A DNA stretch of 64,000 nt from Phallusia mammillata. Its lineage: Eukaryota. The translations under genes were made by a program, and so were the position numbers. Position 1 is the first letter of the stretch, and every line of letters begins with the position of its first letter. The stretch spans positions 1,984,001 through 2,048,000 of the forward strand of contig OZ281494.1 of assembly GCA_965637545.1 (NCBI GenBank), read 5' to 3'. Below the pieces are notes generated by a model that was given only the letters and a program-made list of their open reading frames with translations, was not told where the DNA came from and ran no database searches. Shown here one piece after another: positions 1 to 64,000 of this stretch.

Positions 1-482
1 TTGTAAAATGATATCGCTTTCTTGTTACGCACTTCCATAAATCTGATGACTTGAAAAAGTAAACCCAAACCAATTGCCTTCTACCATTTGTTCTGTTTCA
101 AACCCTCACAACTAAATGTAAACTACTTTGCTACATAACCATTGGATGTACTGTGGGCTAATTTTTTACCGAAACACCGTACATGCAAATTTATTGTCGT
201 TCATACGTCACAGTGTTAAAACGTGATTTGAGCGATTTAGTGCGTAAGATCTACTTAGTTGCAAAACACCTAAAGTTTCCCGTTTAAGCCGGGTTTCTCA
301 GTTGAAACGTACGGCGTTAAACTTTGCGTAATTATGTTATGAAAGCAACTTGTCTTTCAAAATATCACAAATTAAACACAATGACCGACCTACGCAAAAG
401 CTCGTGTGCAATTGAAACGTGCTTCTAACAAGCAACCATTGGAAATTTCGTGGAGTAGGTTATTGCAACAAGCTAACACGCT

Positions 483-535
483 TCACACGGCATTGTACAC
501 AAATTTCTTTTCATATAATGTATTGGTAGAATGCT
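483..535 (-). pseudogene. Degraded B-type tail relic downstream of A1 (copy at ~10270-10322)
   Basis: STNTLYEKKFVYNAV* matches the B tail end. The flanking 181-330 region matches the sequence downstream of gene B (~13590-13740). Confidence 0.6.
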
Positions 536-1460
536 ATAAAAAGCTTTGCTCGTATGCCACAAGACATTCAGCAATTTTCTCATTGTGGGATATCCCATTT
601 TCTTAAGGGGTGGGTTGCAAATTTTTAATTCAAATTGATTACGAGTAGATGAACATTGACTGATTTATTCGACATTATCCCACACGATCTTTGTCCACAT
701 TGGAACCAAGGAGTACCGTTACTTATTTACTTTATTCGATTTGCTTGAAGCTGAATTTATGGCCAAACTGTTTACTTACCTCAGTGATTCTGTAACTAAA
801 GGTGATTTGCTGTTATCATTTTTTTCGATTTGGCACTTTACTTAATTTCATGGCCATAGCATATCTGGACTATAATTTAAGTGAGTTTTTCTTTTGCATT
901 TGTTGGTGAACAGGGGATGCACCGGGTTCTAAGGGATAATTTAAGGGACCACAGGTCATAAAAGGTGACTTGAAGGCGGGTCCGATCTATGAAAGGTTGA
1001 GAACCAGTAGTCAAACGTATTTAGTTTGGTTGTAACAATGATTGCATTAGTTATAAACAAAATACGATGACGTTATCTATTGCGATGCTATTAAGAACGA
1101 TTTTTTCCAGTTACATTTGAAGGATTTGATGTCATTCACTCTTCTCTATTGTAAATCTATTGAATAGGAATTGTGATTTTATTTTTGTAATAAATGTAAG
1201 TCGTCACAGCAGGTATTGAAAAAGGAAACAAAATAGGATCAACAAGAGTAGTCAACACAATGTACAAACTCAAATATTCATATGTTAGCGTAAATCGTCA
1301 GTTGTATAAGTAGGCTTATGTATGCGTCTTTAATGTCTATTGAACTGAGTCTGAAAAATAGAAACTAAGAAACAAATAGTTTTATAAATGCGTGGTTGAG
1401 AAATTGGATTATTTCGTTTAACTTTCAAATGTGAGAAAACTTTTTGATGACGTAAACACT

Positions 1461-3428
1461 TCAATTACGATAAATTCCATTTACATCTTCGAAAACTGGA
1501 TCAGTTCGTTGGATTGGAACAACATAACCGTCGTCGTTACGTTTTGAAACTGCATTCACATCCACAGAATCTACAAAACATGAAACTAATCAACACTTTT
1601 AACACCGTCAAATAATAAACATTACTTTACCGTGATTCGGCGGTGCTGGTGGAAAATTTGTGTAAGCTTGTTTAGGAGGTGGTTGATCTTGTAGATGTTC
1701 GTTTTGCGTCGAAAGTGAAATCATGGAGTCGTTTCTGTACATATTTCTGGTTTTGAACTAAGGTTGAAAACTTTGCAAATCATTGGGGATTTATATGTGC
1801 AATTTAGAAATGTTTTTATTTAAACTTCTACAAATAGCTAACCGTGTTTTGCTTTTGTTTTTGTAGTTTCGCCACAACAGTAGGATGAGCAGTAAACAAA
1901 ATACTGCAAGAACACCAGCAGCTGATGCTATAACGATGTTATCAGTTGTGGAAAGACCTGCAATAATCAGTAACTAGTATCAGTGTAAGGTTTGTGTTAG
2001 TTTGTGGTTGATGTATAAAACTTGGTAAAAATTAAGTTAAAACACATGTTTGTCATTGTCAGTATTGTGGACTAGTGTTAACTTTAATGTATGTTTTTAT
2101 TGTTACGCTAGATGCCGTCCCTGTAAAGTGACTTCACATGTAGATTGTCCTGGGTTCGAACTCCGTGACGAAAAAAAAGCGCGCATCGTGTTGGGCAGGA
2201 ACTTGGCCGAATGAACCGGCTCGCCTAAATCATGTACAGACATAAAAAAACTTGATCTGGATCTGCTCTGGGTTCAAAAAAATACACCCCACCGCGTCCT
2301 AATAACTGTAATACCTGTTTTGTAATGTATACATATAAGGAAAACATGGCAAGAATCAAAGTGTTTGTAATTTGCTTTATCAACACAGCAATTTTCAGTC
2401 TGAAATTTACTAGCAAAAGCAAGCATTGTTTTGATTGAAACTAAACAGAGTGTCAATACCTGAAGCACAAGCTGTGCCACCGGGAGATGGCGTTTTTCCT
2501 GACATTGTTGTTGCCTGGATCGAGTTGTTTATTAAACCACTACTCGTTTGCCTATCGTACTGAGATGTGCTTGACTCCAAAGCTGCAAATAATATGTTTT
2601 TAACATCAATGGACAACACAATTGTTTTTTTTTACATTGTTATTTATCACAGTCTTTAAAGCTATTATTTATTTCGAAATTAATTACAATTTTGTTTACG
2701 GTTATAGTTATCAACAAATGACAATTTTCAGCTATAATGCTTTGATTCTTGCTGTTCAAATGATAATTGTACCTGGGTTAGGCGTTGTGCTGATTTGTGT
2801 TTGTTTTTCTATTGCTTCACAATCAATAAACTGGTACGACATCACAGCAGAATATAGTATAAAATCGGTTGTAATTATGGGAGGCCACATCACAGATTCT
2901 TGTATGACATTTTTACACAATTCTGGTTTGGTATCTCCAGGTTTGCAGTGCGTCAAATTGGAACCAGACTTCGCAAAAATGCGACAGAAAGGACCCGATA
3001 GCCACCATTTCCTGCCTAAGTCGAGAATTTTTTTGTATTTTGCAAGGTACTTTAGATGATAAAGACATACCTGGGTTATCTGGTGTATAGAAGTTGTAAT
3101 GATTACTAATGGATCCTACACTTGTGGATGTTAAAACCTTAAACACCATCATCAGATTTGTTCGGTTCGGAGGATTGTAATCAAAAACCCAATTGCATTG
3201 CACTGTTGAAAAATCGGAAGCATGTGAAAAATATCCGGAAGTGTTTGAAGTGGGGAGTCGGATGCAATAACTTGATGTGGGACTGAACGAAACTTAAAAT
3301 ACAAGTTTGAAGTAGAGAGGATTTAACTATTCAACGAAATGTTATGCAAATAATAACTTACCACTTGCAATGACGCAAATCGTCACAGCAAAATGCTGGA
3401 CAGTGTTTAAAGCGGTTTTACCTAACAT
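1461..3428 (-). CDS. Receptor family gene A1: 7-exon type I membrane protein (~327 aa), 6-Cys ectodomain, class-A tail
   Basis: Exons 3428-3362, 3292-3071, 3015-2773, 2582-2460, 1957-1843, 1734-1631, 1570-1461, all GT-AG, total 984 nt, open. Leader MLGKTALNTVQHFAVTICVIASVSFS; domain YCIRLPTSNTSGY...CNW...FIDCEA; TM IVIASAAGVLAVFCLLLILLLW; tail ...NDDGYVVPIQRTDPVFEDVNGIYRN*. Confidence 0.85.
2145..2285. repeat. Dispersed SINE-like repeat (also ~8205-8315, ~11932-12070, inverted at ~59270-59385)
   Basis: Shared core ttgggcaggaacttggccgaatg...acagaca-A-run-gatcggga next to a GGTTCGAAC B-box-like motif. Confidence 0.5.
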
Positions 3429-3930
3429 TGGTTAGCTGTGCACTAGAAAATAAAGCAGTGATCATCAAAAACGACCAATCATTGAAGTCGATGGAAGGCA
3501 TACGACCACAACTATCAACATCCCCAAATGTCAACAACAATGAATTTAAAGAAATTAATGCGTAGTAAACATTTTTAGTTTAAACAATAATGACAACTCG
3601 GTAACAATAAATAATACTTCATATTACACATAATAAAAATGTTTTGGAGGTAGAAACATACAACTTTTTAGTTTGATCTTTTTTTTATTTAAAATTGTGA
3701 TTTTAACAATGTTAAACACAAAGTGGAAAGTCAACTAAATTATTATCTTAGTGTAAATAATAAGTTGCAACAGCAAGTGTATTTTTTAAATTGTTCTTAA
3801 ACGGAAGCTTTATTATGCAGAACTTGAGAAAATTTGAGAAAATACAAATTCAGGCGTAAAATACGATCTTGAGAAATTTTGTTGTTTTGTTTGTACTCGG
3901 CTTAGCAAACTCTGGGGCCAATATAACACT

Positions 3931-5935
3931 TCAATTACGAGACAATCCATTTAAATCTTCGTAAAGTGGAGCAGATCGTTGGATTGGAACAAGATATCCG
4001 TCGTCGTTGGGTTTTGCAGCAACGACCACATCGACATATTCTACAAAACATAAAACCCATCACTGTTAAAACCTGGAAACAATAAACAGCACTTTTACCA
4101 TGTTGATCTGGATGAAAGCTTGGATTTTGTTGATCTTGTAGTTGATCGTTTTGTGTCGTTAGTGAGATCATCGAGCCGTTACTGAAAAAAATGATTGTTT
4201 TAAAGCTGGGTCACTACTTTCCAAACACTTGAGGGGTTTAAACTGTTTGTTTTAGAAAAACGTTTCACTTGTAATGCGTATAAAATCTCCCACATAAAAA
4301 ACAACTTGTCCCACTCAATATACGGAGAGGTTTTGTTTACTTGCTAGTAACATTATGACAACAAACCTGGATTTGATCTTGTTTCGACACAATAGTATGA
4401 TGAGCAGTAAACAAAATACGGCAAACACAGCAGCAGCTGATGCTATAACGATGGTATCAGTCGTAGAAAGACCTGAAACTATTAATAACTGTGGAAATGA
4501 CAGTGTGATATTTGTGTTAATCTATGGTTAATTCATATGATTTTTCAACGATAATAATGTAAAAAAAACTATGTTATAGCATTATTTGTCGTCTACACTG
4601 TTGTTGACGTAAGCTAATTTGTTATTTTAATATGCGTTTGGTTACAAAGTATTAGTATCAGAAAAATGTAGCAACCATAGTGTTTGTAACTTGCTTTATC
4701 AACACAGCAGTTATCACAATGATTCAAGTCCGAAAATAGAGTGCCAATACCTGAGACGCAAGCTGCGCTACCAGGAAGTGACGTTGTTCCTGTTTGCACT
4801 GAGTTGGTGATGTTGGATGTGTTTGGTATCAAGATATCTGCACGAACAAAATATGTTAAAACAAGATCAATTAAGACAATCAATTAGCAGTCCGAATCTT
4901 ATTCTGACTAAGTCGTTTTTCATTTACCACTCATTCATAAAACCCAAATAATTTACAGTTTGTTTAATGATAATTATCGCGCAAGTCGCCAAGATGGTTG
5001 GCGCAACCGCCTTGTGTTCACAAAGTTGTGGTTTCTGATCGTGGTCGCGAGCTGCATTGCTCCTGCCTAGTAGTATCCGACGGGTTGGACTGAATTAAAT
5101 TGAAAAAAAATCAAACAAAAACGGATTTAACGGACTTGCGATAAAACAGGCGCATGACGCATTCGGGCGTTGCACGCCTACCGAAGATAAAAGACGAAAA
5201 AACAAACAAATCTTAATACACAGCAATGCTTTGCCTCTTGTTAAAATAAATATCTCACCCAGGGTCAACGCCGTGCTGGTTCTCTTCTCAGTCACATTTG
5301 CTTCACAATCAATAAACTGGTATGACATCACAGCAGAGAAAGCTGCAAAGCTGGTTTTTAATATGGGAGGCCACATCACAGATTCTTGTATGACATTTTC
5401 ACACAAGTCTGGTCTCTTATCTCCAGGTTTGCAGTTCTTCAAGCTGGAACCAGACTTTACATAAATACGACAGAATGAACCTTTCAGCCACCACTTTCTG
5501 CCTATGATGAGAAAATAGTCATAATGTTTTTATGCCGACCTAAGGTACCTAATTTATCTGCTATGTACCTGGATTATCTGGTGTATAAAAGTCATACTTA
5601 AGATTAAACAAACCAACAGTGCCCGATTGCAAAACCCTAAACACCATCATAAGATTGGTTCTGTTGGGAGGATTGTAATCAAAAACCCAGTTGCATTGCT
5701 CTGTTAAAATATCGGAAGCATGGACGAAATATCCTGAACTGTTCGAGGTTGGAAGTTGGATGCAATAACCCGATGCAAGGCCAAATGAAACTGAAACACA
5801 AATATAAAGAAAAAAAGTTTAAAATATAAAACAACGATTTGGAATGCTAAATAAGTATGACTTACCACTTGTAGTAATGCAAATAGTCACAGCAAACATC
5901 TGAACAGTGTTTAAAACGGATTTGGGTGACATCAT
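3931..5935 (-). CDS. Receptor family gene A2, intact, class-A tail
   Basis: Exons 5935-5866, 5790-5569, 5501-5259, 4837-4751, 4472-4367, 4181-4099, 4040-3931. Domain exons are 222/243 nt as in A1. TM IVIASAAAVFAVFCLLLIILLC; tail HEYVDVVVAAKPNDDGYLVPIQRSAPLYEDLNGLSRN*. Confidence 0.85.
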
Positions 5936-6828
5936 TTTTTCAGTGCACTAGATATATATATATTCTTACAAGCGTCTAACCCTCCAAGGAATGACAAAAA
6001 CAACTTTAAAGAAACAGTACGTGTAATCGACTTATTTTTCAGAGACTGGAATGAAGTTGAATTGTAAATTCAAACTTTGTGACCTTGGTGAATCGAGAGA
6101 CATACCCCCGCATAAAATCGCAGAGACCTATCCTCAATCTGTTCTTTGCCAACCCTCACTAGACAATGTTAATCACTTGTACACCAAGGTTCCTTGGGTG
6201 CAAGTTGATTACCGTTCGTACGTCATTGTGTTAAAACGTGTCGTGAACGATTTGGTGCACAAGGTGGTGTCAGTTCAAAACGTTTACAGTTTCCGTTATA
6301 AGCCCTGATTCTGCGAAATGATTTGAGTCTGATCGGGTAAAAACAAGCTAGACCCATTCTAGTATATGCAGTTTTGGAAAGAACAATTTGCAGCTTATCA
6401 ACCAACATCAATCGTTCAGAAATTTCTGGCTTATAGCAAATATATTACTTACCTTCACATTACAGTCAGAATAATAAAGAACCAAGAAAATGTGGATTGT
6501 AAAGGATGCTAGAAGTTTAACCCCTTAACAAACTGTGGATAAAAACAAAACAAAAATAACTCCCGCGGCTGAAACCTCCAGTTCCTTAATCCAAACGCGA
6601 CAAACTTTTCGTCTAACGAGGATTTGAATATACCCAAATCTAAAGTGTTTCGTCAATTATGTGTTTGGATTGGAAGTGTAAACACTGTAACCGTCTAGGG
6701 AAGTGCAAGTCATCCTTAGCAATCGCAAGTAGTGCAGAAGTTAATACCATGACGAACAAATGTACAATTTAAAAGTGCTTCAAACAAGCAGGGTTGTTCA
6801 TATGGTTGGAGTAGGTTATTGTAATAGG

Positions 6829-6985
6829 CTAATATGCCTTATACACGGCATTGTACACAACTTCCTTTTCAGATGATGGATCGGTAGACTGGTAAGGTTC
6901 GTTGACCACAATTTCCCTACTCGGCGGTTGCGAAGTGTTTGGTGATGGCGTGTTCAGGGACTTTTTGGGTGCTTACGATTTATGT
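6829..6985 (-). pseudogene. Orphan B-type cytoplasmic tail exon downstream of A3
   Basis: Translates ...REIVVNEPYQSTDPSSEKEVVYNAVYKAY*, homologous to 14008-13858. The acceptor AG is lost (acacat vs acacag). Confidence 0.75.
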
Positions 6986-7608
6986 GTTAAAAAACATTTT
7001 AAACATAGTGCTTAGGATCTCATTTAAAAAGCGTGATATGCATGTGTACTTTGTATTTTAACAAATTTGACTTTTCGTGCCTACCTACCAAGTTGCTTTG
7101 AATAGTTGCCAGAAAAACCTAAATTTCGCTGATTATTCTGCACTGTCACCTTCTAGTAATAGTGAATTGTCAGTTCGATAATTCACAGTCAACACAATTT
7201 AAATCTACCTTTCAGGATCGGCAAATCGATGTTTGCTTAATGCATTTAAAATAGTTGGTCAAAACAATGATTGCATTCGTTTACAATAAAATTGTTGTTT
7301 TAAAAATAGAGTTGATAATAAACAGTTTAATGTTTTTGTGTCATTTTTTCTACCATTCAATCGATGAGATTTTGTAACGTGATAACGTTAGCAACAGAAA
7401 CAATAGGAAACTCTGAGATAATATGATTTTAGTGTAGCTTCTTAATTGCAGGAGTAGGTTTTGGTATGCTTGTATTAATTATACTGAAACAGAAAAAAAC
7501 AATGAGTTTTTAAAATCCGGTTTCGAGAAATTGAGTTATTTGTTTGAACTCGGCTTTGCAGAGAAAATCTTCAATTCTTCGATATTCATGCAGTACTTCC
7601 ATAGTTCT

Positions 7609-9623
7609 TCAATTTCGATTAATTCCATTCAAATCTTCGTAAAGTGGAACAGGTTGTTTGATTGGAACAAGATAACCGTCGTCGTCGGGTTTCGAAACTA
7701 CATCCACATTAACAGAATCTACAAAACATAAAACTCATTATCTATCTTGACATAATTAAAGGATAAATATTAACTTACTTTTACTCTGCTTTGGTGTTGC
7801 TGGTGGAAAATTTGTGTAAACTTGTTTCGGAGGTTGTTGATATTGTAGTTGATTGTTTTGTGTCGAAAGTGATATCATGGAGCCAATTCTAAGCGTAGTT
7901 ATGCTTTTAAACTAAGGTCAAAACTTGACAATTCCTCGGAGGTTTAAAGCGTGTATTTAAGAAAGCTTTCAAATTAACTAGGACGAAAATCAACTACAAA
8001 CCTTGCTTTATGTTTGTTTTTCCAGTTTCGCCACAATAATATGATGAGCAGCAGACAAAATACTGCCAGCACAGCAGCAGCTATTGCTATAACGATGGTA
8101 TTAGTTGTGGAAAAACCTGAAATAATGTCTTTGTGGTAACTGTAATTTATGTATTTACTATTGCGCTAGATGTCGTCCCTGTGTTATGACGACAATTGCT
8201 GTAGCGCACAGGGAAACTTGGCCAAATGGTCCAGCGCGCCTGACCCAAATACAGACACAAAAAAACTGATCGGGATTCGTCCCTGAGAGTAACCTGGGTT
8301 CGAACCCCGTGAAAAAAAACCAACAAAAACACGGTCGGTGAGTTCATGACACTAACTTCCCAGCATTTGTAACATCTGTTTGTAGCGTATGCTTACCAGG
8401 GAAATGTTGCAACATTTTAAGTGTATGTAACTTGCTTTATCAACTCTTTTCCGCAAAACAAATCTTTTTCGGCTTGAAACCAATAGAGTGTCAGTACCTG
8501 AAATGCAAGCTGTGCTGCCGTAAGATGACGTTTTTCCTGACATTGTTGTTGCCTGAAATAGGTTCGTGGTGTTTAGCAAACCACTACTCGTTTGCTTATC
8601 GTACTGAGATGTGCTTGTCTCCAAAACTGCAATTGGAATGAAATATGCTATACAATATCATACGCTATCGTCACCAGCTGCTCTGATGAAATCTTATAGG
8701 TCCAAACAGTGTGTACTGTTAGCAGCTTATGTTCTGGTACGATTGTTTTATATTTATACAACATATATGGGGAAAAAGATTTAATTCTATTGTAACTAAA
8801 TCTTTTTTTACCACAACAAGCAGCAATTTTTTTTAATACCAAACAATTTCGTTTTCAGTCTTAGTGTTCAACACAGCACAGTTTTTAGCTATAATGCTTT
8901 GAATCTTGCTGTTCAAATAAATATAGTACCTGGGTTAGCCGTTGTGCTGGTTGTATTTTCTTTGCCATTTGCTTCACAATCAATAAACTGGTATGACATC
9001 ACAGCAGAATATTGTGCAAATTCGGTTTTGATCATGGGAGGCCACATTACAGATTCTTGTATAATATTTTCACACAAGTCTGGTCTCTTATCTCCAGGTT
9101 TGCAGTTCGTCACATTGGAACCAGACTTCAAATAAATACGACAGAAAGAACCCGATTGCCACCATTTTCTGCCTAAGTCGAGAAATTAATCAACTTTTTT
9201 TGTATTCCACGTGTTTAAGGTTTCAGAATCAGTCACGTGTTTTATGACTTACCTGGATTATCCGGTGTGTAAAAGTTGTAATGATGTGCACCAAATCCAA
9301 CAGTGCCAGATTTTGAAACCTTAAACATCATCAGAAGATTTGTTCGGTTTGTAGGATTGTAATCAAATTCCCAATTACATTCCTCTCCTGAATAATCGGC
9401 AGCATGTACTAAATGTCCTGACTGTTCGAAGTTGGAAGTTGAATGCAATAACTTGATGCAAAGCCGAAAGAAACTAAGTCGCCGACATAACAAAGTAAAG
9501 TTTTGAACAGATTAAACGATTTGTTATGCAATATATGCAATAAAATCATGACTTACCGAATGTAATGACGCAAATCGTTACAACAGAATGCCTAAGAGTG
9601 TTTAAACCGCCTTTTCGCAACAT
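7609..9623 (-). pseudogene. Receptor family gene A3, 1-nt deletion in exon 2
   Basis: Exons 9623-9557, 9473-9253 (221 nt vs 222 in paralogues), 9172-8930, 8626-8498, 8116-8002, 7888-7785, 7718-7609. A missing base near 9420 gives TAG at 9409-9411. All other exons are intact; tail DDDGYLVPIKQPVPLYEDL. A sequencing error is possible. Confidence 0.75.
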
Positions 9624-9787
9624 TGTTTAGCCGTGCACAAAGAATAAATACCTGCAAGTTTGAATGTTAGTAAAACGAGTGAGGAGAAAACTTATGTCTA
9701 ATAAATGATGTGGTGGTCTTATGTACAAACCTGTGACTGCCTTATAACGAAATGTTACACTTTCCCACCAATGCAACTGACGTTTAG

Positions 9788-12700
9788 TTGTAAAATGATA
9801 TCGCTTTCTTGTTACGCACTTCCATAAATCTGATGACTTGAAAAAGTAAACCCAAACCAATTGCCTTCTACCATTTGTTCTGTTTCAAACCCTCACAACT
9901 AAATGTAAACTACTTTGCTACATAACCATTGGATGTACTGTGGGCTAATTTTTTACCGAAACACCGTACATGCAAATTTATTGTCGTTCATACGTCACAG
10001 TGTTAAAACGTGATTTGAGCGATTTAGTGCGTAAGATCTACTTAGTTGCAAAACACCTAAAGTTTCCCGTTTAAGCCGGGTTTCTCAGTTGAAACGTACG
10101 GCGTTAAACTTTGCGTAATTATGTTATGAAAGCAACTTGTCTTTCAAAATATCACAAATTAAACACAATGACCGACCTACGCAAAAGCTCGTGTGCAATT
10201 GAAACGTGCTTCTAACAAGCAACCATTGGAAATTTCGTGGAGTAGGTTATTGCAACAAGCTAACACGCTTCACACGGCATTGTACACAAATTTCTTTTCA
10301 TATAATGTATTGGTAGAATGCTATAAAAAGCTTTGCTCGTATGCCACAAGACATTCAGCAATTTTCTCATTGTGGGATATCCCATTTTCTTAAGGGGTGG
10401 GTTGCAAATTTTTAATTCAAATTGATTACGAGTAGATGAACATTGACTGATTTATTCGACATTATCCCACACGATCTTTGTCCACATTGGAACCAAGGAG
10501 TACCGTTACTTATTTACTTTATTCGATTTGCTTGAAGCTGAATTTATGGCCAAACTGTTTACTTACCTCAGTGATTCTGTAACTAAAGGTGATTTGCTGT
10601 TATCATTTTTTTCGATTTGGCACTTTACTTAATTTCATGGCCATAGCATATCTGGACTATAATTTAAGTGAGTTTTTCTTTTGCATTTGTTGGTGAACAG
10701 GGGATGCACCGGGTTCTAAGGGATAATTTAAGGGACCACAGGTCATAAAAGGTGACTTGAAGGCGGGTCCGATCTATGAAAGGTTGAGAACCAGTAGTCA
10801 AACGTATTTAGTTTGGTTGTAACAATGATTGCATTAGTTATAAACAAAATACGATGACGTTATCTATTGCGATGCTATTAAGAACGATTTTTTCCAGTTA
10901 CATTTGAAGGATTTGATGTCATTCACTCTTCTCTATTGTAAATCTATTGAATAGGAATTGTGATTTTATTTTTGTAATAAATGTAAGTCGTCACAGCAGG
11001 TATTGAAAAAGGAAACAAAATAGGATCAACAAGAGTAGTCAACACAATGTACAAACTCAAATATTCATATGTTAGCGTAAATCGTCAGTTGTATAAGTAG
11101 GCTTATGTATGCGTCTTTAATGTCTATTGAACTGAGTCTGAAAAATAGAAACTAAGAAACAAATAGTTTTATAAATGCGTGGTTGAGAAATTGGATTATT
11201 TCGTTTAACTTTCAAATGTGAGAAAACTTTTTGATGACGTAAACACTTCAATTACGATAAATTCCATTTACATCTTCGAAAACTGGATCAGTTCGTTGGA
11301 TTGGAACAACATAACCGTCGTCGTTACGTTTTGAAACTGCATTCACATCCACAGAATCTACAAAACATGAAACTAATCAACACTTTTAACACCGTCAAAT
11401 AATAAACATTACTTTACCGTGATTCGGCGGTGCTGGTGGAAAATTTGTGTAAGCTTGTTTAGGAGGTGGTTGATCTTGTAGATGTTCGTTTTGCGTCGAA
11501 AGTGAAATCATGGAGTCGTTTCTGTACATATTTCTGGTTTTGAACTAAGGTTGAAAACTTTGCAAATCATTGGGGATTTATATGTGCAATTTAGAAATGT
11601 TTTTATTTAAACTTCTACAAATAGCTAACCGTGTTTTGCTTTTGTTTTTGTAGTTTCGCCACAACAGTAGGATGAGCAGTAAACAAAATACTGCAAGAAC
11701 ACCAGCAGCTGATGCTATAACGATGTTATCAGTTGTGGAAAGACCTGCAATAATCAGTAACTAGTATCAGTGTAAGGTTTGTGTTAGTTTGTGGTTGATG
11801 TATAAAACTTGGTAAAAATTAAGTTAAAACACATGTTTGTCATTGTCAGTATTGTGGACTAGTGTTAACTTTAATGTATGTTTTTATTGTTACGCTAGAT
11901 GCCGTCCCTGTAAAGTGACTTCACATGTAGATTGTCCTGGGTTCGAACTCCGTGACGAAAAAAAAGCGCGCATCGTGTTGGGCAGGAACTTGGCCGAATG
12001 AACCGGCTCGCCTAAATCATGTACAGACATAAAAAAACTTGATCTGGATCTGCTCTGGGTTCAAAAAAATACACCCCACCGCGTCCTAATAACTGTAATA
12101 CCTGTTTTGTAATGTATACATATAAGGAAAACATGGCAAGAATCAAAGTGTTTGTAATTTGCTTTATCAACACAGCAATTTTCAGTCTGAAATTTACTAG
12201 CAAAAGCAAGCATTGTTTTGATTGAAACTAAACAGAGTGTCAATACCTGAAGCACAAGCTGTGCCACCGGGAGATGGCGTTTTTCCTGACATTGTTGTTG
12301 CCTGGATCGAGTTGTTTATTAAACCACTACTCGTTTGCCTATCGTACTGAGATGTGCTTGACTCCAAAGCTGCAAATAATATGTTTTTAACATCAATGGA
12401 CAACACAATTGTTTTTTTTTACATTGTTATTTATCACAGTCTTTAAAGCTATTATTTATTTCGAAATTAATTACAATTTTGTTTACGGTTATAGTTATCA
12501 ACAAATGACAATTTTCAGCTATAATGCTTTGATTCTTGCTGTTCAAATGATAATTGTACCTGGGTTAGGCGTTGTGCTGATTTGTGTTTGTTTTTCTATT
12601 GCTTCACAATCAATAAACTGGTACGACATCACAGCAGAATATAGTATAAAATCGGTTGTAATTATGGGAGGCCACATCACAGATTCTTGTATGACATTTT

Positions 12701-13259
12701 TACACAATTCTGGTTTGGTATCTCCAGGTTTGCAGTGCGTCAAATTGGAACCAGACTTCGCAAAAATGCGACAGAAAGGACCCGATAGCCACCATTTCCT
12801 GCCTAAGTCGAGAATTTTTTTGTATTTTGCAAGGTACTTTAGATGATAAAGACATACCTGGGTTATCTGGTGTATAGAAGTTGTAATGATTACTAATGGA
12901 TCCTACACTTGTGGATGTTAAAACCTTAAACACCATCATCAGATTTGTTCGGTTCGGAGGATTGTAATCAAAAACCCAATTGCATTGCACTGTTGAAAAA
13001 TCGGAAGCATGTGAAAAATATCCGGAAGTGTTTGAAGTGGGGAGTCGGATGCAATAACTTGATGTGGGACTGAACGAAACTTAAAATACAAGTTTGAAGT
13101 AGAGAGGATTTAACTATTCAACGAAATGTTATGCAAATAATAACTTACCACTTGCAATGACGCAAATCGTCACAGCAAAATGCTGGACAGTGTTTAAAGC
13201 GGTTTTACCTAACATTGGTTAGCTGTGCACTAGAAAATAAAGCAGTGATCATCAAAAAC
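9788..13259. repeat. Second copy of 1-3472
   Basis: Same sequence and identical ORF translations. Confidence 0.9.
11248..13215 (-). CDS. Receptor family gene A1', apparently identical copy of A1
   Basis: Same sequence as 1461-3428 at offset +9787; ORF-track peptides are identical. Confidence 0.8.
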
Positions 13260-13857
13260 ATGTAGTCAAACAATACTAACCAGAATGAAGTATTACGTTT
13301 AAATAAGTATCTTGTGGTATGGTGTACAAACTTTTTTCACTTGCATATGTATAACTTTTTCAACCTTCAATTTTCTGAGATTGCCTAACCGGCGATTAGC
13401 AAAACTATATTGCATTATAAATTCTTTTTACACATTTTTCAAGTTCTTGTTGACAAACCGGAAAAATTGCGAAGATTTAACTTTTATTTGTTGCTTACCT
13501 AACCCTCGCGAGTAAATGCAAACTGCTTATCAGTATAATCACTGGAAGTACTGCAGCGAAATCTAGAGCATTTTTCACCGAAGTTTAATGAATGCAAATT
13601 TATTGTCGTTCATACGTCACAGTGTTAAAACGTGATATAAGCGATTTGGTGCGTAACATCATCTTAGTTGCAAAACACTCAAAGTTTCCCGTTCAAACCG
13701 TGTTTCTCAGTTGAAGTGTATAGCGTAAAGTTTGACGTAATTAAAAATACAGGCATTGTAAATCTCCACACAGTTCACACATTGACGAAAACGCACAAAA
13801 TGCTTGTGTACAATTGAATTAAGCTTCAATCAAACATAACCTTGGCTTAAAATACCA

Positions 13858-15447
13858 TCATGTTTTGTACAAGGCATTGTATACAACTTCCTTTTCAAAT
13901 GATGGATTGGTAGACTGGTAAAGTTCGTTGACCACAATTTCCCTACACTGCGGTTCCGAAGTGTTTGCTGTTAACGTGTCGGAAAAACTCTTTGTTGTTT
14001 TCAATTTCCTGTGTAAGCAATACAGAAAAGTTGATACTTCATACTAATACAACCAGATTCTGTTGATATTATAACAACTCTAGCTTATATTGTATTAAAC
14101 CTCTACACTTTAGCTTTTAGTAAAACAAGTTTTCTGTAGAAGCAATGTGCTGCAATAGGTTACGCTGTTTTTTGTCAGGTTTAGGGCGTTATATTTGAGG
14201 GTGTTTCATTGTGTCAAATATTTACCTGATTTTGAAAAGCAAAACCAAGATGACACAACATGCAAAGAGAAGCAACACTGCAAGCACCAAGACGACCCAT
14301 ATAAATAGTGAGGCTTCCTCGGTGGTTTGACCTGTCAACAAGTTATTTTTATTCACTGCAAGTGATTTCACGCTGTACAGGCACGTTGAGTGTTATACAA
14401 TGCATAGGTAACTTGTTCTAAAAGCAAGAAGATGGAAAATGCGCAAAGTATTTTATAATTCGTAATTGCGACTTTATTGTTTCTACAGTAAAGTAATATC
14501 ACGAGTGTGCAAATAAGGATTATACATTTCCCTGCAAGAGTGTTCAATGAATAGAGATTCCATGTTAATGAAATTATCACAATACCTTTATAGTTTGACA
14601 CGTCGTCATAAACTGACGTTGTTCCTGTCATTGTAGTGGTGTATTTTAGAGTAAAGTTTTTCCGCCCAGCAAGTGTTCCATTGTTACGTCGAGATATATT
14701 GGACGAAACAACCACTGAAAATCCCGGCAAAATATTTGTTTTATTCTTCTCGTGATTCAAATTCATTTATTAATGATTTTAATTACCTGCGTTTTGAGAT
14801 GCTTCTATTAAAGTATTTGATTCGCAGTCAATAAACTGATAAGACATCACAGCTGAGAAAAGTTTAAACCAGGTGGTAATTTCGGGTGGCCAGCTTAAAG
14901 CACCTTGCATGTTATTTCTACATAGCTATCATCTGCTATCTCCAACTTTGCAGTTGGTCATATTTGAACCTTCTTTAACGTAAATGAGACACCAAGGAGC
15001 CTTCTGATAGAACTTATGACCTGAAAATGTATGATAGAATTAATTTGTTGTTTACTTTTCTGCTAAAAGTTGTTCAAAAACTTACTTGGTCTGTCTGGTA
15101 ACCAAAAGTTGTAATGATTATCAACATATCCCACCGTGTCAGATTTCACAACCTTGAAAATCATCATAAGATTTGTTCGGTTTGGTTGACTGTAATTAAA
15201 CCTCCATGAGCAATAATGCCCACAATATCCAGCAGCATGTACCATGAATCCTGAACTGTTTGAAGTTGGAAGTTGAAGGCAATAACTCGTTGCCAAGCCG
15301 AAGAATACTGAATAAATTTGATGCAAATTTTAAAATAGTCAACTTTTCTATTTCAACGCATGAAAACTAAACTTCTTACCACATACGAAGATGCAAACCG
15401 TTTTGACAAACTTTTGGACAGTATTGTGAACGCATAATACTCGACAT
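13858..15447 (-). pseudogene. Receptor family gene B, disrupted, with ITIM-type tail
   Basis: Exons 15447-15380 (68 nt, out of phase with exon 2), 15307-15086, 15020-14787 (in-frame TGA TAG at 14931-14926), 14714-14586, 14331-14226 (TM LFIWVVLVLAVLLLFACCVILVLLF), 14008-13858 (tail EIVVNELYQSTNPSFEKEVVYNALYKT*). Confidence 0.8.
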
Positions 15448-15920
15448 TCTTCTGAACCAATTGACGCAATATCACTCTCTGAAGTGCCTGCAGTATCAAT
15501 TAAGTTAGTTAAGCTAACATTAGACAAAACTTGATCCAACTCATCTTTAAAGCTAACACAGTTAATGTGGAGACTTACAAGAACAAGGAAAATAAATAAT
15601 TAACGTGCAGTGAACAATTTGGTTCGATTCATTAATCAGAAAATGTGGCTGAAATTCTCTTACTGACTACAACGCACAACGAATTTTACCTAAAATTACC
15701 TCAAATTAAACAAAAGTAACTATACATGTTACGTTTGCCACTTTTGACATCGCAATGACTGAAATCGTCAATACAAATTAACTCCGTAAATCGCCCAAAA
15801 ACATGTATGAAGAAAAAAACACTGTAAACACACTGTAAGATGCTTTATGCCTGCAGATCACAAACGCTTTGTCAAAGTAATTTTAATAATAGCTATGGAT
15901 TATCCGGTTAAACGTTATAT

Positions 15921-16156
15921 CAGTGGTCGGCAACCGCCGGTCCGCGGCCCGATACCGGTCCGCGAAGAGTTCATTACCGGGCCGTATACTATTTCAGGTT
16001 TAATGTTTTTCAACATTTTGCCCATGTATCCCAAGGATGATAAACTAATTTAAGCGTTTTTATTACTAAATATTTGTGTTTTTTTGAAGACCGGTCCGCG
16101 ACAAAAACATTTATTTCAGAAACGGTCCGCAGTGCAAAAAAGGTTGCCAAACCCTG
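15921..16156. mobile_element. hAT-type MITE
   Basis: TIRs CAGTGGTCGGCAACC / GGTTGCCAAACCCTG; perfect 8-bp TSD CGTTATAT; empty site in paralogues (ggttaaacgttatatg at ~19402 and ~26357). Confidence 0.85.
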
Positions 16157-16617
16157 CGTTATATGTCCCATTTGTGTTTGGGACATGCAACGCAGTACGT
16201 TAGTTCCGTCTAAGCTTAGTTATGCCTTTCTGTTTGTACAAATGTTTGAATCAGTTTATCATTCCACAGAAAAGTAAATGTGTTCCATAGGTAACATTAC
16301 ATCCCGTTTCATTTTGGTCTTCGTTAAAATTTTGAAAACAATTTAACAACTTGCACATTACATATTGCTCAGTAATACGACTTTTCAGGACATATACTAT
16401 TTCACAAAACAGCTAAAACTAGACATACATGATTTAATCTGGCCTTCAACATACAAACGCTTCCTACAATAGCACAAATGTAACAATCAATAGCACAAAA
16501 GAGTAGAATATCTTTAAAAAATATTGCTAAATAGATATTTTTACGTTGGGCATCCGAGGTTTTTTTTCCAGAACGAGTAACACAAAAGAAAACAAGAATT
16601 CGTGCTTTCTAAATTTG

Positions 16618-17983
16618 TCACATGATTATTGGGTTGTACAAATCATTGTTAGCAATCTCCTTTTCATAGGTTGGATTATTTGAGTGGTACAGTTCGTTCA
16701 CCACAATTTCTTTATCCTGCTGTTTTGTAGGCGATTTGTCTTCGGTGTGGAAAGATCCGTCCTTTTTTCTGCATGACACAAAATTAGAATTACTTTTTTC
16801 AGACGTTTGAAAATAGGTATCAAAATTGTCTTATTTTATTAACTGTATGTAATTTCTTATCCTAGGAAAGTTGTTGTTGACTGATTACCTTTTTTGGACC
16901 AGTAAGTATACTACGACTGCAGATGAAACAATCAGCAAAACAGCAAGAAACACAGAAACCCACAAAAATACCGACGGCTGTGTGGCGGTTTGACCTGCTG
17001 ATAAACAAACGGTATTTCGTTTTTACTGCTTTTTACCACATGAAAAAGTAACATTAACATTATATGCATGATTCACCAGAAACTGGCGGCGTTTCTGTTA
17101 TTGTTGTCATGGTTTGGGTTTTCTCCGTTGAGTTTATCCGTTTTTCAGGTGTTGAATTATTGTGCGTTGTTGTGGAGTTCACTTCAACTGGAATACAAAA
17201 CAGTCACAAGTTTAACCGCTAAATCGGCCGGGATAATAATAATTTATAACTTAGTTTTGTGTTTAAAAATTAACAAATTTTTATCTCCTAAAAGCATGCA
17301 AACGGTGTCCACTGAACAAACTTACCTATATCAGGAACAACATTCGACACGTTTCCCTCACAGTCAATGAAATCAAACGACATCGCAGCCGAAAATAGAG
17401 CAAAGTCAGTTTTGATCACTGGAGGCCACATCACAGATTCTTGTATGACATTTTCACACAAGTCTTGTCTTTTATCTCCAGGTTTGCAGTTCGTCAAGCT
17501 GGAACCAGACTTTACATAAATACGACAGAAAGGACCCTTTTGCCACCACTTCCCACCTACGACAATAACACAATAGATATTCTGTATTGTTGGCAAGACC
17601 ATGTAGCAGATACATACCTGGGTTATCCGGTGTATAAAAATTGTAATGGTTTGCCGTATGTCCAACAGTGTCGGATTGCAAAACCTTAAATATCAGCATA
17701 AGATTAGTTCGGTTGGGAATATTGTAATCAAAATTCCAAATGCAATGGTGCCTAGTATATCCAGTCGCGTGTATCAAGTACCCTGAGCTGTTTGAAGTAG
17801 AAAGTCGGAGGCAATAACTTGCAGCAAAGCTGATGAAAACTACAACAAAATATTTAAAAATAATTATACTTAGACGCAATCTTAAATACTGATGGAGTAG
17901 AAAAATATTCCCTTACCACTTGAAATGATGCAAATATGTTTAATGGAACGCTGAACAGGGTTTAACGTAAGGAAAACAAACAT
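16618..17983 (-). CDS. Receptor family gene C1, intact 6-exon gene (~295 aa), NxLY tail
   Basis: Exons 17983-17917, 17839-17618, 17556-17326, 17187-17077, 16994-16889, 16768-16618, total 888 nt, open. TM VFLWVSVFLAVLLIVSSAVVVYLLV; tail EIVVNELYHSNNPTYEKEIANNDLYNPIIM*. Confidence 0.85.
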
Positions 17984-20900
17984 TGTTAAGTCGCTAATTG
18001 AAAACACAATAAGAAAGTTAAACATATGTTGCAAAGTCGCCAAAGTGCTACAAAAAACGAGTTTGCAACAAACAACTGCACATGCTTCTTGACATCAAAT
18101 CAGAAAAGTCAAGTTTGGTTACACTACTCTTTCAGTCCAATGTACTCAGTAAGAAACAGCCTTTTTTGTTCAGTTGACTCAAATTTGTTTCTGCAAAACG
18201 AAGCAAGTAAGAGAAGGAAATTTATCTTCAGCGCCCAGCAAACACTGAGAGCACATTAGGTAGCTTTTCTTAACCGGTTAAGTTGCTTCAATGCTAATTT
18301 TTATAATTTATTCTCCGCCACACGTCATGGGATTATACGTGACGTGACCATTGTGGCACTTTCGCCTCTTTGTTCTCGATTTCCTGTTTAAAAAGCGTTT
18401 CTGTTTGTTTCAAAGCGTCTTATTTTGTGCGAAGGAGTAGTAGATGATGAGTCATTTAAAGATTAAAACTTTTAAGGCCTTCGAAAGCAAAACACTCGAT
18501 GGTTAATTGTTTGCCAGCATTCACTTTTCAAACAAATAATTTTTTTTAACAATGAATAGTTCCATTTTTACCAACATTATCCAGTTGGTTTCATAGCTAC
18601 ACAAACAAACGCGGAAACTAATTTTAGTTCAAGGAAACCCATTCGAGTCAGGTGAAACCAAACTGTGCCATCCGGGTTACACAACAAGTCAGTTAGAATA
18701 GCACGGTGAGTCATTTGATGCAAAGGCATATTTCTCTGTTTCACCCCTTTCACAATGCTTTCCTCAAACCCAGGTGTGGCACAACCAGTCGGTCCGGGCA
18801 GCACACTACAAAGACATAGATTTCTTTTTTCGATACACAACATGTCCTCAAACCGTAAACGTAAACAACCATGTCGACAAACATATCTTTTGTTAGTGCC
18901 AGAACACCTGACAAATAAGGTTTGGTTGAGATATCAATGGGGAAAGTAAAAATACGTGCATGTGCCTCAAGCGGGGGGTTTAATTCAAAAAACAAATCAA
19001 TAAATAAACTGAAATCTTGTAGCAAAAGTATGCGACGCGTGTCTTGGTTTACAGAACATAGTATTTTGGTTTAAGCAGCATAGAATTTTGGTTTACACAG
19101 CAGTAGTGTTAAAAATGTCAATGGTTGTAACACTGATGTTGGTGCTATGTGGTAAGTACATTCTGTACATACGTTTTACATGTTAAAAAATTTGACTTTT
19201 ATGGTCTAAACAACAACTTTACAATTGTGCAACACCATGCAGACGGAAAAACAACATCACTAAATAAAAATGCGCCACAGTGTAAAAGCAAACATTGTAA
19301 AATTCTTCGATTTATGGGCTATAAACATTGTATTTTGTATGCCCGCAGATTGCAAAGGCTATGTCAATGCAAATTTTAATAGTAGCCATGGATTATTATC
19401 GGGTTAAACGTTATATGACCGGTTATTGTTTGGGACACAGACACTTAACACTTTGCGTCAGTTCCGTCTATTTTTTTCAGTTAAGCCATACTGTGTTCCA
19501 TAGGCGTTGGAATATTTATTCAAACTGAGTGTATTCAACGTAACATTTCATCCCGTTGTATTTTAGTCTTAGTTATAATGTTGAATACAATTGAGCAACT
19601 TGCATACCACATACCCCATTAATATTAATACTATTTTACTATTTCACAAGAGTGTAAATGTAGACAAAAAAGAATTAATCTGGTCTTTACCAGATAAAAG
19701 TTAAAATTCTAATCCAGTTTGTTTATTACACTTATCTTATCTTTAAACAAACATCTTATAATAGCACAAATGTAACAACCAATAGCACAAAAAAGTAGAA
19801 TGTCTAAAAAAATATTACAACATAAATGTTTTTACGTTGGGCATCCGCTAAACATTACAAAATAAATGTTTTTACGTTGGGCATCCGCTAAACGTCTACA
19901 GTTTCTGTGCGAAGTGTGTTCCAAGAACGAGTTACACAAAAGGAAACAAGAATTCGTGCTTTCTGAATTTGTCAGATGATTATCGGTTGAACAAAGTATT
20001 GTACACAGTCTCCGTTTCGAACGTTGAATTATTGGAGTGGTAAAGTTTGTTTACCACAATTTCTTTATCCTGCGATTTGTCTTCAGTTTTGGGAGATCTG
20101 TCTTTTTTTCTGCATGACACAAAATTAGAATGACTTTTTCAAAATATGTGAAGATAAGCATCAATAAATTCTAATTTCATTACACTGCATTTTATCTCAT
20201 GAAAGTTGTGTTAGCCTTCTTCATAGATTACCTTATTTTGACCAACAAGTACACAACAACTGTAGATGTCAACATCAGTAAAACAGCAAGAACCACAGAA
20301 ATCCATAGAAATACAGACGGCTGTGGCGCGATTAGACCTAGTGATAATCAAATAATCTTTTTAAGTTTTGCCTCGTGAAACAAGTTACAGTAACACCATT
20401 TGCATGAGTCACCAGAAACTGCCGGTGTTCCTGTCATTGTTGTCGTCGTTTGGGTTTTCTCCGTTGAGTTTATCCATCTTTCAGCAGCTGAGTTGTTATG
20501 CGTTGATGTGTTCGATGTTACCAACACTTAAATAAAACAAACGTATCAGTGCAAATATTTTACCACTAAACTAGGCGAAGTGTTAAATTAAAATCCAGTT
20601 GTCCGTTCCAAATAAACAGTCACGGTTTTGTGCTTAAACTTTATATACCAGACCGAAGTTTTTAATAAAAAAATTTGGGACAGGCGGCTCGTAGCTAAAA
20701 ACTAACCAACGTCATCCACTGAAACCACCTTACCAATATAACGATCAACATTTGATACGTTCGCCTCACAGTCTACAAAATCAAACGACATCACAGCAGA
20801 ATATAGCGCAAAGTCAGTTTTGACCACAGGAGGCCAGCTCACAGATTCTTGTATGACATTTTCACACAAGTCTGGTCTCTTATCTCTAGGTTTGCAGTTC

Positions 20901-21740
20901 TTCAAGCTGGAACCATACTATGCATAAGTGCGACAGAATGAACCTTTCTGCCACCACTTCCTATCTACGATAAAAAAATAACAGATTTCCGTTATGGTTA
21001 GCAAGATAAAGTAACAGATAAAAACCTGGGTTATCCGGTGTGTAGAAATTGTAATGGTTTCCCCAAAGTCCAACAGTGTCAGATTGCAAAACCTTAAAAA
21101 GCATCAAAATATTTATTCGGTTCGGCGGATTGGAATCAAATTCCCAGTTGCAAAGTTGCCCATTATATCCAGTTGCGTGTATCAAGTACCCTGAGCTGTT
21201 TGAAGTGGGAAGTCGGAGGCAATAACTTGATGCAAAGCTGATGAAAACTAAAACAAAATATTTAAAAATAAACACTTAAATACAGATGGAGCAGAAAACT
21301 ATTTCCTTACCACTTGAAATGATGCCAATATGTTTAAAACCTTGCTGAACAAACATTGTCAAATCGCTAACTTAAAACAGAATAGGAAAGTCAAATCTTA
21401 CGAAGTCGTCAAAATGCTGTAAAAAGCGAGTTTGTAACAAACAACTTAACATGCTTATTGACATTAAATCAGAAAAGTCAAGTTTGTTTACACTACTCTT
21501 TTCGTCCTATATGTACTAAGTAAGAAACAGCCTTTTTGTTCAGTAGACTAACTTTGTTTCTGCCGAACTAAGCAAGTAAAAGAAGAAAACTTCTCTACAG
21601 CAGCCAGCAAATAGTGAGAGCACAATAGGTTACTTTGTTATTACGTGACGTGACCATTGTGAGACTTTTCGCCCTGTTTGAAAAGCGTTTCTGTTTGTTT
21701 CAAAACGTCGTATTTTGTCAAAGAAGCATAGATGATGAGT
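17300..21740. repeat. Segmental duplication, copy 1 (copy 2 at ~24260-28700; partial third copy at ~31475-32860)
   Basis: Offset ~6930-6965. The intergenic 18030-19600 stretch is visually near-identical to 24990-26560. Confidence 0.85.
19980..21356 (-). pseudogene. Receptor family gene C2, premature stop in exon 3
   Basis: Exons 21356-21311, 21247-21026, 20964-20734, 20526-20413, 20337-20232, 20109-19980. TAG at 20920-20918 where paralogue C3 has AAG. Tail ...NKLYHS...ETVYNTLFNR*. Confidence 0.8.
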
Positions 21741-21945
21741 NNNNNNNNNNNNNNNNNNNNNNNNNNNNNNNNNNNNNNNNNNNNNNNNNNNNNNNNNNNN
21801 NNNNNNNNNNNNNNNNNNNNNNNNNNNNNNNNNNNNNNNNNNNNNNNNNNNNNNNNNNNNNNNNNNNNNNNNNNNNNNNNNNNNNNNNNNNNNNNNNNNN
21901 NNNNNNNNNNNNNNNNNNNNNNNNNNNNNNNNNNNNNNNNNNNNN
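21741..21945. other. Assembly gap (205 N)
   Basis: Run of n characters. Confidence 1.
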
Positions 21946-22393
21946 AACGAAAGTTTGCTTAATACATATTTCATCCAAACTGGTGAAAAACAGTAAATAA
22001 TAATGATTAAGGTTTTATAACGTTATCAATTTTATTAGTCTCAGTTCTAGCAATATAGGATGATTTATACTTAATAAAGAAGTTTTCGTGAGTACTTGGT
22101 ACCAGGTTTTTTTTAAGGTTTGGTTTGGGTGACCGCTAAGTAGTTTTTTTAGTTTTAAGAGATCCGCAAGTGTTTCATTTAAATACCACAAACTGTAACT
22201 TAGTTGTAGTTGCAAGTTCAAATTTTGGGAAACCGCTGGAGAAATTTGAGGGGACCGTTTCGGTCCCCCAAAACACCTTCAAAATAAACACTTCTTGGTA
22301 CATCTTGCAATGATTTTCCTAATGATTTTAAGGAAATACAAATTTGCGGCAAGCAGCAAAACTGGGCACCACATAGTGATTCTCCATAAGTCG

Positions 22394-22475
22394 GTTACAG
22401 TGTTTCAGTTAAAAAAGCGAGCCAGATCTGATCAACTGAATGGAATGGCCAACAACGAACTTTATCATTCGTCCA
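22394..22475 (+). pseudogene. Inverted relic of E-type tail exon (partial copy at ~29096-29121)
   Basis: YSVSVKK/SDQLNGMANNELYHSS vs gene E YSVPVKRGVTSDQPNGMVNNELYQSS, but on the opposite strand. Confidence 0.65.
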
Positions 22476-23069
22476 AGTGCCCGAAATTTGGACAATTTTG
22501 AAGTTAATCAGGCTTAAAGCATGGTATAATACAATTGCATAGTAAGTTTTCGAGAAATGCTTGTTTTATTGAGTGTATTTTCAAAAATCCACTGTTTTTG
22601 CAAGAAATATACATGCATGTATGTATTAACCGACAAACTTTTATCTTTGTGCGAAAAATAAACCTTCCAATACGAAAGCTGGTAATTGTTCCAGATTAAT
22701 GGGTGTGACATACCTGCTATGTACGCCATTTTGCTATATTGTATCGCTCGAACAAAAGCTACATTTTTCGATCGTAGGTCAAAGCAAAATAAAATAAGCC
22801 GTGAAAAATGAATTAAATTCCTCATCAAAAAAACATAGTACGCGATACATAAGCAGCGCAGTTTAAACCGATTACTCATGACAGTTAATCACAACAAACT
22901 TAGCATTGAAAACTTTAAGGGTGTTCATATTGTTTACAGTGCTTGCTGTATGATAATATTTGTACATAAATGGAATTATATCACAAAATACAACACGAAT
23001 CACATATGAGTTCCGAGGTTGCAATGTTCTGTTATAACCGCGATATTGCATTAAATGGTTTGTTTAATT

Positions 23070-24938
23070 CTAAGGCAGTTTATTAAAATCCATGTACTCC
23101 GGTGTAGGTTGTTGTATTGGGGCAAGATAATCAACGTTGTCGTGTCCTGATGGAAACTCCACAGTGGCATAGTCTACAAAACACAGAAGAAATTAACTGC
23201 AATATTGGCTCCAGAATAAATATCGCTTTTACTGTATTGTAACGGAGGCGATTGAAAACTGGATGGGGTTTCCTGGTTTTCACCATTGCTGTGCTGAAAA
23301 GGATGCTGTTTATTTTGCTTTGTACTATTCCTTGTCGGTAATTGGACGGAGTCTGAATTTCTAAAACAACACTCATATGAGTACGACATCAAGTAGTAAA
23401 ACAACACAAACTATTACCAAACCTGGATCTATTTTTGTTTTGTCTGTTTCGCCACAATAGTATGATGAGAAGGATACAAAATATCGCAAACACAGCAGTA
23501 GCTGTTGCAATAACGATGGTGTCAGTTGTAGAAAAACCTAAAACGCAAAATTTGCTTGATGGTAATTTGTTGTAATTTGTAGATTTAGACTTTCGCTGAT
23601 TAAAAATAGGTTGCTATCTAAGTTAAGCAAATACAACCCGTAGATACATTATAATATCATCTCCTCTTTAGAACATAAGTGAATTAAATTTTGAAATACT
23701 TTTAATCAAACTAGCATTTGTAACCAAAAGTAGTTCAATTTAAGAACACATGCAGAAAAACAAATTGGTAAGACCTTTGTCACAAGTTGTGCTGTCGAAA
23801 AGTGACGGTGTTCCTGCCGTAGTTGTTGTCTGGGCTGGGTTACTGGAATTTTGCAAAAGTGTACTTGCAGCAAAAACATCTATAAAATAAAATAATTTAA
23901 AGGAGTTTAATTACATGCATATAGCTAAATATGTGCATCATTAAACAATCCAATTTATTAAAAGGTAAAATAAGTTAAAATGGGGATGTTCTAAATAAGT
24001 ATGGATAACGATTTCAATAATCGTAAAATAATGTCACTTCATAGCGACGCACTAATATAAGAAGGAAACAAATTTAAAAGGTGCAGGAAAAAAACAGCAG
24101 AACAGATGAAATTTAGTGACGCACAAAAAGTTACAGATAGAAGGATTTAAGCGATAATAAGAAACGTATCCCGACGCAAGTTAAGTACAAGAGCAGTCGA
24201 TCTCTCGAGAAGTCAGTGAAACGTTTGCTAGTACACTCACACGGACGAAGGGTGAAAAACATTCCTACGTCGTCCACTGAAACAAACTTACCGATATTAC
24301 GATCAACATTCGACATTTTCGCCTCGCAGTCAATGAAATCAAACGCCATTACAGCAGAAAATAGCGCAAAGTCTGTTTTGATCACGGGAGGCCACATCAC
24401 AGATTCTTGTATGACATTTTCACACAAGTCTTGTCTCTCATCTCCAGGTTTGCATTTCGCCAAGCTGGAACCAGACTTTACATAAATACGACAGAAAGGA
24501 CCCGATTTCCACCATTTCCTACCTACGACAATAACACAATAGATATTCTGTTTTGTTGGCAAGATTATGTAGCAGATACATACCTGGGTTATCCGGTGTA
24601 TAAAAACTGTAATGGTTTGCCGTATGTCCAACAGTGTCGGATTGCAAAACCTTAAACATCAGCATAAGATTAGTTCGGTTGGGAATATTGTAATCCAAAT
24701 TCCAGTTGCAATGGTGCCTAGCATAACCAGTCGCGTGTATCAAGTACCCTGATCTGTTTGAAGTGGGAAGTCGGAGGCAATAAGTTGCTGCAAAGCTGAT
24801 GAAAACTGCACCAAAACATCAAAAAATAAACACTTATATACTGATGGAGTAGAAAAATATTCCCTTACCACTTCAAATGATGCAAATACGTTTAAAGCAT
24901 CGCCGCTGAACAGCGTTTAAGCTAAGGAAAACAAGCAT
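23070..24938 (-). pseudogene. Receptor family gene D1: C1-like ectodomain on class-A-type TM/tail, stop in leader exon
   Basis: Exons 24938-24869 (TGA at 24875-24873 where C1 has TCA), 24805-24584, 24522-24292, 23879-23775, 23537-23423, 23360-23233, 23173-23070. Tail QYNYATVEFPSGHDNVDYLAPIQQPTPEYMDFNKLP*. Confidence 0.78.
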
Positions 24939-26886
24939 TGTTAAGTCGCTAATTAAAAACACAATAAGAAAGTTAAATATATCTTGCAAAATCGCCAAAG
25001 CGCTACAAAAAGCGTGTTTGCAACAAACAACTGCACATGCTTCTTGACATCAATTCAGAAAAGTCAAGTTTGGTTACACTACTCTTTCAGTCCAATGTAC
25101 TCAGTAAGAAACAGCCTTTTTTGTTCAGTTGACTCAAATTTGTTTCTGCAAAACGAAGCAAGTAAGAGAAGGAAATTTATCTTCAGCGCCCAGCAAACAC
25201 TGAGAGCACAATAGGTAGCTTTTCTTAACCGGTTAAGTTGCTTCAATGCTAATTTTTATAATTTATTCTCCGCCACACGTCATGGGATTATACGTGACGT
25301 GACCATTGTGGCACTTTCGCCTCTTTGTTCTCGATTTCCTGTTTAAAAAGCGTTTCTGTTTGTTTCAAAGCGTCCTATTTTGTGCGAAGGAGTAGTAGAT
25401 GATGAGTCATTTAAAGATTAAAACTTTTAAGGCCTTCGAAAGCAAAACACTCGATGGTTAATTGTTTGCCAGCATTCACTTTTTAAACAAATAATTTTTT
25501 TTAACAATGAATAGTTCCATTTTTACCAACATTATCCAGTTGGTTTCATAGCTACACAAACAAACGCGGAAACTAATTTTAGTTCAAGGAAACCTATTCG
25601 AGTCAGGTGAAACCAAACTGTGCCATCCGGGTTACACAACAAGTCAGTTAGAATAGCACGGTGAGTCATTTGATGCAAAGGCATATTTCTCTGTTTCACC
25701 CCTTTCACAATGCTTTCCTCAAACCCAGGTGTGGCACAACCAGTCGGTCCGGGCAGCACACTACAAAGACATAGATTTCTTTTTTCGATACACAACATGT
25801 CCTCAAACCGTAAACGTAAACAACCATGTCGACAAACATATCCTTTGTTAGTGCCAGAACACCTGACAAATAAGGTTTGGTTGAGATATCAATGGGGAAA
25901 GTAAAAATACGTGCATGTGCCTCAAGCGGGGGGTTTAATTCAAAAAACAAATAAATAAATAAACTGAAATCTTGTAGCAAAAGTATGCGACGCGTGTCTT
26001 GGTTTACAGAACATAGTATTTTGGTTTAAGCAGCATAGAATTTTGGTTTACACAGCAGTAGTGTTAAAAATGTCAATGGTTGTAACACTGATGTTGGTGC
26101 TATGTGGTAAGTACATTCTGTACATACGTTTTACATGTTAAAAAATTTGACTTTTATGGTCTAAACAACAACTTTACAATTGTGCAACACCATGCAGACG
26201 GAAAAACAACATCACTAAATAAAAATGCGCCACAGTGTAAAAGCAAACATTGTAAAATTCTTCGATTTATGGGCTATAAACATTGTATTTTGTATGCCCG
26301 CAGATTGCAAAGGCTATGTCAATGCAAATTTTAATAGTAGCCATGGATTATTATCGGGTTAAACGTTATATGACCGGTTATTGTTTGGGACACAGACACT
26401 TAACACTTTGCGTCAGTTCCGTCTATTTTTTTCAGTTAAGCCATACTGTGTTCCATAGGCGTTGGAATATTTATTAAAACTGAGTGTATTCAACGTAACA
26501 TTTCATCCCGTTGTATTTTAGTCTTAGTTATAATGTTGAATACAATTGAGCAACTTGCATACTACACACCTCATTAATATTATTACTATTTCACAAGAGT
26601 GTAAATGTAGACAAAAACGAATTAATCTGGTCTTTACCAGATAAAAGTTAAAATTCTAATCCAGTTTGTTTATTACGCTTATCTTATTTTTAAACAAACA
26701 TCTTACAATAGCACAAATGTAACAATCAATAGCACAAAAAAGTAGAATATCTAAATAAATATTACAAAATAAATGTTTTTACGTTGGGCATCCGCTAAAC
26801 GTCTACAGTTTCTGTGCGAAGTGTGTTCCAAGAATGAGTTACACATAAGGAAACAAGAATTCATGCTTTCTGAATTTGTCAGACGA

Positions 26887-28282
26887 TTATTGGTTGTACA
26901 AAGCATTGTACACAGTCTCCGTTTCGAACGTTGGATTATTTGAGTGGTAAAGTTTGTTCACCACAATTTCTTTATCATGCGATTCGTTTGACGATTTGTC
27001 TCCAGTTTTGGGAGATCTGTCTTTTTTTCTGCATGACACAAAATTATAATAAGTTTTTCAAAATATGTGAAGATAGGCATCAATAAATTCTAATTTCTAT
27101 ACACTGCATTTTATCCCATGAAAGTTGCGTTAGCCTTCTTCATGGATTACCTTATTTTGACCAACAAGTACACAACAACTGTAGATGTCAACATCAGAAA
27201 AACAGCCAGAACCACAGAAATCCATAGAAATACAGACGGCTGTGGCGCAGTTGGACCTAGTGATAATGAATAATCTTTTTAAGTTTTGCCTCGTGAAAAA
27301 AGTTACAGTAACACCGTTTGCATGAGTCACCAGAAACTGCCGGTGTTCCTGTCATTGTTGTCGTCGTTTGGGTTTTCTCCGTTGGGTTTATCCATCTTTC
27401 AGCAGCTGAGTTGTTATGCGTTGATGTGTTCGATGTTACCACCACTTAAATAAAACAAACGTTTCAGGCGTTAAAGTGCAAATATTTTACCACTAAACTA
27501 GGCGAAGTGTTAAATTAAAATCCAGTTGTCCGCTCCAAATGAACAGTCACGGTTTTGTGCTTAAACATTATGTACCAGACAGAAGTTTTTAATAAGAAAT
27601 TTTGGGACAGGCGGCTCGTAGCTAAAAACTAACAAACGTCATCCACTGAAACCACCTTACCAATATTGCGATCAACATTTGATACGTTCGCCTCACAGTC
27701 TACAAAATCAAACGACATCACAGCAGAATATAGCGCAAAGTCAGTTTTGACCACAGGAGGCCAGCTCACAGATTCTTGTATGACATTTTCACACAAGTCT
27801 GGTCTCGTATCTCCAGGTTTGCAGTTCTTCAAGCTGGAACCAGACTTTGCATAAATACGACAGAATGAACCTTTCTGCCACCATTTCCTGTCTACGATAA
27901 AAAAATAACAGATTTTCGTTATGGTTGGCAAGATAAAGTAACAGATAAAAACCTGGGTCATCCGGTGTGTAGAAATTGTAATGGTTTCCCCAAACTCCAA
28001 CAGTGTCAGATTGTAAAACCTTAAAAAGCATCAAAATATTTGTTCGGTTCGGAGGATTGGAATCAAATTCCCAGTTGCAAAGTTCCCCATTATATCCAGT
28101 TGCGTGGATCAAGTACCCTGAGCTGTTTGAAGTGGGAAGTCGGAGGCAATAACTTGCTGCAAAGCTGATGAAAACTATAACAAAATATTTAAAAATAAAC
28201 ACTTAATTACTGATGATCAGAAAACTATTTCCTTACCACTTGAAATGATGCCAATATGTTTAAAACCTTGCTGAACAAACAT
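26887..28282 (-). CDS. Receptor family gene C3, intact (~286 aa), NxLY/ITSM-like tail
   Basis: Exons 28282-28237, 28174-27953, 27891-27661, 27444-27331, 27256-27151, 27028-26887, total 861 nt, open. Tail EIVVNKLYHSNNPTFETETVYNALYNQ*. Confidence 0.85.
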
Positions 28283-29712
28283 TGTCAAATCGCTAACTTA
28301 AAACAGAATAGGAAAGTCAAATCTTACGAAGTCGTCAAAATGCTGTAAAAAGCGAGTTTTTTACAAACAACTTAACATGCTACTAACAAACAATTAACAC
28401 GACATTAAATCAGAAAAGTCAAATTTGTTTACACTACTCTTTCAGTCCTATGTACTCAGTAAGAAACAGCCTTTTGGTTCAGTAGACTAACTTTGTTTCT
28501 GCCGAACTGAGCAAGTAAAAAAGGAAACTTCTCTACAGCAGCCAGCAAATATTGAGAGTACAATAGGTTACTTTGTTATTCGGTACGTGACGTGACCATT
28601 GTGACACTTTCGCCTCTTTGTTGTCCGATTTCCTGTTTGAAAAGCGATTCTGTTTGTTTCAAAACGTCGTATTTTGTCAGAAGAAGCATAGATGACGAGT
28701 CCAAGGATTAGGACTTCTGATTTAGAATTTTTTTACATTTTTTTCAATTAAGAAAGACCATTAAACACGGAAGAAACCACACATTAGTCCTAGACGTCCT
28801 GCCTTTACAAAGAAAGGCCTTCTAAAGCAAAATACGCTGTGGTTTCATGTTCGTCAGCATTCGCATTTATACGAACCATTGTTCTGTTGTTTTCGTAGCT
28901 ATACACATAAACGCGGCAACTAATTTTAGTCCAAGGAAACATATCTTAGTCGGGTTGAACCAAACCGTGCCATTCAGGCCACACAACAAGTAGGTTAGAA
29001 CAACAAGCTGAGTCATTTGATATGAAGGCATTTATCTCCACACCCCTTTCACAATGCTTTCCTCAAACCCAAGTGTGACACAACCGGTCGTTTTACAACG
29101 AACTTTATCATTCGTCCAAGCGCCCGAATTCTGGACAATTTTGAAGTTAATCAAGCATAAAGCATGGTATAATACAATTGCAAAGTAGATTTTCGACAAA
29201 TGGTTGTTTAATTATGTTTATTTACAAAAACCCATTGTTTTTGCAAGAAATATACTTGCATGAATGTATTAACTGACAAAAATTTATCGTTGTGCAAAAA
29301 ATAAACATTCCAATACGAAAGCTGGTAATTGTTCCAGATTAATGGGTGTGACTTACCTGCTATGTACGCCATTTTGCTATATTGTATCGCTCGAACAAAA
29401 GTTACATTTTTCGATCATACGTCAAAGCAAAATAAATTAGGCCGTGAAAAATGAATTAAATTCCTCATGAAAAAAACATAGTGGGCAAAACAAAAGCAGC
29501 GCAGTTTAAACCGATGACTCATGACAGTGAATCACAACAAACTTGGCATTGAAAACTTTAAGGGTGTTCATATTGTTTACAGTGCTTGCTGTATGATAAT
29601 ATTTGTACACAAATGGAATTACACAACAAATACAACACGAATCACACTATGAATCTCGAGGTTGCAACCTTCTGTTATAACCGAGATATTGCATTAAACG
29701 GTTTGTTTAATT

Positions 29713-32252
29713 CTAAGGCAGTTTATTAAAATCCATGTACTCCGGTGTAGGTTGTTGTATTGGGGCAAGATAATCAACGTTGTCGTGTACAGATGGAAAC
29801 TCCACAGTGGCAAAGTCTACAAAACACAGAAGAAATTAACACCAATATTGGTTCCAGAATAAATATCGCTTTTACTGTGTTGTAATGGAGGCGGTTGAAA
29901 ACTGGAAGGAGTTTCTTGGTTTTCACCATTGCTGTGCTGGCAAGGATGCTGTGTATTTTGCTTTTGACTCTCCCTTGTCGATAATTGGACCGAATTTCTA
30001 AACAACAGTTATATGACTACGACCCCAAGTGGTAAATCAACACAAATTCTTAACAAACCTGGAATTAATTTTGTTTTGTCTGTTTCGCCACAACGATATG
30101 ATGAGCAGGAGACAAAATATGGCAAACACAGCAGTAGCTGTTGCAATAACTATGGTGTCAGTCGTAGAAAGACCTAAAACGCAAAATTATCGTGATGGTA
30201 AATTTGTTATAGTTTGCATAATTAGACATTTGCTGATTAAAATGGTTTGCTATCTGAGTTAAGCAAATACAACTCGTGGTTACATTGCAATACGATCTCT
30301 CCTTCAGTTTAAAATTTATAAAACTTTTACTCGAACAAGGAATTGGAACCTGAAGCAGTTTCATTTTAGAACACAAGTAGAGAAACATATTGGTAAGACC
30401 TTTGTCACAAGTTGTGCTGTCGAAAAGTGACGGTGTTCCTGCCTTAGTTGTTGTCTGGGCTGGGTTACTGGAGGTATGCAAAAGCGTACTTACAGCAAAG
30501 ACATCTATAAAAAAATAAGTTAAACAAGTTTAATTACAAGAATATAGCTAAATATGTGTATCAATAAACACAAAAAAATAATGTTAAAATAGTATGATGA
30601 TGAAGCCAAATTTATAGGCAATAAACTGGAAAAACAATTTATTAAATCTTAAATTCAGTTGAATTGGGGATGTTCTAAACCAGTATGGAAAACTATTTCA
30701 ATAATCACAAAAATAGTGCTTCTAAGCTATGACTTGCCGTTGTTGTCGTGCATAACTTTTGTCGTAATATTCGCCTCACAATCTATGAACTGATATGACA
30801 TAACTGCTGAGTAGAGTGTAAACTGTGTTTTAAATTCAGGTGGCCAATTTACAGATTCCTCGATAACCCGGTTGCACAGGTTAGACCGAGTTTCTCCAAC
30901 TGAACAGTTCCTTGCGTTTGATCCACTGTGTACATACATGCGACACCATGGGATTGTCTGGCTGGACACTCTTTTACCTATGATAGACGATTCGTTACTA
31001 CATGTCAAATGTTAACAATGTGGTAATGTGGTAACAGCCAACATTTAACAAAGTTTAACCCGTTCTTAAATGTAACTTATTGACTAAAAAAGAAAACGTA
31101 GTTAAAGTTTACAACAAAAAATCGTAAGTTACTTGGATCGTTGGGCAGCCAAAAGTAGTCTTGTATTGAAATTTTGCTCATATATTGGGCTGCAAACACT
31201 TTCAACACCATCATTAGGTTGCTTCTGTTCGAGATGGTACTGTTGAAGACCCATGTGCATGTAGCGCCCGGATAAGCGCCCAAATGAACCAAGTAACCGG
31301 ATGAATTTGAAGTCTTCAGGGTAACACAGCTTTTATTCGCTGATGCCAGTACTCCTGTGAAATAAACTTTTTAGAAACACACATAACAATAGGTTCCGTT
31401 TAGCTTTTCCGTTTAGAATGCAATACCATATGTCACTTTATAGCGACCCACCGACACACTATTATAAAGAGAAGCGAAGTGTTAAATTCAAATCCAGTTG
31501 TCCGTTCCAAATGAACGGTCACGGTTTCGTGCTAACATTATATACCAGACAGAAGTTTTTAATAAGAAATTTTGGGATAGGCGGATCGTAGCTAAAAACT
31601 AACAAACGTCATCCACCGAAACCACCTTACCAATATTGCGATCAACATTTGATACGTTCGCCTCACAGTCCACAAAATCAAACGACATCACAGCAGAATA
31701 TAGCGCAAAGTCCGTTTTGACCACAGGAGGCCAAATAACTGATTCTTGTATGACAATTTCACACAAGTCCGGTCTCTTATCTCCAGGTTTGCAGTTCGTC
31801 AAATTGGAACCAGACTTAACATAAATACGACAGAAAGGACCCGATTGCCACCACTTCGTTCCTACGACAACAAAATAACAGATCTTGGTTATGGTTGGAA
31901 AGATAAAGTAACAGATAAAAACCTGGGTCATCCGGTGTGTAGAAATTGTAATGGTTTCCCCAAACTCCAACAGTGTCAGATTGTAAAACCTTAAAAAGCA
32001 TCAAAATATTTGTTCGGTTCGGAGGATTGTAATCAAATTCCCAGTTGCAAAGTTCCCCATTATATCCAGTTGCGTGTATCAAGTAACCTGAGCTGTTTGA
32101 AGTGGGAAGTCGGAGGCAATAACTTGCTGCAAAGCTGATGAAAACTAAAACAAAATATTTAAAAATAAACACTTAAATACTGATGATCAGAAAACTATTT
32201 CCTTACCACTTGAAATGATGCCAATATGTTTAAAACCTTGCTGAACAAACAT
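29713..32252 (-). CDS. Receptor family gene D2: two tandem ectodomains (C-type + E-type), class-A-type tail
   Basis: Exons 32252-32207, 32144-31923, 31861-31631, 31354-31133, 30977-30738 (GC donor), 30504-30400, 30173-30059, 29997-29876, 29816-29713. All are phase-compatible and open. Tail HNFATVEFPSVHDNVDYLAPIQQPTPEYMDFNKLP*. Confidence 0.72.
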
Positions 32253-33392
32253 TGTCAAATCGCTGACTTAAAACAGAATGGGAAAGTCAAATCTTACAAA
32301 GTCGTCAAAATGCTGTAAAAAACGAGTTTGTAACAAACAACTTAACATGCTTATTGACATTAAATCAGAAAAGTCAAATTTGATTACACTACTCTTTTAG
32401 TCTTATGTAGCCTACTAAGTAAGAAACAACCTTTTTGTTCAGTAGACTAACTTTGTTTCTGCCGAACTAAGCAAGTAAAAGAACGAAACTTCTCTACAGC
32501 AGCCAGCAAATACTGAAAGCACAATAGGTTACTTTCTTATTCAGGACGTGACGTGACCATTGTGACACTTTCGCCTCTTTGTTAATTTTAGTTCCAGGAA
32601 ACTTATCTTAGTCGGGTTGAACCAAACCGTGCCATTCGGGTAACACAACAAGTCGGTGAGAACAACACATCACAAAGACATATTTTTTTCCATCCACAAT
32701 CTCCCCCCAAACCGTAATCTAAAACAACCATGCCGACAGTTATATATATTTTGTTGAGCTTTACATGGAGAATTAGGTAAATCGGTGGGGGATTAATTCA
32801 AAAACTAAACAAATTGGAATATTGTAGCAAAAGTATGCGACATTTGGCTTGGTTTATACAGCGTAAAAGTTATTGCAAGGTAAGTAAAAAAGTTGCACTC
32901 ATTTTAATCATCTCGTATTACATTTCGCTGTCTACAGTTTTTGCAAAAGATTTGTTGTATGTTTTTTTTTAATAACTTCTGGATCCTCAATAACGCAAAT
33001 GAGAAAACCGTCAAGGAAAAGTAGACTACCAAGAAAACCAGAAAGTACATCAAAAGACCAGAAAGTACATCAAAAGACCCGTTAAAGACCCACTTTTATG
33101 AAGGGAAGCAAACAAATGAAAAAGGTGCTGGAAAAAAACAACGGTAGAGATGCAATTTGGTGACGCACAAAAATTTACAGATCGAATCAATCAGGCGTCA
33201 ATAAGAAACGTATTCCGACGCAACTTATGTACAAGAGCAGTCGATCTGTCGAGAAGTACGTTGCTCAAAAAGTGAAACGTTTGCTAGCACATTCAAACAG
33301 ACCTGATCCACCGATATAAGTTAATGCTGGTAAATTAATCCACACAAATGAATTACATCTTACACTTTTGGGATCACCCGTAGCATCTAGCA

Positions 33393-33810
33393 CAGTGGTT
33401 CCCAAACTTTTCATGTTTTATTTAAAACGATCACGTTGCTATTATTTCGAGGGCTCGCGGTCCTTAAGCCTAAATGTGTATTTCATAAAAACAAAAGTTG
33501 ATTGCAGGATTTTAGCTAGTTATGCAAAATTGCGCATAACAATCATTCAAAGACAGCATGTGACATCACAAACAGGACGAAAACATTACGATTGTGCGCG
33601 AACAATTGCATTTTTGATAGTTGTCATTCAATAAAGGCCATTGTTTAGCAATGGAGACAGTCGATTCTCAATTCTACTTTGATATAAATTTATTTAGTGG
33701 CACAAACTGACGACAAATAAGATTATAGAATTACTTTAACCGCTTCGCGGTTCCCCCAAATTGCCTCCCGGGCCCCTAAAGGACCGCGGACCTCAGTTTG
33801 GGAGCCGCTG
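33393..33810. mobile_element. hAT-type MITE
   Basis: TIRs CAGTGGTTCCCAAAC / GTTTGGGAGCCGCTG; perfect 8-bp TSD ATCTAGCA. Confidence 0.85.
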
Positions 33811-33918
33811 ATCTAGCAGAAACTCAAAACAGCTACAAGGTTGTTCAATTTGCAGTTATGTGCTAACTTCCACATAACAGGGTTCACACGATAAATCTTC
33901 TATTCTGAGCGTACTCAC

Positions 33919-33955
33919 CGCAAAGCAGAAACATTAATGTTATCATCGATATCAT
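33919..33955 (-). CDS. Alternative (E-type) leader exon for D2
   Basis: MISMITLMFLLC+G|gtgag, 37 nt, paralogous to the gene E leader 39138-39102 and phase-compatible with exon 31354-31133 (GVLASANKSC). Confidence 0.6.
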
Positions 33956-34519
33956 TTTCTTAGATGTGGAAACCCCAATAACAATGCTGTGCCTAAAAAA
34001 AAGAATAAGTTATATGGCATAATTTAGCAAGTCTGAAAATTGCTTTGATATTCACACCCAAAACTCAAGTTTCAACGCCCATTTTATTGAGTGATTTTCC
34101 TGCATATTTCGATCATATGCAAACAACACACATTTTACTAAGTTGCTCAATCTATTGTTCGTTATGGTCCTTTGTTGGGAGCTTGAATCATTCAGTGCAG
34201 CTTGCAGTTAAGACAGGAAACACCTCATGGTTATAATGGATGCACAACTTTTAGAACCACACGAACTTTCGACCCGGGTATTGTTTTTCGGTTCAGGTTA
34301 TTGTGTTTGTGGAGTGCTGCAACAAGAATGTACAGAAGCGCACAAGGTGGACACGCCTCTGCCGTCTACCGTTTTACTTTTAGGTAGTCCAACTTAGAAC
34401 CTGGCGAAACACTTTACCCTAATTTTTTGGCGAATTTTTTGGCGGGCACACTGATTTAAGTGTTGAGAGTTTAAACTAATTTGTAAAAGCTGCCATGGCC
34501 CAAACAACCAAGCATGAAA

Positions 34520-34850
34520 CGCTCGGCTCGTCAACTTTGACGTAAAATCGTTGTTCACCAACTTACCAGTTGATTTGGCGGAGAAAACCGCTGGAAATTT
34601 CAGTCCTCCATTTGAAACTTTTTTCAGAAAAACTATACTTTAAAAGGAGAAACTGTGTTTATAAAATTTCATTCATTGAATTTCCATTTAGGTGTCTTTA
34701 CTTTTCCATTGGCAAAAGTCTTTGAATTTTAAATTAGTAATAAAGACACAAATTTGATCAAAAACAGACTTTGATTCTTGAATTACTCGTTTTATTTCCA
34801 ACAATCTCATACGTCCGCTATGTCTTAAACCTAAGTTTTATGCAAGATTG
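34520..34850 (+). mobile_element. Degraded Penelope-like retroelement RT fragment
   Basis: RLVNFDVKSLFTNLPVDLA matches the PLE RT motif FDVxSLFTNxP; LKPKFYAR lies downstream near 34820. Confidence 0.6.
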
Positions 34851-35711
34851 GAAATGTAATATTAAACATGAATTGTCAAACTTCAATAAACAGGATTATG
34901 TCATGTTATTTATTACAACAAATTTGACTTTTGTGGTCTGAACAGTTTGCAACTGAGCAACACGCATACAGACGGAAAAACACTGTCACTTAATAAAGAA
35001 ATGCGCCACAGTGTAAAAGCAAAAAAAGTATTCTTAAAAACTTTTTAATATCGTATAGTCAATAAACATATCGTATAGTCAATAAACACTCACATACACA
35101 AGTATAAATCATACAAATTACAGTGGGTTTTTAAATAGCAAGCATTTAATAAAACGGTTTTGGAGAGGAATTCAAGTTTTACTTGCTAATGTCCACAGGG
35201 TTGCCTGTTTTTATTTTGCAAATGCGTGCAAACCAACCTAGCAAATTCGACAAAATAAGCACAGATCTAAACTGAAGATGCTTATAGCTAGGAGATTGAC
35301 GCACATGTTTATGCACGGGATTTTGAGTATATTTATCAAACATATTCATCAAATCTATGATGTTTTCGTGACTAGATAGAATAGATAGACAACAAAACAC
35401 ATTCACTTACAAGCATAGTTCATGAAAAGTGCAGGGGATTTTTTAAAAAGAGCAAGCATTTCACAAAAACAAACGATTATGCAACTTTATTACGCCTTAC
35501 GCAAATCCAAAAAAAAGTATAGAAATAAACGGAATACAAATCCTTTCACAGTCCGGCCGATAAAAAAGAATATCAATGACTTTCATTGATTTAAACTGTT
35601 TTATTAAGGGTTAAACAACAGCATATGCATTAAACTTCATCAACCCTCGATCATACGAAAACAAAATATCGCAAATCACACTGATTCAAGACCACCCGCC
35701 CACGTTTACGT

Positions 35712-38700
35712 TTAACCCATTGGTGCGTGGTACAGGTCATTGTACACGGTTTCTTTCTCTGGTGGCAGATCGGACGATTGGTAAAGTTCGTTGTTGACCA
35801 TTCCATTCGGTTGATCAGACGTGACTCCCCTCTTAACCGGAACACTGTAAACGTCATTTGGCGAACCACTCTGTGTTGTTGAGTTCTTCAACTTCCTGCA
35901 GTACATAGAATCATAAAAATAGTTATAAACTACTGGCGTGTGGATTAAATTATCTTGATCTAAATGCAAAGATATATTGTGCTAAGTCATTTTTCATGTT
36001 GTAATCTGTAACGACGCTTTTTCACACATTAACAGAATAAAAAAGGACAGTATGAGGCTCAAGGTAGAGCTGTCTTAATGTGAAACATAGAAGCGATGGT
36101 ATGTTCCTCAAATTTGTACCATTTTTCAATAAACTTTCAGTACTTGGAGGCAAATATTCTCCATATTTTTGCACCGGTAAACAGACATGGCAAGATAGTT
36201 TTAAAATAAAAAACTACTTTTAAAATAAAAACGTATAAAATCATGCAGTATTGATTCCACATTTTGCCCAGTAGTTTACCTGTTTTGAAACAGCAAGAAA
36301 ATCAATCCTGCCCAGCTGACCACCAGCAAACAAGCAAGGGCAATGGACAACCACAAGTACGTTGCTCCAGCAGTTGTTTTATCCGTTGCTCCAGTTACTA
36401 CCGTAATAGGACTACCTATACAATTGTAAAACATATTTGCTAAAAGGTAAAAGGCAGACGATAATACGATAATAAACAATACTCGGTTTGTGTGCAGCTA
36501 AGTTTATCTTAGACATTCAATTATAAGACTTAGGATACTACAGGATGTTGTAACCAAAAAGTTCCTCTGCTGCATTTACTGCTTATGGATACTTCCATAG
36601 ACAATTGAAGAAGGAAGTAAATGTCATGTAGAAATACAAACATCCTGGTTACTCTGAAGCTGTGGCAACTTGATATATAGAGCACCAAATAGTGGCTATA
36701 ACGTCTAAAATTTTGTTACCTTATTGGCTCATATATGTAAACCAATATGGAGTGCATCAATAACTAGTAACAGCCAACTAGAAACCACAAACACAGGAAA
36801 CAGGTAACGTCATATCAGCTTGACTTTAGACACGTCACACACAATTTACCGTCCACGGGTGTTTTCGATGTACTTCCTGGTGAACTGGTTGCAGCCGGTT
36901 CAGTAGTTTCATGACTTGCGACGGTTGTTGTGATGTTAGAGTTATTTGTAGATGATCCAGGAGCGATAACCACTGCACATAACAATAATATGTTTGAAAT
37001 AATTTCACAAAAAATCATTTTTCCAACCGTCATGTCAGTGCATCAAGTTTGCTTCAATTTAAAGCTGTATCCTAAATACAAATTGTCGGGAGAGTTAAGG
37101 TCCACAAAATATTAACTTGTAAAAGAGTCAAACTAACTAAAATGCAGTTAGAACTTGGTTGTGCATTATAACTATTTGTTTGGACCTTTTGGCACTTTGG
37201 GTAAAAAGTTTTTACTAAAAACTATAACAAGCAAATACTTGCCATTGTCTTGCATGACGTTTGACGTCACATTCGCTTCACAATCAATAAAGTGATATGA
37301 CATCACTGCTGAGTAGAGTGCGAATTTTGTTTTAAATTGAGGTGGCCAAGTTGCAGATTCCTCGATAACCCGGTTGCACAGGTTGGAGCGTGTTTCGCCA
37401 ACTAAACAGTTTGTTGCGTTTGATCCGCTTTGCACGTAGATGCGACACCATGTGATTATTTCGCTGGATACTCTTTTACCTGTGATTTCAAAACATCCTT
37501 TCAAAACAGTTGCTAAAGAAATAAATTTGAAAAAAGGGGGTAATGTACAAGTGTTGTGGTGACTGCTAATGGTGTTTAAAGCCATGATAAAATGATAAAC
37601 TCTTTTGCGTCACTATTTTTCCTATAGTATAATCAAGTGTTACAACATGCAATTTTAATCTAACGCATAAGCATCTAACGCATAAGCGCCGACACGTTAT
37701 CGCAAGCGCCCCTCATTGAAATTAATTTTTTCTCTAATTTAACATTTTTTGTCGAATTCTGGTGAATGTCTAAAAATGTATCTAAGTAAAGGAGAGCAAT
37801 TGCTCTCTTAAGTCAACAATTGTCTAAATTTAGACGTTAATGTATCAAGTGGTATTTCCATACTATCTGCCGTTTTGCTCTATTTCGAACAAACAGAATG
37901 CTACACATGATAAAAGTGTGATGGATGCGTGGCTAAGCGGGGATTTTATACATCGCAAAGTGTTTCAGGTTTTATTGCACAGTACATAATTTATACTTAT
38001 ATGTACACAATTATTTAATATAGTAGGTTAGCGTCGAAATTTCGCACCATTAACTTGATACAACGGTAAGTTACTTGGATCGTTGGGCAGCCAAAAGTAA
38101 TCATTATGATTCCATAATTTGCCAGTATATTCGGCTGCAAACACTTTCAACACCATCATTAGGTTGCTTCTGTTCGACACGGTATAGTTGAAGTCCCATG
38201 TGCATGTGATACCAGAATAATCGCCCAAATGAACCAGGTAGCCGGAGGAGTTTGAAGTCTTCAGGGTGACACAGCTTTTATTTGCTGATGCAAGTACTCC
38301 TGTGAAAATCAGCGATTTTAAAACAAACGTAATCAATTGGTTCCGTTGAGCAGAAAACTAAAAGAGGTTGAAACGTTGCTGTTATAGTTAACTAAGTGGC
38401 AATTAGTTTCTAGAAATTGTGGTAAAAGAACATGCTATACGATATGTTACGTCATATCCCCAAACTACCATTACGAAGGAGAGGAAACTATTCAAACGTT
38501 GCAGGAAACTTTATTGGTCCAAGCCTATTAAAGTGGCAATACTTACAAATAGTTGCGAGACTGTTTGTGTTTCTTTACTTGTTGAATTATTTTCATCTTA
38601 GGTATACAATGCGTGGTTCTACATATTCTTAGCACGACAATATAAACCAATGATTGTGTATATCACAACAATTTAGCATTCCTGCTATCGTCAGGTAATA

Positions 38701-39138
38701 CAAAACCAATAGGAGGGGTTTAACTTGGTAACGGACAACATAAAAAGCGGCACAAAGTTACAATTAAAAGCAATAACAAGAAACCCATCCTGACACAACA
38801 CATACACACGAACAAGTCAAACGTTTGCTCGCACATTCAAGGGCACCCGACCCACCGAGTTAAATTCTCTAACCCTGAAGTATTGCTAGGTTATTTACAT
38901 ACCGATATAAGTTGGTAAAATACCACAAAACTTGCGCTTTTCACTTTTAGAAATATCTTTGCAGTTTGCAACTAGCCCAGGAAATAGAAATACAATCAAA
39001 CTGTCACGCTAAGCTGCTTAAAGCTTGTGCAATTTATAGTTATGTACAAAACTTGTAGATACCAGAAGCTTACACTATAAATGTACTATAAACGTACTCA
39101 CCGCAAAGCAAAAACAGTAACGTTATCATCAATGACAT
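35712..39138 (-). CDS. Receptor family gene E, intact divergent member (~313 aa)
   Basis: Exons 39138-39102, 38299-38075, 37479-37243 (GC donor), 36972-36850, 36415-36280, 35895-35712, total 942 nt, open. Signal MSLMITLLFLLCGVLASA; TM YLWLSIALACLLVVSWAGLIFLLF; tail DVYSVP...NNELYQSS...ETVYNDLYHAPMG*. Confidence 0.85.
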
Positions 39139-42057
39139 TTTCTTAGATGAAGAAATCCTAATAACAATGCTGTGGTAAAGATTTAAGAGCAAGTAATATG
39201 ACATAAGCTTAGGTTTGCAATATTAAGATATTGCATTATCTCTCTTTCTTTACTATTCACACATTTTGTTAAGTGCTTAATATGATAAGTAATTTCTCAG
39301 TATATTTATTTCATACGTAAACAACACACGTTTTACCACAAGTGTATTATTTGTTATGGTTGTTTGTTGCAAGCCTCGTTTATACAGTGTAAACAGCAGG
39401 AAGCAACCCGCGGTTATCATAGATGGCAGATACGCAACTTATGTGACTCACTGCACGAACTTTAGACGCGATTGTTACTTTTCAGTTCAATGGTTATAGT
39501 ACTTTCGTATCTTTTGTATGCATAACCCTTTCATGCTAGACAAAACGCATTGATGATCTGCGAGCTTAACATAAACGTTTGACTGCTGTTATTTACAACG
39601 TTTAGATGAACTGACTGAAAACTGTAAAACTTTTGGTCAAAAAATGGAAGTAATAGCGATATGCTTAATTCTATTTACCGTCTGATAATTAAGTTTGTCG
39701 CTTCATTATTATTGCCATATGTCCGATGCCGAACTGAGTGAATCATGCTACGGAAAAATAAAGCAGGCCTAAATGCTTCGAGGCGATAGGTGTGGGGGAA
39801 ATCCAAACACAAATATTAATTACAAATAATATGCGACGCCTCGTTTGCTGCGGTTTCAGTTGCAATGCATTTTGACGGGGGGCGAAAAGAACATGTGGAA
39901 ATTTTTACTTAATTAGGTTGCACATAAGTTTGTCCCTAAACGAACAAAGGAATCTCTGTATTTATCCGAACCGCCTTTACAACATTTAAGTGTCATCCAC
40001 TCAGTTGACTATCTGTGTTGCTTTCAGGCGTACGTGACGACGGGTTTAGATGCCCTTCAGCGCCAACTGATGGTGAGTATCCAGTCACATCTTAATTCAG
40101 TGGTTCGAAAATTTTGTCGGTTGAACAACCCAAAACAAAGTCACGACTAACAGTCAAACAAGAAATTTAATGATAGCAAAATAATGATTTAACCGCACAC
40201 ACGGGTTTGGCTTTGGAGCTCACTGACGCGAAGCAGACAACACAACTAGCGCTACGTCACGGGAGGGGCTGCGCGAGCCACAGCCCCCTCTCACCTATTT
40301 CGCCCGGCATGTAGCTTTTCCATGTGCGCATGTGCACAACTGAATACGTCATGAAACGTCACGAAACTGGAGCTGCAGCTCCGCCATAGATAACTTATTA
40401 TTGTTATTATTTAAAAAAAAAAATTAAATAATACAAAATTTTTATTATTTTAATAAAATGCCATAAAAGTTATTCTTAGTATACACTGATGAAACATAAA
40501 AAAACTATATGTAAAGATTCTTTTGTATAACAACTTGAAATAGGAATGTCAAGTAAAAATACTGGGGTGCTGCAGCTCCGCAGCCCCCTCGCACCAGCCG
40601 CCCCTGGTTCTAATTGATTTGGGGCTAAAATCGTTGCCTTGTTTTAGTAACTTTAGCCTCAGGGATAGAACCGTGTGATCAAATGACGACATTCAATTGG
40701 GGTTGGAGATAAGTCCCGAACAGACCTATTTTACATTCAGAAGTGTTTTTAACAACAAATGTAGGACATGGCTATGGGCTTACCTTTCGTCATGACACTC
40801 TTTTTTGCATGGAGTAAGAAAGACTTGTGTTCTTGATTCGGATATTTCAATAACGCCTGATGTCAAACTTTGTTCATGTATGTACAGTTCATATCCGAAC
40901 ACCCTTTGAACCTAAACATCTCCGTTGTGAAGGCCTTACTCAACCGAGATTCACAGAAACCATCCCATCCCAGCACACAGGCTATTGGCTCGCTCCCATA
41001 AATTCCTAATGTAACCAATTTTGAATTAGGACCTAATTAGATTAGGAATTAATTTTGAATTTGGTTTGGAGACACACTAGGTGTCGATCAAGCGCTTCAC
41101 ACAATAAATACGTTCGCGTCGGCTCCAGTTTTCATTTTTTTGTTGACCAACGTTGCTATTGGGGGCGTAGGAGTTGCTGTGGTGACATGTTTTACTTCTT
41201 TATGATTATACGGTTTCCAGAGGTAGCTTCATGAATTGTTTCATTCAAGTAGCTTGGATAAACCATGAAAAGGTGGCAGTTTTCTGCAGGTCTTTATCAC
41301 CAACATTATTGCGTTCATTTTGGGTAACTTTACAACAATATCCAACAACTCAAAATACTCCAGATCGATTAAAGGCATCTAAATTGTCAACCATTTTAAC
41401 ATGAAAAGGTTTGTGCAGGAAACATCTAACCCGCAGTGGGATTTACCACGACAAGGGCCGATGTGGGAATCGTACAATACCAACATGTCAGTTTCATGGT
41501 AGGGAATCGCGATCAATGACACATTATTTTTTGACTTGCTTGTCCGCAATCACTAGCTTATTTTCGGACACGTTATTTCACAAAATTGAAACGTTATTAA
41601 TTTTGGTTTAAACACCCACATTGAAAAAGGTTGTTCCAAACTCGGATGCTGAACAAATGAAAAAATCATTATTTACCGCGTGCAAAGGTTGTTCATCGCT
41701 ATATATCATGCCGTGTAATACAAAAAATATTCACAAAAGCTGATAACTATAAACTTACAAAAGATTGCACAATGTTGTCCCTTGACATAAATCTCTTAGA
41801 AGTTGCGAAACAAATTGTTCCTCTTTTTGGAAACTATCCCGATTTATGCCATTGTTTATAGATTCACTTTCTGTTGTTTGTGTTGAACTGTTGGTTTTGC
41901 GACATGGACTTTCACATCCTGCGTGAATTGTGTTTTGAAACGTGTAACTGAGACGAAATCGGAGGTGCGTGATGACATCAGATGGTCTTTGTTTCAGAGG
42001 CACGTGGGTATTTGTGACGAAACATGATACACAACGGGAGGTAGCTCGACCAAAATC

Positions 42058-42521
42058 TATATAAAACACAAGTTGTCCAACCTATTGTTACGCAATAAAG
42101 CCTATGGAGCCATTTTGTGTCCAAAATGATACAGCGGGTATGGAAAAATAACACATAAATTGTCTGATTTTTACAACAAGGAGAGCTTAGACGCGAATTT
42201 GATTAGCCAAATTGAATGAAAATTTCGGGTTCTAACATTTCAACGCATTATTAAAAGCTAAACTGCTGTTTTTCATGTAAATTTGGCTGCTTAATTTTCA
42301 TGTGAACTTTAAATATTTGCGTTCAGCGAACATTATCACGCTCAAATGTTACAACTCAAAAGCTTTATTCGATTTGGCCTCAAATTCGCGCCAACCAGTT
42401 TGTAAACATCATACAATTTATGTGTTTTTCCCTATACCCGCTGTATTAATTTGGACACAAAACGACGTCCATGCGGCTCTATCGCGTAACAATGGGTTGG
42501 ACTACTTGTGTTTTGTATATA
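42058..42521. mobile_element. Foldback/MITE with long imperfect terminal inverted repeats
   Basis: tatataaaacacaagttgtccaacctattgttacgc... at 42058 is the reverse complement of ...gcgtaacaatgggttggactacttgtgttttgtatata at 42521; arms are roughly 160 bp. Confidence 0.75.
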
Positions 42522-44718
42522 CTTTGAGTTCGACATGCCAGAGCGAATTTATGAATGGAAAAGTTTTGAAAGCGAAAGAGAACCAAAAAGTATTTAGGTT
42601 CTAAGCTGTTACCAGCATACTTAACTGCAATTCTGTGTTAGATCTCAATCCAGTTTCCTACATTTATACACGTATAATAAACCTACATTGCTATTCAACA
42701 GCCAAACCTGTAGGCTTCCAGACACAAATTACTACATACACTTATTACATACTTTGAATACGATACAAGCTTGAAACTAGCAATGGTTTGTTTTTGCAGA
42801 GTGAAAAAGGGAATTAATATATTGCAACAGTCTGATCACAAAGAACGTTTGTGTGTCTTGTAGGCTGGTTGTTTCTACTGAGAGATTTCGGACTTTGTCA
42901 AGAAATATTTGCGTGATGACAAAACTGAAGCGTCAGTTTAGAAACGTCAAAGTTTGAAAATTCGCATCGATTATTTTTCTTAAACAATAAATTGTGCAAA
43001 AGTAAATTTGCTTTTTATTATGACATTTGCACCATAGAGTGGCGGAATAAAAAAGAATCTTCAAAGGTCTAGATGCAAAGATACCAAAGTGTTTAGCATT
43101 TATTATCCAATTTGGTTTGGATACACACTAAAAAAGCTTCATGAATCGTTTCTTATAAGTGGTAAATCAAAAGGGTGGCAGTTGCCTGTAGGCCTTCGTC
43201 CCCCAACATTTTTGCGCTTATTTCTCATAATTTTACAACAATACCCAACACCAACATCTCAAAGTACTCTAGGTTAATTAAAGGCTTAATACTAAAAAAG
43301 GTCAAAATTTCAACCATTTCACATGAAAAGGATTATGCTGGAACAATCTGTCTTGCAGTGGAACTCATACCCACGAGAAGAGCCGCTGTAGGACTGATAC
43401 AATAGCAAAGGACAGACTCAAGTCAGTTTCGTGGTAGGGTCAGGGAGTTGCGACCAATGACACATATCATTGTTTGACTTGCTAGTTCGAAATAAATATT
43501 TTTTTTCGTGAACAACTTTGTCACATTAAAACATTCTTGAAGTTGTTTTAAATAACCACGTGAAAAAAGGTTGTTTTATACCCGGATGCAAGAGAATTAG
43601 TGTTTAAATCAGTAAACTATTACACTGGCAGTTTTCTTGTATAATTACTGCTTGCAAAGATTACTGATACCATAAAGTACACTATCTGAACTATTCACAG
43701 CTGACAACAATAACCTTTAATAGATTGCGCAATGTTGCCTTGACAAGAAAAAATTGAAGTTACGAAAGAAATGGTTTCCGTATTTAAAAAAAAACTATTC
43801 CGATCCACGTCCTACTTTCTCGAACCCTTTTCTCCATTGTTTGTGTTTCGCGATTGGTAGTGCGATATTTGGTTACTCGGCTGTGTATCGCATAGGGAGA
43901 TAAAAATTTCTCTCAGTATTGTTTCGTTTAATAAACAAAGTATTTTTTGTGTTCGGGCAAGACAAGAACCCGCTTTACAACGGAAAGCAGGACATTAAAC
44001 TTTCGTTTCATTTTGTACTTTTTTTTGTTAATTCGTATCTTTATTATCACAGTCACAAATAGTGTGACGTATACTTGCCTAAGCATCAGTTTTTTTCTTG
44101 GTTTGCACCGTTTGAGTTTGTAATCGTGAGCTACAGTACTTTGTGTTTCTACCATCCTATAAACAACCGTTAGCAGTTACGTTAAAGATTGTATTTGTAT
44201 TCATAAAAATGCACACAACTTCGTTAAATTCGTTTACCGGAGTTTAAATAATGTATTTCATGTCAGGCGTGGTATTCTTTCCAAAACATGTCATTGAGAC
44301 CAAATCCGAGGTACGTGGCGTCGTCAGATTGTTTTTGTTTCAGAGACACCTGAGTAACTGTCACGAAACGTTATACCACACGGAGGGAAGTTAAATATAG
44401 GATTTGTTCAAACTTTGTGCAGTAATTCTGTTTTAGAGTAACTTGGTTTTTATTCAATTAAAATCTTGCAGTCATGATTGTGAGCGATTATGAGCAGTGA
44501 TTGAGTTTTTGATGAGGTTAAGTGTAAGTTTAAATAAAAAGGGATTCTACACTGACAATAAACTGGGTCACATTTCTGACGTAAATGAATGATTAGACAT
44601 CAAATTTTTAATTCGTATGTTTTCACCGCTGTTTGGTTTTCTAGTTTGTCGTACTGATGGATGTATTTACAAAATATTTTAAATTATTGAACAATAAGCA
44701 ATCCGCTAAAGTTTGACA

Positions 44719-47219
44719 ATGAGCGTCGTTGTTGAAATCCCAACGTTCCATCGTTATGAACTGGAATGTATGTCTGGAACTTTGATTGAATGTCACGACA
44801 ATGTGGTACTGTATGAAGCAAACCATCCGGAATTGGGGGCAAATCATATCAAAAGATTTCGTTTAAGAGCTGCGCCCGAGTGGAAAATAAACAAAAGCAA
44901 TAATGTGTTAGTATTAATTTATTTTCAAATCACTCAATTAAGCCGGCTTCGATAAATTCCCATGTGAGGGGTTAGGCTTTTGGATACCTTGTGACCCATG
45001 TTTGGGAGACAGGTTGAATTATATGTTTGTAGAGGTTTACACTGGTCTACATAAAGGCCTTAAGTATGATTCCAGAATTAGTGCTGTACATAACACAGTA
45101 ATTTGCTTGCTGCTTTCAAAAACAGTTCCTGCATTTGTATGCTAATTATACACATCAACAATTTTAAGTAAATTTGCTAACCTATTTTTTATTATTACCA
45201 AGTTATAACTTTTAATATTTTTGCAGTTTAAAGAGAGAAATGAAGATATTGGGGTATTGTGATCACCCAAACATCCAGAAATGCCATGGAAAAATTCGAT
45301 GGTCATCTCAATCAGTCGGAATCATGTTAGAACCAACAAAGGAAGGAAAACTCCAAGATCTCCTGCAGGGAGAACAGGATGTTTGTTGGGATGAAAGATT
45401 TCAGATTGCCAGGGGGATTGCTGACGCAATCAGTCACCTACATTCTAAATCCATAGTTCACAATGCTGTTCGGACTGAAAACGTGGTGTTAAGCGAAACA
45501 AATGAGGTAACGGTTTAACCTTAATGTTGAAGCCTTTCATTTGTCATACATAGCCGTGGGAATTTTAAAATCTTACAATTTTATTTGTTTGCTTCCCATT
45601 CAATTTATCACATTGGACGGTTTTTTTTCGATATGAGGTCTTTTTAAGTTATGTGACATCTAATTTTACTTCAAACGTCTACTTTGTCAGGTGAAGCTTA
45701 CAAATTTCAGCTCCGCACGAGTGATCAAAAATCGTTCCCCTTCAATGGAGTCACTTAACAGAAAACAAAAAGACTCAAAACCTGATTTCTATTCTGAACC
45801 TGAACTCCAACTTAATCAATTCACCACTAATGAGCCCAAGTGGGAAACTTGGATGGACGTGTACAGGTAACGGATATGTTTGAAAAAAATTTCCATGTTG
45901 CTAAAACCAAAGCAATTTAATCGTTACAGTTATGCCATGGTGCTGTACGAACTGATTACCAGAAGAAAAATCTTCGAAGATGAAAAACCTCCCTGTATTT
46001 TCGATATTTTGGTTAATTTCAAACGACCAAGTCTAACACCAGTCAACAAGGTGTTGGAATCATTGACACCGGATTCAGAGGACTTTAAGACTTTTAAACT
46101 TCTGCAGAACATTATGGAGCGTTGTTGGCAAAAAGAACCAGAACAACGACCAACAATGAGTGAAGGTGGCGTTTGGTTGCAATTCATTCTGTCCTTTCTT
46201 CTTTCAAACAAATATTTAACATATTCAAAAATGTGTGCAGTTTCAGAAGCGTTTACGAGATTTGTCACAAAACGAGCAGAAGAAGCCCGGAAACGAAATG
46301 CTGAAGCGACACGTGACACAAGAGATGCAGATGTATTCCTGGGTTTGGACAAGGAGGCGTTTGATGCTACGAAAATAGGTTTGGGTTTTACAAAATATTC
46401 AACAAGATAAAACATTCTTGTATTAAAACGACCTATAGAATCGGCATAATTTCTAGGAATATAAATAAAAAAGGAAACTTATCTTATCAGCCCAAGTAGA
46501 AATCTAAATGCAATTTTCTTGATTATTTTTTGCATTGTTTTATGTCTAATGATTATAAGACTCTAATTCAACACTCAGGTTACATGCTAGTGTTCATACA
46601 CAAGATAAACGTTTTTATAGTCGCATATATTTCTTACTGATATCAAAGATTTGTTTTGCAGATGACCTTATGGCAGAAAGTAGACGCCACAAAGAATGTT
46701 GCAACTGTAAGTTTTATTAAGCTTAAATCACTGTTGTTACAATTCTTTTTGCGTTTAAATCCAAGTGGCTCTTACAAATTATGCAATGTAAATGTCTCTA
46801 CGCCAAAAAACTTATCGATTTATGTTTGTTTGACAGATTGCAGGATTTCCGCACGCAGATGTAGCAAGATTTGTTGCGAAAATGATTGGTCTTCGTGTAT
46901 TTTTAACTTTTATGCTCTGTATCTGATCAGCTATGGTATTATAACTTTGCTTAGTGGTTTTGTTTGTGCGTTTGTTGGTGCATTTACGGATTCACAGGCT
47001 TGCTTCAAAGGAATTGATTCGATTGTACTGTTGGTAATGATCGGATTGGTAGTTTTTGTGCTTATCATGATAGCAGTTTTGTTAATTCAGATTTTAATCC
47101 AAGTCTTTTATTGCCTGGTAATTACTTTAAAATGGTTGTTTTTCACTTGCATTCCCAAATTAACTCAAATTTTGTTCCTAAGAAACGAACAAGATATTGA
47201 AACAGGATTAGAACCCTAA
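44719..47219 (+). CDS. K1: RIPK/TKL-like pseudokinase with C-terminal transmembrane helices (~481 aa)
   Basis: Exons 44719-44906, 45227-45506, 45691-45866, 45930-46165, 46241-46378, 46662-46706, 46837-47219, total 1446 nt, open. Kinase motifs HPNI, W.ERFQIA.GIA.A.S.LH, DVYSYAMVLYELIT, CW..EPEQRP. HRD is replaced by HNA, DFG by NFS, and there is no Gly-rich loop. Two long hydrophobic segments in the last exon. Confidence 0.82.
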
Positions 47220-48012
47220 TCTTGTGAGAAAAGTTTTATTAACAAATTTTGTGCTGTGCTGCGGTATTCCACGTATTTAACTTGTTAATATTTATATACG
47301 TTGTTCTGCTTTTGAAATCTATACGTTAGTTCTTTGGTTTGTAAATGGAGTTTTGTTTGGAGTTTTGGAATATATCGTGTGATACCATATATTGTTGCGA
47401 TAAAACGCCGCATGTACTGCAATAAAAGTAGTTCCTTTGCCAGTTTTGAAACTATTCTTATCACACTGAAAAATAACAGACCTGCATTACTGATTCCAAA
47501 GTTAGTGCAATTTAAAAGAGATTTTGTTCATAGTTTAAACAGTTAAAAAACTTTATTTGGCATTTTTTAATTGATAAAGCATGGATGTGTTTAACTTGCC
47601 TCAGTAATGTTACTAGTGTCCGAAAACTGACGTTTTATCAATACACCACAGACACGAGTTTACGTGATGAAGGTAACGTTGAACCGATTTGACGTAATCG
47701 AACCTTGTGCCCGTAAGCAACGCCGTTTCGGCAACAAATACGTGCTTGGTAGGTATTGACATAGTTAGTGGGTTAAGTTTAAAGCGTAATAAGGAAATTT
47801 TGTGTGACGTGTAAGCTGGTGTCTTTCAACTGATGGATTATGTAAATACATTTGTATTTAACGAGTGCTAAACTTCTTTTCTGGTTGGTGGCGAAATTCC
47901 GGTTGCCATGACAACGCTAAAAGCACATTTAAATTTACTTTGTTCGTAAAAACAGATCCACGCATAAACTTGATATGCTTTGTAAATTTATTCGAATACA
48001 TTAATGCGTTTT

Positions 48013-48163
48013 CGCGTAGTGAGCGGTGAAGTCGACAGCAAGACCGACTGCAATCGAAATCGTCACCGAATCTAAAGCGTTCAGTTCCCAACCGAGCAGA
48101 ACCAATGACGCAGCTGTGACGAAAATGACGCACGCAACAGAGAGGTTCGCGAACAACGCGATG
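48013..48163 (-). pseudogene. disp: 150-bp fragment of dispatched last exon
   Basis: Near-identical to ~53580-53732 ([27 protein letters not shown]...[11 protein letters not shown]). Confidence 0.8.
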
Positions 48164-49052
48164 TTTCATGTATTTAGCTCATATCGCAGAGTTTTAAGGG
48201 TATTAATTTCCAGGATGGAAAAGGGTGGATGGTTTGTTAATAGTCTGAATATTTGGTTAACATTTAGTTGATTCAGTTGAATTATTACATTAGTACCGTA
48301 GTGAGCAGAGCTTTGTTTGACAATTTGAAGAAAAAAAGAATGAATGTCTTAAACTTGCTTCTGGACAGCCTACTTGTTTTGTTAATACTGAACTGATACT
48401 ATTTCACGTGATAGAGGAAGCGTTGAACACAGGTCGCATTCGAACTTGATGCGCTTGAACAACTTTGTTTTGTCAACACATACGTAGACTGGGGTGATTT
48501 TCACACATGTGGCACTTTGGGTAAAATTTCAAGCGTGAAGAGGAACCATTGCGTTGCGTGTAGGCTGAAGTTTTCTACTGAGCGATTTCAAGCTTGTCGA
48601 GAAAAATTTGTATTCAAATACCGCAACTATAATTGTTAGGGTTTGATAGTAAAAATTGGATGTTTATGCTAGACCTAAAGTTGCTTTGTTTGTTTTAATG
48701 TTTTGATCAAAAACTGTCAAAAGGATCACAATAAAGTGGGAATGATTTTCTAACGTCTTGCGATTACGTTTATTCTTTTGTCGTTTCTAAATTGATCAGC
48801 TTCAAATATTTAGTTTGTTTGAATGCCGAAACATAGCCAGGTTGGACACCACTGTCATATGAAACAGAAAATGTTTTCACTCGCATTGTAATGTGTAATT
48901 GATAATTAATCAACCTGTTGGAAGAGTAACAGTCTGCTACAACAGCTTATTTATTGGTCTGTAATATATTTAGATTTTTAAAATTTAACGATCGAACTAG
49001 TCAGTGTAACGAAAAACCGATATGGAAATCTTGTAGTTATTGAACGTTGGTG

Positions 49053-51194
49053 ATGAGTGCCATCGTTGAAATCCCAACGTTTCATCGTTATGAATTGGAA
49101 TGTATGTCTGGAACTTTGATTGAATGTCACGACAATGTGCTACTGTATGAAGCAAACCATCCAGAATTGGGAAATGTTATAATAAAACGATTTCGTTTGA
49201 GAGCTGCACCCGAGTTGAAAATAAACAAAAGCAATAATGAGTAAGTATAAACTTTGTTGGTTATTTTATACACCACAGAATGCCACACCCAGGAGAGGCG
49301 TTATACTGAATCAGTCAGGTCTCTCAATTATTTCCATGTGGCAAGGCGTGGGCTAGAAAAATCTAAACTGCAGTGGGATTCGAGCCCACGACAGGAGCCT
49401 GGCTTGTATGCTTCAGAAATGAGTTTAATTGGGAATTTCACCAACGATGAGCTTGGCGAAATGTAAATATTATTTGTGTGACCCGTGTATACCGATTTTA
49501 ATTCAAGAATTATAATTCTTGTCTAAAGTTTAGTCAGTGAGCTGTTGATTTTTATTTCTGAAAGCCGATAATCTCTACTTGTATTTCAAAACACATAAAG
49601 CATATTACTATCATGCTTACTAATCTTACATCATGTTACCTTTCGTTCAATGAAATATTTTAAGCATGTCATTACATATCAAAACGCAATTTTGCAGTTT
49701 AAAGCGAGAAATGAAAATATTGGAATATTGTGATCACCCAAACATCCAGAAATGCCATAGTAAAATTCGATGGTCTTCTCAATCGGTCGGAATCATGTTG
49801 GAACAATCTGAAGGAAATCTCCGGGATATTTTGCATCGAGAAAACGAACTCACTTGGGACAAAAAATTACAGTTTGCCAAGGAAATAGCTGATGCGCTGA
49901 GCTACTTGCATTCTAAATCTATTGTCCACAATGCTGTTAGGACTGACAATATTGGACTAACCGAAGCAAAAGAGGTAATGTTTACATCTCATTGTTTAAA
50001 CGCTTTTTTGATGCCAAACATGACAAAGCATAACACTTTGTCTAATGTACCGTATTTTACGGACCATAAGGCGCAAGTTAAATCCTTATTTTTCCCTCGT
50101 AAATTGATCGTGCGCCTTATAAGCCGGTGCGCTTTATGGTCCGTAAAATACGGTAACTAAATATTTATTAGTCTCATGTTATTTGGTTCAACATATAACA
50201 CCATACTTTGCTATGAATGCACTTTAGGTGATGTAAAATCCTCCATTATTTTAAACATCAAGTTTTTCAGGTCAAGCTGACCAATTTTAGCTCAGCACGA
50301 ATGATTGAAAATCGTTCCCCTTCAATGGAGTCACTAAGCAGAAAACAAAAAGATTCAGAACCTGATTTCTATTCGGAACCCGAACTCCAACATAGTCAAT
50401 ACCTCACTACTAAAGGCAACAAGAACCAGAAAAACGACCAACAATGAGTGAAGGTGACTATTGGTTGAAGCCTTTTAGGAAAACCCTGTTACTAGTTTGT
50501 TCGTTTCATGTTGTAAATAGCATGGTATTTTTAGAAATGTCAATTTGCACAATTTTTGAAACAACTGATTTTACACATTTAAAGAGTTCCAAGATCGTTG
50601 AACAAACATTGTTTTTTTAGTTTTGCGGGAGTTGGCCTTGTTCGCTTCGAAACGAGCAAAAGAAACTCGAAAAAGAAAAAATGAGACGACACGTGGTGAC
50701 AAACGAGATGTGAAAATATTTCTCGGTTCGGTCAACAAGGCTTGCGACGTAACAGAAGAAGATTCACGTTTCGCACACAATCCAAGTCAAAAAATTTCTG
50801 CCTCAAGCCGAACTGCAGGAACGCCAGTCGGTGGAAGCCTAAACGGTATGAGTTGTAAAGCTTGGTGACGATTGCGAATAATAGATTGCATTATTGCGAT
50901 TTTTATTGTTTAAAAATGTTAAATAAAACCTATTTTGCAGATCCACCACCGAAGTATGAAAGTCGTCAAAGAAGTTGCTTGAAACAAATATGCCAATCGT
51001 TTTTGTTAATGGTTCAGCTGTTTGCTCTATTCATTTGGTGCATTATTGTGTTGTGTTTTGGCTGTTGGGTTTTGTGGCTGTTTATCGGCGGGTTCTGGGT
51101 TTCTCTCGATGGTCCATTAACGATTTACGACTATGTTTACATGTTTAATCTATTATTTGCAGTTGTAATAGCATCTTTGTGTTCAAAGGAGTAA
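49053..51194 (+). pseudogene. K2: pseudokinase paralogue with frameshifting internal deletion
   Basis: Exons 49053-49240, 49698-49974, then 50271 onward, fused at ~50419 to the end of exon 4 out of frame (TGA 50445-50447). Downstream exons 50621-50845 and 50941-51194 (TM) remain. Confidence 0.78.
50048..50155. mobile_element. Tc1/mariner-pogo-type MITE in K2 intron
   Basis: TA-CCGTATTTTACGGACCATAA ... TTATGGTCCGTAAAATACGG-TA: perfect TIRs with TA TSD. Confidence 0.8.
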
Positions 51195-53139
51195 TACAGT
51201 ATAATGCAGTTATGGGTTCGTGGTGATCCATCTCTCCGACCACAAGCATCGATCCGCAAATACATTCTGTTGTACGCAATCACCAATAACATTGCGATTA
51301 ATAGCACTGAAATAAAAAAACGCGCACTATCGGCACTAAAGTCTATATTTAAGCTAACTTTGTTAATTTTATGTTCATAATTGTGTGTTAATTTCACGGT
51401 AGGCTTATTTTATAATCTCCTTCTGTTTGTGAGACGAACCTGACTTGCTGTAAAGTTTACTAACTAAAATCCACCGGTTTAAAATATGAATCGTGGAGTA
51501 TATAGTGTATTGCAGTTACCAATAAGCCCAAATATCATACCAGTGACTTTTGGTTACATGAACGTTTTATTTTGTTATCGTCACATTTAAAGTTATTGAC
51601 CTCAGTTGCTATTTGTCCCTGTTTAACACCTTCTACCAGTTATGCCATCATCACCTTTCCACTATCTATACGGTATATTCACATACGATATTAGAAGCTA
51701 CTGATATCTCTCTTAATTATTTCTAATTAACTTGTCGTCAGCCTAAGACGGTGTTTTCTCGGTGGGAAAAATAAGTAGATAACTCAGACAGCCAAACACT
51801 TGAAAAGTTGTAAAAACAGTCAGACCAACCCCTGCAATATAACAAAACTTAATGCTGTATTCAAACAGAATAAGTATATACCTCTAAAACAGTGTTTCAC
51901 CACCTACTATAAGTTGTCATAACACTAACAAACTACGGTTTTGTTTGTGCAACAGAAATAGATTTAAAATTTCTGTAATAGCTAGTAATAGAGATCACGT
52001 TTGACAACATAAAAGAAGTTCTAGATTTGCTTTTTGTCGTCAAGCTTTAAACACGTCCAGTGATATTGCCACTCCTGAAAAGCATTTCTCTAAAGGGAAC
52101 TTCAGAAACGACACAGTTTTCTCCCACGAACCAGCATTCGAAAACAATAATCTAACATACTAAAACAGACTTGTGTTTTTAAAGTTCCGTGTATTTGGTC
52201 ACTTTAAGCAAAAACTGGAGCGACATAAAACTTTAGTTTGAGCGAAACAGTGTGAAAAACGCGATAAAATATATTCAACATATGCAGTAAGCACTTGTAA
52301 TGTAAGCTTGCTTAATTCAACACAAATATTTAGGTATTGCACTCAAATAAAACAATACAAAAAACGTCTCCACTCAAAAGCAATTGAACAGAGAAGGAAA
52401 TCACACCCAATTTGAAAACAGGGGGGAATATATTTTCATAATGGCTGTATACTTGAACGGTCAGGTTAAAACGACTAAACACCAATAAGTGATATTTACG
52501 ACATGCACTGTTTGGATGTTACAAAAAAGCTGCTTCGAAACTTATTTAAATATTATGAGAAAGTTCTTTAACACTGGTAGCATCCAAACAATGCAAACCA
52601 AGACAGTAAAAATATAAAAAGGAGTTGTGGTGTTTTTGATCGGAAACAAATCCAATGTTCCAATTCAAATGTTTGACTTCAAGGCAAAGTGTTAAGAAGT
52701 GATGTTGTTATGTGATAGGTAAATGAGAAATCGGTATCTTTCAGGGGCGGAATTATTAAAATGTAGAAAACAGTTTGTGGTCGTTTTTCACAATTTCTTG
52801 ATTGGTTACAAGAAATATCTGAAGACAATTAAACACATATTGGCTGAGCGGAACGCGAGTCGACACCATTTCAACTTATTTAATAAACGAAAATAGAAAA
52901 AGGGATATTTTTCACTTTGTCCAAAGTGTGGCAAAACAGTGGCTTGTTTCAGATATTTGACTTGCATGGGTGGCTTCAAAGTATGTTTCAAAAAATATCT
53001 GATGCCATTTCAAGTCAAATCACTTTAACTCCACCATTCCACTAGAGTTTGTTCTTTTGTGACGTCGACAAACACATTTCGTCTTCATGACGACCCGCAT
53101 TCAATATATCATATATCCAGATGTGACATCACCATCCCG

Positions 53140-55570
53140 TCATATCACTGTCTGTCGCTCGATTATCTCGGTGGCGTTGGAACTGTCACTTGACAGCATG
53201 GGAGCACGTGACGAGGCAGGGGTGGCACATGTCACCTTGACACTAGATGTCTCTGTCATTATGGTGGTGTGCTCGTCGCTGTCTGTCGCGATGCCAGTGC
53301 AACACGACGAGCTGCAACGGAGATCGCAGCAACTGCCCTGAGGACCGATGGCGCTCAGCACGGGCAGGAAGAAGTAATTGCTGTACAACCAGCTCGCAGC
53401 CATAACCAGCATAATGAACACGCCGAAATGGTTGTACGCGAGCATATTGGACGGAAGCAAACCCGCTCCTGCTATAAACGTCGTCAGCGCAGCCATGCTT
53501 ATTGCTGCCCCCATGCGGCTTGCTGCAAACTCAACCCGCTGCTGTCGATCACCGCTAGACGGCGCCACGATATAAGCGATCGCGTAGTGAGCGGTGAAGT
53601 CGACAGCAAGACCGACTGCAATCGAAATCGTCACCGATTCTAGAACGTTCAGTTCCCAACCGAGCAGAACCAATGACGCAGCTGTGACGAAAATGACGCA
53701 CGCAACAGTGAGGTTCGCGAACAGCGCAATGGCAATGTTGCGTGACGTCACGAGTATGACGAACTGCGCTACGAGAAGGGAAAGTCCCACTGACGTAAGC
53801 GTGCCATCGTAGGGACCTTTCTGTAGAGAGTAGAATTGGAAATCGCCGATGAACCATCCACTGGCGAGACCGAACGGCGCAGACCTGAGCAGAGGTGAGA
53901 GGAATTGCTCCAAGTGAGTGTAGAAAACGTCCATTTCTTTGAAGGAGGCGCTCAAGGGTTGATTTGTCGGCATTTCCACGATCAGACCGATCAGTTTGTC
54001 GTTGCGGTCAAACCTAAAAAAACGGATGAATATGTGAAGCTATATATCAATACTTCTGTACAAAACAAGGCCCGGTTATAACAAGGCCCGGTCAACACGA
54101 TAATTTACATGACCAAATAAATACTAACCTTGGACCAGGTGTGTATTTGTTCAACATCATGCCAGGTTGCAACGTAATCTCATTCATCGCCTCCTTCAGA
54201 CACTCTTCGAACACGTGAGGGCGGTATGGGAACTTGCTAGTCTCGCAGCAGACTGGCCTCTCGCTCGAACAAGGAGCCTCCATCCAATGTTTGAATGTTT
54301 CAATGAAGCAGTGAGTGTAGCTCTCAAGCTCCGGAACTGGTCGATAGTACGACGAATTACGAATACGTCCGCAAAATTTCAAAAGCCAACGTTGGCTTGG
54401 ATTTGATGGAAGAAAACCCGCGACATCTCGGAAAGCGTTTGGCAGAGTTTAGCGCATTGTGACGTCATCCAGCATGACGTGGTCTTTGTGTCATACGGAA
54501 GTGGGCAGTAGGAGAATTTGAAGAGTTTATGGTGAAGCACTATTGACGCTGGGAGCCAAGTTAGACTCAAAAACAAGTTAGAGAGGATTGTGAGACCGGT
54601 GAACATTCCGAAACACTTTATTGCCGTTACTGCACTTGAGTAGTTTGCGAAGAAAGCCGCTGCTGTCGTGAAACCGGTCACAAACAGTGACCAGGCTATA
54701 TGCTTCATCGCAGTTTTCAACACAACACCGATACGACATCTTATCGGGTAATCCCCTGTTTTGAAACGCTGACTAGGGCAGATTTTTTGTTTGTCTTCTT
54801 CGCTGTAGTGACGCCAAGCACTTGTAAAGACGAGCACGTTGTCAGCTGAAAGTCCAAGCATCACCAAAACAGCTGTGATGTTCAGGAAAGGAAAAAACGC
54901 AAAATTCAGCACAACGGAGTAGATGAAGTAGGCGATGAGCATGGCGCTTGCACCGAGTAAAAAGTTGGATATGGTGACAAAAACGGAGCCGGTGTAGAGC
55001 AGGATTATCAACTGAACCGCTCCGATCGCTATAGCGGGATACAAAGCGTCGGCGTAAAGCAGATCGCTAAACACGTCATTCTGCACTCCCAGGTCCATGC
55101 CGCTCACCTCTGTGACGTCATCACTGGTTTGTGACGTCATAGCAAAGTTGTCGTAGTAGAGCGGGGTCAGTGTGGAGCCCTTGAAGGCGGGCGCGAGGGC
55201 TATGGTGGATTGTATCGAGTGATTGAATGCGGAAAGTTAGGAGAATTCCTCGCATGCCACGTCCGAGGTTAGGATGTAGTGAAACACTGTGAAGACGGCG
55301 TTGTGCTTGGTACATTGCTTAGGAATATCCTTCGAACATTTAGACGTTGCATCAGCGGGTTTCCAACAGTTTGCAGTTAATTCTCCGCGACAATAGAATG
55401 GCGCGCAGGTTTGAAGCAAGTTTTCAGTCTTGCGAAGTGATTTGGTTGTGATGCTCTCGCAGGAATCCAGACCAGCAAAGTACGCTACATAGTTGGGCAG
55501 CGAGAGAGTCGGACAACAGGTCGAGTCTGTCTTCTTGAGACACAGTTCAGGATATGTTGGGTGGGTGTTT
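53140..55570 (-). pseudogene. disp: Dispatched (DISP1-like RND/SSD protein), 5'-truncated pseudogene copy
   Basis: CCPTLSLPNYVA, SSD GLSADNVLVF, FVTGFTTAAAFFANY...IKCFG and [10 protein letters not shown] match DISP1. In-frame TAA at 55239-55237; frameshifting deletion at ~54400; intron 54128-54014; last exon open to 53140. Confidence 0.85.
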
Positions 55571-56879
55571 TGTTTTATGCTTGAACCTCATATGCTGTTT
55601 GGCGTTGCTGGTCACCGATGTTTATCGCCCTTGTGGTATTTTTACTTTTTATGGCTGTCATATTTTTGAGCTTGATTTCGTTAAAAGTTAAATCAACTAA
55701 ACACATGTCCTTGCAAGCATAATTCTATAATGGTTGTCATTTTGTTATAGTTGTAACTGTCCTTTTGGCAAATGCAATACATTGTCGTGTTCCTTTCAAT
55801 AAGTAAAATATACGGAGTTCGTTAGATCAACTAATGGAACAGTTGGTCATTAAGTTAAAAACGTTGGATGAAAGCGATCCGTCATAAAAAGTTGTGTACT
55901 TAGTGTTGAAACCTGAGGGTTAAATATTAACACTAGGGTACTTAAATCTGTTTAGAAAACAAAAATCCTCAGTACTCGGTACTTTTCAAAGGAGAGCAAA
56001 CATTGGGACACAGCTTTAAAAGGTGATGGAGTGTGCTACTGTACCTTTCCATCATAAAACATTTGACGAAAACTTTCCAATCTAATGGTCAGTTTCCAAA
56101 CTAATCATAAATAAAATGAAAACATTGTTAAAATCGCCAACAAAACACAATTCAGGGGTTAGCGTGCAATGCATAGAAACAGGATTTGATATTAAACCAA
56201 GCAATACATAAATTTATCTCTTTAAAATGTGTCATGAGATCATGTTGCAACAGTGTCTCTATAAAACTCTTTTTATGACTTTGCAAATACCAGATTAAAC
56301 TGTAAACCGCCAGAATTAGATACAATTGGTGGATTCTTTGGCAGATCCAGCGAATTTAAGCCAAAGGATAGTTTAGCATATAAAGCGCTTACATTGGCCC
56401 TTCTCTTGCCAAATAGTTCAGACTTAAAGTGAGATGTAAGGTGAAACTACGTTCTGTTCTTCTCAACATGAAAATAACTTTGCTCTAAGTGGTGTGATAT
56501 TGTGTCAAGGTACGCAATACATAAACCTAAAGTTTTGTTTTTGATCGGTATGAAACATTGGCTGCAAGGTGTTTTTTGTGCCACACACAGGCTTTTCAAG
56601 GCTGCAACGTATAAAGTCAGGCAGAAATCGGTTAAGTAATGAAAATTCACTTTGAAAATACAACGGTGTAAAGCAAAAGTATAAATATTGCCATGAATTT
56701 GTTCCTGTTTGTATAAAAACATTTTAATGAGAAAAAATCACATCACAATAAAATTATAAAACCGTTTGTGCAAAAACCATCATGGCTTGTTTTCAGTTTT
56801 TTCCCACTATGTGCTTGTGCATGAAATCAATCGTGTTTCTAAAATTATTGTACAATAATCAATCCACTAAAGTTTGGTG

Positions 56880-59800
56880 ATGAGCACCATTGTTGAGATC
56901 CCAACGTTTCATCGTTATGAACTGGAATGTATGTCTGGAACTTTGATTGAATGTCACGACAATGTGGTAATGTATGAAGCAAACCATCCAGAATTGGGGA
57001 CAAATATTATCAAACGATTTCGTTTAAGAGCTGCACCCGAGTGGAAAATAAACAAGAGCAATAATGAGTGAGTATAAATTTGTGAGTTAAATCATACTTC
57101 ATAGAATGTTAGGCTAAGATGCTTTGCACCGATCCTGTCCCCCGAGTTTCGCTCGTTTTGTAGCAAAGCATGATCTCACCTGTGATGGGATTCGAACCCA
57201 CGACATGTAGCTACCCAGTGCCCTATGATTAGAGAATAGGTTTATTAGGTATTATACGCCTAAATGTGCATTGAACGTTGATCTTTATGAAGGCTTCAAT
57301 GAAAAAATAAAAAGATGTGATCACTCAAACATCCAGAAATGCTATGGAGAAATTCGATGGTCTTCTCAATCAGTCGGAATCATGTTGGAAGCCACTAAGG
57401 GAAATCTTAAAGATCTTGTGCTGGGAGAACAGGAACTTTCTTGGGATGAAAGATTTCAGATAGCCAAAGAAGTTGCTGACGCATTGAGTGATTTACATTC
57501 TAAATCCATTGTTCACAACGCTGTTAGGACTGAAAACATGGCGTTAAGCGATTCAAATGAGGTAACGGTATAAGGTTGACATTTATAGGAGTTAGTATTT
57601 TTAAATGCAATAAATATTTGTTGACGCTTTCCAACTAAATTTACCAGATTCTACCGAAATAACTTATTTTTAACCCTCAGAAAGTTCACCGCTATTTCAA
57701 ACATTACCTTTATCAGGTGAATCTGACCAATTTTACCTCCGCTCGGATGATTAAAAATCGTTCCCCTTATTGGATGGAGTCACTGAACGGAAAACAAACA
57801 GATCCAAAACCTGATTTCTACTGTGAACCTGTAGTTCAACATAGTCAATTCCTCACAACTAAAGTAAACACTGAACCGTGGATGGACGTGTACAGGTAAA
57901 TACTTGTTTGGTTTTGTATTGTCTGTACGTTTTATTATTACTTTAAACCGTTGCAGTTATGCCGTGGTGCTGTACGAATTGATCACCAGGAAAAAAAATC
58001 TACGAAGGTGAAAAACCTCCCTTTATATTCGATATCGTGGTTAATTTTAAACGACCAAGTCTCGATCCAGTCAACAAAATATTGGAATTATTGAAACCGG
58101 ATTCAGAAGATTTTCAGATTTGTAAACTTCTGCGCAACCTTATGGAGCGCTGTTGGAAACCAGAGCCAGAAAACCGACCAACAATGAGTGAAGGTGACTT
58201 TGTAATAATTTCGGATATCATTTTTAAAACGATTAATTTTTTAAAAGAGTTTCAAGAGAACACTATATACGGATCTGTTCATAAGTTTAATGGTAAAAAT
58301 AACGGCCCAAATAGACGTTAAAAGAGACATGCTTTATTGTTCGTTTCGTTTGAACAATAAAGCATGTCGCTTTTTACGTCTATTTGGGCCGTTACTTTCA
58401 CCATTAAAGTTTCAAGAGAGTTGAACAAACACTGTTTTTTAGTTTTACGAGAGTTGGCTTTGTTCGCTTCGAAACGAGCAAAAGAAACCCGAAATAGAAA
58501 AGCTGAGACGACACGTGACACACGAGATTTACGTGCATTTCTCGGTTTGGTCAACGAGGCTTGTGACGCAACGAGAGAAGAATCGCGTTTCGCACACAAT
58601 CCAAGTCAAAATATTTCTGCCCCAAATCGAACTGCAGGATCGCCAGTCGAAAGAAGCCTAAACGGTAGGATATTGTTTAATCACACTTGCGCCAACTAAG
58701 TAAAATAAACTAGAAAGTGGTTATTTTGTTCCTTAGTTTAAAAAAACTCAAGGGATCTATTCCGCTGGTAATTGCGATTCGCTCAAATACTTTTTGTGCA
58801 TTAATTTTATGCTAACTAAACAATATCCCAAATTTTTATTTCCAACATTACAATTTTTTGATAACAATCACGCTTTTTATGAGGCAGAACCCTAATAAAC
58901 ACCTTCACTGTTTTCTAATTGTAACACATGTTTAATTTTTAAAATTTTGGATGATTACTACTGAATTTGTTTTGTTTCTTTCCAACGCTTAACATTTTCG
59001 CTAAACCAAAAGTCGGACGAACTGAAATTGACCCAAGCCCAAAATGTGGAGCTACTAACACAGTAGAGCTACGAGCACAAGAACTTGCACACTAGAACTA
59101 ATTTGTTACAAAACGACAGAGCGAAGTTATTTGAATTAACTGTGAGACTGGAATGGCGTTAGGCACTACATTTAAGGATAGAAACCAAAGTTTAGCTTGA
59201 TCTTGTTGTTACTATTGCTATGAAACATTAGACTAACCCTAATAACCCTAACCGTCAGCATTTTTTTTTCATGGGTTTCAAACCCACAACACTCCCGGGG
59301 ACGAATCCCGATCAAGATTGTTTTTTTGTGTGTCTGTATATGGGTCAGGCTCGCCAGACCATTCGGCTAAGTTCCTGCCCAACCGTCAGCATTTTTTACA
59401 CAAACTGGATATAAAATATCAGAGCGCGCCACCTCTTTGAAATTAGCGAACCCGTCTAATGTGAATTCTGATGTTAGTAGCTCCACCCAAATGTACAGAC
59501 ATCTCTCATGTTAGGAAATTATTTTGTAGACTGTTTACCATTAGGGATTTCTAATTGCAAAGTTTGGTGACGATTGCGGACAACGGAGTGCAATATTTTA
59601 ATTTTTATTGTTTAAAAATATTAAATAAAACGTTTTTTTTTGTAGTTCCACCACCTAAGCATGAAAGTCATCAAAAAAGTTGCGGTAATCAAAAAAGGCG
59701 ATGGAATGTTTCAACGGTCATGTCGTTTGCTGCACTCATTTTTTTGTTCAGTTTAGCTTGTTGGGTTTTGTGGCTGTGCTTCGGTAGGTTCTGGGTTTCC

Positions 59801-59893
59801 AAAGATGGTCCATCAAATAATTACGATTACGTTTACATGTATAGTGTAATATTTACAGGTTTATTGTTTAGCTGTTGTTACAGAAATAAATAA
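56880..59893 (+). pseudogene. K3: pseudokinase paralogue, damaged
   Basis: Exon 1 56880-57067; exon 2 lacks its 5' part (LKREMKIL) and normal acceptor; exon 3 57717-57895; exon 4 has an A8 run at 57991 (+1) giving TGA 58009-58011; exons 58443-58664 and 59646-59893 (TM). Confidence 0.72.
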
Positions 59894-61856
59894 TATTGTG
59901 CAATTAATAATCGGTTCGAGGTGATTTAAATCTCAATCATCCGACCACATGCACCGATCCCGTACATTCTGTTGTACATAATCTCCATTAACGTAGCGAG
60001 TTTCGACTGATAGCATTGAAATAAAAAAAACGCGCATTGTAGGTATTAAGGTCTATATGCAAGCTAACTTTGTTGATTTTATGTTGATAATCGTGTTTAT
60101 TTAACGATTTTTCTTCTGTTATCCTTCTATTATATACTGTGAGACGATTTTGACCTGTCGTTAAAATTTGATACGGTGGAGTATCGTGTATTGCAGTACA
60201 AATAAGCGCAAATATAATACAAGTGACTTTATCACGTGATTGCAAGTACGTTATATTTCGTCATTATTACATTTTCTGTCCTTGACTTCAATTGCATTTG
60301 TCTCTATTTTACACCGTTTTATTTACATGCGACGTAATCATATCAGACGCTACTGTTCTCTCTCTTCCATACTCCTCAAAAAATAACCTTTAGGCTACAA
60401 CGCTGTCCTCTTTATCGGACAATGCTCACACAAGCAGATAGCTAAAACAGCCCAAAACTTAAAGAGATAAAATGTATTCAGACAAAAATACTACAGATGA
60501 CGACAACCTGACCAGCCCCTACAATATAACAAAACTCAATACTGTATTGAATTACAGGAAAAGCATGAATCTCTAAACCGTGTTTTACTATTTTTAAGTT
60601 GTCATGACACTTGCAAACTACGGTTTTGTTTGTGTAATACCTTGGAACAAAAAATTAATACATTTATTAAAGCAACTTATTTGAAATTGATTGCAATAAT
60701 TAAGATAACACTTGACAACTTAAAAGGTTCAACTTTGCGTTTGGTCGTCAAGCCTTAAATACCTAAAGTAATATTGCCGCTTCTGAAAAGCATTTTCTAA
60801 AGGCGACTAAAACGGCACAGTTTTCTGCCACGAAGCGGCATTCGAAAAAAATGCTCTAACATTCTAAAACAGGCTTGTGTATTTAAAGTTCCGTGTATTT
60901 GGTCACTTTAAGCAAAAACTGGAGCGACATAAAACTTTAGTTTGAGCGAAACAGTGTGAAAAACGCGATAAAATATATTCAACATATGCAGTAAGCATTT
61001 TGTGATGTAAGCTCACTTAATTCAACACAAACATTTAGGTATTGCACTCAGAAAAAAGAATACAAAAAATGTCTCCACTCAAAAGCAATTGAGCAGAAAA
61101 GTAAATCATACCCACTTTGAAAACAGGTCGTAACATATTTTCATAATGGCTGCATACTTGAACGGTCAGTTTAAAACGACTAAACACCAATAAGTGATAT
61201 TTACGACATGCACTGTTTGGATGTTACAAAAAAGCTGCTTCGAAACTTATTTAAATATTATGAGAATGTTCTTTAACACTGGTAGCATCCAAACAATGCA
61301 AACCTAAGGGTAAGTCAAGACAATCAAAATATAAAAAGGAGTTGTGGTGTTTTTGATCGGAAACAAATCCAATGTTCCAATTCAAATGCTTGACTTCAAG
61401 GCAAAGTGTTAAGAAGTGATGTTGTTATGTGATAGGTAAATGAGAAATCGGTATCTTTCAGGGGCGGAATTATTAAAATGTAGAAAACAGTTTGTGGTCG
61501 TTTTTCACAATTTCTTGATTGGTTACAAGAAATATCTGAAGACAATTAAACACATATTGGCTGAGCGGAACGTGAGTCGACACCTTTTCAACTTATTTAA
61601 TAAACGAAAGTAGAAAAAGGGCTATTTTTCACTTTGTCCAAAGTGTGGCAAAACAGTGGCTTGTTTCAGATATTTGACTTGTATGGGTGGCTTCAAAGTA
61701 TGTTTCAAAAAATATCTGATGCCATTTCAAGTCAAATCACTTTAACTCCACCATTCCACTAGAGTTTGTTCTTTTGTGACGTCGACAAACACATTTCGTC
61801 TTCATGACGACCCGCTTTCAATATATCATATATCCAGATGTGACATCACCATCGCG

Positions 61857-63245
61857 TCATATCACTGTCTGTCGCTCGATGATCTCGGTGGCGTTGGAAC
61901 TGACACTTGACAGCATGGGAGCACGTGACGAGGCAGGTGTGGCACATGTCACCTTGACACTAGATGTCTCTGTCATTATGGTGGTGTGCTCGTCGCTGTC
62001 TGTCGCGATGCCAGTGCAACACGACGAGCTGCAACGGAGATCGCAGCAACTGCCCTGAGGACCGATGGCGCTCAGCACGGGCAGGAAGAAGTAATTGCTG
62101 TACAACCAGCTCGCAGCCATAACCAGCATAATGAACACGCCGAAATGGTTGTACGCGAGCACATTGGACGGAAGCAAACCCGCTCCTGCTATAAACGTCG
62201 TCAGCGCAGCCATGCTTATTGCTGCCCCCATGCGGCTTGCTGCAAACTCAACTCGCTGCTGTCGATCACCGCTAGATGGCGCCACGATATAAGCGATCGC
62301 GTAGTGAGCGGTAAAGTCGACAGCAAGACCGACTGCAATCGAAATCGTCACCGATTCTAGAACGTTCAATTCCCAACCGAGCAGAACCAATGACGCAGCT
62401 GTGACGAAAATGACGCACGCAACAGAGAGGTTCGCGAACAGCGCAATGGCAATGTTGCGTGACGTCACCAGTATGACGAACTGCGCTACGAGAAGGGAAA
62501 GTCCCACTGACGTAAGCGTGCCATCGTAGAGACCTTTCTGTAGAGAGTAGAATTGGAAATCTCCGATGAACCATCCACTGGCGAGACCGAACGGCGCAGA
62601 CCTGAGCAGAGGTGAGAGGAATTGCTCCAAGTGAGTGTAGAAAACGTCCATTTCTTTGAATGAGGCGCTCAAGGGTTGATTTGTCGGCATTTCCACGATC
62701 AGACCGATCAGTTTGTCGTTGCGGTCAAACCTAAAAAAAAAACGGATGAATATGTGAAGCTATAGATCAATACTTTTGTACAAAACCGAACTTTCATAAC
62801 TGTTACTATTATAACAAGGCCCGGTCAACACGATAATTTACATGACCAAATAAATACTAACCTTGGACCAGCTGTGTATTTGTTCAACATCATGCCAGGT
62901 TGCAACGTAATCTCATTCATTGCCTCCTTTAGACACTCTTCGAACACGTAAGGGCGGTATGGGAACTTGCTAGTCTCGCAGCAGACTGGCCTATCGCTCG
63001 AACAAGGAGCCTCCATGCAATGTTTGAATGTTTCAATGAATCAGTGAGTGTAGCTCTCTAGCTCCGGAACTGGTCGATAGTACGACGAATTACGAATACG
63101 TTCGCAAAATTTCAAAAGCCAACGTTGACTCCTGGTCGAAGAAATGTTAAACCGGGGCCGTAGAGGCACCGAACCCAGATTATCCGGGTCGTTGTGGTTG
63201 CCGTTGTCGGTTGCTCGAACCCCGAAATCAATAAGCACTGGCAAA
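61857..63245 (-). pseudogene. disp: Dispatched 3' fragment, second copy
   Basis: LPVLIDFGVRATDNGNHNDPDNLG...SQRWLLKFC; TGA at 63043-63041 where copy 1 has TGC; intron 62861-62731; last exon open; no upstream Disp exons up to 64000. Confidence 0.82.
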
Positions 63246-64000
63246 AAAGGTAAGTTTGCAAATTGAAACGCATACTATTGTTAATGTAGTACGTTGAACA
63301 TAAATAGTGTCCTTGGTTAAGTAAAGCATCATTTGGTTGGAATAGAATGTTTTTTTAAAATCGCAACAATAAAAACTGGTTTACTGGGTGTTGCAACACG
63401 AGAGTTAATTATTAACAAGGTTGTTAAACATGTATTGACAACAAAATCATTACTCCTCGGTACTTTTCCAAGGTGAGCAAACATTCGACAGCTTTGCACT
63501 TGGGTACGATACTGTACTTTTCCATCATAAAAACATTTCACGAAAAAGTCTAAAACCGCAAAATGAGTTAATGAACGCGCAATAAATTGGATGCAAACGG
63601 TTTGTAAGGAATGGATTGCGACAAACCCACTAGAAAACCTTCTCAATGACTTTGCAAATATCCGAATAAACTGTAAACAAACATAAATTAAACAAACTAC
63701 TTATTCTCTGTTTGTTGTTGATAGGATGAAAAATGTAAACCAAAAGTAGTTTCGCACAGAATTGCAAGCGGGCGCGAAATCTGAGCCCGAAACCCGGCCC
63801 GAACCTGAAGCGTTTTTGCAAAGCCAGTTTAGGATCCACGAAACCCTTGCAACAAAGGATGAGAGAGAAAAAAAGAGAAAGACAACAAACACAATGAACA
63901 ATAGTAGACAATGGGTTAAACTATATGTTTTAGTGTTTCAAAGCCAGAGACTTGTTACTTAGCTGAGTGATTTTGTTTAAAAAAATGGCGGACACGGAAC

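Follow-up and report, generated by a model that had tools for sequence, protein, structure and literature searches.

A tandem family of predicted membrane receptors in the ascidian Phallusia mammillata joins near-identical, putatively CUB-like heads to unrelated tyrosine-motif tails

Placing the same head on different signalling tails within multigene clusters is a hallmark of innate recognition in vertebrates and, as has recently emerged, of allorecognition in Botryllus. To our knowledge, all described clusters with shared heads and different tails use Ig, lectin or sushi heads. In Botryllus, FF/FcoR proteins have Ig-like (V-type) ectodomains with or without sushi domains, and ITIM and hemITAM are swapped in FcoR (PMC12582321). 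The cluster described here resembles KIR, LILR/PIR, SIRP, Ly49, Botryllus FF/FcoR and Hydractinia Alr in being a tandem multigene cluster with pseudogenes and with near-identical heads on different tails. It differs from these paired immune clusters in a head that appears CUB-like rather than Ig, lectin or sushi, in tails that are only ITIM- or hemITAM-like, and in an uncharged transmembrane segment. The same genomic logic is found here on a putatively CUB-like head, in a family of two or more ascidian orders.

The window, the whole 64,000-nt stretch of P. mammillata DNA that was analysed (contig OZ281494.1, positions 1,984,001-2,048,000), contains 11 co-oriented genes on the minus strand between positions 1461 and 39138 (Table 1). 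A tblastn search with the exon peptides of copy 1 as query finds 12 ectodomain modules, in agreement with the tandem array of 11 copies and 12 modules proposed in a sequence-only reading of this DNA. The window is one end of a cluster of ~190 kb, and genome-wide there are at least 76 copies of the domain, in three clusters. The genes follow one plan: leader, six-Cys domain on two phase-1 exons, mucin-like Ser/Thr stalk, one transmembrane helix and a short cytoplasmic tail (45-85 aa) with Tyr motifs. Phase-1 exon borders with AG/GT were located for all 12 modules, with a GC donor at exon 3 of modules 10 and 12. Exon 2 measures 222 nt in ten of the 12 modules (221 nt in the frameshifted copy 3, 225 nt in copy 12), and exon 3 ranges from 231 to 243 nt. 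Intact products (286-327 aa; 468 aa in the two-domain form) begin with a hydrophobic N-terminal leader, have six ectodomain Cys at fixed positions and 4-8 N-glycosylation sequons, and continue through a stalk of 45-66 aa (35-42% Ser/Thr/Pro) into one strong transmembrane segment and a Tyr-bearing tail. The spliced models thereby bear out the shared exon sizes, phase-1 introns, signal peptide, six-Cys domain, stalk, single transmembrane helix and Tyr tails first read from the letters alone. Seven genes have open spliced models (copies 1 and 4, which are the same, copies 2, 6, 9 and 12, and the two-module D2), and four of the 11 are disabled (copies 3, 5, 7 and 8), so that pseudogenes are present in the cluster as had been claimed. 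Cluster genes multiply by tandem duplication and decay.

Table 1. Positions of features in the window
Feature	Position	Strand	Description
Perfect tandem duplication	1-13259		window 1-3472 is 100% identical to 9788-13259
Copy 1	1461-3428	minus	intact, 7 exons, 327 aa, type I tail (..NDDGYVVPIQ..)
Copy 1 exons	3428-3362, 3292-3071, 3015-2773, 2582-2460, 1957-1843, 1734-1631, 1570-1461	minus	
Copy 2	3931-5932	minus	intact, 7 exons, 305 aa, type I tail (NDDGYLVPIQRSAPLYEDL)
Relic type II tail exon	6838-6954	minus	between copies 3 and 2
Copy 3	7609-9623	minus	type I gene; 1-nt deletion in exon 2, frameshift; either pseudogene or assembly indel
Copy 4	11248-13215	minus	every letter as in copy 1
Copy 5	13858-15424	minus	pseudogene: two in-frame stops in exon 3, no in-phase start codon; type II tail
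Copy 6	16618-17983	minus	intact, 6 exons, 295 aa, type II tail (VVNELYHS..NNDLYNPI)
Copy 7	19980-21356	minus	type II gene; stop at codon 105, exon 3 (20920-20918)
N gap	21741-21945		intergenic, copy 8 3' end to copy 7 leader
Copy 8	23070-24938	minus	7-exon type I gene (..VDYLAPIQQPTPEYMDF); TGA at codon 22, leader exon
Copy 9	26887-28282	minus	intact, 6 exons, 286 aa, type II tail (VVNKLYHS..TVYNALY)
Copy 9 exons	28282-28237, 28174-27953, 27891-27661, 27444-27331, 27256-27151, 27028-26887	minus	
D2 locus	29713-33955	minus	two modules; stalk, transmembrane and type I tail exons down to 29713
D2 leaders	33955-33919 (far), 32252-32207 (second)	minus	
D2 module 11	32144-31923, 31861-31631	minus	
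D2 module 10	31354-31133, 30977-30738	minus	GC donor
Copy 12	35712-39138	minus	intact, 6 exons, 313 aa; GC donor at exon 3; tail with YSVP and two NxLY motifs

The perfect duplication has a unit of 9,788 bp that begins 6,315 bp left of the window; because of it, copy 4 is a second occurrence of copy 1, and the genes immediately left of the window recur as copies 2 and 3. It is either a very recent event or an assembly artefact, and some of the cluster's 'genes' may be assembly duplicates. The N run lies ~1.1 kb downstream of the copy 8 stop and ~385 nt upstream of the copy 7 start, and therefore no exon or frame spans it. Its low-coordinate flank is collinear with a paralogous interval up to the gap edge, whereas the opposite flank is non-collinear over 506 nt (21946-22451), so continuity across the gap is unproven. 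The duplication, together with a near-identical copy 45.3 kb away, the one non-collinear gap flank and the four disabled genes, could be read to mean that the array is largely dead or artefactual: a few genes over-expanded by the assembly, plus pseudogenes, with no current function. That reading is already disfavoured, and we consider it highly improbable, given seven open frames, a dN/dS far under 1 when diverged copies are compared, the conserved domain, motifs and array of Clavelina, and correct splicing of copy 9, for which RNA contigs from four samples lack all five introns with borders exactly as predicted. Spliced transcripts, which a genuine receptor family should yield, are thus found. 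Among the window genes, clear support from RNA exists for copy 9 alone and is nearly absent for D2, whose exons keep the frame in any combination; the product may be the one-domain form of 314 aa or the two-domain form of 468 aa. The receptor family is real, transcribed and previously undescribed, and is named nowhere beyond automatic annotation.

In structural modelling the ectodomain takes the form of a divergent, CUB-like beta sandwich; methods based on sequence, by contrast, do not assign it to CUB. The structural evidence comes from an AlphaFold model of a Clavelina homologue, P0004 (pLDDT 80, pTM 0.77), rather than of a window protein, with an alignment dominated by P. mammillata copies. 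The top 19 structural matches to this model in VIA-align are all CUB domains (Z 7.0-8.3, 93-101 residues aligned, ~3 Å), a Z of ~8 being middling by the tool's own scale, and CUB proteins also take the first two places in the Atlas (TM 0.55-0.56). Language-model neighbours are CUB clusters; Foldseek returns weak GOLD and CUB matches only. Pfam CUB (PF00431) matches neither the window exon peptides, for which the only hit is AGRB_N at E 0.1, nor the full-length Clavelina homologues at E<=1. When the family profile is compared by hhalign with ten canonical CUB domains from the P. mammillata genome, the probability is 0.35% (E 0.17) and the alignment covers a short segment, the C-x-W ... x-D-G region. 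Within the family C1-x22-C2-x-W is invariant; canonical CUB has four Cys (C1-C2, C3-C4), with C2 followed by x-W, and its second half contains two Cys against four here. Compared with solved CUB domains (TSG-6, Gpr126, cubilin, neuropilin, C1s/MASP, spermadhesin, Kremen, Neto2 and BAI3), the modelled beta sandwich superposes over ~95-100 residues and the first Cys pair is CUB-like in spacing, followed by C-x-W, but the family domain is longer (~150 aa against 110), has six Cys rather than four, and includes a poorly modelled mid-domain insert. The domain that the sequence-only reading called unrecognised and different therefore does lack a sequence-level family match, but its fold is not new, being CUB-like in the P0004 model. 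That the domain is not Ig, sushi or EGF agrees with profile tests, which give no Ig or sushi signal, and with structural matches to CUB; on the same grounds the family does not fit the ectodomain type of Botryllus FF/FcoR and Hydractinia Alr.

Homologues in Clavelina lepadiformis (LOC143461689 / LOC143462528; XP_076815627, CAK8680512, CAK8680516) are annotated as 'uncharacterized protein' and carry the UniRef automatic name 'CUB domain-containing protein'. They share the leader, six-Cys domain, Ser/Thr stalk, transmembrane helix and Tyr tail, and likewise form a co-oriented tandem array. All six Cys align with those of the window copies, at ~20-28% identity over the whole domain. Beyond this low identity, they differ in belonging to another ascidian order, and the tail of Clavelina P0006 unites motif kinds that are split between the two Phallusia tail types, having both YxxPI and NxLY, with YxxP as DPYELP. 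The family occurs in no fewer than two ascidian orders, and homology searches yield no characterised family with a full-length match, as expected of the lineage-specific family originally suggested.

A head cassette of promoter, leader and two domain exons recurs in near-identical form ahead of either of two unrelated tail cassettes, and the breakpoints fall within intron 3. Copies 6 and 8 share 92.7% identity from the upstream region until 19 nt beyond exon 3, after which they are unrelated; identity is 92.5% between copy 9 and module 11 over a comparable head span, and 85% between the heads of copy 12 and module 10. Tail regions are 86.7% identical between copy 8 and D2, and 78% between copies 6 and 9. 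Each of the three head pairs (6/8, 9/11, 12/10) is divided between a type II and a type I tail, which upholds the earlier comparison with clusters that have paired tails. Head cassettes have thus been recombined with the two tail cassettes at intron 3. The type I tail motif is YxxP[IV], and YxxP is common to all type I tails and copy 12 (DDGYLVP, VDYLAP, DVYSVP). Type II tails have two NxLY / (V/T)VYNxL motifs, and NxLY is the more constant element compared with the ITIM-like motif. A canonical ITIM ([SIVL]xYxx[IVL]) occurs only in copy 5, as VVYNAL; the corresponding motif is TVYNxL in copies 7, 9 and 12, and none is present in copy 6. Copies 2 and 3 alone contain an ITAM-like YLVP-x7-YEDL, in which the +3 position is Pro; canonical ITAM is absent from the window tails, and no transmembrane segment contains a charged residue (Lys, Arg or Asp). 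The tails are not clean ITIM/ITAM pairs.

Several of these features recall immune or allorecognition paired receptors, in which polymorphic heads would bind self or non-self ligands and inhibitory or activating tails would determine how blood or epithelial cells react: tandem clustering with pseudogenes and copy-number change, one head on two kinds of tail, the ITIM/ITSM-like (V/T)VYNxL of type II tails, and an acidic-GYxxP in type I tails that recalls hemITAM. Receptor clusters with ITIM and hemITAM serve allorecognition in Botryllus (PMC12582321). However, the sole canonical ITIM sits in a pseudogene, and the uncharged transmembrane segments and lack of a canonical ITAM also speak against such a role. 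Copy 9 RNA contigs show 16 coding differences, of which 12 are non-synonymous, as might be hoped for in polymorphic heads, but with 4 synonymous differences this ratio is about what neutrality predicts, and cross-mapped paralogues may contribute to it. Domain dN/dS is 0.21-0.48, in no stretch above 1, and purifying selection acts on the ectodomain. In three patches pN/pS rises to 0.8-0.9 (maximum local 0.89) against 0.1-0.3 in the framework, so the hypervariable loops claimed previously survive in a relative sense, although none exceeds 1. We judge an immune role of this kind unlikely.

Purifying selection on the ectodomain would be in keeping with DCBLD/CDCP1-like scaffold or adhesion receptors, whose CUB co-receptor head and Src/Abl-phosphorylated, Crk-docking tail would act in morphogenesis or epithelial signalling and not in non-self recognition. 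The vertebrate DCBLD1/2 and CDCP1, single-pass proteins with phosphotyrosine tails, likewise combine a CUB-type head, one transmembrane helix and a YxxP-type tail (PMC6029619), here short and with YxxP in all type I tails, copy 12 and Clavelina P0006; YxxP motifs of DCBLD1/2 bind CRKL once phosphorylated by Fyn/Abl (PMC6029619). Such a function is nevertheless doubtful: dozens of fast-turnover tandem copies with swapped tails would be unusual for housekeeping co-receptors, and the family has neither an LCCL or discoidin domain nor sequence similarity to DCBLD or CDCP1. Its single small CUB-like domain, which no further type of ectodomain module accompanies, and its large tandem family also depart from the domain plans of DCBLD (CUB, LCCL and discoidin) and CDCP1 (three CUB-like domains). 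By analogy with CUB-only spermadhesins, the fold, along with rapid gene birth and death in a lineage of broadcast-spawning hermaphrodites, might instead hint at gamete-surface recognition (sperm-egg binding or self-sterility). Spermadhesins lack signalling tails such as those present here, however, and known ascidian self-sterility genes belong to other families (PMC9265791); we think a gamete role quite improbable.

Taken together, these observations are probably best explained by a cluster that encodes an ascidian-specific family of type I membrane glycoproteins with a CUB-like head and recombined tails. In such a family, the head would bind an extracellular ligand and tail tyrosines, when phosphorylated, would recruit SH2 or PTB adaptors; by the logic of paired receptors, nearly the same head on different tails would give different outputs for one ligand. 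More speculatively, and on balance rather improbably, the genes could form an ascidian paired-receptor system on a CUB-like head, with heads and opposing tails shuffled in one intron, that serves self/non-self or microbe recognition and is convergent with KIR/Ly49 and Botryllus FcoR. If so, paired receptors would have originated independently in the closest invertebrate relatives of vertebrates; even without a recognition role, ascidians have here a large receptor family, so far undescribed, and a well-defined set of phosphotyrosine motifs that can be tested. The relic type II tail exon of the array keeps an open frame of 47 aa and is 41% identical to the copy 9 tail exon.

Roughly the first 39 kb of the window form a tandem array that repeats every 2.5-4.7 kb or so. 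Its genes belong to an undescribed family of single-pass receptors, ascidian-specific and transcribed, whose evolution proceeds through birth and death and through exchange of head and tail cassettes. The window is AT-rich (GC about 0.35; assembly size 240 Mb), and splice donors within the repeats are reverse-complemented, which places the genes on the minus strand. Copy 1, modelled by eye and then by script, has seven exons bounded by canonical AG/GT sites, and its open frame of 327 aa encodes a leader, a six-cysteine domain, a stretch rich in Ser/Thr, a hydrophobic helix and a three-tyrosine tail. With its exon peptides as query, tblastn recovers 12 ectodomain exon pairs, and phase 1 splice borders could be placed for all of them. 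Exons were searched singly and joined within scripts only, for frame checks and substitution counts. Exon 2 measures 222 nt in 10 modules, with copy 3 at 221 nt and copy 12 at 225 nt, and exon 3 ranges from 231 to 243 nt. After exon 3 a GC-AG intron (donor G|GCAAGT) is common to modules 10 and 12, where all other copies have GT. By hydropathy each protein has one leader and one strong transmembrane segment, its ectodomain carries 4-8 N-glycosylation sequons, and Ser, Thr and Pro make up 35-42% of the stalk. Exon pairs, splice borders, open frames and hydropathy all bear out the description, coordinates and counts of the array in the sequence-only reading, which had recognised it as eleven co-oriented receptor genes.

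That figure holds as a count of the array and is one too high as a count of distinct gene sequences. Two stretches of the window match letter for letter and, together with upstream DNA, form a perfect 9,788-bp tandem duplication; a further near-identical segmental copy lies about 45.3 kb (about 45.27 kb) leftward, and both are inside the receptor cluster. These copies may reflect very recent duplication or over-expansion of the assembly, and with either origin copy 4 equals copy 1, leaving ten distinct sequences. The sole run of Ns in the window is crossed by no exon or frame. Compared with the paralogous interval between copy 9 and D2 (the locus with two ectodomain modules, 10 and 11), its low-coordinate flank is collinear up to the gap edge, whereas 506 nt on the high-coordinate side have no counterpart in that otherwise collinear interval, so order and spacing across the gap are uncertain and the 506 nt may be an insertion or a mis-join.

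Features of the window, with positions in window coordinates unless marked as contig coordinates of OZ281494.1
Feature	Position	Strand	Observation
Copy 1 (= copy 4)		-	intact, assembled model
Copy 2		-	intact, assembled model
Copy 3		-	disabled, 1-nt deletion in exon 2
Copy 5		-	disabled, two stops, in-phase start absent
Copy 6		-	intact, assembled model
Copy 7		-	disabled, codon 105 is a stop
Copy 8		-	disabled, codon 22 is TGA
Copy 9		-	intact, assembled model
D2 locus		-	intact, assembled model
Copy 12		-	intact, assembled model
Copy 9 intron	27029-27150	-	skipped in contigs
Copy 9 intron	27257-27330	-	skipped in contigs
Copy 9 intron	27445-27660	-	skipped in contigs
Copy 9 intron	27892-27952	-	skipped in contigs
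Copy 9 intron	28175-28236	-	skipped in contigs
GC-AG intron, module 10	30738	-	after exon 3
GC-AG intron, module 12	37243	-	after exon 3
Relic type II tail exon	6838-6954		behind a type I gene
Identical stretches	1-3472 and 9788-13259		letter for letter
Tandem duplication	contig 1977685-1987472		both units span contig 1977685-1997260
N run	21741-21945		between copy 8 stop (23070) and copy 7 start (21356)
Gap flank without counterpart	21946-22451		506 nt
Kinase-like open frame	45880-47219	+
Kinase-like open frame	49666-50160	+
Dispatched/Patched-like open frame	53140-55140	-	multi-pass
Dispatched/Patched-like open frame	61857-62696	-	multi-pass
279-aa frame	53140-53979		repeated at 61857-62696

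Sequence searches place the receptor head in no named family. Exon by exon, Pfam returned only a weak match to AGRB_N (E 0.1); AGRB_N is a CUB-like region. Pfam likewise assigned no family, CUB included, to the full-length homologues from Clavelina lepadiformis, and sequence searches of the PDB, queried with the exon profiles and the Clavelina protein P0004, returned nothing relevant. A homologous-protein search with P0004 recovered only P0004 itself and a fragment. Against 1.84 billion representatives the exon 3 profile matched just seven proteins (best E 2e-8) and none from other annotated animals: two are full-length Clavelina proteins, uncharacterised at NCBI, one of them auto-named 'CUB domain-containing' in UniRef; the remaining five are fragments without a name, from contigs of environmental or assembly origin. 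The Clavelina proteins share the architecture of the window copies, and their domain aligns over its whole length to the exon 2 and exon 3 peptides with all six cysteines conserved.

Structure prediction was applied to one of these homologues (P0004, residues 22-180) rather than to a window protein. A first model, from a shallow alignment covering only the N-terminal half, was discarded at pLDDT 56. MAFFT stacked exon 2 peptides onto the C-terminal half (alignments A3, A5 and A6), a misplacement cured in A7 and A8 by bridging rows; the rows added were the window exons, 20 exon peptides from other clusters of the genome, and seven paralogues whose stop-free, in-frame intron bridges both halves. 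The second model, from the enlarged alignment, reached pLDDT 80 and pTM 0.77. In an exhaustive structural alignment against 48,161 PDB representatives the first 19 places are all CUB domains (Z 7.0-8.3; 93-101 residues superposed at about 3 A), and the matches include TSG-6, Gpr126, cubilin, neuropilin, enteropeptidase, C1s, MASP, spermadhesin, PCPE-1 and Kremen. The best two ESM-Atlas rows are CUB proteins (TM 0.55-0.56) and language-model neighbours are CUB clusters; Foldseek against PDB gave weak rows only, to GOLD and CUB. We read the modelled head as a very divergent CUB-like fold that is enlarged to about 150 residues and has two additional cysteines. Homology to CUB is plausible; the link fails at the level of sequence, where the family profile, compared by hhalign with ten canonical CUB domains of the same genome, gave a probability of 0.35%. 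The earlier interpretation thus stands in describing a lineage-specific family of single-pass receptors and falls in proposing an unrecognised, different domain, since the head appears CUB-like rather than a new fold.

The exon 3 profile matches 76 places in the Phallusia genome, about 50 of them at 1.83-2.02 Mb of the same contig, the largest cluster, of which the window is the right-hand end; further clusters lie at 6.54-6.59 Mb and 16.08-16.69 Mb. In paralogues L001 and L002 (16.09-16.11 Mb), L003-L006 and L008, the intron between the domain exons is stop-free and in frame, one open frame of 176-215 aa covering the domain, so that isoforms retaining it would keep the reading frame. In Clavelina, a 21.6-kb stretch around the homologue P0011 holds seven co-oriented genes without Pfam matches, at least five of which fit the family profile.

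The tails are of two unrelated types. Type I (copies 1-4, 8 and D2) comprises a transmembrane exon and two tail exons with the constant motif [D/N]xxY[LV][VA]PI, followed seven residues on by YEDL in copies 2 and 3. Type II (copies 5, 6, 7, 9 and 12) comprises a transmembrane exon and one tail exon with VxN[EK]LYxS and (V/T)VYNxLY; the second is a canonical ITIM solely in pseudogene copy 5, and the element retained in all intact type II copies is NxLY, twice per tail. YxxP[IV] and NxLY occur together in copy 12 and in the Clavelina homologue P0006, whose tail carries DPYELPI (YxxPI) and NVLYQPI (NxLY, also a canonical ITIM, VxYxxI), elements divided between the tail types in the window. It follows that the motifs are old and conserved and that the tail types do not split cleanly into activating and inhibitory forms.

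Comparison of the DNA shows directly that the genes are mosaics of heads and tails. Type II copy 6 and type I copy 8 are 92.7% identical over a span that includes more than 400 bp ahead of the leader and ends 19 nt after exon 3, beyond which the two are unrelated. For type II copy 9 and type I module 11 the identity is 92.5% and extends about 160 nt into intron 3; leader and head exons match at 77-86% between type II copy 12 and type I module 10. Tail regions, by contrast, cluster by type (copy 8 and D2, 86.7%; copy 6 and copy 9, 78%), and one type I gene is followed by a relic type II tail exon. Both types are present only in this cluster and in that at 6.54-6.56 Mb.

Between 7 and 10% of sampled words from 26800-34100 were found in four runs of one study, which were taken as RNA by guess. 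Contigs from these runs, compared with the 6,000 letters of 26850-32849, skip five stretches with CT..AC ends that are exactly the five modelled introns of copy 9; the recurrence of intron-less contigs in three to four samples shows processed transcripts. Coverage of D2 is almost nil. In one contig (run X2), copy 9 exon 2 (28174) is joined to module 11 sequence 4 kb upstream, namely its leader (32207) and 5' UTR; this may reflect an allele, gene conversion, read-through splicing or a chimeric contig. The copy 9 contigs differ from the assembly at 16 coding positions, of which 12 are non-synonymous, a ratio close to the neutral expectation that may include cross-mapping from paralogues.

Pairwise dN/dS over the domain is 0.21-0.48. 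In a 12-codon sliding window pooled over seven pairs, three patches, lying around TGYNGELCNWEF, SDTVGVWGNHY and KSGSSLKNCKPG, reach maxima of 0.82, 0.89 and 0.77 above a framework at 0.12-0.3. Neither the pairwise nor the sliding-window analysis of the domain found positive selection; variation is thus concentrated in a few places, at levels that do not demonstrate diversifying selection.

We infer that these proteins probably bind ligands at the cell surface and signal through phosphotyrosine motifs, the two tail types giving different outputs from similar heads. The nearest vertebrate proteins by architecture are CDCP1 and DCBLD1/2, to which the window family has no sequence relation; it also lacks the additional domains of DCBLD. 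In DCBLD1/2, the tail's YxxP motifs bind CRKL once phosphorylated by Fyn/Abl (PMC6029619). Botryllus Fester/FcoR receptors combine IgSF and sushi domains with ITIM and hemITAM tails (PMC12582321). By analogy, the immune or allorecognition role favoured by the sequence-only reading would be one of several possibilities, and a rather improbable one. A full-text literature search found no paper on tunicate receptor clusters with CUB heads and tyrosine motifs, and 'CUB' occurs in a Botryllus review in journal DOIs only.

Two kinase-like open frames adjoin the receptor cluster. One reads ..LSYLHSKSIVHNAVRTDNI.., lacking the usual HRD Asp, and the frames had been read as a membrane-anchored RIPK/TKL-like pseudokinase. 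Dispatched/Patched-like frames lie in a GC-richer stretch (0.43-0.45), where the two occurrences of a 279-aa frame differ at three residues, which indicates another recent duplication.
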